DNA of 33,117 nucleotides, taken from NCBI GenBank assembly GCA_002328295.1, contig DCXE01000045.1, positions 3,349 through 36,465 on the forward strand, read 5' to 3'. A program made the translations under genes and the position numbers. This document shows positions 1 through 33,117 of this stretch, one piece after another. Source of the DNA: Candidatus Peribacter sp. UBA2144. GTDB lineage: Bacteria; Patescibacteriota; Gracilibacteria; Peribacterales; Peribacteraceae. How positions within the stretch are numbered: position 1 is the stretch's first letter; every line of letters begins with the position of its first letter. The notes beneath the pieces were generated by a model that was not told the origin of the DNA, ran no database searches, and was given only the letters and a program-made list of their open reading frames with translations.

Positions 1-1250
<1,250 letters not shown>

Positions 1251-1407
1251 CCAGGGAATTTTTTACCCTGAGGGCCGCATAAGCGGTCTCGAAGGGTTCT
1301 CTGAAGAATATGCTCTGATTGATAGCAATTTAAATCATCATATTACTTGATTGCTCAGGTGCTATCAGCCTGAGAGCTCCTCTACTCTGCGATGGTGTGA
1401 TCACCAA

Positions 1408-1444
1408 CAATTGACAATTGACACGCTCCCCCGCTTTCGCGGGG
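1408..1444. repeat. caattgaca word repeat plus GC hairpin (ccccgc-tttc-gcgggg); homologous to the element at 7291-7340
   Basis: caattgacaattgacacgctc at 1408-1428 recurs as caattgacaattaacacgctc at 7299-7319. A 6-bp GC stem lies at 1429-1444. Confidence 0.6.
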
Positions 1445-1479
1445 TCGCTTTTAACAGTTAACAATTATTTTAAAAAGAG

Positions 1480-2241
1480 TTAATTGTTAAAAGGACGTGT
1501 AGCGCCCGTGTTAACTGTCAATTGTTTATTCGTGACACATTCAACTCCCTCATTCTTAATAAATTTCAAAAATGACTCAAGCTGTCCCCACATCTTATAT
1601 TTTTCAACTTCGTGGCTATGTCCCCACAAGTGAAAATAAGGTTGGTCGGTTTTTTTGGCATATGTGAACATTTCTTTGGCAAGACTGAACCAACTTGTGC
1701 ACGACTTGATCGAGATTCCAAGTTTTCTGATATCACCATATAACGCACGCATTGGACCGAAGTGATCAAGTGGATGCCACCACAAAGTCCACTTCTTCCT
1801 CCAAGGAAATGGAGTGATCTGCAAACTTGTTGGCATTGCCAAAGAGTCTGACGAACTAAACTTTATATTCTCCACAGTCCTTGCACCTTCAAACCCTGCA
1901 TTTCTGACCATCTCCTTAACTTCTTTATTAAATAATCCAAACGGATAACAAAACGATTTACATTCCTCGCCTGTAATTCCTTCAATCCATTTCTTGCTCG
2001 ATTCTATTTCCCACTTCGCTTCATCCAAGCTGACTTTTGTAAGTTTAGGATGTGTCATAGAGTGTGCACCAACTTCGTGTCGTGAATTCAAATCTTTAAT
2101 CTGCTGGGCTTTAAGCATATCTTTGTTGTGTTGCTCCTCCGGACAAATATAAAAAGTCCCCTTGCAATCATATTTTTCAAGCAAGCTTGCAACTGCAAGA
2201 TCCAATACATAGCCGTCGTCCCAGGAGGTCGTAAATAACAT
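1480..2241 (-). CDS. polysaccharide deacetylase family protein (NodB / CE4 domain)
   Basis: The SWDDG motif (TFDDG-like) and HSMTHP (H-S/T-x-x-H metal motif) are present at NodB spacing. The ATG at 2241 overlaps the upstream TGA by 1 nt; a TTG at 2244 is an alternative start. Confidence 0.8.
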   Translation of the reverse strand: MLFTTSWDDGYVLDLAVASLLEKYDCKGTFYICPEEQHNKDMLKAQQIKDLNSRHEVGAHSMTHPKLTKVSLDEAKWEIESSKKWIEGITGEECKSFCYPFGLFNKEVKEMVRNAGFEGARTVENIKFSSSDSLAMPTSLQITPFPWRKKWTLWWHPLDHFGPMRALYGDIRKLGISIKSCTSWFSLAKEMFTYAKKTDQPYFHLWGHSHEVEKYKMWGQLESFLKFIKNEGVECVTNKQLTVNTGATRPFNN

Positions 2242-2858
2242 CAAGAAGGAGAGTACTGCAAAAATCCTTCGACCACCATTTCTTTCGCCTCTTCCTCAGT
2301 CACTCCTCTGGAGGTTAAGTAAAACAAATCTTCAGGATCAATTCTTTTTACGCTCGCCGAGTGACTGACTACCACATCATCATTTTTAATTTCCAAACCG
2401 GGAACCAAATCAACTTTCGCCTCCGGATCAAGCATCAAAAACTCCTCATTCAAGAATCCTTTAAATCCTTTACATCCTTTTTCAACTTCTAAAACTCCTT
2501 TGCAATTAATTCGAGAACTACCTTCGGCCACGCCCTTCAAAATAATATCCCCCTTACAATCCTTCTCCTCAAACTTACACTCAACATCAATATCCTGATC
2601 ACAATCAACCGCATGAAACATTCCATTGATCTTTAGCTCTCCCCCCTCTTCGCATTTGCTTCTGAGTTTAAGCTGTCCGCCTTTTGCAAAGATTTTTAAA
2701 TCAATCTTCTCGCCTTTTTTCACAAGTACTTCAATCTTCGCATCGCAGGAATCCAGATTTATAGTCTTCGAAGATACGACCACCAAGTGGACTTTTTCAT
2801 CCGCATTACGAGATGAGCTGATTTCTATGGCCGATTGTTTAATGGTCTTATGAGCCAT
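2241..2858 (-). CDS. sufD: short SufD-like Fe-S cluster assembly protein (SufBD-family C-terminal beta-helix only, 205 aa)
   Basis: The C-terminus DPEDLFYLTSRGVTEEEAKEMVVEGFL parallels the SufB tail AEDLFYLTSRGIAEEEAKAMIVNGFM in the same window. It is about half the length of classical SufD. Confidence 0.7.
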   Translation of the reverse strand: MAHKTIKQSAIEISSSRNADEKVHLVVVSSKTINLDSCDAKIEVLVKKGEKIDLKIFAKGGQLKLRSKCEEGGELKINGMFHAVDCDQDIDVECKFEEKDCKGDIILKGVAEGSSRINCKGVLEVEKGCKGFKGFLNEEFLMLDPEAKVDLVPGLEIKNDDVVVSHSASVKRIDPEDLFYLTSRGVTEEEAKEMVVEGFLQYSPS

Positions 2859-3071
2859 GATTTTGTTGGCATTATATGGTACAATAATCTGATGGGTATT
2901 GAACCATTAAATGTAAGAGTTACTCCCGGCACAGAGGCAGATACAGCCAAATCTGATGCAACGAGAGAGCAAAACTCTGAAACGTTACAGATATCTGTGC
3001 CAGAAGCAATGTTTGCGCCAGTAAATGGTCTTGTTACAGCCATTGCTGATGGAAATAAAGGATTAATTTGA
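2835..3071 (+). CDS. hypothetical small protein (weak call; start uncertain, possibly ATG 2892)
   Basis: Open frame with A/T-rich third positions. It is in the same frame as ORF 3078..3350, separated only by TGA 3069-3071. Confidence 0.25.
   Translation: MFNGLMSHDFVGIIWYNNLMGIEPLNVRVTPGTEADTAKSDATREQNSETLQISVPEAMFAPVNGLVTAIADGNKGLI
2871..2876 (-). promoter_or_regulatory. -10 box TATAAT, 12 nt upstream of the sufD-like ATG
   Basis: The minus strand reads accaTATAATgccaacaaaatcATG. No SD-like purine run is present. Confidence 0.45.
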
Positions 3072-3077
3072 ACAACT

Positions 3078-3350
3078 TTGGAAAGAACCGACGGTCCTAA
3101 ACTATGTGACGCTATCGGATATCTGCCGGAAGATTATCAAGATGCACTAGCAACATATCTAAGGGAGATGTGGGAAGGAGCAGAACTGGGATCCTTGGGT
3201 GAAATTATCAAAAAATTATATGCAATATTGGGATCCGGTGCTGTATTGGCACTAACTGCACTTATTGAAGAAATGAAACTAAAAGAATTTCCTCCAGAAG
3301 TTAAAAAGCGAAGGAGTGGTGGAGATAGAGGTATAGATGAATATATATAA
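3078..3350 (+). CDS. hypothetical protein (TTG start)
   Basis: 90-codon ORF with genome-typical codon bias and no recognisable domain. Confidence 0.35.
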   Translation: MERTDGPKLCDAIGYLPEDYQDALATYLREMWEGAELGSLGEIIKKLYAILGSGAVLALTALIEEMKLKEFPPEVKKRRSGGDRGIDEYI

Positions 3351-3405
3351 ACTTTAGGCTTTTGCCAAAAGCAATTCCAAAGAAAAAGGAGTAGAATGTC
3401 TTGAT

Positions 3406-3774
3406 GTGAGCGAACAACTCAGACTTGACTTTGAGGCGGCAGAAAAGGCTTCGACAAGTTTAGAAACTAGAAGCCAAGATTTTGATGAAAGCGGGAAAAG
3501 AATCTGGCACAAGCAACGCCGGTATAGAAATCAAATAGATTGGATTCTTGAAGTGTACTATCACCGACTAAAGAAATTTGATTACGACCATGAAAAAGCT
3601 AGAGCGAGCATGATAGAAGATGGATATTTAACACGTAATCCTAAACATGATCCAACGGATCCAAATAGTCTTGAATTCACTCCAAACGATGCTAAACAGC
3701 CATGGGCAAAGAAGCTGCGCAAAAAATCACCCAACCGCTCCCTCCATTTCAACTCCTCTACAAACTCCAGGTAA
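3406..3774 (+). CDS. hypothetical basic protein (GTG start)
   Basis: 122-codon ORF. An aaggag lies 13-14 nt upstream of the GTG. It is convergent with sufB, with a 4-nt gap. Confidence 0.45.
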   Translation: MSEQLRLDFEAAEKASTSLETRSQDFDESGKRIWHKQRRYRNQIDWILEVYYHRLKKFDYDHEKARASMIEDGYLTRNPKHDPTDPNSLEFTPNDAKQPWAKKLRKKSPNRSLHFNSSTNSR

Positions 3775-3778
3775 CATT

Positions 3779-5119
3779 TTAGCCCACAGATCCTTCCATC
3801 TCTAATTCGATCAACCTATTCATCTCAACCGCATATTCAAGCGGAAGAAGTCTGACTATGGGATCCATGAAGCCATTTACAATCATTGCTTTTGCCTCCT
3901 CTTCCGCAATTCCCCTCGAAGTTAAGTAGAATAAATCTTCTGCACTGAGCTTTCCGACTCTAGCTTCATGTGCAATTGTCACATCATTATTTCTTAACTT
4001 TATGTCGGGAATTGTATCGGTTCGACTTAGGTCATCCAGAAGCAGGGCATCACATTCCACACTGACTACAGAGTTGCTCGCATTCTCTCCGATTTTAACT
4101 AAGCCACGGTAAGTACATGTGCCCCCTGCTTTTGAAACTGACTTTGACACAATCTTTGATGATGTATGCGGTGCTGAATGTATTACTTTCGCGCCCGTGT
4201 CTTGCCATTGTTCACCTGACGCGAAGGCGACTCCAAAGTGATCGCTTCTCGCCCCTTCGCCTGCCAGAACTGAACACGGATAGAGCATAGTAACTCCCGC
4301 TCCTAAGTTTCCTCCGACCCATTCTATAACTGCATCTTTTTCTACAATCGCCCTCTTCGTATTTAAGTTATATGTATCCTTGCTCCAGTTTTCAACTGAA
4401 CTGTATCTAACCTTCGATCCTTGCTTTGCATAAATCTCAACGCATCCGGCATGAAGACCCTTAGACCCAAATTTTGGCGCTGAGCATCCTTCTATGTAAT
4501 GAACTTCTGCACCTTCATCAACAATAATCAGAGTATGTTCAAACTGTCCCATGTTCGGGGCATTCATTCGAAAGTAAGCTTGCAGTGGCTCTGTTACAAC
4601 TACTCCCTTGGGGACATAAAGGAATGTTCCGCCTGACCAAACGGCACCATGAAGAGCTGCGAATTTATGATCTGAGTTTGGCACGCATTTCATGAAATAT
4701 TCTCTGACCAAAACCGGGTGTTCTTTGACCGCATCATCCATATCCATGAAGATGACTCCTGACTTTTCCCACTCTTCTTTTAAACTGTGATAGATAATGT
4801 CGGATTCATATTGCGCACCAACACCAGCAAGCCACTTGTGTTCCGCTTCCGGTATTCCGAGCTTCTCGTAAACTTCTCTTATGTGATCCGGAAGCTCTCC
4901 CCAATCATCAGTTGCATCAATTCCCGTCGGTGCATAGTAAGTGATATTATCTAAATTTAAACCTGAAAGGTCCGGACCAAATTTTGGAAGGCTGATTGAC
5001 TCGTATTTACTAAGTGAGTCCTCTCTGTGTCCTCGCATCCATTTAGGCTCATTTTTATCTGACGATATCTGATGCAAGAGATCGGAATTTAGGCCTTTTT
5101 GGAGAAGAGTGGATGGCAC
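3779..5119 (-). CDS. sufB: Fe-S cluster assembly protein SufB (GTG start)
   Basis: Full-length SufB-like sequence (YESDIIYHSLKEEWEKSGVIFMDMDDAVKEHP..., TLIIVDEGAEVHYIEGCSAP, LFYLTSRGIAEEEAKAMIVNGF). Confidence 0.93.
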   Translation of the reverse strand: MPSTLLQKGLNSDLLHQISSDKNEPKWMRGHREDSLSKYESISLPKFGPDLSGLNLDNITYYAPTGIDATDDWGELPDHIREVYEKLGIPEAEHKWLAGVGAQYESDIIYHSLKEEWEKSGVIFMDMDDAVKEHPVLVREYFMKCVPNSDHKFAALHGAVWSGGTFLYVPKGVVVTEPLQAYFRMNAPNMGQFEHTLIIVDEGAEVHYIEGCSAPKFGSKGLHAGCVEIYAKQGSKVRYSSVENWSKDTYNLNTKRAIVEKDAVIEWVGGNLGAGVTMLYPCSVLAGEGARSDHFGVAFASGEQWQDTGAKVIHSAPHTSSKIVSKSVSKAGGTCTYRGLVKIGENASNSVVSVECDALLLDDLSRTDTIPDIKLRNNDVTIAHEARVGKLSAEDLFYLTSRGIAEEEAKAMIVNGFMDPIVRLLPLEYAVEMNRLIELEMEGSVG

Positions 5120-5132
5120 GTTGTCTGGACCA

Positions 5133-5164
5133 CAGATTACACAGATTACGCAGATTACGCAGAT
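5133..5164. repeat. tandem word repeat cagattac(a/g) x4
   Basis: cacagattacacagattacgcagattacgcag, immediately upstream of the sufB start. Confidence 0.8.
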
Positions 5165-5185
5165 ATTTTATTAAGAATAACACCC

Positions 5186-5351
5186 GGCAAACGCACTGTT
5201 TGAGATCGAAAGCACCACCTTGCAAGTTCCTTAAAGCAAGAACGAATTGGATGAGGCTCTCCCGCTCAAGGCCTCTAACTCTGAGTGCATCCAATTCGTT
5301 CTGCACACTATAGAAGCTCTAATTGTGCTTTCGAGCGAGTTTGCGTTTGCC
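5186..5351. other. 166-nt rod-like structured element (candidate ncRNA or palindromic MITE)
   Basis: Three perfect nested stems. ggcaaacgca (5186-5195) pairs with tgcgtttgcc (5342-5351). tcgaaagcac (5206-5215) pairs with gtgctttcga (5325-5334). agaacgaattggatg (5239-5253) pairs with catccaattcgttct (5288-5302). These are separated by ~22-nt internal loops that each form a small hairpin (cttgc..gcaag; gcaca..tgtgc). Confidence 0.5.
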
Positions 5352-5406
5352 TTGATCTTTTCTTTGCTTCTTTCTTTTGCATCAAGGTAAAAGAAAGAAG
5401 AAAGAC
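5351..5406. repeat. word-type hairpin (ttctttc / gaaagaa arms)
   Basis: cttttctttgcttctttctttt (5357-5378) faces aaaagaaagaagaaagac (5389-5406). Confidence 0.7.
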
Positions 5407-5474
5407 ATTGATAATTAAGCCAAAAAGCTCATAATTGAGGCTCTTGAACCTAAATTGCCGAAATGTACGTTTTA

Positions 5475-5483
5475 TGCTATAAT
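5475..5483 (+). promoter_or_regulatory. extended -10 TGcTATAAT, 11 nt upstream of ATG 5495
   Basis: tatgctataattacactaaataATG; no SD. Confidence 0.5.
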
Positions 5484-5494
5484 TACACTAAATA

Positions 5495-7291
5495 ATGAAC
5501 TCAGAAAATGTATCTTCAGAGGCTCCCAAAGCTCATATCTTGAAGCGATTGGCCAATCGAGTATGGATGATATTAAGATATAAAGTTCTCCCCTTCTGCA
5601 AAAGGAGATGGAAGCTTTTGACTGTTTTAACAGTAATAATCGTGCCATTCCTTCTTCTGCTCATATGGATCTTTGCACCGGAGAGTCCAGAAGTCGTTAT
5701 GGCAACCGCGGAAAGGAGTGATTTGGTACAGACTGTTGAAGCTGTTGGAACCGTAATTTCGGAAAAGGACTTAAAACTCAGATTTCCACTAACAGGCGTC
5801 GTTGGAAAGGTGCTAATTGAAGAAGGCGACAGTGTTGAGGAAAACCAGGAGCTTGCTCATCTAAGGAACGGAGCTCTGAAGGCAGATGTGACTGCAGCAC
5901 AAGCAAGTCTTTCATCTCAATCAGCTCAACTTAAGGAGCTAAAAGAAGGAACTCGTCCGGAAGATATTCTTATTCAGGAAGCAGAGGTTGAAAACAAGAA
6001 GGCGGCTCTTGAGTCCGCGTACGCAACCTTTAATGGAGCCAAAGAGAAGCTGGAAAAATTGAACATGGAAGCCAAGATAAGCTTGTCTGGGTATGTTTCA
6101 ACAGCAAGCAGTGAAACGTCTGAGCAGCTGACAGAAATCAGATCAGCCTTAAGAAAGATAGAAGATGTCTTAGAGGATTCAGCATTAAACCGTGCTGCCA
6201 CATATAACGAGCCTACTGATTTTGAAATGCTGACAAGAAAAAAGGCAAATGCAATACACCAGATAGAACAAATGATTAAATTACTTCCTTCAAATTTCAA
6301 AGACTACAAAGAAGCAATAAGCAAACTGAGGGAAGTGCGAGATACGACCGCGGAAGCGTCCCAAACTATTTCAAAAATGTATTCATTCGTTGCAAATATG
6401 AAGCTGTATCACAACTATGATTTCAGCGACCGAGAAACTCATAAAACAACATTAACTACGCAAAGTAATACAGTTCAAGATGCGTTATCCTCTCTCGATT
6501 CTACTCTCAAGACAATGCGCGATGCATCAGCCGATTACGACACGCAGATTGCAAGTGCCCAGAGCACAATAGAAACTTCCCAGGCAGATATTCAAACCTA
6601 CGAAGCATCTCTAAGGAAGCAGGAAGCCGAGCTTGCAAAGAAGAGGGCAGGAGCCAGGCCTACAGAAATTCAAGCTCAGCAAGCAAGAGTGAATCAAGCA
6701 TATGCCGAATTGAATCGTGCAAAGGCAAAGCTTGAAGACACTATTATCAGAGCCCCAATTGCTGGGGCAATAACAAAAGTTAATCTGAAAGAGGGCGAAT
6801 TTACAGGCGGACTGGATTTGAATGAGTTTGCCCTGAGTATGTTAGGCGCTTCTCCTTACAGAGTTGAAATGTTTGTTGCAGAGATTGACATACCGAAAGT
6901 TAAATTGAGCCAAAGCGGGTCAATTGATTTGGATGCGTTCCCGAACGAAGAGTTTGTAATGAAGGTAAGTGAAATCGATCCGACCGCGACTGACAAAGAT
7001 GGAGTATCCAAATACCGCGTTAAGCTGGACTTCCCTGAGCAAGATATGAGATTGAAGATAGGAATGACCGGAGATGCGGAAATTTATACTGACTTCAGGA
7101 AAGACGTTGTGCACATACCAGGCAGGGCCGTCTTTACGGACGAAAAGGGAGATGAAATTGTGAAGATATTAAAAGACAATAAAGTAATCGAAAGGAAGAT
7201 AAAAACCGGAATGGAAGGAGAAGGCGGTGACGTGGAAGTAATTGAAGGTATCAATGAGGGTGAGACGATAATTCTATTAATTAAGGATTAA
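5495..7291 (+). CDS. HlyD-family periplasmic adaptor / membrane fusion protein (MacA-like) with a long coiled-coil
   Basis: N-terminal TM (LLTVLTVIIVPFLLLLIWIF), a lipoyl-like hairpin halves motif (RFPLTGVVGKVLIEEGDSV ... IRAPIAGAITKVNLKEGEF), and a very long heptad-rich middle region. Confidence 0.85.
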   Translation: MNSENVSSEAPKAHILKRLANRVWMILRYKVLPFCKRRWKLLTVLTVIIVPFLLLLIWIFAPESPEVVMATAERSDLVQTVEAVGTVISEKDLKLRFPLTGVVGKVLIEEGDSVEENQELAHLRNGALKADVTAAQASLSSQSAQLKELKEGTRPEDILIQEAEVENKKAALESAYATFNGAKEKLEKLNMEAKISLSGYVSTASSETSEQLTEIRSALRKIEDVLEDSALNRAATYNEPTDFEMLTRKKANAIHQIEQMIKLLPSNFKDYKEAISKLREVRDTTAEASQTISKMYSFVANMKLYHNYDFSDRETHKTTLTTQSNTVQDALSSLDSTLKTMRDASADYDTQIASAQSTIETSQADIQTYEASLRKQEAELAKKRAGARPTEIQAQQARVNQAYAELNRAKAKLEDTIIRAPIAGAITKVNLKEGEFTGGLDLNEFALSMLGASPYRVEMFVAEIDIPKVKLSQSGSIDLDAFPNEEFVMKVSEIDPTATDKDGVSKYRVKLDFPEQDMRLKIGMTGDAEIYTDFRKDVVHIPGRAVFTDEKGDEIVKILKDNKVIERKIKTGMEGEGGDVEVIEGINEGETIILLIKD

Positions 7292-7411
7292 CAATTAACA
7301 ATTGACAATTAACACGCTCGCTACGCTCGCTCTTAACAACCAATATACAATCTTACGTCTTACGTCCTAAATCCTACGTCCTAATCAACTGCGCTACTGA
7401 GTTACTGCGCT
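7291..7411. repeat. composite word-repeat spacer (caattgaca words; tacgtcc words; actgcgcta words)
   Basis: caattaacaattgacaattaacacgctcgctacgctcgctcttaac; tcttacgtcttacgtcctaaatcctacgtcctaat (7351-7385); actgcgctactgagttactgcgctg (7388-7412). Confidence 0.75.
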
Positions 7412-7418
7412 GAATAAC

Positions 7419-8183
7419 ATGACCGCCACCAATAACGACTTCAACGGCAACGGAAAATCTCCCCTGATAGAAACTAGTAAATTATGTAAATCATATTTCA
7501 ACGATGAACTGGAAACGAAAGTGCTTTTTGATATCGATCTGACAATTAATAAAAACGAGTTTGTGGGAATCATGGGACCATCGGGTTCCGGAAAATCAAC
7601 ACTGATGCACATACTCGGATTTTTGGATCATCACACTGGCGGAGAATATCTCTTCCACGGCAAGCATGCACAAGAGATGGATGAAGATACACTCGCAAAA
7701 GTCCGCGCAACAAGAGTGAGTTTCGTCTTCCAGGCTTTTAACCTGTTGCCGCGCGCATCAGTCCTGCAAAATGTAATGTTGCCTTTAATTTATCACCCAA
7801 CTATCCCCGCATCCGAACGCCTGGAAAGAACAAAAAAGGCAATTGAGGCTGTAGATCTAACCGATCACTCTGATTATTTGAGCAATCAATTATCCGGAGG
7901 TCAAAAACAGAGAGTGGCAATAGCAAGAGCTCTCGTAACCGAGCCGGAGGTTATATTTGCAGATGAACCGACAGGAAACTTGGACTCAGCATCTGGAATA
8001 CATGTGATGCAAGCGCTTCAGGAACTGCATTCAAACGGACACACGATCATTCTTGTAACTCATGAACAAGCAACAGCTGAGCATGCAGATAGAATTATTG
8101 AATTGTTTGACGGAAGAATTACAAAAGACACGAGTAAGTTTAAAACCAGGAAGGCAAAGAAGGAAGATTCCCTTAAGAAATAA
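7419..8183 (+). CDS. ABC transporter ATP-binding protein (MacB/LolD-type)
   Basis: Walker A GPSGSGKST, signature LSGGQKQRVAIARAL, Walker B IFADEPTGNLD. Confidence 0.93.
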   Translation: MTATNNDFNGNGKSPLIETSKLCKSYFNDELETKVLFDIDLTINKNEFVGIMGPSGSGKSTLMHILGFLDHHTGGEYLFHGKHAQEMDEDTLAKVRATRVSFVFQAFNLLPRASVLQNVMLPLIYHPTIPASERLERTKKAIEAVDLTDHSDYLSNQLSGGQKQRVAIARALVTEPEVIFADEPTGNLDSASGIHVMQALQELHSNGHTIILVTHEQATAEHADRIIELFDGRITKDTSKFKTRKAKKEDSLKK

Positions 8184-8195
8184 TGATTACAACCA

Positions 8196-8266
8196 GTCAC
8201 TCGTCGCTAGTCACTAGTCACTGGTCACGCCAGCTGACGAGCGACGAGAGACAAGTGACTAGCGAC
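8196..8266. repeat. word-type inverted repeat (gtcact / agtgac words)
   Basis: gtcactcgtcgctagtcactagtcactggtcac faces gctgacgagcgacgagagacaagtgactagcgac. Confidence 0.7.
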
Positions 8267-8285
8267 ATTCCACTTCACCAATAAC

Positions 8286-9521
8286 ATGCTAATTCGCGAT
8301 TTATTTTCGACAGCGAGTAAGGCCGTCACTGTTAATCGGATGAGATCACTCCTGACTATGTTGGGGATCATAATTGGAGTCGGAGCAGTCGTTTTGATGA
8401 CCGGGGTTGGGAAAAGTATTGAGGGAGTAATCCTCGGACAAATTGACTTCATGGGACCCAAAACCATGGCGATATTTCCCGGAAATGATGGGCCTGAAGG
8501 CGGAAGCACCACTATGCGTCCGGACTTCGATGCACTTACATTCTCTGATGCAGAGGCGCTGGAGTCTCTCACTACTGTAAGTAGCGTTGCCCCCGCTGTT
8601 ATTGTCCCAGGAAATGCCCGATATGGCAGAGAGGAAGCAGACCCTAGGATTATCGGGGCTTCTCCAAATTACTATTTGAATCAGAATATAGAAACTGCAG
8701 AGGGAAGATTTCATGATCAAAGAGACGAGGAGTCCTCTAACTATGTTGTAGTAATTGGATCGGAGATTGCGGATGATTTGTTCTTTGGAAGAAATGCAGT
8801 CGGCAAAAGAATCGAAATTGCCAACAGAAAGTTTACGGTTATAGGAGTTTTGAAACCGATTGGAATGGTCTTCTTCCAAAATATCGACGACAGAATCATC
8901 ATTCCCCTTTCAACTGCAATAAACATGACTGGAAGAAAGCACGCAGATATGTTTTCTCTCCAATCAACTAACGGATTTGAAATAGCATTCGAAGACGTCA
9001 GGGCCTTGCTCAGACAGCGCCATGGGATCACTCCTCCGGAAGATGGATCAACTGATAATGACGACTTTCTTGTTAGATCTGCAGCTCAGGCAGAGCAAGT
9101 TCTGGGCACGGTTTCGATAAGCCTGACTGTATTTATCACGATGATTGCAGGAATTTCGCTCTTCGTTGGGGGAATTGGGATTATGAATATAATGCTTGTA
9201 TCTGTTACTGAGCGTACAAGAGAAATTGGGCTAAGGAAGGCAGTCGGAGCAAAAAGAAGAGATATACTGCTTCAGATACTTATCGAGTCTGTATTTCTGA
9301 CTTTGATTGGAGGCCTTATCGGAATCGCGATTGGAATAGGAATAGATTTTCTTCTGGCAAAAACCGTTGAAAAGTTTTTAGGTGAGTATCAGTTTGCAAT
9401 AAGTGTAGGAGCAATATTCTTAGCCCTTGCAATGGCAACTGTTACAGGAATTGCTTTTGGAATCTATCCTGCAAGGAAGGCATCTAAATTACATCCAATT
9501 GAAGCGTTGCGTTATGAGTAA
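8286..9521 (+). CDS. ABC transporter permease, MacB/FtsX family (periplasmic core domain + FtsX 4-TM)
   Basis: N-terminal TM, large extracytoplasmic domain, and a C-terminal GGIGIMNIMLVSVTERTREIGLRKAVGAKRRDIL motif typical of MacB/LolC/E-type permeases. Confidence 0.9.
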   Translation: MLIRDLFSTASKAVTVNRMRSLLTMLGIIIGVGAVVLMTGVGKSIEGVILGQIDFMGPKTMAIFPGNDGPEGGSTTMRPDFDALTFSDAEALESLTTVSSVAPAVIVPGNARYGREEADPRIIGASPNYYLNQNIETAEGRFHDQRDEESSNYVVVIGSEIADDLFFGRNAVGKRIEIANRKFTVIGVLKPIGMVFFQNIDDRIIIPLSTAINMTGRKHADMFSLQSTNGFEIAFEDVRALLRQRHGITPPEDGSTDNDDFLVRSAAQAEQVLGTVSISLTVFITMIAGISLFVGGIGIMNIMLVSVTERTREIGLRKAVGAKRRDILLQILIESVFLTLIGGLIGIAIGIGIDFLLAKTVEKFLGEYQFAISVGAIFLALAMATVTGIAFGIYPARKASKLHPIEALRYE

Positions 9522-9538
9522 AACAAGTTCCCACCAGC

Positions 9539-9648
9539 CACAGGTCACACGTCGCAAGTCGCAAGACCTGTCACAAGTCACAAGTCATATATCCTGTGAC
9601 TTGCGACCTGCGACTAATCCTGTGACCTGTGACTTTATACCTGTGACC
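9539..9648. repeat. word-type inverted repeat (gtcgcaa / gtcacaa vs ctgtgac / ctgcgac words)
   Basis: gtcgcaagtcgcaagacctgtcacaagtcacaagtca faces cctgtgacttgcgacctgcgac...cctgtgacctgtgac. Confidence 0.75.
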
Positions 9649-9677
9649 CCCAACAGTCCTACAACTAATAATAAATA

Positions 9678-10898
9678 ATGCTACTGTCTGACACAATTTC
9701 GGCTGCAATGGAGGGACTCCACCGTTCCCGCCTCAGATCGATGTTAACAACGCTCGGAATCGTAATCGGAGTTGGCTCTGTTGTTCTAATGGTTTCTGTT
9801 GGAGCAAGTTTTGAACGTTATATCCTGGATCAGGTTGAAAGTTTTTCGGGAGATACGTTTGAAATTCATGCAAAGGGAGTTCAGGACATTGGAAAGGATG
9901 TATTAAGCATTACATTTGGAGACCTTGAAGCTATAAAAGATCTAACTACTGTGCAAAATGTAGCACCCGCAATCTTTTTGACTGACCGGATCAGTTATGG
10001 ACGCGAAGAGATAGCACCATTTATTTTTGGAACGACCAAAGAAATATTTATTAACTGGTCGCTGAAGATTGATCAGGGAAGATTGCTCACGGACGGAGAT
10101 GATAAGGGCGCCAAAAGTGTGACCGTCCTTGGTTCACAAGCTGCTGAAGATTTATTCCCTAACGAGAATCCTTTGGGCAAAAAAATAACTGTCGGCTCAC
10201 GTAAATTTACAGTTGTCGGAGTTATAGAAGCCATGGGCTCGCCGTTAGCTGAACAAATGGACTCAATTGTCTATGTGCCGTTCTCTGTAGCCAAGGCGAT
10301 ACAGGGGCGTAGTACTTATATTGACTACATAGCTCTGCAATCGAAGGGCGGTGATAATGAACTGACGAGAAGGGACATCGTCGCTCTGCTTAGGCAGAGA
10401 CACAACATAGATAATCCCGAAGATGACGGAGATAAGGATGATTTTTACGCGCGTTCTTTTGAGCAGGCAATGGAGATCATCAATACCGTGACGATGAGTA
10501 TTACGCTATTTCTAGGGCTCATCGCAGGCATCTCCCTTTTGGTTGGAGGAGTAGGAATCATGAACATCATGCTTGTGTCTGTTACCGAACGTACGAAAGA
10601 GATAGGACTAAGAAAAGCAGTTGGCGCACGCAGAATAGATATACTTCTTCAGTTCCTTTTGGAAGCGATTGTTCTTACTTTGATTGGAGGAGTAATCGGA
10701 GTTATTGGAGCCATCGGTTTGGGACTTCTTATGACAGCAGTTGCAAACAAGCTTTTGGGAGGCATCACTTATGCAATTACACTGACTTCAATTCTACTTC
10801 CTTTGATTACTGCAATAGTTGTAGGACTTATTTTTGGAATTTATCCGGCAAGGAAAGCAGCCAAACTTAGTCCAATTGAAGCAATGGGGTATGAATAA
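9678..10898 (+). CDS. second ABC transporter permease, MacB/FtsX family (paralog of 8286..9521)
   Basis: Same architecture and motif (GGVGIMNIMLVSVTERTKEIGLRKAVGARRIDIL). Confidence 0.9.
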   Translation: MLLSDTISAAMEGLHRSRLRSMLTTLGIVIGVGSVVLMVSVGASFERYILDQVESFSGDTFEIHAKGVQDIGKDVLSITFGDLEAIKDLTTVQNVAPAIFLTDRISYGREEIAPFIFGTTKEIFINWSLKIDQGRLLTDGDDKGAKSVTVLGSQAAEDLFPNENPLGKKITVGSRKFTVVGVIEAMGSPLAEQMDSIVYVPFSVAKAIQGRSTYIDYIALQSKGGDNELTRRDIVALLRQRHNIDNPEDDGDKDDFYARSFEQAMEIINTVTMSITLFLGLIAGISLLVGGVGIMNIMLVSVTERTKEIGLRKAVGARRIDILLQFLLEAIVLTLIGGVIGVIGAIGLGLLMTAVANKLLGGITYAITLTSILLPLITAIVVGLIFGIYPARKAAKLSPIEAMGYE

Positions 10899-10971
10899 AG
10901 ATATCGGCTTGCATTCATAACATCACTCAGGTAACAATAACTATGTATTCTATTATTTTCCCCTTTTGTAT

Positions 10972-11142
10972 ATGTTTTTTGATGACGAACCATGTTGCGG
11001 CGACGGTACATGCGCACCAGGAAGTGACGATGCAGGTGCAGGTGCAGGAGATGACGGAGCAGCAGGCGGAGATGATGCCGCACCTCCTCCTGTAGAGGAG
11101 CCATCAGCAGATGCTCCTGCGGAGCCCGAAGTTCCTGCTTAG
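10972..11142 (+). CDS. small acidic low-complexity peptide, 56 aa (below the ORF-track cutoff)
   Basis: My translation is MFFDDEPCCGDGTCAPGSDDAGAGAGDDGAAGGDDAAPPPVEEPSADAPAEPEVPA. Third codon positions are mostly A/T in this frame, as in the rest of the genome, although the segment is GC-rich. The other two overlapping frames have G/C-rich third positions. An intrinsic terminator follows. Confidence 0.35.
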   Translation: MFFDDEPCCGDGTCAPGSDDAGAGAGDDGAAGGDDAAPPPVEEPSADAPAEPEVPA

Positions 11143-11161
11143 GCTATTTACGAAAAATAGT

Positions 11162-11189
11162 TCCCGTCCGAGAGGCGGGGCTTTTTTTT
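11162..11189 (+). terminator. rho-independent terminator
   Basis: The tcccgtc / gaggcgggg stem (7 bp including 2 G-U) is followed by c + T8 (11182-11189). Confidence 0.6.
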
Positions 11190-11257
11190 CGTTGCTAACA
11201 TTCTCATACAAATTAACAGCACGCGTAATCTTCAATCAAACATCAATTTGAAATGGC

Positions 11258-11770
11258 ATGAATATCATGCAAGCTTCCCCTCCTATGAATCTACTTTCTG
11301 CACTTAAACCGACAAAAGATCTTAACGGAACAGTATCACCATTTATTTCTGAAGAACCCGATCATGAATTTCTTTCGGAAGAATTTTCCGAAGATGCTCC
11401 GGAAGCTCCAGCTCCAGATGATCTGCAAGCGCATGTAGTTAAGATTCATAGAAATACAAATCAAAAACTGATTATTGTTACTCACGACAAAACTTTGCTC
11501 TGCTTAAAACGAAATCTTTCAAGGCTCGGGAAGAATGAATGGATTGCTCCGCTGTCTACAGTACTCACAATTATCCTTGCGCTAATAACCGCAGACTTCC
11601 GTGGTGCTTTTGGACTGGGTGCTGCTGAATGGAAAGCTATGTTTGTTATCTCCGGCTTTATTACCACCGGCTGGTTAGCTCATACAATGCGTAAATCCAT
11701 CAGATCACTTAGTATGAATGAGGTTGTATACAACACAGTTGAGCAATTAGGAGGAAAAGCTATAAGCTAA
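11258..11770 (+). CDS. hypothetical membrane protein (acidic N-terminal half, two C-terminal TM helices)
   Basis: TM candidates are IAPLSTVLTIILALITADF and AMFVISGFITTGWLAHTM. No recognisable domain. Confidence 0.5.
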   Translation: MNIMQASPPMNLLSALKPTKDLNGTVSPFISEEPDHEFLSEEFSEDAPEAPAPDDLQAHVVKIHRNTNQKLIIVTHDKTLLCLKRNLSRLGKNEWIAPLSTVLTIILALITADFRGAFGLGAAEWKAMFVISGFITTGWLAHTMRKSIRSLSMNEVVYNTVEQLGGKAIS

Positions 11771-11809
11771 TAGGTGAAGATTTTCATAGTATTCCGTCGT
11801 TTTAAGGGG

Positions 11810-11815
11810 TATAAT
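11810..11815 (+). promoter_or_regulatory. -10 box TATAAT (ggggTATAAT), 11 nt upstream of ATG 11827
   Basis: aaggggtataatgagtttcaacaATG; no SD. Confidence 0.5.
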
Positions 11816-11826
11816 GAGTTTCAACA

Positions 11827-14070
11827 ATGCTTTTATTAGTCCGAATTCAGCAATGGGAAGAGCGAGCGGCCAAACCTGAGCCGCATTTCTCACAATTGCT
11901 CAGAAACCTGCATGAACAGCTTAAGGGAGCCAAAATCAGCTTCGAGTTAGCTTCGATCAACCAGCATATCTATTTCTTTTTAAATGTCCCAAATCAATTG
12001 AAGGAGCTAATGGTCGGACAGATTTATGCCATTTATCCTGATGCTGTTATAGAAGAAGTTGATGGAGATTATGCTAACGCGAAAGCCATTTCTGGTTCTG
12101 TAATGCTTTCGGCTCAGCTTGGAATGCGCCGTCCGGATATTTACCCCTGGAAGAGATTTGATGAATTTGAAGGAGACAGCCTTGCAGGATTGTTCACTGT
12201 AATGAGTAAATCTGAGGAAGGCCAACAGCTTTGGGCACAAATTGTAATGAAGCCGATTGATGATAACTTCAGTTTTAACTTAAGGCGCACTGTTAAATCA
12301 TTCGTAAATAGATTCAGGAAACTTATAAGGTTCAGAGATTTTGTAAAAGCGCGCGGACAAAAAGGGTTCAGAAAGCGTGAAAAAGATGGTCTCGCACAGA
12401 AAGCAGAAGAAAGACAATATAATGTCGCCGTGCGTGTTGCCGCAATTGCAAAGAATCAGGAAAGAGCACAGGGGCAATTGAATGCTCTGACTCAAGCCTA
12501 TGCGCAGTTCAACACTTTGGATTACAACGGATTTAAAATCTGTAAAAAGTCGAAAAATGAAGCTGCGCTTAAGCGATGGCAAGCTCGATTGATGGATGAT
12601 GCTTCATGGATGGGAATTTCGGAAGCGGCCGCTGTGTATCACTACCCTGACCCTGATATTGTTCCGCATATAGTGCACGTTATGGCCAGGAGATCGGAAC
12701 CGCCTTTGGACTTGCCAAAATCTGACGGTTCGGACGTTGTTCCTTTTGGAAAATCCAACTATCACAACCAACAAATCCCATTTGGACTTTTGCGAGCTGA
12801 CCGTGCCCGCCACCTTTATGTAGTTGGAAAATCTGGTACCGGTAAGTCAAAGATGCTTGAGCTTTTGATAGCCACTGACATTAAAGCCGGAAAAGGAGTC
12901 TGTGTAATGGATCCTCATGGAGATTTGGTAGATGCCGTTATTAAGCACATACCAAAGGAAAGAGTTGAGGATGTAATCTACTTTAATCCGATGGATACGG
13001 AGTTCCCAATTGCGTTTAATCCTATGCAAGCTGTGGATCCGAAACTCAAACTGAGAGTTACTATCGGTTTTATAGAGATCTTTAAGAAGCTTTTTGGAGC
13101 AAACTGGACACCTCGCCTTGAGCATGTGCTTAGGCAGACAACACTGGCGCTTTTGGACTCGGAGGGCACTACTGTGTTCTCCATTTTAAAAATGCTTTCG
13201 GACAAGAACTACCGCCAAAAGATTGTCGCGAAAATTGAGGATGCGGTAGTAAAGAACTTCTGGGTAAATGAGTTCGCGGCATGGAGTGAAAAATTTGATA
13301 ACGAGGCGATTACGCCTCTTTTAAATAAAGTTGGACAATTGGTATCTACAAATCTGATCAGAAACATCATCGGACAACCATACAATACGTTTGATATTCG
13401 CCAGGTGATGGATAACGAGAAGATAATGCTTGTTAAACTCAATAAAGGACTTCTGGGAGAAGAAAATGCCGCTCTCTTGGGTGCAATGCTAATTACAAAG
13501 ATCGAGCAGGCAGCTCTGGAACGTGCCGACACTCCCGAAGAGGAACGAAAAACTTTCTATCTTTACTGCGACGAGTTCCAATATTTTGCAACTGATACTT
13601 TTGCAGAGATTCTTTCTGAAGCCAGAAAATATAAATTGTCTTTGACTGTAGCTCATCAGTACATGGGACAATTGATTGATAAAGTTCGAACAACGGTATT
13701 TGGAAACATCGGAACAATCGTAAGCTTCCGTGTTGGAGCGGAAGATGCGGGGATTTTGGAGCAAGAATTTAATCCCATTTTCAAAGTCCGCGACATTATT
13801 AACCTCGCGGTAAGGGAGTTCTATATTAAGATGAGCGTGAAGGGAGAAACACGTGATGCATTCTCGGCAACTACAATGGATTGTACAACTCCCAAGGATT
13901 CCGAAAGTAATAAAGATGCGATAATTGAATTCTCTCGCAAGACATTCTCCAAGCCCAAGGATGAAGTGGAAGATCTGATGAGGAAATGGGACGAAAGCGG
14001 AGGGGACATCTCTCAAGAAGCTTGGTACAGCGGTGCATTAGATGAGGATTTCGCACCTCCCATAGTATAA
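11827..14070 (+). CDS. VirD4/TraG/TraD-like (type IV coupling protein-like) P-loop NTPase with an uncharacterised ~330-aa N-terminal domain; no TM segment
   Basis: Walker A is LYVVGKSGTGKSKM (nt ~12823-12852) and Walker B is FYLYCDEFQYF. It has a TraG/TraD C-terminal-type motif, EARKYKLSLTVAHQYMGQL. No other T4SS genes are in the window. Confidence 0.75.
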   Translation: MLLLVRIQQWEERAAKPEPHFSQLLRNLHEQLKGAKISFELASINQHIYFFLNVPNQLKELMVGQIYAIYPDAVIEEVDGDYANAKAISGSVMLSAQLGMRRPDIYPWKRFDEFEGDSLAGLFTVMSKSEEGQQLWAQIVMKPIDDNFSFNLRRTVKSFVNRFRKLIRFRDFVKARGQKGFRKREKDGLAQKAEERQYNVAVRVAAIAKNQERAQGQLNALTQAYAQFNTLDYNGFKICKKSKNEAALKRWQARLMDDASWMGISEAAAVYHYPDPDIVPHIVHVMARRSEPPLDLPKSDGSDVVPFGKSNYHNQQIPFGLLRADRARHLYVVGKSGTGKSKMLELLIATDIKAGKGVCVMDPHGDLVDAVIKHIPKERVEDVIYFNPMDTEFPIAFNPMQAVDPKLKLRVTIGFIEIFKKLFGANWTPRLEHVLRQTTLALLDSEGTTVFSILKMLSDKNYRQKIVAKIEDAVVKNFWVNEFAAWSEKFDNEAITPLLNKVGQLVSTNLIRNIIGQPYNTFDIRQVMDNEKIMLVKLNKGLLGEENAALLGAMLITKIEQAALERADTPEEERKTFYLYCDEFQYFATDTFAEILSEARKYKLSLTVAHQYMGQLIDKVRTTVFGNIGTIVSFRVGAEDAGILEQEFNPIFKVRDIINLAVREFYIKMSVKGETRDAFSATTMDCTTPKDSESNKDAIIEFSRKTFSKPKDEVEDLMRKWDESGGDISQEAWYSGALDEDFAPPIV

Positions 14071-14073
14071 AAG

Positions 14074-14180
14074 GCATGCTGAGCCCGTCGAAGTATGCTC
14101 CGCCAATAGTCTGAGTGTCATCCTGAGCCCTGTCGAAGGATGACACGCCTGCCATGGTTCGACATAGCTCACCATGACAG
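14074..14180. repeat. REP/MITE-like GC-rich triple hairpin element
   Basis: Hairpins are gcatgct..agtatgc (14074-14098), gtgtcatcc-tgagccctgtcgaa-ggatgacac (14115-14146) and catggt-tcgacatagctc-accatg (14153-14176). It is nearly identical to 33005-33077. Confidence 0.85.
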
Positions 14181-14188
14181 GCTATTTT

Positions 14189-14197
14189 TGATATACT
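14189..14197 (+). promoter_or_regulatory. extended -10 TGaTATACT, 9 nt upstream of ATG 14207
   Basis: tttttgatatacttttaacccgATG; no SD. Confidence 0.5.
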
Positions 14198-14206
14198 TTT
14201 AACCCG

Positions 14207-15886
14207 ATGTCCAATTGCACCCAATGCAACCTCCAATTCGAACTCTCTGACAAAGAACTAGAGTTTTTGAGGCACGCTTCGCCCGAATACAATGGAGTTA
14301 AGTATGAAATCCCTCCCCCATCGCACTGCCCGCAGTGCAGAGTACAGAGGAGGATGGCATGGAGGAATGACAGATCATTTTATAAGAGTAAATGTGACGC
14401 GACTGGAGAAGAAATGATCTCGCTTTATCCCAAAGGAATGCCTTTCAAAGTTTTTCACTCTGACTATTGGTGGAGTGATAAGTGGGATCCGCTTGAATTC
14501 GGACAGGAGTATGACTTTAACAAACCGTTCTTTGCACAATGGGAGGAACTGATGAACAGAGTGCCAAGAAGAAATATGGATCTGGTAAATTGCCAGAACA
14601 GCCAGTACTGCAACTACTGCGGAGACGACAAGAACTGCTATTTGGACATTGCAGGAGAAGCTAATGAGGATTGTTACTACAATTTGTTTACTAAGTATTC
14701 TAAGAACTGTGCTGACTGCACGTTCGCGTATCATTCGGAGCTTTGTTACGAATGTATTCAGGTTTATAACTGCTACAACGTTCGTTACGCGATGTATATG
14801 GATGGGTGTTCTGAGAGTGCCTTTTGTTTTGACTGCAAAGGATGCAAGAACTGCATGCTTTGCGCTAATTTGAGGGATAAACAGTATTACATTCTTAATG
14901 AGCCTCATTCGAAGGAAGAATACGAAAAGAAACTGGAGGAACTTAAACTCAATTCTTTCGAATCTATTCTCCACGTATTTGATATCTGGAAAAAGATGCG
15001 ACTCGAGAAAGGCATCTACCGTGACATGGTGAATATTAATTGTGAAAACTCTACAGGAAATAATCTGAAGGACTGTAAAAATTGTTTTAACTGCTACAAT
15101 GCAACTAACTGTGAGGATTGCGCATACCTTTATGATGTTCTTGATGCGAAAGACTCTCAGGATTTAAACTATTCTCTTTATAAACCAGAAGTTGCTTACG
15201 AATTAATCTCAACTCTTAACATGCGCTTCTGCGCATTCAGCATGGCAACGCATTATTGCAGCAAATCATTTTATTGCGACTTATCTGATAACTCGCATGA
15301 CCTGTTTGGATGCATTGGAATTAATCATGGCAAGTATTGCATCTTAAATAAACAATATTCTCAGTCTGAGTATGAGGAACTTGTTCCAAGAATCATTGAG
15401 CACATGAAGTCGACCAGAGAATGGGGTGAGTTCTTCCCGGTAAACTTAAGCCCAAGCGCATACAACGAAACTGTTGCGCAGGAATACATGCCTTTGACCA
15501 AGGAGGAAGTTGCTTCGCGGGGTTTTAATTGGAGAGAAATGGAAGAAGACATCGGAGAAGTGGAAAGAACTATCCCGGCAGAACAATTACCAGATACGAT
15601 CGAGGAGATTCCGGACGATATCTTGAACTGGGCAATAGTCTGCGAGGAATCGAAGAAGCCCTTCAGAATTGTAAAACAGGAGCTTGCCCTGTATAGACAA
15701 CTCAAGATCCCCGTACCCCGCAGAAGCCCTTTACAAAGGCATAAAGACCGAAATGCTCTGAGGAACCCACGCGGCCTTTGGGAGCGCAAATGCGGCAAAT
15801 GCGGGAAGGATATGCATACGAGTTATGGCCCTGAGAAGCCGGAAACCGTGTATTGTGAGGAGTGTTACCTAGCTGAGGTATATTAA
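14207..15886 (+). CDS. cysteine-rich protein, paralog 1 (N- and C-terminal zinc ribbons, duplicated CxxC-rich core); uncharacterised family
   Basis: 559 aa, with 37 Cys by my count. N-terminus CTQC...CPQCRVQRR, C-terminus RKCGKCGK...VYCEECYLAEVY. It is paralogous to the next two ORFs along the full length. Confidence 0.85.
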   Translation: MSNCTQCNLQFELSDKELEFLRHASPEYNGVKYEIPPPSHCPQCRVQRRMAWRNDRSFYKSKCDATGEEMISLYPKGMPFKVFHSDYWWSDKWDPLEFGQEYDFNKPFFAQWEELMNRVPRRNMDLVNCQNSQYCNYCGDDKNCYLDIAGEANEDCYYNLFTKYSKNCADCTFAYHSELCYECIQVYNCYNVRYAMYMDGCSESAFCFDCKGCKNCMLCANLRDKQYYILNEPHSKEEYEKKLEELKLNSFESILHVFDIWKKMRLEKGIYRDMVNINCENSTGNNLKDCKNCFNCYNATNCEDCAYLYDVLDAKDSQDLNYSLYKPEVAYELISTLNMRFCAFSMATHYCSKSFYCDLSDNSHDLFGCIGINHGKYCILNKQYSQSEYEELVPRIIEHMKSTREWGEFFPVNLSPSAYNETVAQEYMPLTKEEVASRGFNWREMEEDIGEVERTIPAEQLPDTIEEIPDDILNWAIVCEESKKPFRIVKQELALYRQLKIPVPRRSPLQRHKDRNALRNPRGLWERKCGKCGKDMHTSYGPEKPETVYCEECYLAEVY

Positions 15887-15935
15887 TGCCCCCTGTATGT
15901 ACATTGTACATACAATAGAAATTGAGTGAATGAGG

Positions 15936-15941
15936 TATACT
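15936..15941 (+). promoter_or_regulatory. -10 box TATACT (tgaggTATACT), 8 nt upstream of ATG 15950
   Basis: gaatgaggtatactagccaccaATG. Confidence 0.5.
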
Positions 15942-15949
15942 AGCCACCA

Positions 15950-17635
15950 ATGCCCTCCTGCCAAAAATGCCAGGCTGAATTTCAGATTCATGACGATGAG
16001 CATGCGTTCTTAAAAAAGATAACATTCAAATTTGGTGATAAATCTTATAACCCACCTGAGCCCATCTATTGTCCCGAGTGCAGAATGGTAATTCGCACAT
16101 GCCACAGGAAAGAATGGAATTTCCACAAAAATAAATGCGCAATAACCGGTAAAGATTTAATTTCTTTGTACGCGACTGAGCCGCTTTGGGGGAAACCCTA
16201 CACAGTTTATGCAGAAGACATTTGGGTTGGGGATGATCTTGATCCAATGAAGTATGGAAGGGAGTTTAATTTTTCTTGCTCCTTCTTTGAACAGTTTGCC
16301 GAGCTTCTAAAAGACGTTCCACGCCGTTCCATGTGCACAGTTGATAATCAAAATTCTGAATTTACAACCGGCGCAGGCTACTGCAAGAACTGTTATTTGA
16401 TAAATTCGTCTGAAAATTGCGAAGATTGTTATTACGGCAAGCTTTTTCAGGATTGTTCCGACTGCATCGACTGCTCATACATTTACAATTGTGAACTTTG
16501 CTACGAAAGCTTCTTCCTACAAAGGTGTTACCACTGTCTATATCTGCTCCACAGCCAAAACTGTCAGGATTGCCATTTTTCAACCAATTTGAATGCATGT
16601 AAAAACTGCTGTCTTTGCTCAAATCTGCATCAAAAAGAGTATCACTTCCGCAATGAACCGCTTTCTAAAGAAGAGTATGAGGCAAAAGTAAAAGAATTCA
16701 TGGGATCACATGAGAAGATGAACAAAATGCGCGAGGAGCTAATGGAAATTTACGAAACCCAAGTTCACAAATACTCAAATATAGCTAATTCAAAAAATTG
16801 CACAGGTGATCACATAGAAAATTCTAAAAATTGTTTTGACTGTTACGACATGACCGAGAGTGAGGACTGCAAATATGTTCAAGTCGGGTTTCAAGTGAAG
16901 GACAATTACGATTGTTCGAACATGTATATTAAACCGGAGCTTTGTTATGAAGTTCTGGGAACAATTGAAGTCTTTAACTGCGCTTACAGCATCTTTGTTT
17001 TCAACTCACAAAACATGTTGTACTGTGATTACTGTTATCACTGCAATGATTGCTTTGGATGCTCGGGGCTGACTAGAAAGAAGTTCTGTATTTTCAATAA
17101 ACAATATTCCGAAGATGAATATAACGAGCTTGTGCCAAAAATTATTGAACATATGCAAGCGAACAACGAATGGGGGAAGTTCTTTTTGCCGGAATACGCA
17201 CCATTTGGATACAACGAGAGCGTAGCTCAGGAATACGTGCCTTTGACTAAGGAAGAAGCGAAAGAGAAGGGTTATTTATGGAGAGAATTGAAGGATGATA
17301 TTCCTAAGGTGGAAAAAACTATTCCTGCGGATCAATTGCCGGACAGAGTTGAAGACATTCCTGATGATGTCCTGAATTGGGCTATTACAAGCCAAAAATC
17401 AGGCAGGCCATACCAGATCCTTAAGCCCGAGCTTGCCTTCTACAGAGGCCAAAACCTTCCTCTCCCCCGCCTTCACCCGGACGAACGCTATTCGCGCAGG
17501 TTGGAGCTCAGAAATCCGCGCAAATTATGGGATAGAAAGTGCGATAAGTGCGAGAAGGAAGTCTCGAGTACATACCATCCTTCGCGATCTGAAAAAATAT
17601 ACTGCGAACAATGTTATTTGACAGAAATATATTAA
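15950..17635 (+). CDS. cysteine-rich protein, paralog 2 (most divergent copy)
   Basis: 561 aa. CQKC...CPECR at the N-terminus and RKCDKCEKEV...IYCEQCYLTEIY at the C-terminus. Same module order as paralog 1. Confidence 0.85.
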   Translation: MPSCQKCQAEFQIHDDEHAFLKKITFKFGDKSYNPPEPIYCPECRMVIRTCHRKEWNFHKNKCAITGKDLISLYATEPLWGKPYTVYAEDIWVGDDLDPMKYGREFNFSCSFFEQFAELLKDVPRRSMCTVDNQNSEFTTGAGYCKNCYLINSSENCEDCYYGKLFQDCSDCIDCSYIYNCELCYESFFLQRCYHCLYLLHSQNCQDCHFSTNLNACKNCCLCSNLHQKEYHFRNEPLSKEEYEAKVKEFMGSHEKMNKMREELMEIYETQVHKYSNIANSKNCTGDHIENSKNCFDCYDMTESEDCKYVQVGFQVKDNYDCSNMYIKPELCYEVLGTIEVFNCAYSIFVFNSQNMLYCDYCYHCNDCFGCSGLTRKKFCIFNKQYSEDEYNELVPKIIEHMQANNEWGKFFLPEYAPFGYNESVAQEYVPLTKEEAKEKGYLWRELKDDIPKVEKTIPADQLPDRVEDIPDDVLNWAITSQKSGRPYQILKPELAFYRGQNLPLPRLHPDERYSRRLELRNPRKLWDRKCDKCEKEVSSTYHPSRSEKIYCEQCYLTEIY

Positions 17636-17674
17636 AATGACCCGATCGCTACGGATGGCAAGTGCACCCGCCTG

Positions 17675-17713
17675 CCCACCGTAGCTCGAAGCGAAGCGTA
17701 GAGCGTAGGTGGG
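17675..17713. repeat. REP-like GC-rich hairpin (cccacc ... ggtggg around gctcgaagcgaagcgtagagc)
   Basis: It shares the (c)tcgaagc/gaagg core flavour of the 14115 and 33005 elements. Confidence 0.5.
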
Positions 17714-17765
17714 AGAAGATTTATTGCGAGACTTGTTACTTGGAAGAAGTCTATTGATAGCCACT

Positions 17766-17865
17766 TGTCTGAACCATGATTAAAAGGATTTATGGATAGA
17801 CAGGATTAAGGATCTTTCCATGTAATCAAGTTAATCCTGTAATCATGTGAATCAAGGTTCAGACA
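17766..17865. repeat. ~100-nt inverted repeat tgtctgaaccatgatt ... aatcatgtgaatcaaggttcagaca
   Basis: tgtctgaacc (17766-17775) pairs with ggttcagaca (17856-17865). catgatt pairs with aatcatg inside. Confidence 0.7.
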
Positions 17866-17869
17866 GGGG

Positions 17870-17875
17870 TATACT
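17870..17875 (+). promoter_or_regulatory. -10 box TATACT (ggggTATACT), 8 nt upstream of GTG 17884
   Basis: acaggggtatactgatagtccGTG. Confidence 0.5.
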
Positions 17876-17883
17876 GATAGTCC

Positions 17884-19569
17884 GTGCAAAAAGCCTGCTC
17901 CAAGTGCGGCACTGGATTCGAGATCACGCAAAGTGATCTGGATTTTTATGACAAAGTCTCCCCAATGTTTGGAGGAAAGAAATGCATGATCCCACCTCCA
18001 AAATTATGTCCAGATTGCAGATTGCAAAGAAGGGTGGCATGGAGAAACGAACGGTTTATGTACAAACGAAAATGTGATGCGACAGGTAAAGATATTATTT
18101 CAATGTATCCTCCGGATTCTCCATTTAAGATCTATGAACAAAGTGTTTGGTGGAGCGATAGCTGGAACGCGCTTGATTATGGCAGAGACTTTGATTTTAA
18201 CCGTCCGTTTTTCGAACAATTCCGTGAACTACAATTGGAAGTGCCTCGTCTTGCGCTCGTAAACAAGAATAGCCACAACTCTCAATATACTAATCATGCT
18301 GGAGATAACAAAGATTGCTATCTTTCTGCAACCATATTTGAATCTGAGGATATTTATTATTCCGATTGGGTTATAGATCATTGTCGAGATCTGGTTGATT
18401 GTTCTTATGTGATGGAAGGATGTGAACTGTGCTACGAAATATATTACGGATGGGGCTCATATCAGGCATTCTTCAGTGAATTTACAAAGAGGTGCCAAAA
18501 CATTTGGTTTTGTTATGACTGCATGAACTGCAAGCATTGCTTCTTATGTTCAAACCTTAGAAACAAAGAATATTGTTTCGAAAACAATCAATTAACAAAG
18601 GAGGAGTACGAAAAAAAGATTAAGAGCCTTCTTCCATGGTCGCATTCGAACCTGAAGGAATATAAAACTAAGTACATTAAAATGAAGGAAGGGCAGGCTG
18701 TTCATCCAGCTATTTATCAGGTTCAATCTTTGGACTCTAGTGGAGATCTTTTATTTCAGACAGAAAACTGTCAACACTGTTTCGATATTATCGGATCAAA
18801 AGACTGCAGATACTGCCAAAGTGTAATAGACGTTAAAGATTGCTTGGACATATATCACGTTGGATGGGCGGAGTTAATGTATGAATGCCATGCAATCAGC
18901 AACGGATACCAATGTTTTGCGTGTCACTTCACATATGACAACTCAAATTCTATCTACTGCGATTGTACTCAGAATTGCAAAAATGTATTTGGATGCTGCA
19001 GTTTGAATCAGCAGGAATATTGCATAATGAACAAGAAGTATTCCAAAGATGAGTACAACTCTCTTGTACCAAAGATTATTGAGCACATGCAAAATACAGG
19101 TGAATGGGGGGAATTCTTCCCAATGGAGTATTCACCGTTTGCTTACAACCAGTCCAGAGCACCCGAATTTATTCCAATTACAAAAGAAGAGGCTAAATCC
19201 AAAAACATCAGATGGTCCGATTATGTTCCACCCGCTCCGGATTCCAATAAAACAATACTTGCCAGCAATCTTCCCGAAATGACTTCTGACATTCCCGATG
19301 ATGTACTCGATTGGGCAATCAAATGCGAAATTACATCAACCCCTTATCAGATAATTCGAAAAGAATTGGAGTTCTATAGGAAATCCGGACTTCCCATTCC
19401 ACGCAGACACCCCAATCAACGTTATATTGATCGAATTTCTATGAGGACCCCATGGAAACTCTTTAATAGAAAATGTGATAAATGCAGTAAGGAAATCGAG
19501 TCTACGCATAGCCCCGAAAAACCCGAGAAGATTTATTGTGAGAAGTGCTACTTAAAAGAAGTATATTAA
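17884..19569 (+). CDS. cysteine-rich protein, paralog 3 (GTG start)
   Basis: 561 aa. CSKC...CPDCRLQRRVAWRNER at the N-terminus and RKCDKCSKEI...IYCEKCYLKEVY at the C-terminus. It is closest to paralog 1. Confidence 0.85.
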   Translation: MQKACSKCGTGFEITQSDLDFYDKVSPMFGGKKCMIPPPKLCPDCRLQRRVAWRNERFMYKRKCDATGKDIISMYPPDSPFKIYEQSVWWSDSWNALDYGRDFDFNRPFFEQFRELQLEVPRLALVNKNSHNSQYTNHAGDNKDCYLSATIFESEDIYYSDWVIDHCRDLVDCSYVMEGCELCYEIYYGWGSYQAFFSEFTKRCQNIWFCYDCMNCKHCFLCSNLRNKEYCFENNQLTKEEYEKKIKSLLPWSHSNLKEYKTKYIKMKEGQAVHPAIYQVQSLDSSGDLLFQTENCQHCFDIIGSKDCRYCQSVIDVKDCLDIYHVGWAELMYECHAISNGYQCFACHFTYDNSNSIYCDCTQNCKNVFGCCSLNQQEYCIMNKKYSKDEYNSLVPKIIEHMQNTGEWGEFFPMEYSPFAYNQSRAPEFIPITKEEAKSKNIRWSDYVPPAPDSNKTILASNLPEMTSDIPDDVLDWAIKCEITSTPYQIIRKELEFYRKSGLPIPRRHPNQRYIDRISMRTPWKLFNRKCDKCSKEIESTHSPEKPEKIYCEKCYLKEVY

Positions 19570-19623
19570 GTGTCATCCCGAGCTAAGCCTGTGCTGAGCG
19601 TAGTCGTAGCATCGAGGGATAGC
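19570..19623. repeat. REP-like element (gtgtcatcccgagc...tcgagggatagc)
   Basis: A degenerate relative of the gtcatcctgagc...cgaaggatgac hairpin. Confidence 0.5.
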
Positions 19624-19628
19624 TGAGG

Positions 19629-19634
19629 TATACT
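19629..19634 (+). promoter_or_regulatory. -10 box TATACT (tgaggTATACT), 6 nt upstream of ATG 19641
   Basis: gctgaggtatactaactccATG. This spacing predicts a leaderless transcript. Confidence 0.5.
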
Positions 19635-19640
19635 AACTCC

Positions 19641-20057
19641 ATGCACTCAAAACTTTCTGACTCTGCACACGTTTTAATACTCGAAACTGGTGAAGAGATT
19701 GTAGAAGGCTTAACTAAGTACTTAACTGAGAATAATATTACCGCAGGATCAATTTCTGGAATCGGTGCTGCGACTGATGTGATATTGAATTTTTATAATA
19801 TGGAAACAAAAGAATATGAGGAGAAGGGTTTCCCGGAGGAACTTGAAATCCTTTCTCTTGTTGGAAATATTTCAATTAAGGAAGGCTCCCCGTTCGCTCA
19901 CTTGCACATTGTTCTTGGTAATAACGAATACGCGTGCATCGGAGGACATCTGAAGTCGGCGCGTGTAGGACCCACTTGCGAGATTGTGATTCAGCAACTT
20001 GATGCTGAGATGAAGAGAGAATTGGATGAGGTTACTGGGTTGTATTTGCTAACATAG
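19641..20057 (+). CDS. PPC (DUF296) domain protein, putative DNA-binding
   Basis: 138 aa with the typical DUF296 layout (LETGEEIVEGLTKY...ITAGSISGIGA...LEILSLVGNIS...HLHIVLG...GGHL). Confidence 0.75.
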   Translation: MHSKLSDSAHVLILETGEEIVEGLTKYLTENNITAGSISGIGAATDVILNFYNMETKEYEEKGFPEELEILSLVGNISIKEGSPFAHLHIVLGNNEYACIGGHLKSARVGPTCEIVIQQLDAEMKRELDEVTGLYLLT

Positions 20058-20073
20058 TCATTGATTAGTATGT

Positions 20074-20100
20074 AGGTATGTGCGCACATACCTTCTTATT
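20074..20100 (+). terminator. terminator-like perfect palindrome aggtatgtgc/gcacatacct followed by tcttatt
   Basis: 10-bp stem at 20074-20093, downstream of the PPC gene stop. Confidence 0.5.
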
Positions 20101-20118
20101 AATATTTATGAATAAATA

Positions 20119-20144
20119 AAGAGCCCGAATATCTCCGAGCTCTT
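20119..20144 (-). terminator. terminator for the SIMPL gene (aagagc...gctctt stem, T-rich tail on the minus strand)
   Basis: The minus strand reads aagagctcggagatattcgggctctttatttattc. Confidence 0.5.
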
Positions 20145-20159
20145 CTTATGCAATTTCAA

Positions 20160-20912
20160 TTATTTCAACTCGTAAGTCAGCGAAACATTCACTCTAATTT
20201 CCTGCTCTCCTGTGGGCACAGGCGGCATATTGGCTTCATCCATATCTCCGCCACCTCCCATCCCATAAGCCATAGCCTTTTCCATTCTTGCATACGGCAT
20301 TCCTCCCCCGCCTTCGTTGAAGCCTCTTAGCTTTCCGAGGCTTTTGCCGAGTTGTTTGGCCAAGTCTGCGGCTTTTTTCTGACCATTCTCGATGGCCTTG
20401 GTACGCGCCTGTTCCCTGAGAATCTCGGGCTCATCGATCGTAAAATTGACGCTGCCAGCCTGATTTGCACCGGCTGCAGTTGCGGCAGCAAGTACCTTGC
20501 TCGTGTCATCCGTATTTCTGATCTTTACTCGAACATTCTGGTTCGCCTCGAATCCTCTATCGATTCTTTTGCCTTCATTCCAATCGTAAGCAGGACTTAA
20601 GTTTAAATGCTGAGTTTTAATATCTTTTTCTTCAACTCCCTGTTCTTTGATCGCATCGACAACAGCAGTCATTTTCTTGCCAAGAATTTTCATCGCTTCT
20701 TCCGATGTTTTTACACGTCCGGTTTTAACTCCGAAACTGAGTTCTGCAATATCCGGATTTGCCATAACTTTTCCTTCTCCGCTAACAGTGATTGTTAACT
20801 GATCGTAATTGCGAGTTTCAATTTTCTTACCAAGTACAAAAGATCCACCGAGTATTACGGCGACTAAAATCATTGCAATAAACTTTCCTGAACCTGAGTT
20901 GCATGAGTCCAT
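20160..20912 (-). CDS. SIMPL (DUF541) domain protein, N-terminal membrane anchor/signal
   Basis: ITVSGEGKVMANPDIAELSFGV...AMKILGKKMTAVVDAIKEQGVEEKDIKTQHLNLSPAYDW... is the typical SIMPL/BP26-like fold signature. Confidence 0.8.
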   Translation of the reverse strand: MDSCNSGSGKFIAMILVAVILGGSFVLGKKIETRNYDQLTITVSGEGKVMANPDIAELSFGVKTGRVKTSEEAMKILGKKMTAVVDAIKEQGVEEKDIKTQHLNLSPAYDWNEGKRIDRGFEANQNVRVKIRNTDDTSKVLAAATAAGANQAGSVNFTIDEPEILREQARTKAIENGQKKAADLAKQLGKSLGKLRGFNEGGGGMPYARMEKAMAYGMGGGGDMDEANMPPVPTGEQEIRVNVSLTYELK

Positions 20913-20946
20913 ATGTGTGAGGGGTTAAATGGTAGGGGTGAAGTAT

Positions 20947-21041
20947 AAGTGAAGAGTTAAAAGTTAATAGTGAAAAGTTTACTTAGATATGTCCAAATAG
21001 ATATTATAAAAAACACTATTCACTATTAACTATTCACTTTT
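20947..21041. repeat. word-type inverted repeat (agtgaat / attcact words); the right arm is identical to 30141-30168
   Basis: cactattcactattaactattcactttt at 21014-21041 matches 30141-30168 at 28/28 nt. The last codons and the stop of sufC lie inside this arm. Confidence 0.85.
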
Positions 21042-21788
21042 AACTTTATAGCCCTTTTCCTCCAATTCCAGCGCCAATTCTGGACCTCCGCTATCAGCAA
21101 TTCTCCCATCAATCACCATATGCACACGGTCTGGCTTAACGTAATCAAGAATCCGCGCATAATGAGTTATGATCAAAAATGATCTTTCTGGCGAGCGCAA
21201 TTTTTCTATTCCCTCAGCAACTATTTTTAGCGCATCAATATCGAGTCCTGAGTCAGTTTCGTCTAACAAAGCAAATTTGGGTTCTAATACAAGCATCTGC
21301 AGCATCTCTGCTTTTTTCTTTTCTCCTCCGGAGAATCCTTCATTTACTGACCTATCGCAAAAATTATGATCCATACCAATCTCATCCATTTTTTGCTGAA
21401 GAAGTGCCTGAAAAGTTATGGGAGAAATCTCTCTACCATCCGGATGTCTGGCAGACATCTGCGCTTTATATGCAGCAAGTAGAAAACTTCTGAGTGAAAC
21501 TCCGGAAATGGTGCGAGGATATTGGAATGCAAGAAATACGCCTGCCTTGGCTCTCTCATCAGGTGTCATACTGAATAGATCTTGTCCTCTGAATGACATT
21601 TCCCCTGAAGTTACCTTGTAATCAGGATGGCCCATAAGAACATTCGAAAGTGTCGACTTGCCAGAACCGTTTGGACCCATAAGGGCATGTACTTCGCCTT
21701 GAGGAATTTCCAGATCAACTCCATGTAAGATCTCCTGTTCTTCAACTAATACTTTAAGGCCTTTTATGGAAAGAAATGAATTGATAAT
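21030..21788 (-). CDS. sufC: Fe-S cluster assembly ATPase SufC; 5' end uncertain (no ATG/GTG/TTG upstream of the conserved N-terminus; ATT at 21788 or ATC at 21785 possible)
   Basis: Walker A GPNGSGKST, signature FSGGEKKKAEMLQM, Walker B LALLDETDSGLD. Homology to the E. coli SufC N-terminus (MLSIKDLHV...) continues as SFLSIKGLKVLVEEQEILHGVDLEIPQGEVHAL, upstream of the first ATG (21680). Confidence 0.88.
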   Translation of the reverse strand: MINSFLSIKGLKVLVEEQEILHGVDLEIPQGEVHALMGPNGSGKSTLSNVLMGHPDYKVTSGEMSFRGQDLFSMTPDERAKAGVFLAFQYPRTISGVSLRSFLLAAYKAQMSARHPDGREISPITFQALLQQKMDEIGMDHNFCDRSVNEGFSGGEKKKAEMLQMLVLEPKFALLDETDSGLDIDALKIVAEGIEKLRSPERSFLIITHYARILDYVKPDRVHMVIDGRIADSGGPELALELEEKGYKVKSE

Positions 21789-21857
21789 TGAGAATTGATA
21801 ATTGATAATAGTAATCCAATTCTCAATTCTTCATTCTCAATTCTCAATTCTCAATTC
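21781..21857. repeat. word-type inverted repeat (ttgataat/tgagaat vs attctca words)
   Basis: ttgataattgagaattgataattgataa faces caattctcaattcttcattctcaattctcaattctcaattc. Confidence 0.8.
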
Positions 21858-21864
21858 AGTATTT

Positions 21865-22428
21865 ATGACTCTGACTATCCCACAACTTCAGGACAAGCTT
21901 AAAGAATGGAAAGGCTGTGAGCTTGCAAAGAACGCTAATCCCGTATTGGGTGAAGGTAATCCTAATGCTGACATAATGTTTATCGGAGAAGCTCCGGGTG
22001 CGAAGGAGGATGAACTTGGTCGCCCGTTTGTAGGACCCGCTGGAAAGTTTTTGGATGAACTCTTGGAATCAATCGGTTTTAAGCGCGAAGATGTTTATAT
22101 TTCCAACGTAGTTAAATATAGACCTCCAAACAACCGCGATCCTCTTCCAGAGGAAAAGGAACAATGCATGCCATGGTTAAAGATGGAGATTGCTCTTATT
22201 AAACCTAAGGTGATTGTCCCGCTTGGCAGACACGCACTCCAGCACTTCTTTCAGAAATTAAGTATTACAAATGCACATGGGAAACCTCAAAAGATGAATG
22301 ACGATGTGACGGTTTTTCCAATCTATCACCCAGCCGCCGCACTCCATAATGGGAATCTGAGGCAGGCTTTGTTCGATGACTTCAGCGCCCTAAAGAAGTT
22401 TCTGGATGAAAACGGTCGAGCGAATTGA
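21865..22428 (+). CDS. uracil-DNA glycosylase, family 4
   Basis: GEGNPNADIMFIGEAPGAKEDELGRPFVGPAGKFLD and the IYHPAAALHN motifs are present. The first 21 codons of the ORF-track entry are translated repeat, so the start is set at ATG 21865. Confidence 0.85.
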   Translation: MTLTIPQLQDKLKEWKGCELAKNANPVLGEGNPNADIMFIGEAPGAKEDELGRPFVGPAGKFLDELLESIGFKREDVYISNVVKYRPPNNRDPLPEEKEQCMPWLKMEIALIKPKVIVPLGRHALQHFFQKLSITNAHGKPQKMNDDVTVFPIYHPAAALHNGNLRQALFDDFSALKKFLDENGRAN

Positions 22429-22487
22429 AAATTGTAAGTGGAAAGTGGAAAATCATTTTCCATTTACCACTTTCAACTTTCAATTTA
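22429..22487. repeat. word-type hairpin (gtggaaa / tttccac words)
   Basis: aaattgtaagtggaaagtggaaaatc faces attttccatttaccactttcaactttcaattt. Confidence 0.85.
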
Positions 22488-22488
22488 T

Positions 22489-22851
22489 CTAATGATCTAG
22501 CGCCACCTCCACCAACACCGACACAGCAACAATTAGCACCCCGATCCACCAGTTAAGCAAATTCAGTTGATGAAATAGAACTATTACAGTCAAGCTAATG
22601 CCAAGTAGGATTCCTTGTCGGAGGGAGATGCTTGTTAACTTTCCCATATCCCACATATGGGTTGGCACCATTCTCCAAATACCAATAAAGCAAAGTGCTC
22701 CAACTGTACTAACTGTCAAAAAGAAACTTAGGAAGAAAGCAGGAATAGCCTGAGCAGGCGCAGTTAGCGGACTGACGCGTAAAAGGACCACAAGAAGAGA
22801 AGTGGAAGAGAAGAGAGCCGAGAGGATTATTCCAAATAGAAGCGTGTTCAA
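22489..22851 (-). CDS. small integral membrane protein (4 predicted TM), TTG start
   Basis: 120 aa and almost entirely hydrophobic. It is bracketed by 32-nt direct repeats (22455-22487 and 22931-22962). Confidence 0.5.
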   Translation of the reverse strand: MNTLLFGIILSALFSSTSLLVVLLRVSPLTAPAQAIPAFFLSFFLTVSTVGALCFIGIWRMVPTHMWDMGKLTSISLRQGILLGISLTVIVLFHQLNLLNWWIGVLIVAVSVLVEVALDH

Positions 22852-22860
22852 AGCTAAGTG

Positions 22861-22962
22861 GTAAATTGTAAGCGGAAAATGGAAAATGCTTTATCCATTA
22901 AGCAAAGGATAGCATTATACTCGCTTGCGTATTTTCCATTTACCATTTTCAACTTTCAATTA
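22861..22962. repeat. word-type inverted repeat; the right arm is a direct copy of 22455-22487
   Basis: attttccatttaccattttcaactttcaatta (22931-22962) versus attttccatttaccactttcaactttcaattta (22455-22487) shows 1 mismatch. Confidence 0.85.
22865..22870 (-). promoter_or_regulatory. -10 box TACAAT, 13 nt upstream of the TTG start at 22851
   Basis: The minus strand reads ccgctTACAATttaccacttagctTTG. Confidence 0.35.
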
Positions 22963-22973
22963 CATGTTTATAG

Positions 22974-22979
22974 TATAAT
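22974..22979 (+). promoter_or_regulatory. -10 box TATAAT, 11 nt upstream of ATG 22991
   Basis: tttatagtataattactatacaacATG. Confidence 0.5.
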
Positions 22980-22990
22980 TACTATACAAC

Positions 22991-24022
22991 ATGTCTAACA
23001 GTTCTAAATCCAGCGCCGGCATGTGGGCCGAATATGCAAAGAAAATAAAAAAGGTCTCTACCTTGAACGATCTGGAAGATATTGAACAGGAGCTATTTGG
23101 ACGCAAACAGGGCGTAATGACGCTTGCAATGAAGAAGTTGAAGGATTTAAGTCCCGATGAGAAAAAAGTGCAAGCAAAGGAACTTAATGAACAAAAGCAA
23201 ATACTGGTTGAGGAGCTAGAGAAACTACAGAATGATCTAGAGACTCCCACAGGAGACGTACTTGCCAAAAGTGATTCTATCGATGTGACTCTGGATCTTC
23301 CGGAAAAAGAACGCGGGCACCTTCATCTTATACCCGAATTTATAAGACAGGCAGAGGAAGTTTTTGGACGAATGGGATTTGATGTATTCAGAGGACCGGA
23401 GATAGAACCGGAAGAATACAATTTTGATCTTCTGAATTTTCCAAAAGACCATGCAGCGCGTGACTGGGCTGACGTTTTCTACATGAAAAAGCAAACAGCA
23501 CCCGATAACAGACTGACTCTTCGAGCACACACATCACCATGCCAAGTAAGATACATGCAAAAAAATAAGCCACCCCTCAAGGCTATCTTCCCAGGGAAAA
23601 CATATAGGAAAGACGATGACGCAACGCACTCTCCAATGTTTCATCAGTTGGAAGGATTAATGGTTGGTAAAGATATTACCTTGGCTAACATGAAGGCGGT
23701 AATGATTAAGTGCGTACAGGAACTAATAACACAGGATGCTGAATTTAGATTTCGAACCGGCTACTTCCCATTTGTTGAACCTGGGCTAGAGATGGACATG
23801 AAGTGGACCGGAGAAGATAAGACAAAAGAAGGAGACTGGCTAGAGATTGTAGGATGCGGAATGGTTCATCCGAATGTACTTAAGAATTGTGATATTGATC
23901 CCGACAAGTGGCAGGGATTTGCATTCGGATTCGGAGTTGACCGGATGGTTATGATCAAGCATCGAATTAAAAGTATAAGGGAGTTGTTCCCCGGGGATGT
24001 GCGCTTCCTTAGGCAGTTTTAA
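22991..24022 (+). CDS. pheS: phenylalanine--tRNA ligase alpha subunit
   Basis: HTSPCQVRYM, FRFRTGYFPFVEPGLEMD, GCGMVHPNVL and GFAFGFGVDRMVMIKHRI are class II aaRS PheS motifs. No pheT lies downstream. Confidence 0.95.
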   Translation: MSNSSKSSAGMWAEYAKKIKKVSTLNDLEDIEQELFGRKQGVMTLAMKKLKDLSPDEKKVQAKELNEQKQILVEELEKLQNDLETPTGDVLAKSDSIDVTLDLPEKERGHLHLIPEFIRQAEEVFGRMGFDVFRGPEIEPEEYNFDLLNFPKDHAARDWADVFYMKKQTAPDNRLTLRAHTSPCQVRYMQKNKPPLKAIFPGKTYRKDDDATHSPMFHQLEGLMVGKDITLANMKAVMIKCVQELITQDAEFRFRTGYFPFVEPGLEMDMKWTGEDKTKEGDWLEIVGCGMVHPNVLKNCDIDPDKWQGFAFGFGVDRMVMIKHRIKSIRELFPGDVRFLRQF

Positions 24023-24033
24023 ATAAGAAACAC

Positions 24034-24125
24034 AGAGGAAACAGAAGAACCAGACGTTTCAGAGGAATTGCTAGAGTACTCTTCTGTTTCTTCTGCTTCC
24101 TCTGACTCCTCTGTTTCCTCTTTTT
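24034..24125 (+). terminator. word-type long hairpin (agaggaaacag...ctgtttcctct) ending in TTTT; probable pheS terminator
   Basis: The outer 11-bp stem is 24034-24044 / 24111-24121, followed by tttt. Inner agaagaa/ttcttct words also pair. The same word family recurs at 33079-33117. Confidence 0.5.
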
Positions 24126-25935
24126 AGCATAGCGAAAGCCGCCCAACCTTTCGGTCAGGCGGCTACGCTCCTAAATTGGTTTCAACCGTATCGCAGGCAC
24201 AAGGCCTTTGACCGGTTGTTTTTCAGTCATCAACGATGACCTTCGTCGTGAGACCACTTAGGTCCACGTCGATGACACTGGCCACCAGGTTCTCGTCGAG
24301 CGCGGTGACGCTTTCGATGGTCAGTCTGAACGGCACGCCCATCGCCAACGGTTCGGCAAAAATGTCGACCTCAACCCACCAATCCAACGGATCATCATCG
24401 AAGATGAAGTTTCCGTTATCCGGCCAGGTGAAGGTCAAGACGCCGTTAGCGGGTTGAACCGCATTCGACATCTGAACGGCTCCGCCGTTCCCATCGTCCG
24501 CCCAGATCATCGCGGCGAACACGTTCGTCAGGTCGCCTTGGACAGAGGAATCCGTTCCAATGACGATCTCCGTAACGGTTGAGTCGACCGGCGTCGAGTA
24601 GCCCTGGGCGTTGAGCGCCCTGATAGCTATGTCGCCGGGCTCCACTACCGTTTCGAACGGCATGTCATCCGTGATGACGAACACATTAGCCGGTAGCGTC
24701 GGCGGAACGGGCGGTCCGGGCGGTTGGACTTGCGGCGGTGGATTCTGAACCACCTCCACAGTGTCGAACTGAACGTCTCCGACGATCAAGTCAACTTCGT
24801 CACCACGATACGCTCCTGCCGAGAAATCGATCAGTACGTTGTACTCCGCGCCGGTTGTAATGGCGCCCAAGTGAGCAACGTAATCCTGTTCGATCCTGAC
24901 ATTCGACACGGCTTCTGTGCTACCCACCAACTCGACACTGACGGTGTTACCCGTCGCCACTTCCACAACCTCAGTTGAGGTAATGAACGTGGGTTCCATG
25001 TCGCCAGACGGAGGATACGTAACGTTCGACCAACCAATCGTGAACACCGCATCAACTACAAGCGGATCCGTTTCGCTGTGAACGAAACGCGGTGTTCCCA
25101 GGTGCACGTCTTCTTGCACCCGTTCCCCGACGTTCTGGTTGACCCGTTGATGCGCGACTTCAACAGTATACGCAAGCGGTTCAGGATCGTCCGCCGGGAT
25201 CGGTCTAGGCAAGGTACGCGAGCCGTTCGAATTGAGGTCGTTGATTATCACCAACACATCGATAGGCGCTATCACACCATCGCCGTTGACATCAAGCGGA
25301 TTACTCGGGATCGCTGCAGACACGTTGCGCGAGCCATACGAATTGAGATCGTTTATGACCTGCAACGCATCCAGAGGCGCTACCACACCGTCGCCGTTGG
25401 TATCATTTCGGCGTCCACTCCAGACACGAATCTGCTTCGCGGCTTCGTTGTTGCTCGGATCCGTATCCGTGCCGCTAACAACCGCTTGCGCAATCAGGTC
25501 GACCAGATCATCTTCCACCAAGTCTACGCCGTAGAGTGGAAGATAAACGGACGCGGTATGCCCGTCGGGAATGTTTCCGACGGCGTTGCGCAGTTTTCCG
25601 CCAACCATCTCCCATCCGGCATCCATTGCCGGAACGCCAAGCACCAACCCTGGGGGCAGATCCGCCTCGATTATTACGTCGTTGGACTGTCCGTCGTGAC
25701 TTGTGGCCGAAAGGCGTAAGTCAACGACGTGCAAGTTCTCGACGTCAATCGGGACGGCCCAACCTAATTCCAAGTCCGCCGCGAGCATCACACGATTCTC
25801 GAGCGGCTCAAGCAACAATCTGCGTGCCGCATTTCTACGGCATTTCGTGCGACGCGCGTGCAAACTGCTCGCGCTCGCAACTCCATTTGACGATCACAAT
25901 TGTCCCTTGTTACGCATGACTCTCATCCTTTGCGA
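24126..25935. other. compositional island (~55-58% GC in sampled lines vs ~35-42% in the flanks), single gene
   Basis: Hand counts of 60-nt lines give 58% at 24241 and 55% at 25261. The flanks give 38% at 12001, 28% at 28261 and 33% at 25921. There are no word-type repeats inside. Confidence 0.75.
24223..25863 (-). CDS. secreted-type protein with two dockerin-like (EF-hand-like) repeats and a planctomycete-style N-terminal RRLLLEPLENRVMLAA motif
   Basis: NDTNGDGVVAPLDALQVINDLNSYG and DVNGDGVIAPIDVLVIINDLNSNG are encoded at nt ~25225-25407. The N-terminus is MHARRTKCRRNAARRLLLEPLENRVMLAA. There is a PPPQVQPPGPPVPP linker, and third codon positions are G/C-rich, unlike every other gene here. 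Confidence 0.8.
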   Translation of the reverse strand: MHARRTKCRRNAARRLLLEPLENRVMLAADLELGWAVPIDVENLHVVDLRLSATSHDGQSNDVIIEADLPPGLVLGVPAMDAGWEMVGGKLRNAVGNIPDGHTASVYLPLYGVDLVEDDLVDLIAQAVVSGTDTDPSNNEAAKQIRVWSGRRNDTNGDGVVAPLDALQVINDLNSYGSRNVSAAIPSNPLDVNGDGVIAPIDVLVIINDLNSNGSRTLPRPIPADDPEPLAYTVEVAHQRVNQNVGERVQEDVHLGTPRFVHSETDPLVVDAVFTIGWSNVTYPPSGDMEPTFITSTEVVEVATGNTVSVELVGSTEAVSNVRIEQDYVAHLGAITTGAEYNVLIDFSAGAYRGDEVDLIVGDVQFDTVEVVQNPPPQVQPPGPPVPPTLPANVFVITDDMPFETVVEPGDIAIRALNAQGYSTPVDSTVTEIVIGTDSSVQGDLTNVFAAMIWADDGNGGAVQMSNAVQPANGVLTFTWPDNGNFIFDDDPLDWWVEVDIFAEPLAMGVPFRLTIESVTALDENLVASVIDVDLSGLTTKVIVDD

Positions 25936-26116
25936 AAAACAATGAAACCAATAATTTATAAGGAGCGGTACTTTACAAGTGCACCTTTCCTTTAATTACT
26001 GGTCAAAACCAAAAATAGACACACACAGTAAAGTCGATTATAATACCTCGAAACCTTGTTTTGTCAATTCTATTAGAATATACTATTTCTCCTCTATTCC
26101 GCTATTGGCCTGGAAA

Positions 26117-26767
26117 TTATGAGACTAACGAGATCTTCGAGAACCAATTCTCCGGATCTTTGGCAAATTGAGCTGCAATTTCAGCTTCTTCCTCTGTAAT
26201 TGAGCCCAATTCCGTGGCTACATCCAGAAGCTGAGGCAGGCCAGAAAGAGGATGATATTTGACACCAAATTGCTGTGCCTTCTCTGCAGATTTCAAGAGT
26301 CCATAATCAAATATTGCCACTACATCCGAAACAGTGGCTTCCCCTTCTTCCCGCAAAGCCTCCACAGCAGAGACTGAACTGCCGCCTGTTGAAATCAGAT
26401 CCTCGATAAGAACTATGTGCTTCCCCGAAGACAAATCCCCTTCAATTCTCTTCTTTGCACCATGCTCTTTTGTACTCTTTCTAACATAAACAAAAGGCAA
26501 CCTTAGAAAGCTTGCAACCAATGCTCCCCATCCAATTCCAGCACTTGCAGTCCCCGCGATTACATCAGGTTCAACATGCAATGCTCGAACTCTGGATAAG
26601 AGCGCCTGCACAACAAAGTCCCTCGCGTCAGGATGGCTATATACCATTCTATTGTCACAATATATCGGAGCCTTGATTCCACTTGTCCATGTAAAAGGTG
26701 GATCAACAGAAACTTTCACTGCACCGATGTTTAGAAGTAGTTCCGCGATTCGTTTGCCATGGGGCAT
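26117..26767 (-). CDS. pyrE: orotate phosphoribosyltransferase
   Basis: PRPP-binding loop HIVLIEDLISTGGSSVSAVEAL and the N-terminal FTWTSGIKAPIYCDNR motif. Confidence 0.9.
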   Translation of the reverse strand: MPHGKRIAELLLNIGAVKVSVDPPFTWTSGIKAPIYCDNRMVYSHPDARDFVVQALLSRVRALHVEPDVIAGTASAGIGWGALVASFLRLPFVYVRKSTKEHGAKKRIEGDLSSGKHIVLIEDLISTGGSSVSAVEALREEGEATVSDVVAIFDYGLLKSAEKAQQFGVKYHPLSGLPQLLDVATELGSITEEEAEIAAQFAKDPENWFSKISLVS

Positions 26768-26784
26768 AGGATTGGGGGGTAGAT

Positions 26785-26805
26785 CTTAGAACTTAGAACT
26801 TAGGG
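26785..26805. repeat. tandem word repeat cttagaa x3
   Basis: cttagaacttagaacttaggg. Confidence 0.7.
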
Positions 26806-26854
26806 ATTTGATCATACATCGACTGATCTCTCTTCTGCAATTGCCAAACTTTAT

Positions 26855-26880
26855 CTACTGCACTACTGCGCTATTGCGCC
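26855..26880. repeat. tandem word repeat ctactgcg(c) family (also at 7388-7412)
   Basis: ctactgcactactgcgctattgcgcc. Confidence 0.65.
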
Positions 26881-26895
26881 TATTATATAAGTCAA

Positions 26896-27609
26896 ATGAT
26901 CCCATCTGAACATGAATCAAAGCTCAGGCGATTAAACCAAATCTTCCTCGAAGAGAACCAGAAACTTAATCTATCCGCTTTCCGTGAGGAGGAACAAAGC
27001 TGGGTTGGAAATATAGAGGACTCATTATCAATATTAGACTCCCCTCTCCTTTTAGGAGAGGGTAAGCCTGTCCTGAGCGAAGCCGAAGGAGGGGTGAGGT
27101 CGTTAAAAATTCTCGACCTCGGCACAGGCGGAGGCTTCCCTCTCCTGCCCTTAGCCATATGCCAACCTGAATCTAAACTGACCGGACTTGATTCAACCAA
27201 TAAAAAAATCTCTGCAGTTGAACGAATTACAAAAGAACTTAGTCTGACCAATGTCGATCTGATATCCGGAAGAGCGGAAGAATTGGGACGTGATCCGGAG
27301 CATCGTGAGCAATATGACCTAATACTCTCGAGAGCAGTCGCGGGAACAAATACTCTTCTTGAACTCTGCGCACCGTTTGCAAAAGTCAAAGGAAAAATAG
27401 TTTTCTGGAAAAGTATGAAGATAGATAAAGAACTAGAAGACTCACTGATGGCAAGGGCAGAACTTACATGCCATCTGATAGATCAATATGAATATGAATT
27501 GCCGGAACCTTTCGGCAAACGCCAGCTTCTGGTTTTCGAAAAAACTTCTCCAACTCCAGATAAATATCCTCGCAAAATCGGCGAACCTAAAAAGAAACCC
27601 ATCACCTAA
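26896..27609 (+). CDS. rsmG: 16S rRNA (guanine527-N7)-methyltransferase RsmG (GidB), carrying a ~21-codon in-frame insertion
   Basis: DSL...ILDLGTGGGFPLLPLAI SAM motif, SGRAEELG, YDLILSRAVA. Confidence 0.88.
   Translation: MIPSEHESKLRRLNQIFLEENQKLNLSAFREEEQSWVGNIEDSLSILDSPLLLGEGKPVLSEAEGGVRSLKILDLGTGGGFPLLPLAICQPESKLTGLDSTNKKISAVERITKELSLTNVDLISGRAEELGRDPEHREQYDLILSRAVAGTNTLLELCAPFAKVKGKIVFWKSMKIDKELEDSLMARAELTCHLIDQYEYELPEPFGKRQLLVFEKTSPTPDKYPRKIGEPKKKPIT
27040..27102. repeat. REP/MITE-like palindromic element inside the rsmG reading frame
   Basis: tcccctctccttttaggagagggtaagcctgtcctgagcgaagccgaaggaggggtgaggtcg. It has a perfect 8-bp hairpin, ccctctcc/ggagaggg. The tcctgagcgaagccgaagga core resembles the 14117 and 33007 elements. 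Confidence 0.65.
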
Positions 27610-27638
27610 CCCTAGCCCTAGCCCTCACCCTAACCCTA
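27605..27638. repeat. tandem word repeat ccctag/ccctaa
   Basis: cctaaccctagccctagccctcaccctaaccctaa, overlapping the rsmG stop. Confidence 0.75.
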
Positions 27639-27642
27639 ATAA

Positions 27643-28221
27643 ATGCCTAAGAGATATACTCCAAATGATGAGCTGAGTCAGAAAGCTAAAGCCGAAGGCT
27701 ACCGCGCAAGATCAGTTTATAAACTCAAAGAGCTTGATGAGAAGTTCAATCTGATTAAACCCGGTATGACTGTTCTTGACCTTGGAGCCGCTCCGGGCAG
27801 TTGGTTGCAATACGCAAAAGAAAAAGTTGGACCTAAGGGCAAAGTTATCGGAGTTGATTTACAAGAAATTGAACCGATAGAAGGAATCGAAACAATCAAA
27901 GCAGATATAACCGAACCTACCTTACTTACCTTACCTACCATACCTAAATCTATTGACCTAATATTATCCGATCTTGCCCCCTCAACCAGTGGAGTAAAAG
28001 ACGTAGATCAGTGGAGATCAATAGAATTAAATCAGGCAGTTGAAAAAATTGCTGAGCAAGCCTTAAAGCCAGGAGGCGTCTGCGTAATGAAAGTGTTCAG
28101 AGGAGCTGACTTTGATGATTTCCTCAGAAGCCTTAAAACCAAGTGGGAAACAGTCAAAACAGCTCAGGTAAAGGCTTCGCGGGATAGGAGTCGGGAGATT
28201 TATATTCTGATAGCAAATTGA
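27643..28221 (+). CDS. rlmE: 23S rRNA (uridine2552-2'-O)-methyltransferase RlmE (FtsJ)
   Basis: RSVYKLKELDEKF, VLDLGAAPGSWLQY, ILSDLAPSTSG, VMKVFRG, ASRDRSREIYIL. Confidence 0.9.
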   Translation: MPKRYTPNDELSQKAKAEGYRARSVYKLKELDEKFNLIKPGMTVLDLGAAPGSWLQYAKEKVGPKGKVIGVDLQEIEPIEGIETIKADITEPTLLTLPTIPKSIDLILSDLAPSTSGVKDVDQWRSIELNQAVEKIAEQALKPGGVCVMKVFRGADFDDFLRSLKTKWETVKTAQVKASRDRSREIYILIAN

Positions 28222-28246
28222 CAATTGACAATGAACAATGGACAAT
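28218..28246 (+). promoter_or_regulatory. promoter-like TTGACA-N17-GACAAT, 8 nt upstream of ATG 28255
   Basis: TTGACA at 28218-28223, a 17-nt spacer, GACAAT at 28241-28246, then tacctgctATG. Confidence 0.5.
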
Positions 28247-28250
28247 TACC
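28218..28250. repeat. caattgaca word array, left inverted arm flanking the four-helix-bundle gene
   Basis: ttgacaattgacaatgaacaatggacaattacc is the reverse complement (imperfect) of 28641-28675. Confidence 0.8.
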
Positions 28251-28254
28251 TGCT

Positions 28255-28629
28255 ATGAAAAAAACAAACCCATTGCAGGTAAAGAGCTTTAAATTTGCAT
28301 TAAATATAATCGAAATTTATAAACAACTCATCAAAGAAAAGGAATTTGTCATGAGTAAGCAATTACTAAGATCAGGTACAAGTATTGGCGCAAATATTGA
28401 AGAAGCTCTACAAGCCCAATCAAAGAAAGATTTTATTCACAAGTTATCAATTGCACTCAAAGAAGCACAAGAAACTGGTTATTGGATCAAGCTGCTCAAA
28501 GAGAGTTCAATTTTGGATAAAGAGAAGGCAACAGATTTATTTATTCAAGCTAAGGAATTAATGAAAATGCTCACAGCTATTATAAAGACGTCTAAAAGCA
28601 ATATCCTTAAACAATCTATCGAACATTAA
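28255..28629 (+). CDS. four-helix-bundle protein (23S rRNA intervening-sequence protein family, TIGR02436-like)
   Basis: FKFALNIIEIYKQL...LLRSGTSIGANIEEA...KDFIHKLSIALKEAQETGYWIKLL is the family signature as I recall it. The start is set at ATG 28255 because the upstream codons are translated repeat. Confidence 0.8.
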   Translation: MKKTNPLQVKSFKFALNIIEIYKQLIKEKEFVMSKQLLRSGTSIGANIEEALQAQSKKDFIHKLSIALKEAQETGYWIKLLKESSILDKEKATDLFIQAKELMKMLTAIIKTSKSNILKQSIEH

Positions 28630-28640
28630 ATTCGAGTCTC

Positions 28641-28675
28641 CAATTGTCAATTGTCAATTGTCCATTGTCAATTCA
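28641..28675. repeat. caattgtca word array, right inverted arm
   Basis: caattgtcaattgtcaattgtccattgtcaattca. Confidence 0.8.
28644..28672 (+). promoter_or_regulatory. promoter-like TTGTCA-N17-GTCAAT, 7 nt upstream of ATG 28680
   Basis: TTGTCA at 28644-28649, a 17-nt spacer, GTCAAT at 28667-28672, then tcagactATG. Confidence 0.45.
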
Positions 28676-28679
28676 GACT

Positions 28680-29456
28680 ATGAACAACGACTTCCATCTT
28701 ATGATCACTCTTAAAAACGTCAGCAAAGTATTCAAGAAGCAAGCCGTGCTCGAGGACATTTCGCTCAAAATTAAACCTGGCGAGTTTGTTTGCATAGTCG
28801 GCCCTAGCGGAGCCGGCAAATCGACTTTGATTCATATACTTGCCGGAGCCGAAAAGATTACAACTGGAACCATTGAGTTTGACGGGGTCAACTTGAGGAT
28901 TGTTCCTCCATTGGCTCTTAGATTTTTCAAAAGGAGGATTGGAGTTGTGTTTCAAAACTACAGGTTGCTTAGTAAACGTACTGTTGCAGAAAACATCGCA
29001 TACCCTCTGGAAGTCTGCGGAGCTCCGGAGAATTTGATCAAAGCAAGAGTGGAAGGACTTCTTGAAAAGATGCATATGAAACGAAGAGCAAATGCTCTTC
29101 CCCGCGAACTTTCCGGAGGAGAACTTGCCCGCACTGCAATTGCAAGAGCTATTGCACATGGACCTATAGTCCTTTTGGTAGATGAGCCAACGGGCAATCT
29201 GGATCCTGATCAGTCACTTAAGGTTCTTAAACTTCTAAAACAAATCAACAAAGATGGTACAACAGTTGTACTTGCAACTCACGATTTGGAATTGGTTAAA
29301 CAAGTTAAAGGAAGGATTATTTTGATTGAAGATGGAAAGATCACAAAAGATGCAAAACCGCGAGCTTCCAAGAAACATGAGACAGAACCCACTCCAGTTC
29401 AGACTAAATCCAAATCTAAGTCCAAGAAAGTTAAAGTGACGGCTCTGGGATCTTAA
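28680..29456 (+). CDS. ftsE: FtsE-like cell-division ABC ATPase with a Lys-rich C-terminal tail (alternative start ATG 28701 aligns with E. coli FtsE Met1)
   Basis: MITLKNVSKVF..., Walker A GPSGAGKST, signature LSGGELARTAIARAI, Walker B LLVDEPTGNLD. No ftsX is adjacent. Confidence 0.82.
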   Translation: MNNDFHLMITLKNVSKVFKKQAVLEDISLKIKPGEFVCIVGPSGAGKSTLIHILAGAEKITTGTIEFDGVNLRIVPPLALRFFKRRIGVVFQNYRLLSKRTVAENIAYPLEVCGAPENLIKARVEGLLEKMHMKRRANALPRELSGGELARTAIARAIAHGPIVLLVDEPTGNLDPDQSLKVLKLLKQINKDGTTVVLATHDLELVKQVKGRIILIEDGKITKDAKPRASKKHETEPTPVQTKSKSKSKKVKVTALGS

Positions 29457-29603
29457 TATTTGTAATTTTCAATTTAAAATTTGCAATTTTCATTCAATTT
29501 TCAATTATTAATGTTTAATTTCTAAATAGTATGGATTTGGAAATTGTAAATTGGATCTTGAATGATAATTCAAAATTGAAAATTAAAAATTTATTCGTTC
29601 TCT
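29457..29603. repeat. AT-rich word-type inverted repeat (aattttcaatt / aattgaaaatt words)
   Basis: gtaattttcaatttaaaatttgcaattttcattcaattttcaatt faces aattcaaaattgaaaattaaaaattt. Confidence 0.7.
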
Positions 29604-30056
29604 CTAATTTCCTGCCGAATTGTCTTCAATATTACTAACAACGTCCTCTTTGGGCTTCTCCTCACCAATCACCTTCTCTGCTTTCGAAGGAAAGAATCTA
29701 ATCAAAGCTCCGCAAACAACAAGGAAGTAAACCATTTCCGGAACTAAAATGTTCCAAGACGTATTTCCTTGCGCTATCAGAATTAAATCGACTACAAAGC
29801 GTGCCAGATGATAAAGAATCAGAACTATGATTAAGTTTACGTACTTAATAGGCTGCAGAAATGCGAGCGCAGTTGCGATCGCAATAACTACAAGAAGTGA
29901 TCCACCTACCATAGAGAGGTATCTATGCATTGCATCAAGCTCAACCAGATCGTAAATATCCAACAGCATCTGTGATGTGAAAAGCATTGCATACGCGAAA
30001 TAGAGCGTAAATATGAAGGCGATGGCTAGTGTCAGCCTGAGGGATCTTGTGTGCAT
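29604..30056 (-). CDS. hypothetical integral membrane protein (4 TM)
   Basis: 150 aa with four hydrophobic spans and an acidic/Lys C-terminal tail. Confidence 0.5.
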   Translation of the reverse strand: MHTRSLRLTLAIAFIFTLYFAYAMLFTSQMLLDIYDLVELDAMHRYLSMVGGSLLVVIAIATALAFLQPIKYVNLIIVLILYHLARFVVDLILIAQGNTSWNILVPEMVYFLVVCGALIRFFPSKAEKVIGEEKPKEDVVSNIEDNSAGN

Positions 30057-30062
30057 AGGGTA

Positions 30063-30068
30063 AGTTTA
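30063..30068 (-). promoter_or_regulatory. -10-like TAAACT, 6 nt upstream of ATG 30056
   Basis: The minus strand reads caatgTAAACTtaccctATG. Confidence 0.35.
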
Positions 30069-30076
30069 CATTGATG

Positions 30077-30168
30077 AGTTAAAAGTGAATAGTGAATAGT
30101 TAATAGTGGCTGAAATGATTGGTTCTCTTTAGTAACTTTTCACTATTCACTATTAACTATTCACTTTT
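30077..30168. repeat. word-type inverted repeat (agtgaat / attcact words), same family as 20947-21041
   Basis: agttaaaagtgaatagtgaatagttaatagtg faces cactattcactattaactattcactttt. Confidence 0.85.
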
Positions 30169-30196
30169 TTACAAGACATCTTTGGCAATATCCAGC

Positions 30197-30202
30197 TACA
30201 AT
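30197..30202 (+). promoter_or_regulatory. -10 box TACAAT, 6 nt upstream of ATG 30209
   Basis: ccagctacaatacacccATG. Confidence 0.45.
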
Positions 30203-30208
30203 ACACCC

Positions 30209-31255
30209 ATGACCACATATGCCGACTCGGGCGTTAACATAGAGGAAGGCGACAAAGCCTCCAAAAAAGCTTATGAACACGCATCCTCAACTTTTGCCTC
30301 ACGCAAAGGAATGATAGGAGAACCGGTGCAAGAGGAGAACGGATACGCAGGATTTTTGGACATGGAAGATTATTATCTGGTCCAAAGTGATGACTCAACG
30401 GGCTCCAAAATTGATCTGGCCTTCGAAGTCGGCGATCTTGGTACACTTGGATATGATCTGACTGCGATGGTCGCAGATGATGCGGTTTGTGTTGGAGCAG
30501 AACCAGTAAGCATTTCTAATACGCTTGATGTTCCAAAGATTGATTCCGATGAAGTTGATGCATTGATGGGCGGGCTCGCTAAGGCATGTTCTGAACAGAA
30601 GATCGTAGTTCCGGCAGGAGAAATCGCGGAAGTTCCGGGAGCAGTTTCCAAAGGCGTGTGGAGTGCAACAGTTATTGGAGTTGTGGAGAAGGACAAAGTC
30701 CTTAAGCCCGAGACGATTGAAGAAGATGATGTTATTCTGACTCTTAAGTCGGGTGTCGCACGTTCAAATGGATTCTCTCTGATCAGAAAAATACTGACTG
30801 ATAAGTTCGGTGATGATTGGGGAAATCAAGAACTTACAAAAACAATGCTTACTCCAAGTATTGTTTATTCAAAAGCTATCCTCGGTTTAATTGGACGTTA
30901 CAAAGAGGAAAGAAAAGTAAATATTAAAGGAATCGCACACATCACGGGGGGAGGAATTCCAAGCAAACTTGGAAGAGTTTTGAAGCCTTCTGGTAAGGGA
31001 GCTGAACTTACTGATCTTTTCGAGCCTCACAACGCGCTTAAAGAATTGATTGAACTTGGAGAGGTCCCGACCGAAGAAGCTTACAAAACATGGAACATGG
31101 GCAACGGCATGATGCTTGTTGTTTCTCCTGATGAAGTCGATAAGGCTACTACATTACTAAAGGCTGAAGGAGTGGATGCAAAGAAAGCTGGACTTATAAC
31201 TGCAGATCAAGGGGTCCATATTTCCGCTTACGTAGGGGATAAACTGAAGTTCTAG
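30209..31255 (+). CDS. purM: phosphoribosylformylglycinamidine cyclo-ligase (AIR synthetase) PurM-like
   Basis: YADSGVNIEEGDKA, DDSTGSK (DGVGTK-like), GYDLTAMVADDAVCVGAEP, AHITGGGIPSKL, WNMGNGMMLVV. The start is set at ATG 30209 because the ORF-track N-terminus is translated repeat. Confidence 0.88.
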   Translation: MTTYADSGVNIEEGDKASKKAYEHASSTFASRKGMIGEPVQEENGYAGFLDMEDYYLVQSDDSTGSKIDLAFEVGDLGTLGYDLTAMVADDAVCVGAEPVSISNTLDVPKIDSDEVDALMGGLAKACSEQKIVVPAGEIAEVPGAVSKGVWSATVIGVVEKDKVLKPETIEEDDVILTLKSGVARSNGFSLIRKILTDKFGDDWGNQELTKTMLTPSIVYSKAILGLIGRYKEERKVNIKGIAHITGGGIPSKLGRVLKPSGKGAELTDLFEPHNALKELIELGEVPTEEAYKTWNMGNGMMLVVSPDEVDKATTLLKAEGVDAKKAGLITADQGVHISAYVGDKLKF

Positions 31256-31311
31256 CTGTTTCGCAACTTAAAAACTTTGAAAGATAAAATCACTTCTTGT
31301 AGCCTTAAAGG

Positions 31312-32148
31312 GTGCCAGAGTTTCTTCCCGATCCGGAAGTTCAAAAACAAAACAAGATAAACCGTCGTCGATTTATAAAGGCAGCAACTGCAGTTGTAAT
31401 ATACGATTTGTTGCAAAGCGAATATCAGGAGCCTGTGCCTATGCCAAGAATTACATTGCCTGAATTTAAGGAAATAGTTCGCTATGAACTTCCAGGGGTT
31501 AATGTAACCGAAGAGGTAGCACCGCCGAATGTAACAGGAGATGGAATTGGAGAATGGAGCATACCCGAAACAACTTTGTCGGTTATCAGAAGATTATTCC
31601 AGGAAAAACCGCAAGATGTTGTAGCAGATTCAACTGAATGGGTATCCGGATTTCAGGAGCCATTACAGCAAGAAGATGTTAAACCTGCATACGAACCTGT
31701 ATATGAACCTGCATACGAATCTGCATACGAACCTGCGGAGCCGAGCCAAAAATATACTTGCTCCAAAAAAACGCGCAATTCTTGCGATGGACTTAATCCA
31801 AAAGGATACCCAATGTATGTATTAAATACCTTGCCGGAAGATGCTTCCATGCGTGGGTTTATAGATTGGCACCAAAGGGCTGCTCTTAAATTGGACGACC
31901 AATTATACTTCGTCGTTGATGGAAGCCAGGGAACCATATGGAATGGGACACTTGGGTCCTATGTACTCACCAAGAATGAGGGAAGAATGAGGCGCACCCC
32001 ATTCGCATCTATAGCCAGATTCAAGCAAGCCAAATGGGACATTGGCCCCTCTCGCATAGCCCAAGTACTCATGAACGCAGTATCCGAAGAAGAGATGCAA
32101 TCTATGGATGTAAGGCAAAATGAGATAGGTTATCATAATTACGCTTAA
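31312..32148 (+). CDS. hypothetical protein with a Tat-like N-terminal motif and PAYE tandem repeats (GTG start)
   Basis: NRRRFIKAATAVVIY resembles the twin-arginine consensus. The C-terminal ~130 aa have no recognisable domain. Confidence 0.55.
   Translation: MPEFLPDPEVQKQNKINRRRFIKAATAVVIYDLLQSEYQEPVPMPRITLPEFKEIVRYELPGVNVTEEVAPPNVTGDGIGEWSIPETTLSVIRRLFQEKPQDVVADSTEWVSGFQEPLQQEDVKPAYEPVYEPAYESAYEPAEPSQKYTCSKKTRNSCDGLNPKGYPMYVLNTLPEDASMRGFIDWHQRAALKLDDQLYFVVDGSQGTIWNGTLGSYVLTKNEGRMRRTPFASIARFKQAKWDIGPSRIAQVLMNAVSEEEMQSMDVRQNEIGYHNYA
31684..31743 (+). repeat. coding 12-nt tandem repeat (cctgcatacgaa x ~4.5) giving PAYE-PVYE-PAYE-SAYE-PAEP
   Basis: Units lie at 31684, 31696, 31708 and 31720, with a partial unit at 31732. 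Confidence 0.85.
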
Positions 32149-32221
32149 TTCTTGACACCAACTAAATCAATACTGGAATCCAGTATTCTTCTTAAACCCT
32201 CCTTCGTAAAAGTAAGCAAGA

Positions 32222-32230
32222 TGCTATACT
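32222..32230 (+). promoter_or_regulatory. extended -10 TGcTATACT, 8 nt upstream of ATG 32239
   Basis: gatgctatactaacaccccATG. Confidence 0.5.
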
Positions 32231-32238
32231 AACACCCC

Positions 32239-32988
32239 ATGCGCACTCCCGAAGAACTTGCCATAGCCTACAAAGAGCATCAAGAAGCTGATGTGCATGG
32301 ACTTTGGATAGGATCATATATCCAAGACATTGTTTACGGAGGTAATGATGGAATCGTTACAACTTTTGCAGTAGTTGCAGGAACAATGGGAGCAGACCTT
32401 CCGCATTACATAATAATCATTCTGGGACTTGCTAACCTCTTGGCTGACGGAACTTCTATGGGAACTGGCGCATACCTTTCCAAGAGATCCGAACGTGATA
32501 ATTACGAGAGGCTGAGAAAAGAGGAGCTTGAAGAAATTGAAATTGATCCGGAAATTGAAGCGGAGGAAGTTCGGCAAATGTATAGAAAGAAAGGTTTTGA
32601 AGGAAAAGATCTTGAGCGTGCAGTTGAAATAATTACGGCTGACAAAGATCGTTGGGCAGAAGTTATGCTTCATGAAGAACATCACATGACAAAAGAAGCA
32701 TCCGAGAAACCCGTCGTTCACGGATTGCTGACATTTATATCATTCGCAATCTTCGGGGCCATTCCTCTAATCCCCTATTTTATTATCACAAGTGCAGACT
32801 CGCGCTTTCCGGTCGCTATTGTTTCCACTTTCTTTGCATTGGTGCTTTTGGGAGTTGCTAAGAGCAAAATAATGCGTGAGAAGATTTTCCGCGGTCCACT
32901 CGAGATTGTAAGCGTTGGGGCCCTTGGAGCATTTGTGGCTTATGGAGTGGGAGTATTTCTCAAGAGCTTGGTGGGAGTCGCTATGTAG
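32239..32988 (+). CDS. VIT1/CCC1-family iron/manganese transporter
   Basis: [19 protein letters not shown] motif, a central acidic cytosolic helix bundle ([16 protein letters not shown]), and C-terminal TM helices. Confidence 0.88.
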
Positions 32989-33002
32989 AGGAAACAGATA
33001 AA

Positions 33003-33078
33003 TACTGTCATCCTGAGCTCTGTCGAAGGATGACAGTGTACGTTGTGTCATGGTTCGACAGAGCTCACCATGACACAT
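33003..33078. repeat. REP/MITE-like double hairpin, second copy of the 14115-14178 element
   Basis: ctgtcatcc-tgagctctgtcgaa-ggatgacag (33005-33036) and tgtgtcatggt-tcgacagagctc-accatgacaca (33044-33077). Each core differs by 1 nt from the 14.1 kb copy. Confidence 0.85.
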
Positions 33079-33117
33079 AAATCCTCTGAATCTTCTGCTT
33101 CCTCTGCCTCCTCTGCT
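33079..33117. repeat. word repeat cctctg / cttctg family (same family as 24085-24121), truncated by the window end
   Basis: aatcctctgaatcttctgcttcctctgcctcctctgct. Confidence 0.7.

Follow-up and report, generated by a model that had tools for sequence, protein, structure and literature searches.

Intergenic arrays of short tandem words, often paired as hairpins, in a marine Peribacteria genome segment

The spacers between genes in a 33,117-nt stretch of a marine Peribacteria genome (hereafter the window) carry numerous tandem arrays of short words, many of which face their own reverse complement. This raises the question of whether the arrays belong to a known kind of repeat, how they are built and whether they serve any purpose at gene boundaries.

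Abundance and anatomy of the arrays

With a stringent definition, 549 of the 4127 non-coding nucleotides of the window fall within period-7 arrays, as against 6.9 +/- 9.3 in dinucleotide shuffles, whereas coverage of coding DNA by such arrays is near background (42 of 28990 nt versus 20.7 in shuffles). By the same definition period-9 arrays in the window cover 58 nt (0.8 in shuffles), and periods 8 and 10 have zero coverage. TRF returns 59 rows for the window, 26 at period 7 and 11 at period 9, and spacers hold nearly all of them. The unit is 7 nt in the great majority of arrays and 9 nt in a minority, with single cases of 8 and 6, rather than the 7-10 nt given in the initial annotation; the words listed there are all present, displaced by no more than about 10-30 nt from the places where it put them. 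Arrays are mosaics of two to four variants of one word, the variable positions being fixed (e.g. A-G-T-[G/T]-A-A-[A/T]), and many unrelated words are used across arrays.

Occupancy falls short of the near-universal filling of spacers originally described: among window spacers of at least 20 nt, 19 of 29 (66%) contain an array of period 6-9. Such arrays make up 929 of 3979 spacer nucleotides in the window (23%), and in about 31 kb of additional sequence from the same organism they are much sparser and occupy a lower share of spacers, their density being patchy along the genome. As about a third of the window spacers and most spacers elsewhere in the genome are devoid of arrays, these are not obligatory at gene boundaries. 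Many spacers of this compact genome are shorter than 60 nt, and elements of 60-130 nt are nonetheless retained.

In about 11 spacers of the window a forward array lies opposite its own reverse complement (Table 1). Most arrays had been described as so arranged; several are solo, and those lacking an inverted partner make up about 40% of the total. Under strict criteria the window contains 17 long inverted repeats, 16 of which lie within its 12% non-coding part. Within families, single arms are identical across loci, and partner arms and loops differ. Thus, 21014-21041 and 30141-30168 agree at 28 of 28 positions, as had been noted; the right arm of the hairpin at 22863-22961 matches 22455-22485 at 30 of 31 (22455 versus 22931); and a left arm of 30-32 nt is common to the purE-UDG and sufC-fer2 hairpins, with 21779-21808 being identical to the left arm of a further hairpin that other assemblies have between sufC and fer2. 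The picture of intergenic, often inverted repeats grouped in small dispersed families is sound.

Some arrays reach into genes. As first described, the SufC-like gene takes its last codons and stop (21030-21032) from an array copy (right arm, 21014-21046). For UDG (ATG 21865), PurM (ATG 30209) and FtsE (ATG 28680), alignments with orthologs begin at the shorter reading, and hence the more distal ORF starts, which read through arrays, are probably artificial, in agreement with the earlier suspicion.

Table 1. Repeat elements of the window (x, copies of the unit; z, fold z-score)
Position	Element	Setting	Arms, parts and folding
1406-1526	nested hairpin	3' of 16S gene; right arm within deacetylase ORF 3' end	outer arms AATTGAC x2.4, 1406-1425 and 1507-1526, 18/20 pairs; inner arms TTAACAG/TTAACAA, 1448-1469 and 1472-1493; loop with GC-rich stem and T-run, 1429-1444; z = -8.6, both strands
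5131-5164	solo 9-mer array CAGATTACR x3.8	begins 12 nt 5' of SufB start (SufB on minus strand)	no inverted partner
7279-7410	string of solo arrays	HlyD to ABC ATPase	AATTRAC x5, 7279-7314, overlaps HlyD stop; CGCTCGCTA x2, 7314-7331; CTTACGTC-type, 7351-7385; ACTGCGCTA-type, 7388-7410; no hairpin, z = +1.2
8195-8266	GTCACTA/GTCGCTA hairpin	ABC ATPase-FtsX1 spacer	arms 8203-8226 and 8243-8266, complementarity 88%; z = -5.2 and -4.7
9539-9648	GTCACAA/GTCGCAA hairpin	FtsX1-FtsX2 spacer	arms 9544-9566 and 9592-9614, then CCTGTGA units, 9619-9648; z = -6.5 and -7.6
14116-14179	double-hairpin element, ~65 nt		class distinct from word arrays
20944-21046	AGTKAAW hairpin	SIMPL-SufC spacer	arms 20944-20972 and 21014-21042, 25/29 pairs
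21777-21858	AATTGAK hairpin	5' of UDG	left arm 21779-21808
22423-22485	AATTGAA/GTGGAAA near-perfect palindrome	convergent UDG/hyp120 spacer	27/31 pairs, loop 1 nt; z = -6.1 and -5.0
22863-22961	AATTGAA/GTGGAAA-family hairpin	divergent hyp120/PheS spacer	loop 48 nt
24032-24125	CAGARGAAA 9-mer hairpin	convergent PheS/dockerin-gene spacer	arms 24033-24049 and 24088-24104, 16/17 pairs; ends in T-run, 24121-24125; then separate GC-rich stem, ~24138-24165
26780-26879	two solo arrays	divergent PRTase/RsmG spacer	CTTAGAA x3.4, 26780-26803, adjoins PRTase start; CTACTGCG x3, 26855-26879, abuts RsmG -10-like box
27605-27639	solo hexamer array CCCTAR x5.8	whole RsmG-FtsJ spacer	second family copy in L021, 11712-11739
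28216-28673	AATTGAC-type arms	around 23S-IVP-family gene (28255-28629)	28216-28247 forward, 28641-28673 reverse complement
29458-29591	AATTTTC/AATTTGC hairpin	convergent FtsE/hyp150 spacer	28/34 pairs, loop 60 nt
30077-30168	AGTKAAW hairpin	divergent hyp150/PurM spacer	26/28 pairs, loop 32 nt
33079-33117	solo 9-mer array, CCTCTGMTT type	continues past window end; in L001 abuts TTATAAT, then 6 nt, then next gene's ATG	complement orientation of 24032 family

Known repeat classes and turnover between relatives

The initial annotation knew of no described class resembling these repeats. Intergenic tandem heptanucleotide repeats are, however, such a class, which includes the STRR of heterocystous cyanobacteria, the heptanucleotide "long SSRs" of Mrazek 2007, the G-rich heptamers of Xanthomonas and Nostoc, inverted pairs among them, and TAACTGA repeats (PMC4692102, PMC4679880, bioRxiv 10.1101/2022.06.06.494920); both an excess of heptanucleotide SSRs and a slippage hypothesis have been put forward (PMC4692102, PMC4679880). 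The window arrays are STRR-like in being intergenic tandem 7-nt words, but their host belongs to the marine Peribacteria, a CPR lineage of ultra-small genomes, and is not a cyanobacterium. Hairpins of heptamer repeats are of a kind known from cyanobacteria and other bacteria, with no prior description in the Peribacteria lineage. The arrays match neither Rfam nor the catalogued REP/BIME-type families, the comparison originally proposed. Arrays of this sort, built from many different words, are frequent in public metagenomes, and in public collections arrays of permuted AT-rich heptamer words occur about as often, the stretches numbering at least 119 versus 80 versus 84.

Comparison of orthologous spacers, also advocated at the outset, places hairpins at the same sites in genomes whose PheS is 92%, 72% and 70% identical, with the words turned over; the UDG/hyp120 spacer, for example, uses GTGGAAA, GTGTGTA, GTGAAAA and CGTATTT across four genomes. 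Relative to L007 (PheS 92% identical), two spacers are conserved, three replaced and three gained or lost, and families are shuffled among neighbouring spacers. The hairpin at 22863-22961 keeps its arms and loop in L007, a GCAGATT-type hairpin takes the place of that between FtsE and hyp150, and both the RsmG-FtsJ array and the hyp150/PurM hairpin are absent (spacers of 33 versus 10 nt and 152 versus 40 nt, respectively). The PRTase/RsmG spacer contains full hairpins in L008 and L009, as against solo arrays in the window. L008 and L009 also have a common loop with unrelated arms, which indicates that arms evolve in situ. Three species have retained the CAATTGT array that precedes FtsE.

Folding, strand and gene boundaries

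Fold z-scores range from -3 to -9 for 11 word hairpins. The hairpins occur in convergent, co-directional and divergent spacers, and are equally strong in divergent ones, where they cannot be terminators. There is no sense-strand bias, the sense stem being more stable in four and the antisense in seven, and the stems lack the G.U signature of RNA-level selection on the sense strand. Given the equal strength in divergent spacers and the absence of more stable sense stems, the pattern points to an origin at the level of DNA. Most stems are AU-rich without a U-tract, and classical terminators are not enriched; the arm ending in a T-run at 24121-24125, earlier read as terminator-like, does exist, but the reading is not supported as a general rule. 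SD sequences are absent, and most ATGs have a -10-like box that ends 6-11 nt ahead of them; arrays abut these boxes. Leaderless transcription from a -10 box just before the ATG appears to be the rule for most genes, in a genome with few classical terminators.

Origin and possible use

The favoured account, which we hold with about as much confidence as doubt, is that the arrays are STRR-like intergenic SSRs of locally specific 7-nt (sometimes 9-nt) words, probably built by slippage and probably used at gene boundaries. Judging from their anatomy, replication slippage in a 7-nt register would expand and contract an array; the pattern suggests that this might be ongoing, and no copy-number variation was seen among at least 13 assemblies. 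About half of the arrays are organised as quasi-palindromes, the forward array facing its reverse complement, and intramolecular template switching (quasi-palindrome correction) probably maintains the complementarity of the arms. Short-patch ectopic gene conversion probably copies single arms between spacers, giving rise to small dispersed families and to fast word replacement between species. The hairpins would be tolerated, and probably retained, as boundary elements in an apparently leaderless, terminator-poor genome: at the RNA level, behind co-directional and convergent genes, they would form 3' ends or serve in termination or processing, and at the DNA level they would act as spacers or insulators directly 5' of -10 boxes.

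Alternatively, slippage-prone replication or repair might merely fill unconstrained spacers with functionless arrays and palindromes. The many unrelated words, the share of unpartnered arrays, the rapid gain, loss and replacement relative to L007, the patchy density, the public abundance of permuted words and the stems without strand bias are consistent with such a by-product. We nevertheless regard it as rather unlikely, given that in four genomes the same orthologous spacers still carry hairpins although all of their words have changed, that the arrays are invariant across assemblies, that a compact genome keeps such long elements and that the array before FtsE is retained in three species.

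Promoters, UP-elements or protein-binding arrays acting at the DNA level are a less probable explanation, in which tandem AATTGAN would offer a sigma-70-like promoter in each 7-nt register (TTGAnA, 17 nt, GAnAAT), or a periodic site for a DNA- or RNA-binding protein. Measured against TTGACA-17-TATAAT, a score of 10/12 is reached by arrays of AATTGAC, AATTGAT and ATTGTAA, which a promoter scan also picks (P = 0.013 for a composition-matched random heptamer to score as high), and four of about nine heptamer families reach at least 9/12 where about 0.9 are expected, a statistic that is not independent because the promoter-like families may form one related superfamily. The TTGACA/GACAAT hexamers annotated at 28218-28246 are present: the left arm yields TTGACA-17-GACAAT and ends 8 nt before the 23S-IVP-family ATG, the geometry of a leaderless gene. 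Many solo arrays abut -10 boxes, and TTGAAAA/TTGATAA arms abut an ATG in L016, a distant Patescibacteria locus. In Nostoc 7120 heptamers lie near promoters and start codons and modulate promoter use (bioRxiv 10.1101/2022.06.06.494920), and CspB binds one heptamer per protein, according to work cited in PMC4679880. Yet half of the families (GTCACTA, GTCGCAA, TACGTCC, CAGAGGAAA, CCCTAA and others) bear no promoter resemblance, promoter-like sites are not enriched overall, and in most hairpins the arms would fire at each other or antisense into flanking genes.

Insertion into spacers of MITE- or REPIN-like miniature mobile elements, the transposase that moves them being encoded elsewhere, could account for identical arms at distant loci, for presence or absence between close relatives (hyp150/PurM, RsmG/FtsJ) and for the shuffling relative to L007. 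This appears very unlikely: family copies differ in the loop and have only single arms in common, the arms are tandem arrays of variable length rather than fixed termini, L008 and L009 combine the same loop with different arms, the hairpins show no target-site duplications, conserved loops or GTAG/CGTC heads, and a scan of 30 window proteins gave no transposase or RAYT.

What had escaped the initial annotation is that the window is a composite: two of its repeats are joins, and the genomic context switches at 14114-14150 and 21779-21808, each inside a repeat. That the arrays themselves are an assembly or scaffolding artefact is nonetheless refuted to the point of being barely conceivable, as at least 13 independent assemblies, which differ in assembler and come from several marine samples, agree on them at every base, and arrays also occupy orthologous spacers of three other species-level genomes. 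The join at 14114-14150 coincides with the double-hairpin element (TGTCATCCTGAGCyCTGTCGAAGGATGACA ... TGTCATGGTTCGACAkAGCTCACCATGACA), which recurs at 33006-33075 and, as a partial copy, at 19571-19583.

Intergenic heptamer arrays of the window

The spacers of the window carry tandem arrays of short words, chiefly of 7 nt, and these intergenic heptamer arrays are a genuine and statistically overwhelming feature of the sequence. The words listed in the initial annotation were recovered at or near their places, and the perfect 28-nt identity it noted between two distant copies was confirmed. Its view that nearly every spacer is built from such repeats was too strong: the repeats are real and chiefly of period 7, but arrays of period 6-9 occupy 19 of the 29 spacers (66%) and make up 23%, or about a quarter, of the spacer DNA in this one region of a very small, compact genome, and are sparse in a further ~31 kb of it. 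Of the 59 rows returned by TRF, 26 have period 7 and 11 have period 9, the two dominant classes, and TRF and TRF-independent evidence agree on a head-to-tail unit of period 7. When arrays are defined stringently, those of period 7 account for 549 of the 4127 non-coding nt (6.9 +/- 9.3 expected from dinucleotide shuffles) and for 42 nt of the 28990 coding nt (20.7 expected); period-9 arrays cover 58 nt (0.8 expected), and arrays of periods 8 and 10 have zero coverage. In the wider set, a minority of arrays has a period of 9, 8 or 6. The arrays are restricted to non-coding DNA, with a few arms reaching into the last codons of ORFs, and 16 of the 17 long inverted repeats found under strict criteria are likewise non-coding. 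In 11 spacers a word array faces its own reverse complement, while five loci have solo arrays only. Word families occur at 2-4 loci in the ~64 kb examined, which represent a partial genome.

The possibility that the arrays are an artefact of assembly is contradicted by their presence, base for base, in the regions shared with at least 13 independent assemblies, where the coding DNA differs by ~0.1-0.4%. The arrays are thus invariant within the population, and no copy-number (slippage) polymorphism was found among the 13 assemblies.

Each array is a mosaic of 2-4 variants of one word that vary at fixed positions (e.g. A-G-T-[G/T]-A-A-[A/T] and A-A-T-T-G-A-[T/G]), and the mismatches between facing arms are located at these variable positions and are not of the G.U type. 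Within a family one arm is near-perfectly common to the different loci, whereas the partner arms differ and the loops are completely different (Table). Fold z-scores of -3 to -9 are seen in most hairpin spacers of all orientation classes, including divergent spacers, in which a read-through transcript is not expected. RNA-level selection was sought by comparing the stability of sense and antisense stems in co-directional spacers, and no bias was found, the sense fold being better in 4 and worse in 7. The idea that the words constitute three-frame stop arrays was dropped because several of them (e.g. GTCGCAA and CAGAGGAAA) are open in all six frames.

Table. Coordinates of features in the window and of counterparts at other loci or assemblies compared (L-numbers)
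Feature	Window	Elsewhere	Remark
16S rRNA gene, 3' four-fifths	1-1250	L034 6763-8878	solitary
16S 3' tail	1230-1250		CACTTCCTT
GC stem	1429-1444		inside loop
Segment before first join	1827-14209		matches six assemblies where other paralogues follow the ATPase
SufBD-core ORF	2241-3077		ORF of 205 aa and the stretch without an ORF after it
-10-like boxes, examples	5476-5494, 11808-11826, 15931-15949, 19622-19640, 22972-22990, 30191-30208, 32219-32238		
Segment between joins	14114-21857		matches assemblies with another upstream paralogue
First join	14114-14150		37 nt of double-hairpin element
Double-hairpin element	14116-14179, 33006-33075, 19571-19583 (partial)	L020, L030	~65 nt
Paralogue family	14207-19569	L020, L023, L028-L031	~527-587 aa
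Shared single arm	21014 vs 30141		28/28 identical
sufC 5' region	21681-21775 (minus strand)	L020 10100-10187	
Segment after second join	21768 onward		matches six assemblies where PurE, not SufC, is 5' of UDG
Second join	21779-21808		30-nt left arm common to two AATTGAK hairpins
Shared single arm	22455 vs 22931		30/31 identical
Shared single arm, AATTGAK left arm			30-32 nt
Arm followed by T5 run	24088-24104		
Dockerin-domain protein gene	24223-25863		55% GC
PRTase/RsmG spacer	26769-26841	L004, L006	14 differences in 73 nt
IVP-family gene	28216-28673		coordinates include the inverted AATTGAC arms around it
Promoter-like AATTGAC array	28218-28246		ends 8 nt before IVP ATG
Runs of short GC-rich hairpins		L007 17051-17176; L021 7189-7244	

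Word turnover in relatives and composite contigs

The nearest named genome, L007, is an 'uncultured Candidatus Peribacteria' MAG with a PheS 92% identical to that of the window, and the next two relatives, L008 and L009 (PheS 72% and 70% identical), are 'Patescibacteria group' MAGs. Period 7 is dominant in all three as well. A comparison of orthologous spacers, which the initial annotation had proposed, revealed that the words turn over while the position of the hairpin persists across the four genomes. For example, in the spacer between UDG and hyp120, a neighboring hypothetical gene, the word is GTGGAAA in the window, GTGTGTA/GTGAGTA in L007, GTGAAAA in L008 and CGTATTT in L009. L008 and L009 have the loop ttcgcaagcgaaaac upstream of UDG in common, and their arms there are unrelated. 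When the window is set against L007, two spacers prove conserved in both arms and loop, three have a hairpin of another family, and three have gained or lost one.

Three species retain a CAATTGT array directly 5' of the FtsE start. The inverted partner of the window's copy is located 393 nt upstream of it, and the 23S-rRNA-IVP-family (four-helix-bundle) gene is therefore contained in the 'loop'. This gene adjoins the 23S methyltransferase gene rlmE/ftsJ and is absent from L007 and L009; its location between AATTGAC arms recalls rRNA intervening sequences, whose ORFs sit inside an RNase III stem. Such arrays are also present at loci of more distant Patescibacteria (L016 and L019) and at locus L013, and include an intergenic CAATTTT/TTGAAAA hairpin adjoining an ATG.

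In E. coli, quasi-palindrome template-switch mutagenesis corrects one arm of an imperfect palindrome against the other. The documented cases are single mutations in short quasi-palindromes, whereas the window has arrays of tandem heptamers; correction of this kind would nevertheless keep the arms complementary as the word drifts. We infer that the arrays probably originated through slippage, template switching between arms and short-patch gene conversion. In this region the hairpin is the commonest array form, and four related genomes keep the structure and replace the sequence; they therefore form a tractable system in which to tell mutational origin and function apart by comparison.

Compared with at least 13 other assemblies, the window itself is composite, since it switches genomic context twice (Table). 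The first join falls within a double-hairpin element of a second, unrelated repeat family. The second cuts sufC off from the upstream region and start codon that accompany it in other assemblies, seven of which run from SufC into Fer2-TPR-HolB-SecA, and replaces PurE, the gene that precedes UDG elsewhere. The two joins are either misassemblies or rare recombinants; whichever origin holds, the repeats are long and similar enough for unrelated loci to be bridged. Identical stretches of 30-37 nt are thus long enough to yield composite contigs in CPR metagenome-assembled genomes. In the PRTase/RsmG spacer, two assemblies diverge from the window and then continue into another gene; their version resembles that of L007, and this is a strain-level recombination boundary within a repeat-bearing spacer.

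The repeats also mislead ORF callers through N-terminal extensions and wrong start codons. Near the conserved N-terminus of SufC (FLSIKGLKV; MLSIKDLHV in E. coli) the gene offers none of the starts ATG, GTG and TTG. Gene calls in other assemblies begin at a TTG within the hairpin and thereby gain ~25 repeat-encoded residues; either this repeat-derived extension is real or a non-canonical start is used.

Relationship to known repeat classes

The initial annotation could name no described repeat class for these arrays, but intergenic tandem heptamers are already known as STRRs, long simple-sequence repeats (SSRs), TAACTGA repeats and the heptamers of Nostoc 7120. Tandem heptamers were already recognized in 1990, and few long SSRs are commoner in bacteria. 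The repeats of the window are best described as STRR-like heptanucleotide SSRs, often arranged as quasi-palindromes, in a marine Peribacteria genome: a 7-nt unit is repeated head to tail and confined to non-coding DNA, as in STRRs and intergenic heptanucleotide SSRs. Their novelty lies in the lineage, the many spacer-specific words and the prevalence of hairpin pairing, and they are not a new class. No literature linking heptamer or other tandem repeats with CPR/Patescibacteria was found.

STRRs sensu Mazel 1990 reportedly have the units CCCCAGT, TTGGTCA and CAACAGT in a heterocystous cyanobacterial host; neither these three nor any other published heptamer word occurs in tandem in the window. 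Like the arrays of the window, the STRRs or contiguous heptamers of Calothrix and Nostoc/Anabaena are intergenic 7-nt units in 2-8 copies, often near promoters or starts, with several words per genome. Elhai et al. 2008 are said to have described small hairpin repeats often embedded within heptamer arrays, an arrangement that the GC-rich mini-hairpins in the loops of the window would match. Short GC-rich hairpins (e.g. gcggaaatt...aatttccgc, agctgggacggcgccgtcccagct and gcgacgcatcgcgtcgc) also occur consecutively, two or three per run, both in spacers and in loops of heptamer hairpins, and these runs call to mind the small dispersed repeats found inside the heptamer arrays of cyanobacteria. 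Unlike STRRs, the repeats of the window belong to a CPR host (Peribacteria) in which HIP1 is nearly absent (1 copy), their words are largely spacer-specific and not a few genome-wide consensus units, and the inverted-arm arrangement is their commonest single form. A heterocystous cyanobacterium, to which the heptamers and the 42% GC had pointed, was rejected as the source because of the gene content, the Peribacteria/Patescibacteria labels of the relatives and the single HIP1 copy. There is some likeness in wording between AATTTTC/TTGAAAA and GACAATT of the window and the Nostoc 7120 heptamers TTTTGAA and GACYAAT (bioRxiv 10.1101/2022.06.06.494920; PMC4692102), which modulate promoter use (bioRxiv 10.1101/2022.06.06.494920).

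In many genomes no class is more abundant than the heptanucleotide long SSRs, for which polymerase slippage has been proposed as the cause (Mrazek et al. 2007, as related in PMC4692102 and PMC4679880). In that secondary account they resemble the arrays of the window in their intergenic-specific period-7 excess, in the variation of copy number and sequence between close relatives in the same spacer, and in occasional inverted pairs able to form stem-loops or cruciforms. The Xanthomonas GGGAATC and Nostoc GGGGAYT repeats are G-rich heptamers that are occasionally paired in inverted orientation and change fast among close relatives (PMC4692102); they offer one G-rich word per genome with G-quadruplex potential, whereas the window has many, mostly AT-rich words that lack such potential and are frequently paired. 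TAACTGA direct repeats are found, phylogenetically scattered, in marine Beggiatoaceae, cyanobacteria and Bacteroidetes (PMC4679880), and resemble the arrays of the window in having 2-6 heptamer copies directly before a start codon, which in some cases overlap the 3' end of the preceding ORF. That system, however, uses one word, inverted in 1 of 170 sets; the window has many words, and TAACTGA is not repeated in it.

REP/BIME/REPIN elements are, like the hairpins of the window, intergenic imperfect palindromes of 60-130 nt with two inverted arms, located between both co-transcribed and convergent genes, and have been assigned roles in termination, mRNA stability and DNA topology (PMC3116915, PMC3733652). 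REP units, however, are fixed 20-40 nt sequences with a GTAG/CGTC head, present as hundreds of nearly identical copies and linked to a RAYT transposase (PMC3116915, PMC3733652), whereas the arms in the window are tandem arrays of short words in many small families. A match to such elements, left open by the initial annotation, was sought, and no fixed palindromic unit with a GTAG or CGTC head was present; the arm ends are word-specific (aacaat, gtcgct, aattga and others), and none of the 30 window proteins scanned against Pfam is a RAYT (IS200/IS605-like) transposase. A MITE-type common interior with terminal inverted repeats is also absent, as family copies share one arm only and their loops differ. 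At the 11 hairpins the best flanking direct repeat, sought as a target-site duplication, is 0-2 nt in ten and 4 nt in one. Within the window, the word hairpins therefore lack the hallmarks of mobile elements. In Rfam searches the 16S gene alone passes the gathering score, and at a relaxed threshold the hairpins match only sub-threshold miRNA-precursor look-alikes.

In public metagenome contigs, AGTKAAW with at least 3.5 units occurs in at least 120 stretches, on contigs whose GC ranges from 0.21 to 0.68 among the matches listed; 15 of 80 such loci examined have an inverted partner within 150 nt, and 2 are HIP1-rich. That AGTKAAW is a special word is unsupported because two permuted-word controls give comparable counts in a rough comparison on viral contigs (at least 119 vs 80 vs 84 stretches). 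AT-rich heptamer arrays of many words, sometimes paired, are therefore widespread.

Gene boundaries and gene content

In front of most genes of the window there is a box resembling TATAAT, TATACT or TACAAT whose end is 6-11 nt from the ATG, whereas Shine-Dalgarno sequences are almost absent. Because of these two features, and since the 3' tail of the 16S gene differs from the canonical anti-Shine-Dalgarno CACCTCCTT (Table), a leaderless and largely monocistronic mode of transcription is suggested. The arrays typically terminate at the -10-like boxes (RsmG, the gene after VIT1, hyp120, IVP and SufB) or directly follow stop codons.

The initial annotation had called some arms terminator-like, but as intrinsic terminators they lack the combination of GC stem, small loop and U-tract. 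Scans of the window listed 14 and 19 terminator sites, against 15 +/- 3.5 in shuffles, with none of the word hairpins among them, and a GC stem inside one loop and a T5 run after one arm are the only partial fits (Table). The TTGACA/GACAAT promoter-like hexamers proposed for the array before the IVP gene are present; tandem AATTGAC, AATTGAT or ATTGTAA yields TTGAnA-17-GAnAAT with a score of 10/12 (probability 0.013 for a composition-matched heptamer), but half of the word families have no promoter resemblance, and the inverted-arm geometry is mostly wrong for productive promoters. A scan of the window found no enrichment of classical sigma-70 promoters.

Judging from sequence, the arrays may be used as gene-boundary hairpins in a leaderless transcription regime. 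A more far-reaching and rather unlikely proposal is that quasi-palindromic heptamer arrays would serve this clade of marine Peribacteria, and other Patescibacteria to a sparser extent, as the usual means of marking gene boundaries in an apparently leaderless, Shine-Dalgarno-poor system, replacing classical terminators or acting as RNase III-type processing sites, and buffering the promoter before each ATG. Arm pairing would then be selected while the word drifts, with AATTGAN doubling as a self-assembling sigma-70 promoter.

Beyond its partial 16S gene, the window contains ~30 protein genes, which encode SufB, SufC and SufD-like proteins, an HlyD/ABC ATPase/two-FtsX exporter, a T4SS-coupling-like ATPase, three paralogues of ~560 aa, UDG, PheS, RsmG, RlmE/FtsJ, a 23S-IVP-family protein, FtsE, PurM and VIT1. 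Proteins identical to its PheS, PCC, ATPase and deacetylase are found on dozens of marine metagenome contigs, Tara Oceans assemblies included, and in two MAGs. The 16S gene is flanked by protein genes on either side in at least six assemblies, and no tRNA or 23S gene was found 3' of it in the window. Heptamer arrays are present on both of its flanks; inspected by eye as a processing stem, the flanks show unconvincing complementarity.

The SufBD-core ORF has the C-terminal part of the domain only; 219 nt without an ORF follow it, and a full-length SufB gene is adjacent. The ORF may represent a sufD that has split or degenerated. The GC content of the dockerin-domain protein gene exceeds that of the genome (42%). 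One MAG encodes a shorter product (467 aa), and in L007 the distance of the gene from PheS is ~3.4 kb greater than in the window. The gene may have been acquired horizontally or may evolve fast. The ~560-aa paralogues belong to a tandem family with a weak C-terminal treble-clef zinc-finger match, whose copy number and order vary among assemblies. Copies of the double-hairpin element lie upstream of these paralogues and after VIT1; its two hairpins, TGTCATCC...GGATGACA and TGTCATGG...CCATGACA, adjoin each other and have mutually complementary loops.

Follow-up and report, generated by a model that had tools for sequence, protein, structure and literature searches.

The window analysed here, a 33,117-nt stretch of contig DCXE01000045.1 of Candidatus Peribacter sp. 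UBA2144, comes from an uncultivated, ultrasmall CPR bacterium (Peribacteria) and carries the 3' end of a 16S rRNA gene together with protein-coding genes on both strands. A sequence-only reading had listed 14 start codons with a TATAAT-like hexamer closely upstream, and all 14 hexamers were found again, each with its reported position and spacing. Eleven of them were good boxes of the form TAnnnT, located 6-12 nt upstream of the start codon, whereas those at 28255, 28680 and 22851 (minus strand) were weak. When scored with a genome-derived, 8-column position weight matrix (PWM), 10 of the 11 good boxes reached 6.2-10 bits; the eleventh, at start 2858 on the minus strand, scored 4.8 bits.

This lowest-scoring good box (2856..2876, minus strand; TATAAT at 2871-2876) lay 12 nt before ATG 2858 of a SufBD-domain protein gene, for which a leader of up to ~5 nt would be implied. 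The gene starting at ATG 2892 is divergent from it, with only 33 bp separating the two start codons, and was preceded at 6 nt by TGgTACAAT (2880..2894, plus strand; hexamer 2880-2885; 9.1 bits). The latter box had been overlooked in the earlier reading, as had a TAGAAT located 8 nt before GTG 3406 (3392..3408, plus strand; 7.0 bits). Further along the plus strand, TGcTATAAT was found 11 nt before ATG 5495 of an HlyD-type membrane-fusion protein (5478..5497; 9.8 bits), and TATAAT 11 nt before ATG 11827 of a VirD4/TraG-like coupling ATPase (11810..11829; 10.0 bits). Three tandem paralogues followed, which are therefore not fully independent cases: the first had TGaTATACT 9 nt before ATG 14207 (14192..14209; 8.0 bits), and the second and third had GGTATACT 8 nt before ATG 15950 (15936..15952) and GTG 17884 (17870..17886), respectively, both at 9.4 bits. 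The same GGTATACT was present 6 nt before ATG 19641 of a PCC-domain protein (19629..19643, plus strand; 9.4 bits), a spacing that is the geometry predicted for a perfectly leaderless gene.

The remaining good boxes on the plus strand were TATAAT, 11 nt before ATG 22991 of pheS (22974..22993); TACAAT, 6 nt before ATG 30209 of purM (30197..30211; 8.9 bits); and TGcTATACT, 8 nt before ATG 32239 of a VIT1-family transporter (32225..32241; 9.1 bits). For purM, the position of the box makes ATG 30209 the likely start, rather than the longer open reading frame from TTG 30119. On the minus strand, TAAACT (30054..30068; hexamer 30063-30068) preceded ATG 30056 by 6 nt and scored 6.2 bits.

Two of the weak hexamers, GACAAT 8 nt before ATG 28255 (28241..28257, plus strand) and GTCAAT 7 nt before ATG 28680 (28667..28682, plus strand), were unconvincing as -10 boxes, since they have no T at position 1 or no A at position 2; the first was located within a CAATTGACA-type repeat and the second within the inverted copy of that same repeat. 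The third, TACAAT, was separated by 13 nt, beyond the genome-wide spacing peak, from a TTG start at 22851 (22849..22870, minus strand), where there is probably either a short leader or another start in use. As for the GG said to be shared upstream of several boxes, it is the G of an extended -10 element (TGn); in 76% of cases, a G preceded the hexamer by 2 nt. Overall, 12 matches to TATAMT-N6-11-ATG were counted in the window, compared with 2.69 ± 1.51 in dinucleotide shuffles, none of which (0 of 100) reached 12.

Across the 1.06-Mb genome, tGnTAnaaT was the dominant motif upstream of genes, associated with approximately 31% of them, and this -10 motif was the only strong one detected. An EM motif model fitted to 908 genes gave a lambda of 0.31-0.32, with TGn as part of the motif. 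The distance to the start codon was sharply defined, with an abrupt onset at 6 nt, where boxes were commonest, and a tail extending to 11 nt: TA[TCA][AC][AC]T was found 48, 27, 31, 18, 11, and 15 times at spacings of 6 to 11 nt, respectively, versus 3-4 times at spacings of 4-5 nt and about 5 times per position elsewhere. Likewise, boxes of at least 7 bits numbered 106 at spacings of 6-11 nt, 7 at 0-5 nt, about 2 per position at 12-19 nt, and 71 at 20-59 nt, and when strong -10 boxes were counted up to 150 nt from a start, the start-adjacent class made up about 54% of them. A PWM match of at least 6 bits at a spacing of 6-11 nt was found for 17% of longest-ORF starts versus 0.8% of internal in-frame ATGs. 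After re-selection of starts, matches were present at 235 of 935 genes versus 34 by chance, a set that involves some circularity because gene starts came from a simple gene caller and the motif itself; the longest-ORF analysis and the controls are independent of this re-selection.

For 314 genes in divergent orientation, all of them sure to begin a transcription unit, the excess of adjacent boxes was 35-56%, compared with 14-28% for genes located at most 40 nt behind a gene on the same strand. The latter excess would come either from numerous internal promoters or from a degree of over-calling. The computational checks suggested in the earlier reading all gave results in its favour. Leaderless or near-leaderless expression had been described there as the apparent norm, which fits about 31% of all genes and the above proportion of sure transcription-unit starters, but not all genes.

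Several features support the identification of the box as the -10 element of a putative sigma-70 promoter and not as a ribosome-binding site. Within the hexamer, position 2 was nearly always A and position 6 nearly always T, and a weak -35 element (TTG) was present upstream, with a 17-bp spacer. Among genes with a spacing of 6 nt, position -1 was C or T in 81%, with a purine at +1, and among those with a spacing of 7 nt, 67% had a purine at position -1 and 71% a pyrimidine at position -2. The start codon of box-adjacent genes was ATG in 84% of cases. The same box also preceded about 10 of the 36 tRNA genes, at 6-13 nt from their mature 5' ends. Moreover, less than 60 bp separated the start codons in 29 of 157 divergent pairs, and in some pairs only 16, 22, or 36 bp, so close that there is no room for leaders.

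The absence of Shine-Dalgarno (SD) sequences, noted for the window in the earlier reading, extended to the whole genome. GGAGG was present at -20 to -5 in 4 of 916 genes, and SD-like pentamers at candidate starts occurred below the control rate. The frequency of G fell to 0.11-0.15 upstream of starts, and an EM search seeded with AGGAGG converged on the -10 motif instead. Genome-wide, no SD enrichment was found anywhere, leadered and operon-internal genes included. In the window, the 3' tail of the 16S rRNA (1241..1250, plus strand) reads CACUUCCUUA, in which CUUCC stands in place of the anti-SD core CCUCC, a substitution equivalent to C1536U. This change covaried with the 3' trailer, which is ACCAGGGAA here and ACCAGGGAG in relatives, as a compensating change. 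The CACUUCCUUA tail was shared unchanged by three further genomes of the genus, making four in the genus with an altered anti-SD; across the class, the anti-SD was variable, and relatives have the cores UCUCC, CCGCC, CCUCU, and CCACC. SD sequences were equally absent from the relatives in which CCUCC is intact (G008, G020, G021, and G029).

The same -10 peak, without SD, recurred in three more family genomes (G008, with 59% GC, G011, and G018), which range from 47% to 59% GC. In pheS orthologues (70-72% identity), a TAGTAT box located 9 nt before the ATG was kept despite sequence divergence. SD sequences were also absent from three genomes of sister families, but these showed little -10 adjacency and carried in its place an A/T-rich, localised motif, TTAA(C) (UUAAC in RNA).

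The hexamers are probably sigma-70-type -10 elements that set the start of leaderless or near-leaderless mRNAs, in a genome where initiation would be SD-free throughout. RNA polymerase would begin transcription either with the A of the start codon or 1-5 nt upstream, and the resulting mRNAs, with no or almost no leader, would have no ribosome-binding site; a ribosome carrying the initiator tRNA would bind the 5'-terminal AUG directly. Such a leaderless pathway is established in E. coli, mycobacteria, Deinococcus, and archaea. Approximately half of the transcription-unit starters, and about 31% of all genes, would be built in this manner. The other genes would lie inside operons or be transcribed with short leaders, approximately 13-35 nt in length, again without SD pairing, and the drifted anti-SD core is consistent with SD-free initiation of these remaining genes. 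We infer the positions of transcription start, the mechanism of translation, and hence the "leaderless" status from the geometry of box and start codon. Were transcription to begin 7 nt downstream of the box, the approximately one third of cases that have spacings of 9-11 nt would have leaders of 2-5 nt. The genome also encodes IF3, a factor that disfavours leaderless initiation in E. coli, which counts against this explanation.

It is improbable, though the least so among the alternatives, that the promoters are real but the adjacent ATG is often unused, with the leader merely beginning with ATG and translation proceeding from a downstream codon. Starts are predictions, and those of the longest open reading frame are sometimes wrong, as purM illustrates. 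However, an in-frame start codon was 10-20 times commoner at exactly 6-8 nt from the box than at control ATGs, and PheS alignments reached residue 1 in relatives that keep the box-ATG arrangement. Pfam domains also began a few residues after several such starts, for instance at residue 9 for PCC and residue 28 for VIT1.

A slightly poorer prospect is that TAnnnT serves as an A/T-rich, non-SD ribosome-binding signal in mRNAs with leaders, as known from GeneMarkS-2 "group B" genomes (Bacteroidota). The motif does lie at a distance from start codons typical of ribosome-binding sites, it is in excess even at genes closely behind another gene, and sister families carry a localised A/T-rich motif of their own. 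Against this, the motif has the full sigma-70 architecture described above (TGn, A2 and T6, -35 TTG at 17 bp), the lower bound of the spacing was hard at 6 nt, and the pyrimidine at -1 is as expected before a transcription start. Furthermore, the motif was found before tRNA genes and at variable distances from leadered genes, and was approximately twice as frequent at sure transcription-unit starters as at internal genes. As for chance, intergenic DNA here is A/T-rich, 3 of the 14 listed boxes were poor matches, and TATAAT-like hexamers near many ATGs could have been picked out by the reader, but this origin is scarcely credible and was refuted by the shuffle control in the window and by positional controls, as the genome-wide peak stood about 10 times above the flanking positions of the same upstream regions and was repeated in the three family genomes of differing GC content.

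The predicted leaderless starts resemble those of GeneMarkS-2 "group C" (Actinobacteria and Deinococcus-Thermus; Lomsadze et al. 2018, PMC6028130), for which that study cites M. tuberculosis (Cortes 2013) and Deinococcus deserti (de Groot 2014) as experimental examples. In group C, first-in-operon genes have a Pribnow box 6-8 nt from their start, and leaderless expression is predicted for 25-50% or more of transcription units (PMC6028130). As in this group, a sigma-70-type box was found here about 6-8 nt before start codons, far above chance, and it was commoner at first genes than at internal ones, by a contrast that was about 2-fold and not absolute. The remaining genes of group C, in contrast, have SD sites and an intact anti-SD (PMC6028130), whereas here there was no SD signal and the anti-SD core was mutated; because its remaining genes have no SD, the genome is group C-like for first genes, yet not a typical member. 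CPR bacteria are not named in the main text of PMC6028130. In archaeal "group D" (Haloferax, Sulfolobus), most transcription units are leaderless, a likeness to the present genome, and the anti-SD can be lost in archaea once leaders vanish (PMC10783764); the archaeal promoter, however, is a TATA box ~26 nt upstream, whereas here it is a bacterial -10 box 6-8 nt upstream.

Ca. Peribacter riflensis has been classified as SD-scarce (7% SD genes), without CCUCC, in a list that also includes SR1, Campbellbacteria, and Wolfebacteria (PMC10783764, class iv: CCUCC absent). The present genome matches these organisms in its altered 16S tail and absence of SD, as it combines a 16S tail without CCUCC with a very low fraction of SD genes. 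Promoter position, or what replaces the SD in these CPR genomes, does not seem to be addressed in PMC10783764; here, the replacement consisted mostly of box-adjacent starts, of the predicted leaderless type. We found no paper describing a box-adjacent, SD-free layout for Peribacteria. The box-adjacent layout itself is known from other bacteria, and what is newly added is its occurrence in Peribacteria without any SD. The genome would represent an extreme state, in which first genes are leaderless, SD sequences are missing throughout, and the anti-SD can drift freely; this bears on how translation initiation evolves after SD pairing is given up. In practice, starts in these genomes will be misplaced by gene-finding programs and expression designs built on the assumption of an SD, and purM is an example from the window.

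A second class of start was observed in leadered, highly expressed genes, which carried UUCCCC (a U-run followed by a C-run) ending 7-8 nt before AUG, the position occupied by UUAAC in sister families. This element was found on approximately 60-70 genes, including tuf, groES, hup, ssb, gap, tig, and several ribosomal protein genes, and the -10 motif was located at a variable distance, 13-81 nt, upstream of these leadered C-run genes. In this Peribacteria family, UUCCCC may replace SD/anti-SD pairing on leadered and operon-internal mRNAs, a proposal that we consider tentative. Its partner could be the ribosomal protein bS1, another protein, or an rRNA segment. UUCCCC is a concrete candidate for the recognition of highly expressed leadered genes, and should it truly act as a signal for initiation, it would represent a bacterial ribosome-binding element of a new kind. 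The genome-wide loss of SD in Bacteroidota/Flavobacteriia ("group B"), with a localised non-SD motif at both first and internal genes, resembles the situation of UUCCCC here and of UUAAC in sister families; however, the Bacteroidota motif is A-rich and acts in leadered mRNAs, whereas the main class here is predicted to be leaderless and the secondary motif is C/U-rich. In the window, two minus-strand genes exhibited C-runs: a SIMPL/DUF541 protein gene, with AACCCC (20910..20924; run at 20921-24) located 8 nt before ATG 20912 and no adjacent -10 box, and a phosphoribosyltransferase gene of this second class, with a TACCCCCC run (26765..26779; run at 26774-79) located 6 nt before ATG 26767.

All 14 starts that the sequence-only reading of the window had listed as preceded by a -10-like hexamer, without a Shine-Dalgarno (SD) sequence and with predicted leaders of 0-6 nt, were recovered at the same coordinates and spacings (6-13 nt between hexamer and start codon), but the quality of the box was confirmed for only 11 of them (TAnnnT) and not for the other three. 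Ten of the good boxes scored 6.2-10 bits on a genome-derived 8-column -10 matrix (PWM), and the one at 2858 (minus strand) scored 4.8 bits. The hexamers before 28255 (GACAAT) and 28680 (GTCAAT) both matched the -10 element poorly and lay within a CAATTGACA repeat; at 22851 (minus strand), TACAAT was located 13 nt before a TTG. Two boxes had been overlooked, TGgTACAAT at spacing 6 from the ATG at 2892 (plus strand) and TAGAAT at spacing 8 from the GTG at 3406. The pattern TATAMT-N6-11-ATG was observed 12 times in the window versus 2.69 ± 1.51 times in dinucleotide shuffles, with none of 100 shuffles reaching 12. The upstream GG reported to be common to several boxes was also found, and corresponds to the G of an extended -10 element (TGn), with a G two bases 5' of the hexamer in 76%.

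The source genome (G000; 1.06 Mb, 93 contigs, 42% GC, 95% estimated completeness) carries the window on contig C33 (3349-36465). The organism is a member of the Peribacteria/Peregrinibacteria, within the CPR (Patescibacteria); its PheS protein (gene 22991-24022) showed 92% identity to a protein of an 'uncultured Candidatus Peribacteria bacterium' MAG. An alternative genetic code was rejected; G000 uses the standard code.

Genome-wide motif discovery returned the -10 motif at a preferred distance from start codons, with a spacing peak at 6 nt, in agreement with what had been proposed from the window. Genes (957) were called with a self-trained dicodon model. Relative to longest-ORF starts, a -10-like pattern was counted 48, 27, 31, 18, 11, and 15 times at spacings of 6 to 11 nt, over a background of about 5 per position and with only 3-4 at spacings 4-5. 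EM motif discovery in positions -35 to -1 identified tGnTAnaaT in 31-32% of 908 genes; a spacing of 6 nt accounted for 26% of these sites, and 7, 8, and 9 nt for 13-14% apiece. At spacing 6-11, a PWM match of 6 bits or more was present for 17% of real starts and for 0.8% of internal in-frame ATGs. With every candidate start within the first 240 nt admitted, 235 of 935 genes were matched under the same threshold and spacing versus 34 by chance, and 84% of these re-selected box-adjacent starts were ATG. The box excess over chance was 35-56%, depending on the threshold, in the 314 genes that have a divergent upstream neighbour and so must be first in a transcription unit, and 14-28% in genes located at most 40 nt behind a gene on the same strand. 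Of the boxes scoring at least 7 bits, 106 were at spacing 6-11 and 71 at 20-59, whereas spacings 0-5 together had 7 and each position from 12 to 19 about 2; the leaderless position holds about 54% (106/197) of the strong -10 boxes within 150 nt upstream of gene starts. The second, smaller group of strong boxes implies leaders of about 13-35 nt.

For a closer description of the motif, sites chosen with the EM-derived PWM were aligned on the hexamer. Positions T1, A2, and T6 were nearly invariant in the EM model (94-98%), and a weak TTG was found exactly 17 bp upstream of the hexamer, the expected place of the -35 element. RNA polymerase usually prefers a pyrimidine at -1 and a purine at +1. At spacing 6, a pyrimidine was present at -1 in 81% of genes, and the A of the ATG is the predicted +1; at spacing 7, a purine was present at -1 in 67% and a pyrimidine at -2 in 71%, suggestive of a 1-nt leader. 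About 10 of the 36 tRNA genes also had the motif, 6-13 nt upstream of their mature 5' end (strong adjoining boxes at C3:3151, C10:8609, C24:13682, C35:5635, C51:1703, C78:1272, and C79:3417, among others) and it stood upstream of leadered genes at distances ranging from 13 to 81 nt; the motif is thus a signal for transcription rather than translation. Given the position of the box, 5' leaders of these tRNA precursors would be 0-6 nt. Loss of RNase P as a companion of such tRNA genes was rejected: RnpA was found in G000, and all 18 family relatives had the RNA, which is absent only from the fragmented G000 assembly.

In 29 of 157 divergent pairs, fewer than 60 bp separated the start codons, in some cases only 16, 22, or 36 bp (C74:7340-7356, C43:9589-9611, and C65:5961-5997, respectively), which leaves no room for leaders. 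In the window, the ATGs at 2858 (minus strand) and 2892 (plus strand) are 33 bp apart (2859-2891), and 3 bp separate their boxes. The two -10 boxes of close back-to-back genes overlap or abut, and are predicted to be bidirectional leaderless promoters. Among pheS orthologues (70-72% identity), the TAGTAT box was kept 9 nt before the ATG and the surrounding sequence was changed.

The absence of SD sequences noted in the window held for the whole genome: GGAGG was present at -20 to -5 in only 4 of 916 genes, and GGAG, GAGG, and AGGA were not enriched. The frequency of G dropped to 0.11-0.15 directly 5' of starts, SD-like pentamers were rarer at candidate starts than at control codons, and an EM search seeded with AGGAGG ended on the same -10 motif. 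No SD was detected before the internal genes of the ribosomal-protein operon on C37, nor was any SD matching the mutated 16S tail (GGAAG, AGGAA, AAGGA) enriched upstream of G000 genes. The interpretation of box-adjacent genes as leaderless or nearly so is thus supported in silico by motif spacing, promoter signatures, and SD absence. No obvious loss of initiation components was found, as G000 has both a bS1-like protein and IF3; bS21 gave a weak match only, below the cut-off. Outside the window, a few genes had good SD-like sites (AAGGAG, AGGAGA; C49:4253-6048, C52:18155, and C40:5421); their GC3 was 0.51-0.64 versus a genome mean of 0.38, and they may be foreign cassettes.

The window opens inside the 16S rRNA gene, whose 3' end is at 1250. 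This gene (C33:2807-4598, with its 3' part at window positions 1-1250) spans 1792 nt versus 1533 nt for the model, and therefore has at least one insertion; insertions in the 16S gene are common in CPR. The 16S tail of G000 is CACUUCCUUA, as in three other genomes of the genus. Elsewhere in the family, it was CAUCUCC in two members and canonical in one; in class-level relatives it was mostly canonical, with three reading CCGCC, CCUCU, or CCACC. Across the family, the 3' trailer (ACCAGGGAA/G) varied together with the tail (UUCC...GGAA versus CUCC...GGAG), which shows that the change in the tail is genuine rather than a sequencing error. At 1241-1266 of the window, the trailer ACCAGGGAA is able to pair with the anti-SD tail, and conservation ends directly after it. 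Because of this covariation, trailer and anti-SD are read as the usual pre-rRNA stem, which probably serves in processing. In a published survey, Ca. Peribacter riflensis is described as SD-scarce (7% SD genes) and without CCUCC (PMC10783764).

Six further genomes, with 0.2-0.4 Mb from each, were analysed with the same pipeline as G000. The three belonging to the same family (G008, G011, and G018) exhibited the -10 peak at spacing 6 and no SD, with an EM lambda of 0.25-0.30 in G008 and G018, where EM converged on the -10 motif. Peak matches were 55 versus 17 expected in G008 (59% GC, canonical anti-SD), 45 versus 13 in G011 (47% GC, anti-SD UCUCC), and 86 versus 33 in G018 (50% GC, 16S not found). 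Those from other families of the class (G020, G021, and G029) had a canonical anti-SD. In the 0.2-0.4 Mb of each, -10 adjacency was slight or absent and SD sequences were not enriched; a localised TTAA(C) motif was observed at about -15 to -12 instead of the adjoining box (loci L064-L083 and L183-L222). Since these relatives are SD-free despite a canonical anti-SD, SD use was lost before the anti-SD mutated, and more widely. The Peribacteria family of G000 is characterised by the leaderless layout. In the sister families, with their CCUCC anti-SD and lack of SD enrichment, the localised element reads UUAAC/UUUUAA at about -15 to -10 (tuf and groES upstream regions, L113-L124 and L148-L158), and resembles a portion of UUAACUUUA, the 'epsilon' enhancer of gene 10 in phage T7.

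In the 'group C' genomes of the GeneMarkS-2 study, mostly Actinobacteria and Deinococcus-Thermus, first genes have their start 6-8 nt from a Pribnow box (PMC6028130). G000 has the same box-to-start layout; however, unlike in group C, its other genes are without SD use and its anti-SD is decaying, and it belongs to the CPR. The layout is thus known from group C bacteria, with Peribacteria added as carriers. We found no published description of leaderless promoters in Peribacteria in the literature, and neither promoters nor SD are mentioned in the paper that first described Peribacteria genomes.

Other starts were preceded by a UUCCCC-type element (C-run) rather than an adjoining -10 box. CCCC peaked at -13 to -11 (11, 22, and 9 counts versus about 2.3 per position elsewhere), and about 70 genes had a T/A-flanked C-run ending 5-10 nt before the start codon, mostly 7-8 nt; among control ATGs, 0.5% had one. 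In the window, these were the minus-strand genes with ATGs at 20912 and 26767 (runs at 20921-20924 and 26774-26779, respectively). The distance from C-run to upstream -10 box varied, and 12 of 56 C-run genes were located at most 30 nt behind a same-strand gene; the C-run thus keeps its place with respect to the start codon, as an RBS does. Carriers identified by Pfam were EF-Tu, GroES, HU, SSB, GAPDH, S15, S17, L13, L7/L12, and L1, and trigger factor, GreA, and SHMT appear, judged by sequence, to be further ones. Both leadered genes and genes inside operons carry the run, and many (tuf, groES, hup, ssb, gap, ribosomal proteins) are highly expressed.

The C-run is not universal, as the rplM run was not conserved across the family, with only loose TCC/CTCC patches. 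All 16 family members had, upstream of tuf, a U-run followed by CC(C)(C) with its end 7-9 nt from the ATG; this was seen in none of 10 class-level relatives, which had UUUUAA or UUAAC instead. The groES C-run was present in about two thirds of family members, and in each of the four family genomes no localised hexamer was more enriched than TTCCCC. Pairing of UUCCCC with the conserved 16S 3' trailer ACCAGGGAR was not supported: the enriched word is TTCCCC, not TTCCCT, and the element was unchanged between genomes with AGGGAA and AGGGAG trailers. No other 16S segment reading GGGGAA in the family and GUUAA in the sister families was found, existing 16S G-runs being in stems or universal. We infer that the obvious candidate reader of this pyrimidine tract would be the bS1-like protein.

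Short tandem 'words' (CAATTGACA, TTTTAAC, AAGTTCT, and others) crowded the intergenic spacers, often directly 5' of promoters or C-runs (window 1400-1416, 28218-28250, and 28640-28675, as well as many upstream regions genome-wide). Three paralogues arranged in tandem at 14207-19569 (about 560 aa each), every one with its own GGTATACT box, exhibited a weak C-terminal match to a treble-clef zinc finger. Finally, the 546-aa product of a gene at 24223-25863 (minus strand) has a dockerin domain plus a Planctomycete-type extracellular motif; the gene is located in a stretch of 54.6% GC, versus 42% for the genome, and looks horizontally acquired.

Follow-up and report, generated by a model that had tools for sequence, protein, structure and literature searches.

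Three consecutive ORFs encoding cysteine-rich proteins lie on one strand of the 33,117-nucleotide stretch of Candidatus Peribacter sp. UBA2144 DNA that we analysed (hereafter the window). They raise the question of what these proteins are and what an array of diverged copies would serve for.

An old array under purifying selection

An initial annotation of this DNA had described three same-strand ORFs of 559, 561 and 561 aa with one architecture. All three are intact and can be aligned over their full length:

14207..15886, + strand, family copy 1 (559 aa, 37 Cys; orthologs 53-94% identical)
15950..17635, + strand, family copy 2 (561 aa, 42 Cys; orthologs in five other loci 47-79% identical)
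17884..19569, + strand, family copy 3 (561 aa, GTG start, 37 Cys; orthologs in five other loci 62-67% identical)

Copy 3 was given a GTG start because its N-terminus is then in register with those of copies 1 and 2, and the public gene call for this copy on the sister contig is also of 561 aa. Over the full length, copy 2 is 43% identical to both copies 1 and 3, which are 42% identical to each other; these values lie within the range of about 35-50% first estimated by eye. The 37 Cys reported for copy 1 were likewise recounted, and the reported lack of a signal peptide or transmembrane segment is confirmed by a maximal 19-residue Kyte-Doolittle mean of at most 1.24 in the copies.

Comparison of copy 2 with its counterpart in a 99.4% identical strain gave 18 synonymous and 5 nonsynonymous changes (pN/pS 0.06), while copy 3 is identical in the sister contig. 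That each paralog lineage is kept by purifying selection is well supported. The initial annotation had itself named a low-complexity artefact as a possibility. More broadly, the ORFs would be non-functional low-complexity frames or decaying pseudogenes, and a probable gene remnant between copies 2 and 3 does show that copies can be lost. This reading is nevertheless extremely improbable, being already contradicted by three intact frames of equal length, the low pN/pS of copy 2, thousands of full-length homologs with conserved columns and a confident AF2 model.

A clade-wide multigene family

Homologs form 4,718 clusters (50% identity) at E<1e-3 and 2,146 at E<1e-30, nearly all of 540-580 aa. 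In species genomes we located at least 515 family loci, nearly all under the label Peregrinibacteria, Peribacteria or Gracilibacteria. Within the sample of public genomes, near-confinement of the family to this branch of the Patescibacteria (CPR) is well supported, as is the view that it is large, undescribed and cytoplasmic, the window trio representing only a few members of a multigene family that spans the clade. Copies stand in same-strand arrays of one to eight within ±6 kb, and one MAG holds at least 13 copies over two loci. Pairs within a locus (n=191) have a median identity of 41.8% and a maximum of 57%, and 67% of copies have a match of more than 50% identity in another species. For the window copies too, orthologs in other species (53-74% for copy 1, 47-79% for copy 2 and 62-67% for copy 3) are closer than the array neighbours, in agreement with the old and maintained triplication first proposed. 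Array content differs between 99.4% identical strains, with at least seven copies versus three, and C-terminal fragments of family genes also lie on the sister contig. Finally, searches of Pfam, NCBIfam, PADLOC, PDB sequences and, with a model of pLDDT 91, Foldseek found no membership of the family in anything known, as the initial annotation had supposed.

Terminal zinc modules and helical segments

The following layout is well supported: a zinc module, an aromatic-rich helical segment, two tandem capped beta-solenoids with some nine 12-residue coils each, a second helical segment and a second zinc module. In copy 1 the modules and solenoids are placed as follows:

14207..14461, + strand, N-terminal zinc module, aa 1-85 (Cys/Arg conservation, homology to the C-terminal module)
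14579..14908, + strand, solenoid 1, aa 125-234 (phase of Cys, model strands, hhalign against solenoid 2)
15023..15358, + strand, solenoid 2, aa 273-384 (duplicate of solenoid 1 with the same cap, model strands)
15629..15883, + strand, C-terminal zinc module, aa 475-559 (weak profile matches, conservation)

Zinc ribbons had been noted at both ends of the proteins, and both hold in 146 family representatives. The N-terminal module has an intact CxxC...CPxC treble-clef-like finger (C4, C7, C41 and C44, 85-99% conserved), followed by an Arg-ladder helix (R45, R49 and R53, conserved at 97%, 96% and 91%) and a degenerate second finger (C63). The C-terminal module comprises a degenerate first finger (C479), an Arg ladder (R511, R515 and R519, the first two conserved at 100% and 95%) and the intact finger C529-x2-C532-x17-C550-x2-C553, whose Cys are 97-100% conserved (C529 at 100%). 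The two modules are homologous (hhalign E 4.8e-30), which had been overlooked. They are basic (net charge about +5; +6 for the C-terminal region) and the solenoids acidic (about -5 each). The terminal CxxC ribbons are the likely Zn sites.

The C-terminal ribbon matches PF23477 (E 3.4e-4) and TIGR04272 (E 9e-4), in both cases below the curated cut-off, and weakly the second finger of LIM (E 0.03); several orthologs carry precomputed PF13451 and PF23477 matches. The "probable treble clef" fingers of TIGR04272 and PF23477 have the same CxxC-x17-CxxC spacing as the C-terminal finger of the family. Members of TIGR04272, PF23477 and the zinc-ribbon PF13451 are small stand-alone proteins of archaea and bacteria, of the order of 40-110 aa, that lack the ~400-aa core of the family, whereas in the latter the two-finger module is present twice, on either side of this core and with one finger degenerate each time. 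For two proteins of the CxxC-x17-CxxC group from Methanosarcina, ICP-MS showed Zn binding (PMC12704099).

Cys aside, conservation across the family is highest in the two helical segments (0.60 and 0.63), with conserved residues W88, D91, W93, D103 and Q111, and E405, G407, F409-P411, S415, Y419-N420-E421, W442 and E492. A shorter subfamily that lacks both terminal fingers, and alternates with full-length copies in one genome, retains exactly both helical segments; the fingers are therefore not indispensable to the core function. Such conservation could also be that of an enzyme family, in which the helical segments form the active site and the solenoids position paralog-specific substrates, such as different RNAs, sugars or envelope precursors. 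The TrmB-like regulators found near many arrays (PF01978 match) would then respond to these substrates, the control of metabolic genes being the classical role of TrmB-family regulators. We consider this unlikely: the sequence contains no recognisable catalytic motif, and neither profiles nor folds match any enzyme, apart from beta-helix enzymes among the weak Foldseek matches (TM <0.25, different repeat period).

The solenoid core and its cysteines

The core is internally duplicated, as first noted, with residues 122-246 matching residues 270-396 (hhalign probability 100%, E 3e-39). Solenoid 1 of copy 1 is built of about nine coils of 12 residues, in which each third position is Cys or another small residue, and ends in the cap N-L-R-x-K-x-Y-x-I-x-N...SKEEYE. 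All of its Cys (16/16) fall in one phase (P 7e-8), and in the 146 representatives 97% of solenoid-1 Cys share one phase of this period-3 pattern. In the AF2 model of copy 1 (pLDDT 91.3, pTM 0.91), solenoid 2 has strands at 284-288, 296-300, 309-312, 340-343, 352-355, 364-367 and 376-379, a period of 12; periodic strands were seen in solenoid 1 in the first model (190-229). The only Foldseek matches, all weak, are beta-helix proteins. The solenoid-like repeat postulated earlier is supported by these models and matches.

The postulate that came with it, by which the core Cys would mainly be ligands of metal, is not supported in that form. The in-phase columns of solenoid 1 contain only 41% Cys, with 18% Ser and 10% Leu, followed by Val, Asn, Thr, Ile, Ala and Gly. 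The majority of core Cys columns show 30-80% conservation, and Cys at i and i+6 are anticorrelated, without block co-occurrence within coils. The strict period-3 phase, combined with swapping for Ser, Leu and Val, argues that most core Cys pack the core and are not obligate metal ligands; read from the sequence, the pattern is that of a solenoid whose narrow core is lined with small residues. A few core Cys conserved at 80-98% (144, 213, 216, 219, 369 and 378) could be the remaining metal-ligand candidates. Most core Cys would thus be structural, with Zn expected at the terminal CxxC fingers alone and possibly at one further site per solenoid cap.

In a reading that builds on the Zn or Fe-S ligands of the initial annotation, the CxxC words would instead stack along the axis of the solenoid and bind a series of Zn, Fe-S or Cu-thiolate centres serving in storage, electron transfer or redox sensing. 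This is quite improbable. It would account for the 37-42 Cys per protein, for the last coil of solenoid 1 (C210-x2-C213-x2-C216-x2-C219, 71-92% conserved) and for the 98% conservation of C369 and C378 in solenoid 2, and Fe-S assembly genes lie less than 10 kb away in the window and in two other loci. Over 82 loci, however, such genes are not enriched (cysteine desulfurase recurs in just 2), ferredoxin-type Pfam matches amount to zero, and Cys in the in-phase columns is freely exchanged for Ser, Leu, Val, Thr and Ala, with the anticorrelation described above.

Comparison with other repeat proteins

The antifreeze protein of Tenebrio molitor (1EZG) is a secreted beta-helix of 12-residue coils, TCTxSxxCxxAx, with obligatory i/i+6 disulfides. 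The family shares with it the 12-residue coil and the small residues that point inwards at every third position, the interior being too narrow for hydrophobic packing of the normal kind; core residues are Cys, Ser and Ala in the antifreeze protein and Cys, Ser, Leu, Val, Thr and Ala in the family. The family differs from it in having no signal peptide, anticorrelated i/i+6 Cys, no Pfam or Foldseek match and no Thr ice-binding ladder. Left-handed beta-helices (LpxA, LpxD, gamma-carbonic anhydrase and the C-terminal domain of GlmU) were the sole class returned by Foldseek, which fits a beta-solenoid. The matches to these hexapeptide-repeat proteins are weak (E >=0.1, probability <=0.12, TM <0.25, rmsd >10 A), and the repeats differ: theirs takes 18 residues per coil, every sixth one aliphatic, whereas that of the family takes 12, every third one small, and no Hexapep Pfam match was found in the family.

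The solenoid repeats do match phrog_15341 (E 4e-8 to 2e-5), and one viral ORF of 98 aa (L082:253-549) consists entirely of a CSxCSx run closed by YKILNIQLTKEEYEKK, the cap motif of the family. These small phage (Cys-Ser-x)n ORFs are single short solenoids with the same cap, but without zinc modules or helical segments; in phage genomes the family was not found at full length.

Candidatus Peribacter riflensis, of the same lineage as the window array, encodes secreted proteins of likewise remarkably high Cys content. In the part of its published description that deals with them, these proteins are of 580-3,860 aa, mostly with predicted signal peptides, and have Myxococcus-type Cys-rich repeats or a pappalysin-like annotation (PMC4736985). 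By these features they belong to a different family, and the ~560-aa family is absent from the table of Cys-rich proteins given there (PMC4736985).

Neighbouring genes and possible function

One gene lies upstream of copy 1:

11827..14070, + strand, soluble VirD4/TraD-like P-loop ATPase, 747 aa (Walker A GKSGTGKS at residue 334)

It matches Pfam T4SS-DNA_transf (E 5e-12) and TrwB_AAD_bind, with partial NCBIfam TraD/VirD4-like matches, and no TM segment was found in it. A VirD4-like ATPase occurs in 18 of 77 related loci, this window included, and after 9 of 37 visible array ends. Of 45 visible array starts, 18 have a divergent TrmB-like regulator less than 1 kb upstream; the window has no TrmB gene. 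Other gene families beside arrays each occur in at most 4 loci. The initial annotation had missed these neighbours and had proposed a check of gene-neighbourhood conservation. Both genes recur, but the associations cover just 24-40% of visible array ends. In the window, the junction between ATPase and copy 1 lies exactly at a repeat element (14115-14182), where synteny with the 99.4% identical sister contig breaks and the left flank differs, so that this adjacency could be strain-specific or an assembly join. Many distinct copies per genome, beside the same regulator and ATPase genes, suggest that the family probably does something central in these ultra-small (CPR) bacteria.

As the best explanation, which we put forward tentatively and with low confidence in its mechanism, the array could be a repertoire of specificity adaptors serving a common machine. 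Within the copy 1 orthogroup, conservation peaks in the solenoids (0.79 and 0.75), which across the family rank with the least conserved segments (0.48 and 0.46); of 39 conserved positions specific to the group, 38 fall within them. A solenoid surface conserved within a paralog lineage but different between lineages suggests a separate partner for each paralog. The two Zn-stabilised modules, with R-x3-R-x3-R helices, and the two helical segments, all family-invariant, would form a common head that binds one shared polyanionic or protein partner, the likeliest being nucleic acid or the adjoining soluble VirD4-like hexameric ATPase, and the array would feed one common machine. Such a use of the ATPase would agree with the thousands of VirD4-like genes that stand apart from virB4 in Patescibacteria and may have been exapted to other ends (PMC12102498). 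We infer this head/arm geometry from sequence conservation and from the secondary-structure output of the model. The acidic solenoids and Arg ladders are compatible with it, and with several other functions as well.

Adaptor sets are known for ring ATPases, with IcmS/IcmW/LvgA on the Legionella coupling protein DotL and ClpS/SspB/MecA on Clp unfoldases. By analogy, the proposed logic would be shared (many specificity subunits, one docking part and one hexameric motor encoded nearby), although the family has no sequence or fold relationship to these adaptors, the ATPase here is soluble and the interaction with it is putative.

The ATPase could also point to secretion, as a coupling-type protein that hands the paralogs to the Patescibacteria type IV secretion apparatus, which would deliver them to host cells. 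Arrays that adjoin a VirD4/TraD-like ATPase, a basic C-terminal region, a diversified repertoire in a lineage thought to be host-dependent and Patescibacteria type IV secretion systems without conjugation components (PMC12102498) would all be expected. We nonetheless hold it to be rather improbable. The ATPase lacks a membrane anchor, and the model folds the C-terminus with confidence into a zinc finger (pLDDT 93-97) rather than leaving it as a disordered signal. A translocon that requires unfolding would be ill served by substrates with two Zn modules and two rigid solenoids, and solenoid surfaces are conserved within orthogroups, not fast-evolving. Moreover, most such ATPase genes do not lie close to virB4 (PMC12102498).

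An anti-phage or conflict system, in which solenoids sense invader molecules, the HerA/FtsK/VirD4-class ATPase is the effector motor, wHTH proteins are the regulators and the arrays are variable islands, is decidedly unlikely. It would explain the change from at least seven copies to three between nearly identical strains, the toxin-antitoxin modules inside arrays (Gp49 with HTH; MazF-like ORFs) and the weak PADLOC mad8/HerA match of the ATPase. The family proteins themselves have no PADLOC match, however, and a nuclease or other effector domain is absent; the paralog lineages are old, with surfaces conserved rather than diversifying, and the family is essentially absent from phage collections.

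Promoters, repeats and a probable gene remnant

In the adaptor repertoire that we favour, each gene would be transcribed from its own leaderless-type promoter and, in many genomes, divergently encoded TrmB-like regulators would switch the family genes. The window contains the following elements:

14115..14182, no strand, REP-like double hairpin upstream of copy 1, GTGTCATCCT...AGGATGACAC, then GCCTGCCATGGT...ACCATGACAGGC
14192..14197, + strand, TATACT -10-like box, 9 nt before the ATG of copy 1
15894..15914, no strand, perfect 10-bp palindrome TGTATGTACA t TGTACATACA between copies 1 and 2
15936..15941, + strand, GG-TATACT -10-like box, 8 nt before the ATG of copy 2
17713..17757, + strand, probable 3'-end remnant of a lost fourth copy
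17870..17875, + strand, GG-TATACT -10-like box, 8 nt before the GTG of copy 3
19571..19583, no strand, truncated copy of the 14115-14182 element, directly after the copy 3 stop

Each copy does have its own TATACT box, as first described. Of the 27 window genes, 9 have a TATA(A/C)T box at 6-12 nt from the start and no Shine-Dalgarno sequence, which makes the box a genome-wide feature and not a trait of the family, a point that had been missed. The REP-like elements said to separate the copies are confirmed in part only: those of one element family (GTGTCATCCTGAGC...GGATGACAC) flank the array, with a further copy at 33007, whereas the spacer between copies 1 and 2 holds the different palindrome listed above and that between copies 2 and 3 imperfect hairpins only. 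The latter spacer also carries the previously unnoticed probable remnant, EKIYCETCYLEEVY-stop, which fits the C-terminal consensus of the family with a tblastn E of 0.02-0.3, weak because the match is short.

Three intact members of a large protein family

The array in the window comprises three intact genes on the same strand:

14207-15886, + strand: copy 1, intact ORF of 559 aa with 37 Cys
15950-17635, + strand: copy 2, intact ORF of 561 aa with 42 Cys
17884-19569, + strand: copy 3, intact ORF of 561 aa with a GTG start and 37 Cys

The encoded proteins are 42-43% identical in pairwise alignments that run end to end, in agreement with the single ~560-aa architecture described in the initial annotation, and all the sequence modules quoted there are present in the window copies. 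None of the three holds a hydrophobic segment suited to a signal peptide or a transmembrane (TM) helix, as had also been proposed. A compositional artefact, the outcome against which the annotation had warned, is contradicted by two lines of evidence. First, between the window and a 99.4% identical JGI metagenome contig, copy 2 carries 18 synonymous and five nonsynonymous changes (pN/pS 0.06). Second, homologs are counted in thousands: a word-indexed search of 5.8 billion proteins gave more than 6,900 matches, and an HMM search run exhaustively over 1.84 billion cluster representatives gave 4,718 clusters with E<1e-3, of which 2,146 had E<1e-30. Among the top HMM matches listed, nearly all are 540-580 aa long and are aligned from residue 1-5 through the last residue.

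A core of two narrow solenoids

Profile-profile comparison showed that residues 122-246 (copy 1 numbering throughout) are homologous to residues 270-396 (probability 100%, E 3e-39), which bears out the internal duplication of the core noticed earlier. Two AlphaFold2 models of copy 1 were built, one from 42 sequences (mean pLDDT 82.8, pTM 0.83) and one from 150 diverse sequences (mean pLDDT 91.3, pTM 0.91). In the second model, strands recur every 12 residues along solenoid 2 (284-288, 296-300, 309-312, 340-343, 352-355, 364-367 and 376-379), and the well-modelled part of solenoid 1 has the same 12-residue period in the first model (190-193, 202-205, 214-217 and 226-229). All 16 Cys of solenoid 1 in copy 1 share a single phase of a period-3 pattern, as do 97% of the solenoid-1 Cys across 146 representatives. 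Cys makes up 41% of the residues in the in-phase columns, with Ser (18%) and Leu (10%) next and then Val, Asn, Thr, Ile, Ala and Gly; the out-of-phase columns are mostly Asn, Tyr, Asp, Glu and Phe. Conservation in most of the core Cys columns reaches only 30-80%, with Cys co-occurrence slightly anticorrelated at i/i+6 (mean -0.12) and weakly positive at i/i+12. Altogether, because of the strand spacing, the phase, the column composition, the Cys conservation and the co-occurrence, we describe the core as a pair of capped solenoids, each with about nine coils of 12 residues, in which one residue in three, a small one, points into a very narrow core. Cys is best described as the preferred, non-obligatory lining residue of that core.

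The initial annotation had read the core Cys as metal ligands. This part of it was not supported, since Cys fills less than half of the in-phase positions, interchanges with Ser, Leu and Val, and is poorly fixed in most columns. The broader reading behind it, a multi-metal or redox protein, is very unlikely given the same interchange and the lack of any Fer4-type match; on these grounds the proteins do not fit the ferredoxin-type or other Fe-S proteins. The better-conserved core Cys (144, 213, 216, 219, 369 and 378, at 80-98%) could, to judge from their conservation, provide one extra metal site per solenoid cap.

Scans of all three copies against Pfam, NCBIfam and PADLOC found no model for the core and only sub-threshold zinc-finger matches, and a PHROGs scan found one PHROG of unknown function that matches the repeats. 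A search of PDB sequences, with one protein or with a 42-sequence profile, returned no family apart from a weak match (E 0.03) of the C-terminal finger to finger 2 of LIM domains. No Foldseek match in PDB (both models) or BFVD had an E below 0.09. Those in PDB are weak, and every one is a left-handed beta-helix protein (LpxA, LpxD, gamma-carbonic anhydrase, eIF2B and GlmU; TM <0.25, rmsd >10 Å); as far as models can tell, they fit the solenoid class, not homology. Together with the 12-residue strand period, they agree with the solenoid-like repeat proposed in the annotation. The left-handed beta-helix, or hexapeptide repeat, was itself rejected: no Hexapep match was found, the Foldseek matches lie at E>=0.1, and the periods are 3 in sequence and 12 in strands, not the 18 residues of its coils.

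The family shares with the TmAFP-type beta-helix a 12-residue coil and a small inward residue at every third position. It differs in that TmAFP-type proteins are secreted and have an obligatory i/i+6 Cys pair in each coil, whereas Cys at this separation are anticorrelated in the family and no signal peptide or TM segment is present. TmAFP-like disulfide pairing was therefore discarded, no profile or fold match having been found either. If our model is right, the core would be a beta-solenoid that lies in the cytoplasm, is no wider than insect antifreeze proteins, and is braced by a Cys/Ser ladder, not by obligatory disulfides.

A family of known function matching the proteins was sought in sequence, profile and fold databases and was not found, and our literature search returned nothing specific on the family, its domains or its gene neighbourhood. 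The Cys-rich proteins published for Ca. Peribacter riflensis (PMC4736985) belong to a different family, being 580-3,860 aa long, mostly much larger, and mostly with predicted signal peptides. A phage or mobile origin was also rejected: tblastn found no match at all in 50,697 phage genomes, where the full-length protein is thus absent, and IMG/VR yielded one partial match. On an IMG/VR viral contig (L082:253-549), a 98-aa ORF made almost entirely of CSxCSx repeats ends in the conserved motif that closes each solenoid, YKILNIQLTKEEYEKK; it is predicted to be a stand-alone mini-solenoid. Beyond the terminal fingers, the rest of the protein, its architecture, its array organisation and its neighbourhood match no described family or system that we found.

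Duplicated terminal modules with predicted zinc fingers and Arg helices

Absent from the initial annotation was a further duplication, residues 1-85 being homologous to residues 475-559 (profile-profile comparison within the family, E 4.8e-30). Both terminal modules consist of two small Cys fingers. At the N-terminus, finger 1 is intact (C4, C7, C41 and C44) and finger 2 is reduced, with C63 kept and YCxxC retained in the family consensus. In the C-terminal module, finger 1 is reduced to C479 (99% conserved) and finger 2 is an intact CxxC-x17-CxxC. The latter reads C529-x2-C532-x17-C550-x2-C553 in copy 1, has equivalents in copies 2 and 3, and its Cys are 97-100% conserved.

Both modules also include a helix bearing Arg at i, i+4 and i+8 (R45/R49/R53 and R511/R515/R519), 91-100% conserved among the 146 representatives. 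In the treble-clef fingers of GATA proteins and nuclear receptors, nucleic acids are read by a helix that begins at the second Cys knuckle and carries basic residues. Charge is polarised along the protein: the terminal modules have median values of +5 and +6 and each solenoid -5, and the segments between are also acidic.

On the C-terminal finger, PF23477 (zf_Tbcl_2) scores 20.7, 19.8 and 16.3 bits, under its cut-off of 27, and TIGR04272 scores 18.9 and 15.5 bits, under its cut-off of 36. For the N-terminal CxxC...CPxCR module, PF13451 (zf-trcl) gave no match to the three window copies even at E<=1; the orthologs P0033, P0035, P0048, P0075 and P0078 carry it as a precomputed assignment. On this sequence evidence, the terminal fingers are putative sub-threshold members of known, functionally uncharacterised finger families. 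The CxxC-x17-CxxC spacing is common to the window copies and to a domain of two small Methanosarcina proteins that bind zinc by ICP-MS (PMC12704099); zinc binding has been shown only for the latter and is here predicted.

Arrays of ancient, separately maintained paralogs

In a scan of one genome per GTDB species, at least 515 loci were confirmed. Among the best 80 of these, nearly all are MAGs labelled Peribacteria, Peregrinibacteria, Gracilibacteria, Abawacabacteria or unclassified Patescibacteria. Three are labelled otherwise (Micrarchaeota, Bdellovibrionales and Saccharibacteria; one is a 3.3-kb contig), and we suspect mis-binning or mislabelling. The genes form same-strand tandem arrays of one to eight copies (within ±6 kb of each match), and several MAGs supply more than one locus; in one MAG, the loci L065 and L075 together contain at least 13 copies.

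Within loci, the 191 paralog pairs have a median identity of 41.8% and a maximum of 57%, and no recent duplicate was seen among them. A counterpart more than 50% identical exists in another species for 67% of copies. Orthologs of copy 1 are 53-74% identical (94% for one partial protein), those of copy 2 47-79% and those of copy 3 62-67%. As each copy has its own orthologs and recent duplicates are missing, we conclude that the arrays are ancient, separately maintained lineages. The view that the triplication in the window is old and maintained is thus upheld, in line with the low identity between copies and the pN/pS of copy 2.

The solenoids are the most conserved part of the copy 1 orthogroup, with mean column identities of 0.79 and 0.75 against ~0.65 for the termini, and are among the least conserved segments family-wide (0.48 and 0.46). 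Moreover, 38 of the 39 orthogroup-specific positions (>=90% within the copy 1 orthogroup and <=40% family-wide) lie in them. This pattern indicates that the solenoids may be stable, lineage-specific recognition surfaces on a common chassis, and it is unlike the diversification seen in an arms race. A conflict or defence system, another possible reading of the arrays, is very unlikely: no PADLOC-DB defence model matched the three copies at E<=1. An enzyme family in which each paralog has its own substrate is a further reading of the same paralogs that we consider unlikely.

Some arrays have additional features. In L031 (965-14069), from a code-25 MAG ('bacterium isolate LH_M95'), members of a shorter subfamily (472-496 aa in code 25 translation) alternate with full-length ones; this subfamily matches only HMM positions ~71-513 and so is without both terminal zinc fingers. 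Toxin-antitoxin-like pairs (Gp49/HigB-like with HTH; a MazF-like ORF) lie between family copies in several arrays (L084, 6732-7346; L085, 4327-4941; L043, 11803-12138).

Recurrent neighbours and a possible adaptor role

When all non-family ORFs of 82 loci were clustered, only two families recurred in five or more loci. One of them, a winged-helix regulator of the TrmB family (~250 aa; PF01978, E 1.5e-13), is present in 33 loci. Its gene is nearly always immediately upstream of a family gene and divergent, sometimes with several interspersed within one array; it lies within 1 kb upstream of 18 of the 45 arrays with a visible 5′ end. No TrmB-like gene is present in the window. A link to Fe-S assembly (SufBD in the window, SufE in L001, NifSU in L002) does not recur across the 82 loci and was dismissed as coincidental.

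The other recurrent neighbour, a VirD4/TraD-like P-loop ATPase of ~747 aa, has no TM segment. Neighbours were scored in 77 loci, and 18 of these have the ATPase gene, which usually follows the array directly and in the same orientation and begins within 1 kb downstream of nine of the 37 arrays with a visible 3′ end; in the window it is encoded at 11827-14070, just before the array. The adjacency of arrays and a coupling-type ATPase, seen in the window and 17 other loci, is what would be expected if the proteins were secreted cargo of a type IV system undergoing putative translocation. This explanation is nonetheless quite unlikely: the ATPase is not the membrane-anchored coupling protein of such systems, and in place of a disordered basic C-terminal signal, copy 1 ends in a folded finger (pLDDT 93-97). 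Of the 5,713 VirD4 homologues counted in Patescibacteria, only 148 are near virB4, and exaptation of the others to other functions was raised as a possibility (PMC12102498).

We are highly confident in the descriptive part of this work, namely the architecture, the duplications, the core lining, the charge, the clade restriction, the ancient, non-redundant paralogy under purifying selection, the lineage-specific conservation of the solenoids, the invariant Arg ladders and the neighbours. For the mechanism, we tentatively propose an adaptor. The two conserved helical segments would join the invariant Zn/Arg modules in a common head that binds a shared polyanionic or protein partner, the solenoids would bind lineage-specific partners, and the nearby soluble ATPase would be the shared machine. 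As a whole, this proposal is plausible while falling short of probable. A more specific version, that the family is the missing client or adaptor set of 'orphan' soluble VirD4-like ATPases, with every paralog capturing its own cargo (protein or nucleic acid) on its lineage-specific solenoid surface and docking on the ATPase through the invariant Zn/Arg head, is speculative and unlikely to hold in full. If true, the Peregrinibacteria/Gracilibacteria branch would have a new ATP-driven sorting system of its own, based on a double beta-solenoid fold, Cys-lined and with 12-residue coils, that has not been seen before.

CPR genomes are ~1-1.4 Mb, and some members hold at least 8-13 copies of this 1.7-kb gene, so that of the order of 1-2% of coding capacity is devoted to one family without database description or structural relative. 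Such a scale in genomes so small, with no structural relative, would surprise a specialist. Identifying the partners could explain a lineage-defining trait of Peregrinibacteria and Gracilibacteria, as well as the role of thousands of Patescibacteria VirD4-like ATPase genes located away from type IV secretion genes; the link to these orphan ATPases offers a testable entry point.

Promoter-like boxes, repeats and possible strain variation

The intergenic elements of the window are the following:

2858 (-), 5495, 11827, 14207, 15950, 17884, 19641, 22991, 32239: starts of genes with a TATAAT or TATACT box and without Shine-Dalgarno
14115-14182: REP-like double hairpin, upstream of copy 1
After copy 3: REP-like element, truncated copy
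33007: further copy of the REP-like element
17713-17757: EKIYCETCYLEEVY-stop frame in the 248-bp spacer between copies 2 and 3
7279-7314, 8195-8266, 9539-9648, 20947-21045, 21779-21857, 22436-22486: heptamer tandem arrays
26780-26803, 28216-28247, 28641-28673, 29464-29591, 30084-30165: heptamer tandem arrays, remainder

The TATACT box reported before each copy is indeed found 8-9 nt from all three start codons, and also 6 nt before the next gene (PCC domain, 19641), which suggests that each copy is its own transcription unit. Boxes of the TATAAT/TATACT type, 6-12 nt before the start and without Shine-Dalgarno, precede nine of the 27 window genes and most likely reflect genome-wide leaderless or near-leaderless mRNAs. 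Canonical sigma-70 promoters were rejected: a -35/-10 scan found 16 against 14.4 expected from shuffles, which is no enrichment, and only the -10-like boxes stand.

REP-like elements had been described as separating the copies. Such elements do flank the array, whereas the spacer between copies 1 and 2 contains instead a perfect 10-bp palindrome unrelated to them. The 17713-17757 frame matches the family C-terminal consensus (a short match, E 0.02-0.3) and is probably, from this resemblance, the remnant of a lost fourth copy.

The sister JGI contig (Ga0373649_0000866, L086) encodes identical copies 1 and 3, and its 99.4% identity with the window is shared only across 14114-21857. The left break in synteny falls at the REP-like hairpin (14114) and the right break in a heptamer tandem repeat (21857). 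To the left of the REP-like element, the sister contig has at least four more full-length copies in place of the ATPase, together with a 109-aa C-terminal fragment 95% identical to copy 3. Either array content varies between near-identical strains by recombination at repeats, or an assembly was misjoined at repeats. All 23 coding differences between the two strains across the three genes sit in copy 2 (15950-17632), and not one nucleotide differs in copies 1 and 3; such a patchy distribution suggests allelic recombination.

The heptamer arrays (period 7, three to eight copies, with units that differ by spacer) fill many intergenic spacers, often directly upstream of starts. A bacterial 16S rRNA gene at 1-1250, cut by the window start, is followed on the opposite strand by polysaccharide deacetylase and SufBD genes. 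No 23S gene comes after it, and therefore the rRNA genes are unlinked; the window contains no tRNAs. Finally, a 546-aa ORF (24223-25863, - strand) with a dockerin type I domain and a Planctomycete-extracellular-like N-terminal motif has a GC content of 0.55 against ~0.42, which may reflect horizontal acquisition or compositional bias.

What the first reader, a model, noticed from the sequence alone, without database searches (positions are those of the whole stretch)
24126..25935. ~1.8 kb high-GC single-gene island encoding a planctomycete-style dockerin-repeat protein in a low-GC CPR-like genome
GC jumps from roughly 35-42% in sampled flanking lines to 55-58% across 24126-25935. The island gene uses G/C-ending codons, unlike every other gene in the window.

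The 546-aa product begins MHARRTKCRRNAARRLLLEPLENRVMLAA. It has two repeats, NDTNGDGVVAPLDALQVINDLN and DVNGDGVIAPIDVLVIINDLN. The Arg-rich RRL..E.LE.R.(L/M)LA N-terminus combined with D.NGDG.V.P.DAL.VIN.LN dockerin-like repeats is a combination I recognise from large families of secreted proteins in Planctomycetota and the PVC group.

Both flanks carry native features: the word-type hairpin after pheS on the left, and the AT-rich spacer and pyrE on the right. The segment is therefore embedded rather than at a contig end.

It looks like a very recent, un-ameliorated inter-phylum acquisition, possibly an adhesion or scaffolding protein relevant to an episymbiotic lifestyle. The alternative is an assembly chimera.
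Basis: partly seen in the sequence, partly recalled or inferred. Interest (0 to 1): 0.72.

Follow-up and report, generated by a model that had tools for sequence, protein, structure and literature searches.

The report
Old foreign surface-protein gene in Peribacteria
A GC-rich gene for a calcium-binding "dockerin" surface protein really is embedded in this low-GC marine candidate-phyla-radiation genome, but it is an old, inherited and slowly fading import, not a fresh transfer or an assembly error.

Summary
A maximum-likelihood GC-rich segment spans 24132-25884 (GC 0.57 against 0.43). Its single gene (24223-25863, minus strand) has GC3 0.66, against 0.39 ± 0.04 for 28 other genes (z = 6.6). 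It carries a Pfam type I dockerin and a planctomycete-style Arg-rich N-terminal motif.

An assembly chimera is excluded. The same pyrE-gene-pheS arrangement occurs in at least five independent assemblies from three species-level lineages of marine Candidatus Peribacteraceae. A more distant relative has an empty pheS-pyrE site.

"Very recent" is wrong. The orthologues are 80% and 57% identical, and their synonymous divergence (0.5 and 1.2-1.5) matches that of the flanking housekeeping genes. dN/dS is 0.2-0.3. Synonymous changes run GC-to-AT 39:11, implying an equilibrium GC3 of 0.39, the host value. The gene therefore entered before these lineages split and is still ameliorating.

The donor is unresolved. 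The dockerin and N-motif best match Planctomycetota, but the C-terminal 320 residues are orphan. Sister GC-rich cassettes at the same locus combine the same N-motif with a Peribacteria-type S-layer body. Composition is only slightly closer to Rhodopirellula than to other GC-rich DNA.

The likely function is an exported Ca2+-dependent surface or adhesion protein; this is inferred, not shown.

The parts
24223..25863 (-). Coding sequence of the island gene (546 aa as read from TTG 25863; TGA stop at 24223-24225). GC 0.569, GC3 0.656.
   Evidence: ORF list; composition; orthologues P0002 (80% identical) and P0003 (57%) at the same junction; dN/dS 0.21-0.29.
25774..25824 (-). Arg-rich N-terminal motif RRLLLEPLENRVMLAA (aa 14-30), of the 'planctomycete extracellular' type.
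   Evidence: Pfam PF07595 at E 1.3e-4, 21.9 bits, below the 25.5-bit cut-off. The same pattern is at the N-terminus of all eight inspected top hits. It is conserved in L001 and L002.
25414..25773 (-). N-terminal beta-rich domain (aa 31-150), ending in a TDTDPSNNEA motif. No family assigned.
   Evidence: 63-77% identical among orthologues. It is the only part of the AF2 model with pLDDT 55-68, and is all beta strands. No Pfam hit.
25231..25404 (-). Type I dockerin: two Ca2+-loop plus helix repeats (DTNGDGVVAPLDALQVINDLN and DVNGDGVIAPIDVLVIINDLN).
   Evidence: Pfam PF00404 at E 2.8e-10, 40.7 bits, above the 22.9-bit cut-off. The best outside hits are 44-62% identical over this stretch only. In the L002 lineage the second repeat is replaced by a PPTD-repeat linker.
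24748..25179 (-). C1: the most conserved, orphan domain (aa 229-372).
   Evidence: 82-84% identical in both orthologue comparisons. No homologue outside the clade among 1.84 billion representative proteins. No Pfam, NCBIfam, PHROG or PDB match.
24688..24747 (-). Proline-rich linker NPPPQVQPPGPPVPPTLP (aa 373-392).
   Evidence: Read directly from the translation and the alignment.
24226..24687 (-). C2: variable C-terminal beta-rich domain (aa 393-546).
   Evidence: 90% identical to L001 but 39% to L002. It gives only weak, short hits (E 1e-6) to SdrD-B-type repeat proteins.
24137..24164 (-). GC-rich 3' stem-loop of the island gene, with conserved flanks GGAGCGAA ... TTTCGCTATG. A probable terminator or stabiliser that arrived with the gene.
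   Evidence: Conserved in all three lineages, with 4 pairs kept through changes on both sides. It differs from the native 'word-type' hairpins. The simple terminator scan does not call it, because the T-tail is poor.
24026..24125 (.). Native long 'word-type' imperfect hairpin between the pheS stop and the island. It marks the left border.
   Evidence: Repeat family D8; generic long-hairpin matches in Rfam; conserved between the window and L001.
26040..26067 (-). AT-rich sigma-70-type promoter TTGACA-16-TATTAT (11 of 12 matches) upstream of the island gene.
   Evidence: Promoter scan. Both hexamers and their surroundings are invariant in the window, L001 and L002.
25945..26005 (-). Conserved hairpin in the AT-rich 5' leader (GACCARTAATT...GCTCCTTAYAMATTATTGGTTTC).
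   Evidence: Present only upstream of the island orthologues. RNAalifold gives a consensus helix whose pairs are mostly invariant, so covariation support is weak. No Rfam family matches.
25894..25917 (-). Conserved SD+ATG (25917-25915), then 7 codons and an in-frame TGA (25896-25894). It lies 18 codons upstream of, and in frame with, the TTG start.
   Evidence: Sequence and alignment. The same TGA is present in L003 and L004, and a TGA at the aligned position in L002 and L005; L001 has GGT there. TGA is a genuine stop codon in native genes.
26842..26895 (.). Empty site for a second GC-rich cassette. Near-identical strains and L001 carry a 711-739-aa dockerin/S-layer-like gene here, between gidB and pyrE.
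   Evidence: L025 overlaps L003 at 100% identity and bridges window 26896 to 26841 with 2.8 kb of extra GC-rich DNA. The L001 gene 6715-8934 occupies the same position.

Best explanation
The segment is a one-gene remnant of a horizontally acquired, GC-rich surface-protein cassette region.

Origin and history. It was inserted into the pheS-pyrE spacer in the common ancestor of a marine Candidatus Peribacteraceae (CPR) clade. Since then it has been inherited vertically through at least three species-level lineages. It has been kept under purifying selection and is slowly ameliorating towards the host's low GC. The donor was a GC-rich organism with back-extrapolated GC3 of about 0.8 or more. The dockerin and N-terminal motif point to Planctomycetota, or to something that exchanges modules with them, but the donor phylum is not settled.

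Expression (inferred). Transcription starts from a conserved AT-rich sigma-70 promoter, passes through a conserved structured leader, and ends at the gene's own GC-rich 3' stem-loop.

Function (inferred). The product has an Arg-rich N-terminal export-type motif, a beta-sandwich domain, a Ca2+-binding type I dockerin, a conserved orphan domain (C1), a proline linker and a variable C-terminal domain (C2). It is most likely exported and works as a Ca2+-dependent anchoring or adhesion protein on the cell surface. The conserved C1 domain, rather than the dockerin, probably carries the function shared by all lineages.

Shown versus inferred. Shown: the compositional anomaly, embedding, orthology, co-divergence, purifying selection, directional decay, the empty site and the domain calls. 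Inferred: the donor, export, surface location and adhesion role.
For: Foreign composition:
- GC3 0.656 against 0.393 ± 0.040, z = 6.6.
- RSCU correlation with the host r = -0.08. Tetranucleotide correlation with the host r = 0.11-0.13, while host versus relative gives r = 0.84.

Not an artefact:
- The identical junctions occur in the NCBI UBA MAG (L003), a TARA scaffold (L004), JGI 3300022225 (L001), ENA SCRA20-1 (L002) and a GTDB Peribacteria MAG (L005).
- The three protein clusters hold 25 distinct sequences from NCBI, ENA, JGI and Logan. NCBI names two of them as Candidatus Peribacteraceae proteins.

Single old insertion:
- The promoter, leader and 3' stem-loop are conserved in all three lineages.
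- L007 (pheS 70% identical) has pheS and pyrE only 305 bp apart, with the surrounding purE-UDG-pheS-pyrE-gidB-ftsJ-ABC synteny intact.

Vertical inheritance:
- Island dS is 0.51 (window vs L001) and 1.16-1.46 (vs L002). The flanks give 0.24-0.92 and 0.94-2.9.
- Island dN/dS is 0.21-0.29.

Amelioration:
- Polarised synonymous changes run GC-to-AT 39 against AT-to-GC 11. The flanks give 94 against 112 (Fisher p = 3e-5).
- A stationary-model simulation that includes the parsimony artefact expects a GC-to-AT fraction of 0.61; the observed fraction is 0.78 (P = 0.011).
- Per-site rates equal those of the flanks. The implied equilibrium GC3 is 0.39 (CI 0.21-0.54), equal to the host's GC3.

Protein and vector:
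- Dockerin_1 is above its curated cut-off.
- All eight inspected top outside hits carry the same N-motif and near-identical dockerin repeats. The only named outside hits are Planctomycetales, Rhodopirellula and Pirellulales.
- No relative was found in phages, plasmids or viral contigs.
Against: - No full-length homologue exists outside the clade. The C-terminal 320 residues are orphan in an exhaustive profile search, so no donor gene has been identified.
- Planc_extracel is below Pfam's cut-off and is not detected in P0002.
- GC-rich non-planctomycete controls correlate with the island almost as well as Rhodopirellula does. Tetranucleotide r is 0.47-0.61 against 0.58-0.70, and RSCU r is 0.49-0.57 against 0.70.
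- The sister GC-rich cassettes carry the same kind of N-motif fused to a body found only in Peregrinibacteria/Peribacteria SLH proteins. This does not fit a simple planctomycete-to-CPR transfer.
- No mobility gene, tRNA or direct repeat marks the borders.
- The N-terminus has no classical hydrophobic signal peptide. In two lineages an in-frame TGA separates the conserved ATG from the motif, so export is unproven.
- The dockerin has decayed in the L002 lineage.
- The amelioration test rests on three taxa and 50 polarised changes.
- The structure prediction failed, with mean pLDDT 33.
Confidence: 0.72

Rival explanations
1. One reading: a very recent, essentially un-ameliorated transfer from a planctomycete into this one genome.
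For: The compositional contrast is strong. The top dockerin and N-motif hits are planctomycete proteins. RSCU correlation is highest with a Rhodopirellula locus, r = 0.70.
Against: Orthologues at 80% and 57% identity occupy the identical site, with conserved non-coding flanks, in two other species-level lineages. Their dS equals that of the flanking genes, reaching about 1.5. GC-to-AT decay is measurable. No planctomycete protein matches beyond about 60-170 residues.
Confidence: 0.04
2. An assembly or binning chimera: a fragment of a GC-rich organism mis-joined into a CPR contig.
For: GC changes sharply at both borders. The window does differ from every other assembly about 2.4 kb to the left, at ~21768, next to a repeat-like hairpin. 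Mis-joins in this contig are therefore conceivable.
Against: The same pyrE-gene-pheS junctions were recovered in at least five assemblies, made by different groups from different samples. They differ in sequence by 0.1-40% and are co-linear with the flanks. The AT-rich promoter and leader and the 3' element co-evolve with the gene.
Confidence: 0.01
3. A native lineage-specific surface-protein family. Its high GC is maintained in situ, for example by selection on very highly expressed S-layer-associated genes or by GC-biased gene conversion at a recombination hot spot, rather than imported.
For: - The sister GC-rich cassettes contain a body homologous only to Peregrinibacteria/Peribacteria SLH proteins.
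- All cassettes share an N-motif and have their own native-looking AT-rich promoters.
- The locus shows presence/absence polymorphism and a local mismatch cluster, which suggests recombination.
- GC3 is still 0.66-0.72 after dS of about 1.2-1.5.
Against: - Synonymous flux is 39:11 towards AT. The implied equilibrium GC3 is 0.39, not 0.66, so nothing is holding GC up.
- In another Peribacteria-like genome (L024) the SLH homologue is compositionally ordinary.
- The site is empty in L007.
- The window's own protein shows no similarity to the S-layer family.
Confidence: 0.1
4. The history is the same (old import, vertically inherited), but the donor was not a planctomycete. It was an unsampled GC-rich CPR/Peregrinibacteria relative, or a third party, in which S-layer-type bodies, dockerins and the Arg-rich motif already coexisted.
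For: The 739-aa and 953-aa cassettes are uniformly GC-rich along their length, including the Peribacteria-type body. Some Peribacteria are GC-rich by name, such as RIFOXYA2_FULL_55_28. Composition does not discriminate planctomycetes from other GC-rich DNA.
Against: None of the 49 SLH-family homologues carries a dockerin or the Arg-rich motif; they have Sec signal peptides and SLH anchors. All named outside hits to the window protein are Planctomycetota and share both the N-motif and the dockerin type.
Confidence: 0.3

Closest known systems
Planctomycete extracellular dockerin proteins, which combine an N-terminal PF07595-type motif with a PF00404 dockerin. Examples: the Rhodopirellula bahusiensis 'dockerin type I domain-containing protein' (P0009) and the Planctomycetales MAG protein KDB03_06255 (P0004).
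   Same: Both have an Arg-rich N-terminus followed by R.L..E.LE.R..LA. Both have two DVNGDG..P.DAL.VIN.LN dockerin repeats, 44-62% identical to the window's. The genes are GC-rich with NCG- and TTG-rich codon usage. Both have beta-sandwich-type accessory domains.
   Different: In the planctomycete proteins the dockerin is near the C-terminus of 550-950-aa proteins with SdrD_B, cadherin-like or other known modules. Here it is at residues 154-211, followed by 330 orphan residues. No alignment extends beyond the motif and dockerin. The host is a CPR bacterium.
Cellulosomal type I dockerins of Clostridia (for example PDB 6kg9, the CelL-orthologue dockerin).
   Same: Both match the same Pfam family, with a duplicated Ca2+-binding loop-helix and D/N residues at loop positions 1, 3, 5 and 12 (read directly from the sequence).
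   Different: The sequence match to solved dockerins is only marginal, at E 0.13-0.42. There is no catalytic or carbohydrate-binding module, and no cohesin partner was identified in the DNA available. Non-cellulosomal roles for planctomycete cohesin-dockerin pairs have been proposed, as the 'planctosome' (PMC6461901).
Classical ameliorating horizontally acquired genes. This is the Lawrence-Ochman amelioration concept, cited from general knowledge.
   Same: The base composition is atypical, most strongly at third codon positions. The gene is absent from the syntenic site in a relative. Substitutions drift directionally towards host composition.
   Different: There are no mobility genes, tRNA target or direct repeats. 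The insert is a single gene with its own 3' stem-loop, but it is driven by an AT-rich, host-like promoter and leader.
Peregrinibacteria/Peribacteria SLH-domain proteins of about 1400-aa (probable S-layer proteins; P0059, P0073).
   Same: They are homologous (31-36% over about 670 aa) to the sister GC-rich cassettes at this locus, the L002 953-aa and L001 739-aa genes.
   Different: They show no detectable similarity to the window's own protein. They have Sec signal peptides and SLH anchors and ordinary composition.

Membership tests
Type I dockerin domain (Pfam PF00404) | Profile match above the curated gathering score. | tested here: met
   40.7 bits against a cut-off of 22.9, E 2.8e-10, aa 154-211, covering profile positions 3-57 of 57. 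The L001 orthologue scores 41.2 bits. The L002 orthologue scores only 13.6 bits and fails.
Type I dockerin domain (Pfam PF00404) | Two tandem ~22-residue segments, each a 12-residue Ca2+ loop (D-x-[ND]-x-D-G-...-D) followed by a helix. | tested here: met
   DTNGDGVVAPLD + ALQVINDLN and DVNGDGVIAPID + VLVIINDLN, read directly from the translation. The AF2 model places helices at 163-177 and 200-213, but at low confidence.
Type I dockerin domain (Pfam PF00404) | Binds a cohesin partner, which gives it functional meaning. | not testable with these tools
   No cohesin was seen in the 33-kb window or the fetched loci. Whole genomes of the clade were not available.
Planctomycete extracellular motif (Pfam PF07595) | Profile match above the gathering score at the extreme N-terminus. 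| tested here: not met
   21.9 bits against 25.5, E 1.3e-4. Nothing was reported for P0002 or P0003. By eye the pattern R.L..E.LE.R..LA matches the N-termini of all eight inspected hits. This is a resemblance, not a membership.
Horizontally acquired genomic islet | Composition and codon usage deviate from the resident genome. | tested here: met
   GC3 z = 6.6; RSCU r = -0.08 and tetranucleotide r = 0.11-0.13 against the host.
Horizontally acquired genomic islet | Patchy distribution: absent from the syntenic site in relatives. | tested here: met
   L007 has pheS and pyrE adjacent, separated by a 305-bp spacer. L006 carries a different small gene there.
Horizontally acquired genomic islet | Identifiable donor homologue, meaning full-length and nested in another lineage. 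| tested here: not met
   Only the motif and dockerin match outside the clade. The profile of the C-terminal 320 aa found nothing among 1.84 billion representatives.
Horizontally acquired genomic islet | Mobility signatures: integrase or transposase, a tRNA target, flanking direct repeats. | tested here: not met
   No tRNA in the window. There are no border repeats apart from the native hairpin. No phage, plasmid or viral relatives were found.
   The gene is shared by three lineages. Flank dS reaches 0.9-2.9 and island dS 0.5-1.5.
Cellulosome component | A dockerin attached to a carbohydrate-active catalytic or binding module, with a scaffoldin in the genome. | tested here: not met
   No CAZyme or CBM domain in the Pfam or NCBIfam scans. 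The scaffoldin part was not testable.
Peribacteria SLH S-layer protein family | Homology to the ~1400-aa SLH proteins. | tested here: not met
   Profile-to-sequence comparison gives probability 0.5%, E 0.13. This contrasts with the sister cassettes, which score E 1e-83.

The most novel reading that the evidence does not exclude
The pheS-pyrE-gidB region of marine Peribacteraceae is a variable cassette locus. Its GC-rich surface-protein genes combine planctomycete-type export and dockerin modules with either orphan domains or the epibiont's own S-layer body. This pattern would be expected from repeated, possibly two-way, gene exchange between these CPR cells and a planctomycete partner. If so, the island would be the first genomic pointer to the host of marine Peribacteraceae, and its product would be a host-docking protein.
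Probability: 0.13. Interest if true: 0.72.

Novelty: new member of a known kind. Interest (0 to 1): 0.42.

Why it matters
CPR bacteria are thought to live attached to other cells, but the partners of marine Peribacteraceae are unknown. This surface-protein gene is foreign, has been retained for a long time and is under purifying selection. Its sister cassettes mix planctomycete-style anchoring modules with a CPR S-layer body. Together they give a concrete, testable lead about what these cells display on their surface and with whom they have exchanged genes.

There is also a methodological point. A striking GC island need not be recent. Here the GC3 gap has a half-life of about four tip-branch lengths, and it survived synonymous divergence of more than 1.

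The case also shows that a suspected chimera can be cleared without reads, by finding the same junction in independent, diverged assemblies.

Tried and rejected
- AlphaFold2 on the 3-sequence alignment gave mean pLDDT 33 and pTM 0.27. The model is unusable, so no fold search was run.
- An exhaustive HMM search with the C-terminal 320-aa profile found only the gene's own cluster, plus two weak repeat-protein hits (E 1e-6) that proved uninformative.
- PDB sequence search gave only marginal dockerin hits. NCBIfam, PHROGs and Rfam gave nothing for the protein, leader or 3' element.
- The metagenome-contig scan returned only the L001 contig again.
- tblastn against phages and plasmids, and a viral-contig scan, found nothing. 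No vector was identified.
- Exact look-up of the window's own protein (and of P0041) found no record, so the window's public contig was not identified.
- Literature searches found no prior description of this gene or of a Peribacteria-Planctomycetes association. They returned only the 'planctosome' hypothesis for planctomycete cohesin-dockerin proteins.
- I considered UGA recoding (code 25, as in related Gracilibacteria) for the in-frame TGA and rejected it. TGA terminates four ORFs in the window, including UDG, ftsJ and the island gene itself, and long ORFs are intact under code 11. The L001 GGT at the aligned position remains a curiosity.
- I tried compositional donor assignment. It does not discriminate once GC-rich controls are added.
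Full report
**1. The observation**

The window is about 42% GC. Only two stretches exceed 50%. One is a 5'-truncated 16S rRNA gene at 1-1250. The other is the flagged segment, where the 500-bp windows from 24001 to 26000 have GC 0.52-0.58.

A two-change-point likelihood fit over 22000-28000 puts the GC-rich block at 24132-25884, with GC 0.569 inside and 0.427 outside.

The block holds one long ORF on the minus strand, 24223-25863 (546 aa from a TTG). Its translation contains the quoted N-terminus and both repeats. Its GC3 is 0.656. The other 28 ORFs average 0.393 (sd 0.040, maximum 0.49), so z = 6.6.

Pfam calls a type I dockerin at aa 154-211, above threshold (E 2.8e-10). It also calls the "planctomycete extracellular" motif at aa 14-30, but below threshold (21.9 against 25.5 bits).

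The flanks are pheS (22991-24022, plus strand) and pyrE (26117-26767, minus strand).

**2. Host and independent assemblies**

A protein search found three full-length clusters: P0001 (about 100% identical), P0002 (80%) and P0003 (57%). Everything else matched only the 60-170 residues around the dockerin or N-motif.

All three clusters map to the same place, between pyrE and pheS, in independent assemblies:
- an NCBI UBA MAG contig (L003);
- a TARA scaffold (L004);
- an 82-kb JGI contig (L001);
- a 66-kb ENA scaffold (L002).

A GTDB representative titled "uncultured Candidatus Peribacteria bacterium" (L005) has the same arrangement.

The clusters hold 25 distinct sequences from NCBI, ENA, JGI and Logan. 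NCBI names two of them [quoted passage not shown]. Candidatus Peribacteraceae belongs to Candidatus Peregrinibacteriota, a CPR phylum.

The window is 99.6-99.9% identical to L003 and L004 over 21768-26841. It is 85-89% identical to L001 and 75-83% to L002, co-linearly through the island. An assembly chimera at the island borders is therefore excluded.

**3. Age of the insertion**

The orthologues are themselves GC-rich islands in low-GC genomes. The L001 gene has GC 0.567 and GC3 0.67. The L002 gene has GC 0.617 and GC3 0.725. Their neighbours have GC3 0.23-0.44.

Nei-Gojobori estimates give the following:
- Island dS is 0.51 (window vs L001) and 1.46 and 1.16 (vs L002).
- Seven flanking genes give 0.24-0.92 and 0.94-2.9 for the same comparisons.
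- Island dN/dS is 0.21-0.29, against 0.02-0.14 for the flanks.

The gene has thus co-diverged with its neighbours under purifying selection, although its protein evolves faster than theirs.

More distant relatives (pheS 70-72% identical) keep the purE-UDG-x-pheS-pyrE-gidB-ftsJ-ABC synteny. L007 has only a 305-bp pheS-pyrE spacer. L006 has an unrelated 165-aa gene there.

The promoter, leader and 3' stem-loop flanking the island gene are conserved in all three lineages. This argues for one insertion in their common ancestor.

**4. Is the GC contrast decaying or being maintained?**

I polarised synonymous third-position changes on the window and L001 branches, using L002 as outgroup. The island shows 39 GC-to-AT changes against 11 AT-to-GC. 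The flanks show 94 against 112 (Fisher p = 3e-5).

Parsimony with a GC-rich, partly saturated outgroup inflates apparent GC-to-AT changes. I therefore simulated a stationary model fitted to the data. It expects a GC-to-AT fraction of 0.61 (sd 0.08). The observed fraction is 0.78 (P = 0.011). The flanks fit stationarity.

Per-site rates in the island are 0.113 for GC-to-AT and 0.071 for AT-to-GC. The flanks give 0.088 and 0.067. The island's own fluxes imply an equilibrium GC3 of 0.39 (CI 0.21-0.54), which is exactly the host value.

The GC3 gap shrinks by only about 17% per tip branch. Back-extrapolation to the clade root gives GC3 of about 0.82-0.86.

The gene is therefore out of equilibrium and ameliorating at the neutral host rate. 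The persistence of the contrast does not imply recency. The sample is small (three taxa, 50 polarised changes), so this is good but not overwhelming evidence.

**5. Expression signals**

Upstream of the gene lies an AT-rich stretch that is nearly invariant in all three lineages. It contains:
- TTGACA-16-TATTAT at 26067-26040, matching 11 of 12 consensus positions;
- a conserved leader hairpin at about 25945-26005, whose pairs are mostly invariant, so covariation is weak, and which is found only upstream of island orthologues;
- an SD-like AAAGGA followed by an ATG at 25917.

That ATG is in frame with the ORF in all three lineages, despite indels of 23, 25 and 32 codons. In the window (and L003 and L004) a TGA follows after 7 codons. 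In L002 and L005 a TGA sits at the aligned position after 6 codons. L001 has GGT there.

TGA terminates four ORFs in the window, including UDG, ftsJ and the island gene itself. I therefore read the TGA as a real stop that creates a mini-ORF, with re-initiation downstream (TTG 25863 in the window). The true N-terminus remains uncertain.

Downstream, a GC-rich stem-loop at 24137-24164 with conserved flanks is kept through compensatory changes. It differs from the native "word-type" hairpins, one of which (24026-24125) separates it from pheS.

**6. The protein**

The architecture is as follows:

| Residues | Element |
|---|---|
| 14-30 | Arg-rich N-motif |
| 31-150 | beta-rich domain |
| 154-211 | dockerin |
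| 229-372 | orphan domain C1 |
| 373-392 | proline linker |
| 393-546 | domain C2 |

C1 is the most conserved part, at 82-84% identity in both comparisons. In the L002 lineage the dockerin has decayed. Its second repeat is replaced by a PPTD repeat that varies from 1 to 4 copies among strains. In that lineage C2 is only 39% identical.

Neither C1 nor C2 has any homologue among 1.84 billion representative proteins. The exceptions are weak, short hits to SdrD-B-type repeats. There is no PDB, NCBIfam or PHROG match. AF2 failed, with mean pLDDT 33.

The N-terminus lacks a hydrophobic signal-peptide core, as can be read from the sequence.

A role as an exported, Ca2+-dependent surface or adhesion protein is inferred from three things: the domain types, the architecture of the nearest planctomycete proteins, and the elevated but still purifying dN/dS. 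It is not shown.

**7. The donor**

For a planctomycete donor:
- Every named outside hit is Planctomycetota (a Planctomycetales MAG, Rhodopirellula bahusiensis, Pirellulales).
- All eight hits I inspected begin with the same R.L..E.LE.R..LA motif and carry near-identical dockerin repeats.
- Codon usage (TTG, TCG, ACG, CCG and GCG preferred) correlates best with a Rhodopirellula locus, r = 0.70, against r = -0.08 for the host.

Against:
- GC-rich controls (E. coli, mycobacteriophage L5, Pseudomonas phage D3) give RSCU r of 0.49-0.57. Their tetranucleotide r is 0.28-0.61, against 0.58-0.70 for Rhodopirellula. Composition says "GC-rich donor", not which phylum.
- No donor gene exists in the databases.
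- The locus holds further GC-rich cassettes that complicate the story. L001 has a 739-aa gene between gidB and pyrE. L002 and L005 have a 953-aa gene between the island gene and pheS.
- These two are distant homologues of each other (26% identity, E 9e-26). Both start with an Arg-rich motif of the same kind, and the 739-aa one has a dockerin.
- The body of the 953-aa protein matches only the ~1400-aa SLH-domain proteins of Peregrinibacteria, Peribacteria and Patescibacteria, which are probable S-layer proteins. The matches have E-values down to 1e-83, at 31-36% identity over about 70% of the query.
- Those SLH proteins have Sec signal peptides and ordinary composition in their own genome.
- The cassettes are uniformly GC-rich along their length.

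The GC-rich source therefore combined planctomycete-style modules with a CPR-type body. Either the donor is an unsampled organism that has both, or genes have moved in both directions. The window's own protein shows no similarity to the S-layer family.

**8. Locus dynamics**

A TARA scaffold (L025), from the same sample as L004, carries a 711-aa member of the 739-aa family. It overlaps L003 at 100% identity. It also bridges the window's gidB start (26896) to position 26841 with about 2.8 kb of extra GC-rich DNA. In the window these two points are 54 bp apart.

Of the 21 mismatches between the window and L003, 16 lie in the 128 bp next to this junction. Near-identical strains therefore differ by the presence of a second cassette, with a signature of recombination. 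The window carries the reduced, one-gene state.

No relatives were found in phage, plasmid or viral-contig collections. No tRNA, integrase or border repeats were seen.

**9. Verdict**

The feature is real and embedded. It is a horizontally acquired gene, but an old one. It predates the split of at least three species-level lineages, is under purifying selection and is still ameliorating.

The "planctomycete-style" description of the protein is accurate. The "planctomycete donor" is plausible but unproven.

In kind, this is a new member of a known class: an ameliorating acquired surface-protein gene with a non-cellulosomal dockerin. Interest is moderate. It rises only if the cassette locus proves to record exchange with a specific host.

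Noticed in passing
window 21768-21860: To the left of a word-type hairpin (21777-21858) the window differs from all other assemblies. L003 and L004 (99.6-99.9% identical to the right of the hairpin), L001, L002, L006 and L007 all have purE next to UDG. The window instead has a sufC-like ABC ATPase (21030-21680). This is either a strain rearrangement or an assembly join at the hairpin.
   Followed up: partly
window 26842-26895; L025:88-2863; L001:6715-8934: Conspecific TARA/UBA assemblies and L001 carry a second GC-rich gene between gidB and pyrE. It encodes 711-739 aa with an Arg-rich N-motif, a dockerin and an S-layer-like body. The window lacks it. The mismatches between the window and L003 cluster in the 128 bp next to this junction.
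   Followed up: yes
L002:12008-14869 and L005:9625-12486: A GC-rich 953-aa gene lies beside the island orthologue. Its C-terminal ~670 aa are homologous only to ~1400-aa SLH-domain (probable S-layer) proteins of Peregrinibacteria and Peribacteria. Its N-terminus is Arg-rich with a planctomycete-like motif in place of a Sec signal and SLH repeats.
   Followed up: yes
window 25894-25917 (also L003, L004; L002:~9890, L005): A conserved SD+ATG lies upstream of the island ORF and in frame with it. It is followed by an in-frame TGA at the aligned position in two of the three lineages; L001 has GGT (Gly) there. It is probably a mini-ORF or leader. Read-through or recoding was not excluded experimentally.
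   Followed up: partly
L002:~10560-10620 and cluster-3 proteins P0050-P0057: In the L002 lineage the second dockerin repeat is replaced by a PPTD repeat whose copy number varies from 1 to 4 among strains. L005 has Ns at this position, so it is also an assembly trouble spot.
   Followed up: partly
window 20947-21046, 21777-21858, 22450-22490/22852-22892, 24026-24125, 28216-28239/28643-28666, 29458-29590, 30072-30168: Many intergenic regions carry long imperfect hairpins built from short periodic 'words' of about 7 nt, such as ATTCTCA, CACTATT, AATTGAC and TCTTCTG. The word differs from site to site. This looks like a genome-wide native terminator or REP-like style.
   Followed up: no
window 28225-28629: A 23S-rRNA-IVP family gene (GC 0.31, the lowest in the window) sits between ftsJ and the ABC ATPase gene, bracketed by inverted AATTGAC-word repeats. 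It is present in the window and L001 but absent from L002 and L007, so it is a separate small insertion.
   Followed up: partly
window 14207-19569: Three tandem paralogous genes (559-561 aa) each end in a weak treble-clef zinc-finger match. A fourth copy of the 43-nt C-terminal motif lies in the spacer at 17713-17755. They are preceded by a VirD4/TrwB-like coupling-protein gene (11827-14070).
   Followed up: no
window 14116-14179 and 33006-33075: The same pair of 30-nt palindrome-like elements (TGTCATCCTGAGC.CTGTCGAAGGATGACA and TG.CATGGTTCGACA.AGCTCACCATGACA) is repeated 18.9 kb apart at 93-97% identity.
   Followed up: no
window 1-1480: The 16S rRNA gene (cut at its 5' end by the window edge) is followed by protein-coding genes on the opposite strand, not by tRNAs or a 23S gene. 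No tRNA occurs anywhere in the 33 kb. The rRNA operon is therefore unlinked.
   Followed up: no
L006:6065-7177: In a more distant Patescibacteria relative, a GAPDH-like gene forms a moderate GC bump (0.52-0.57 in a 0.47 background). It may be another acquired gene.
   Followed up: no
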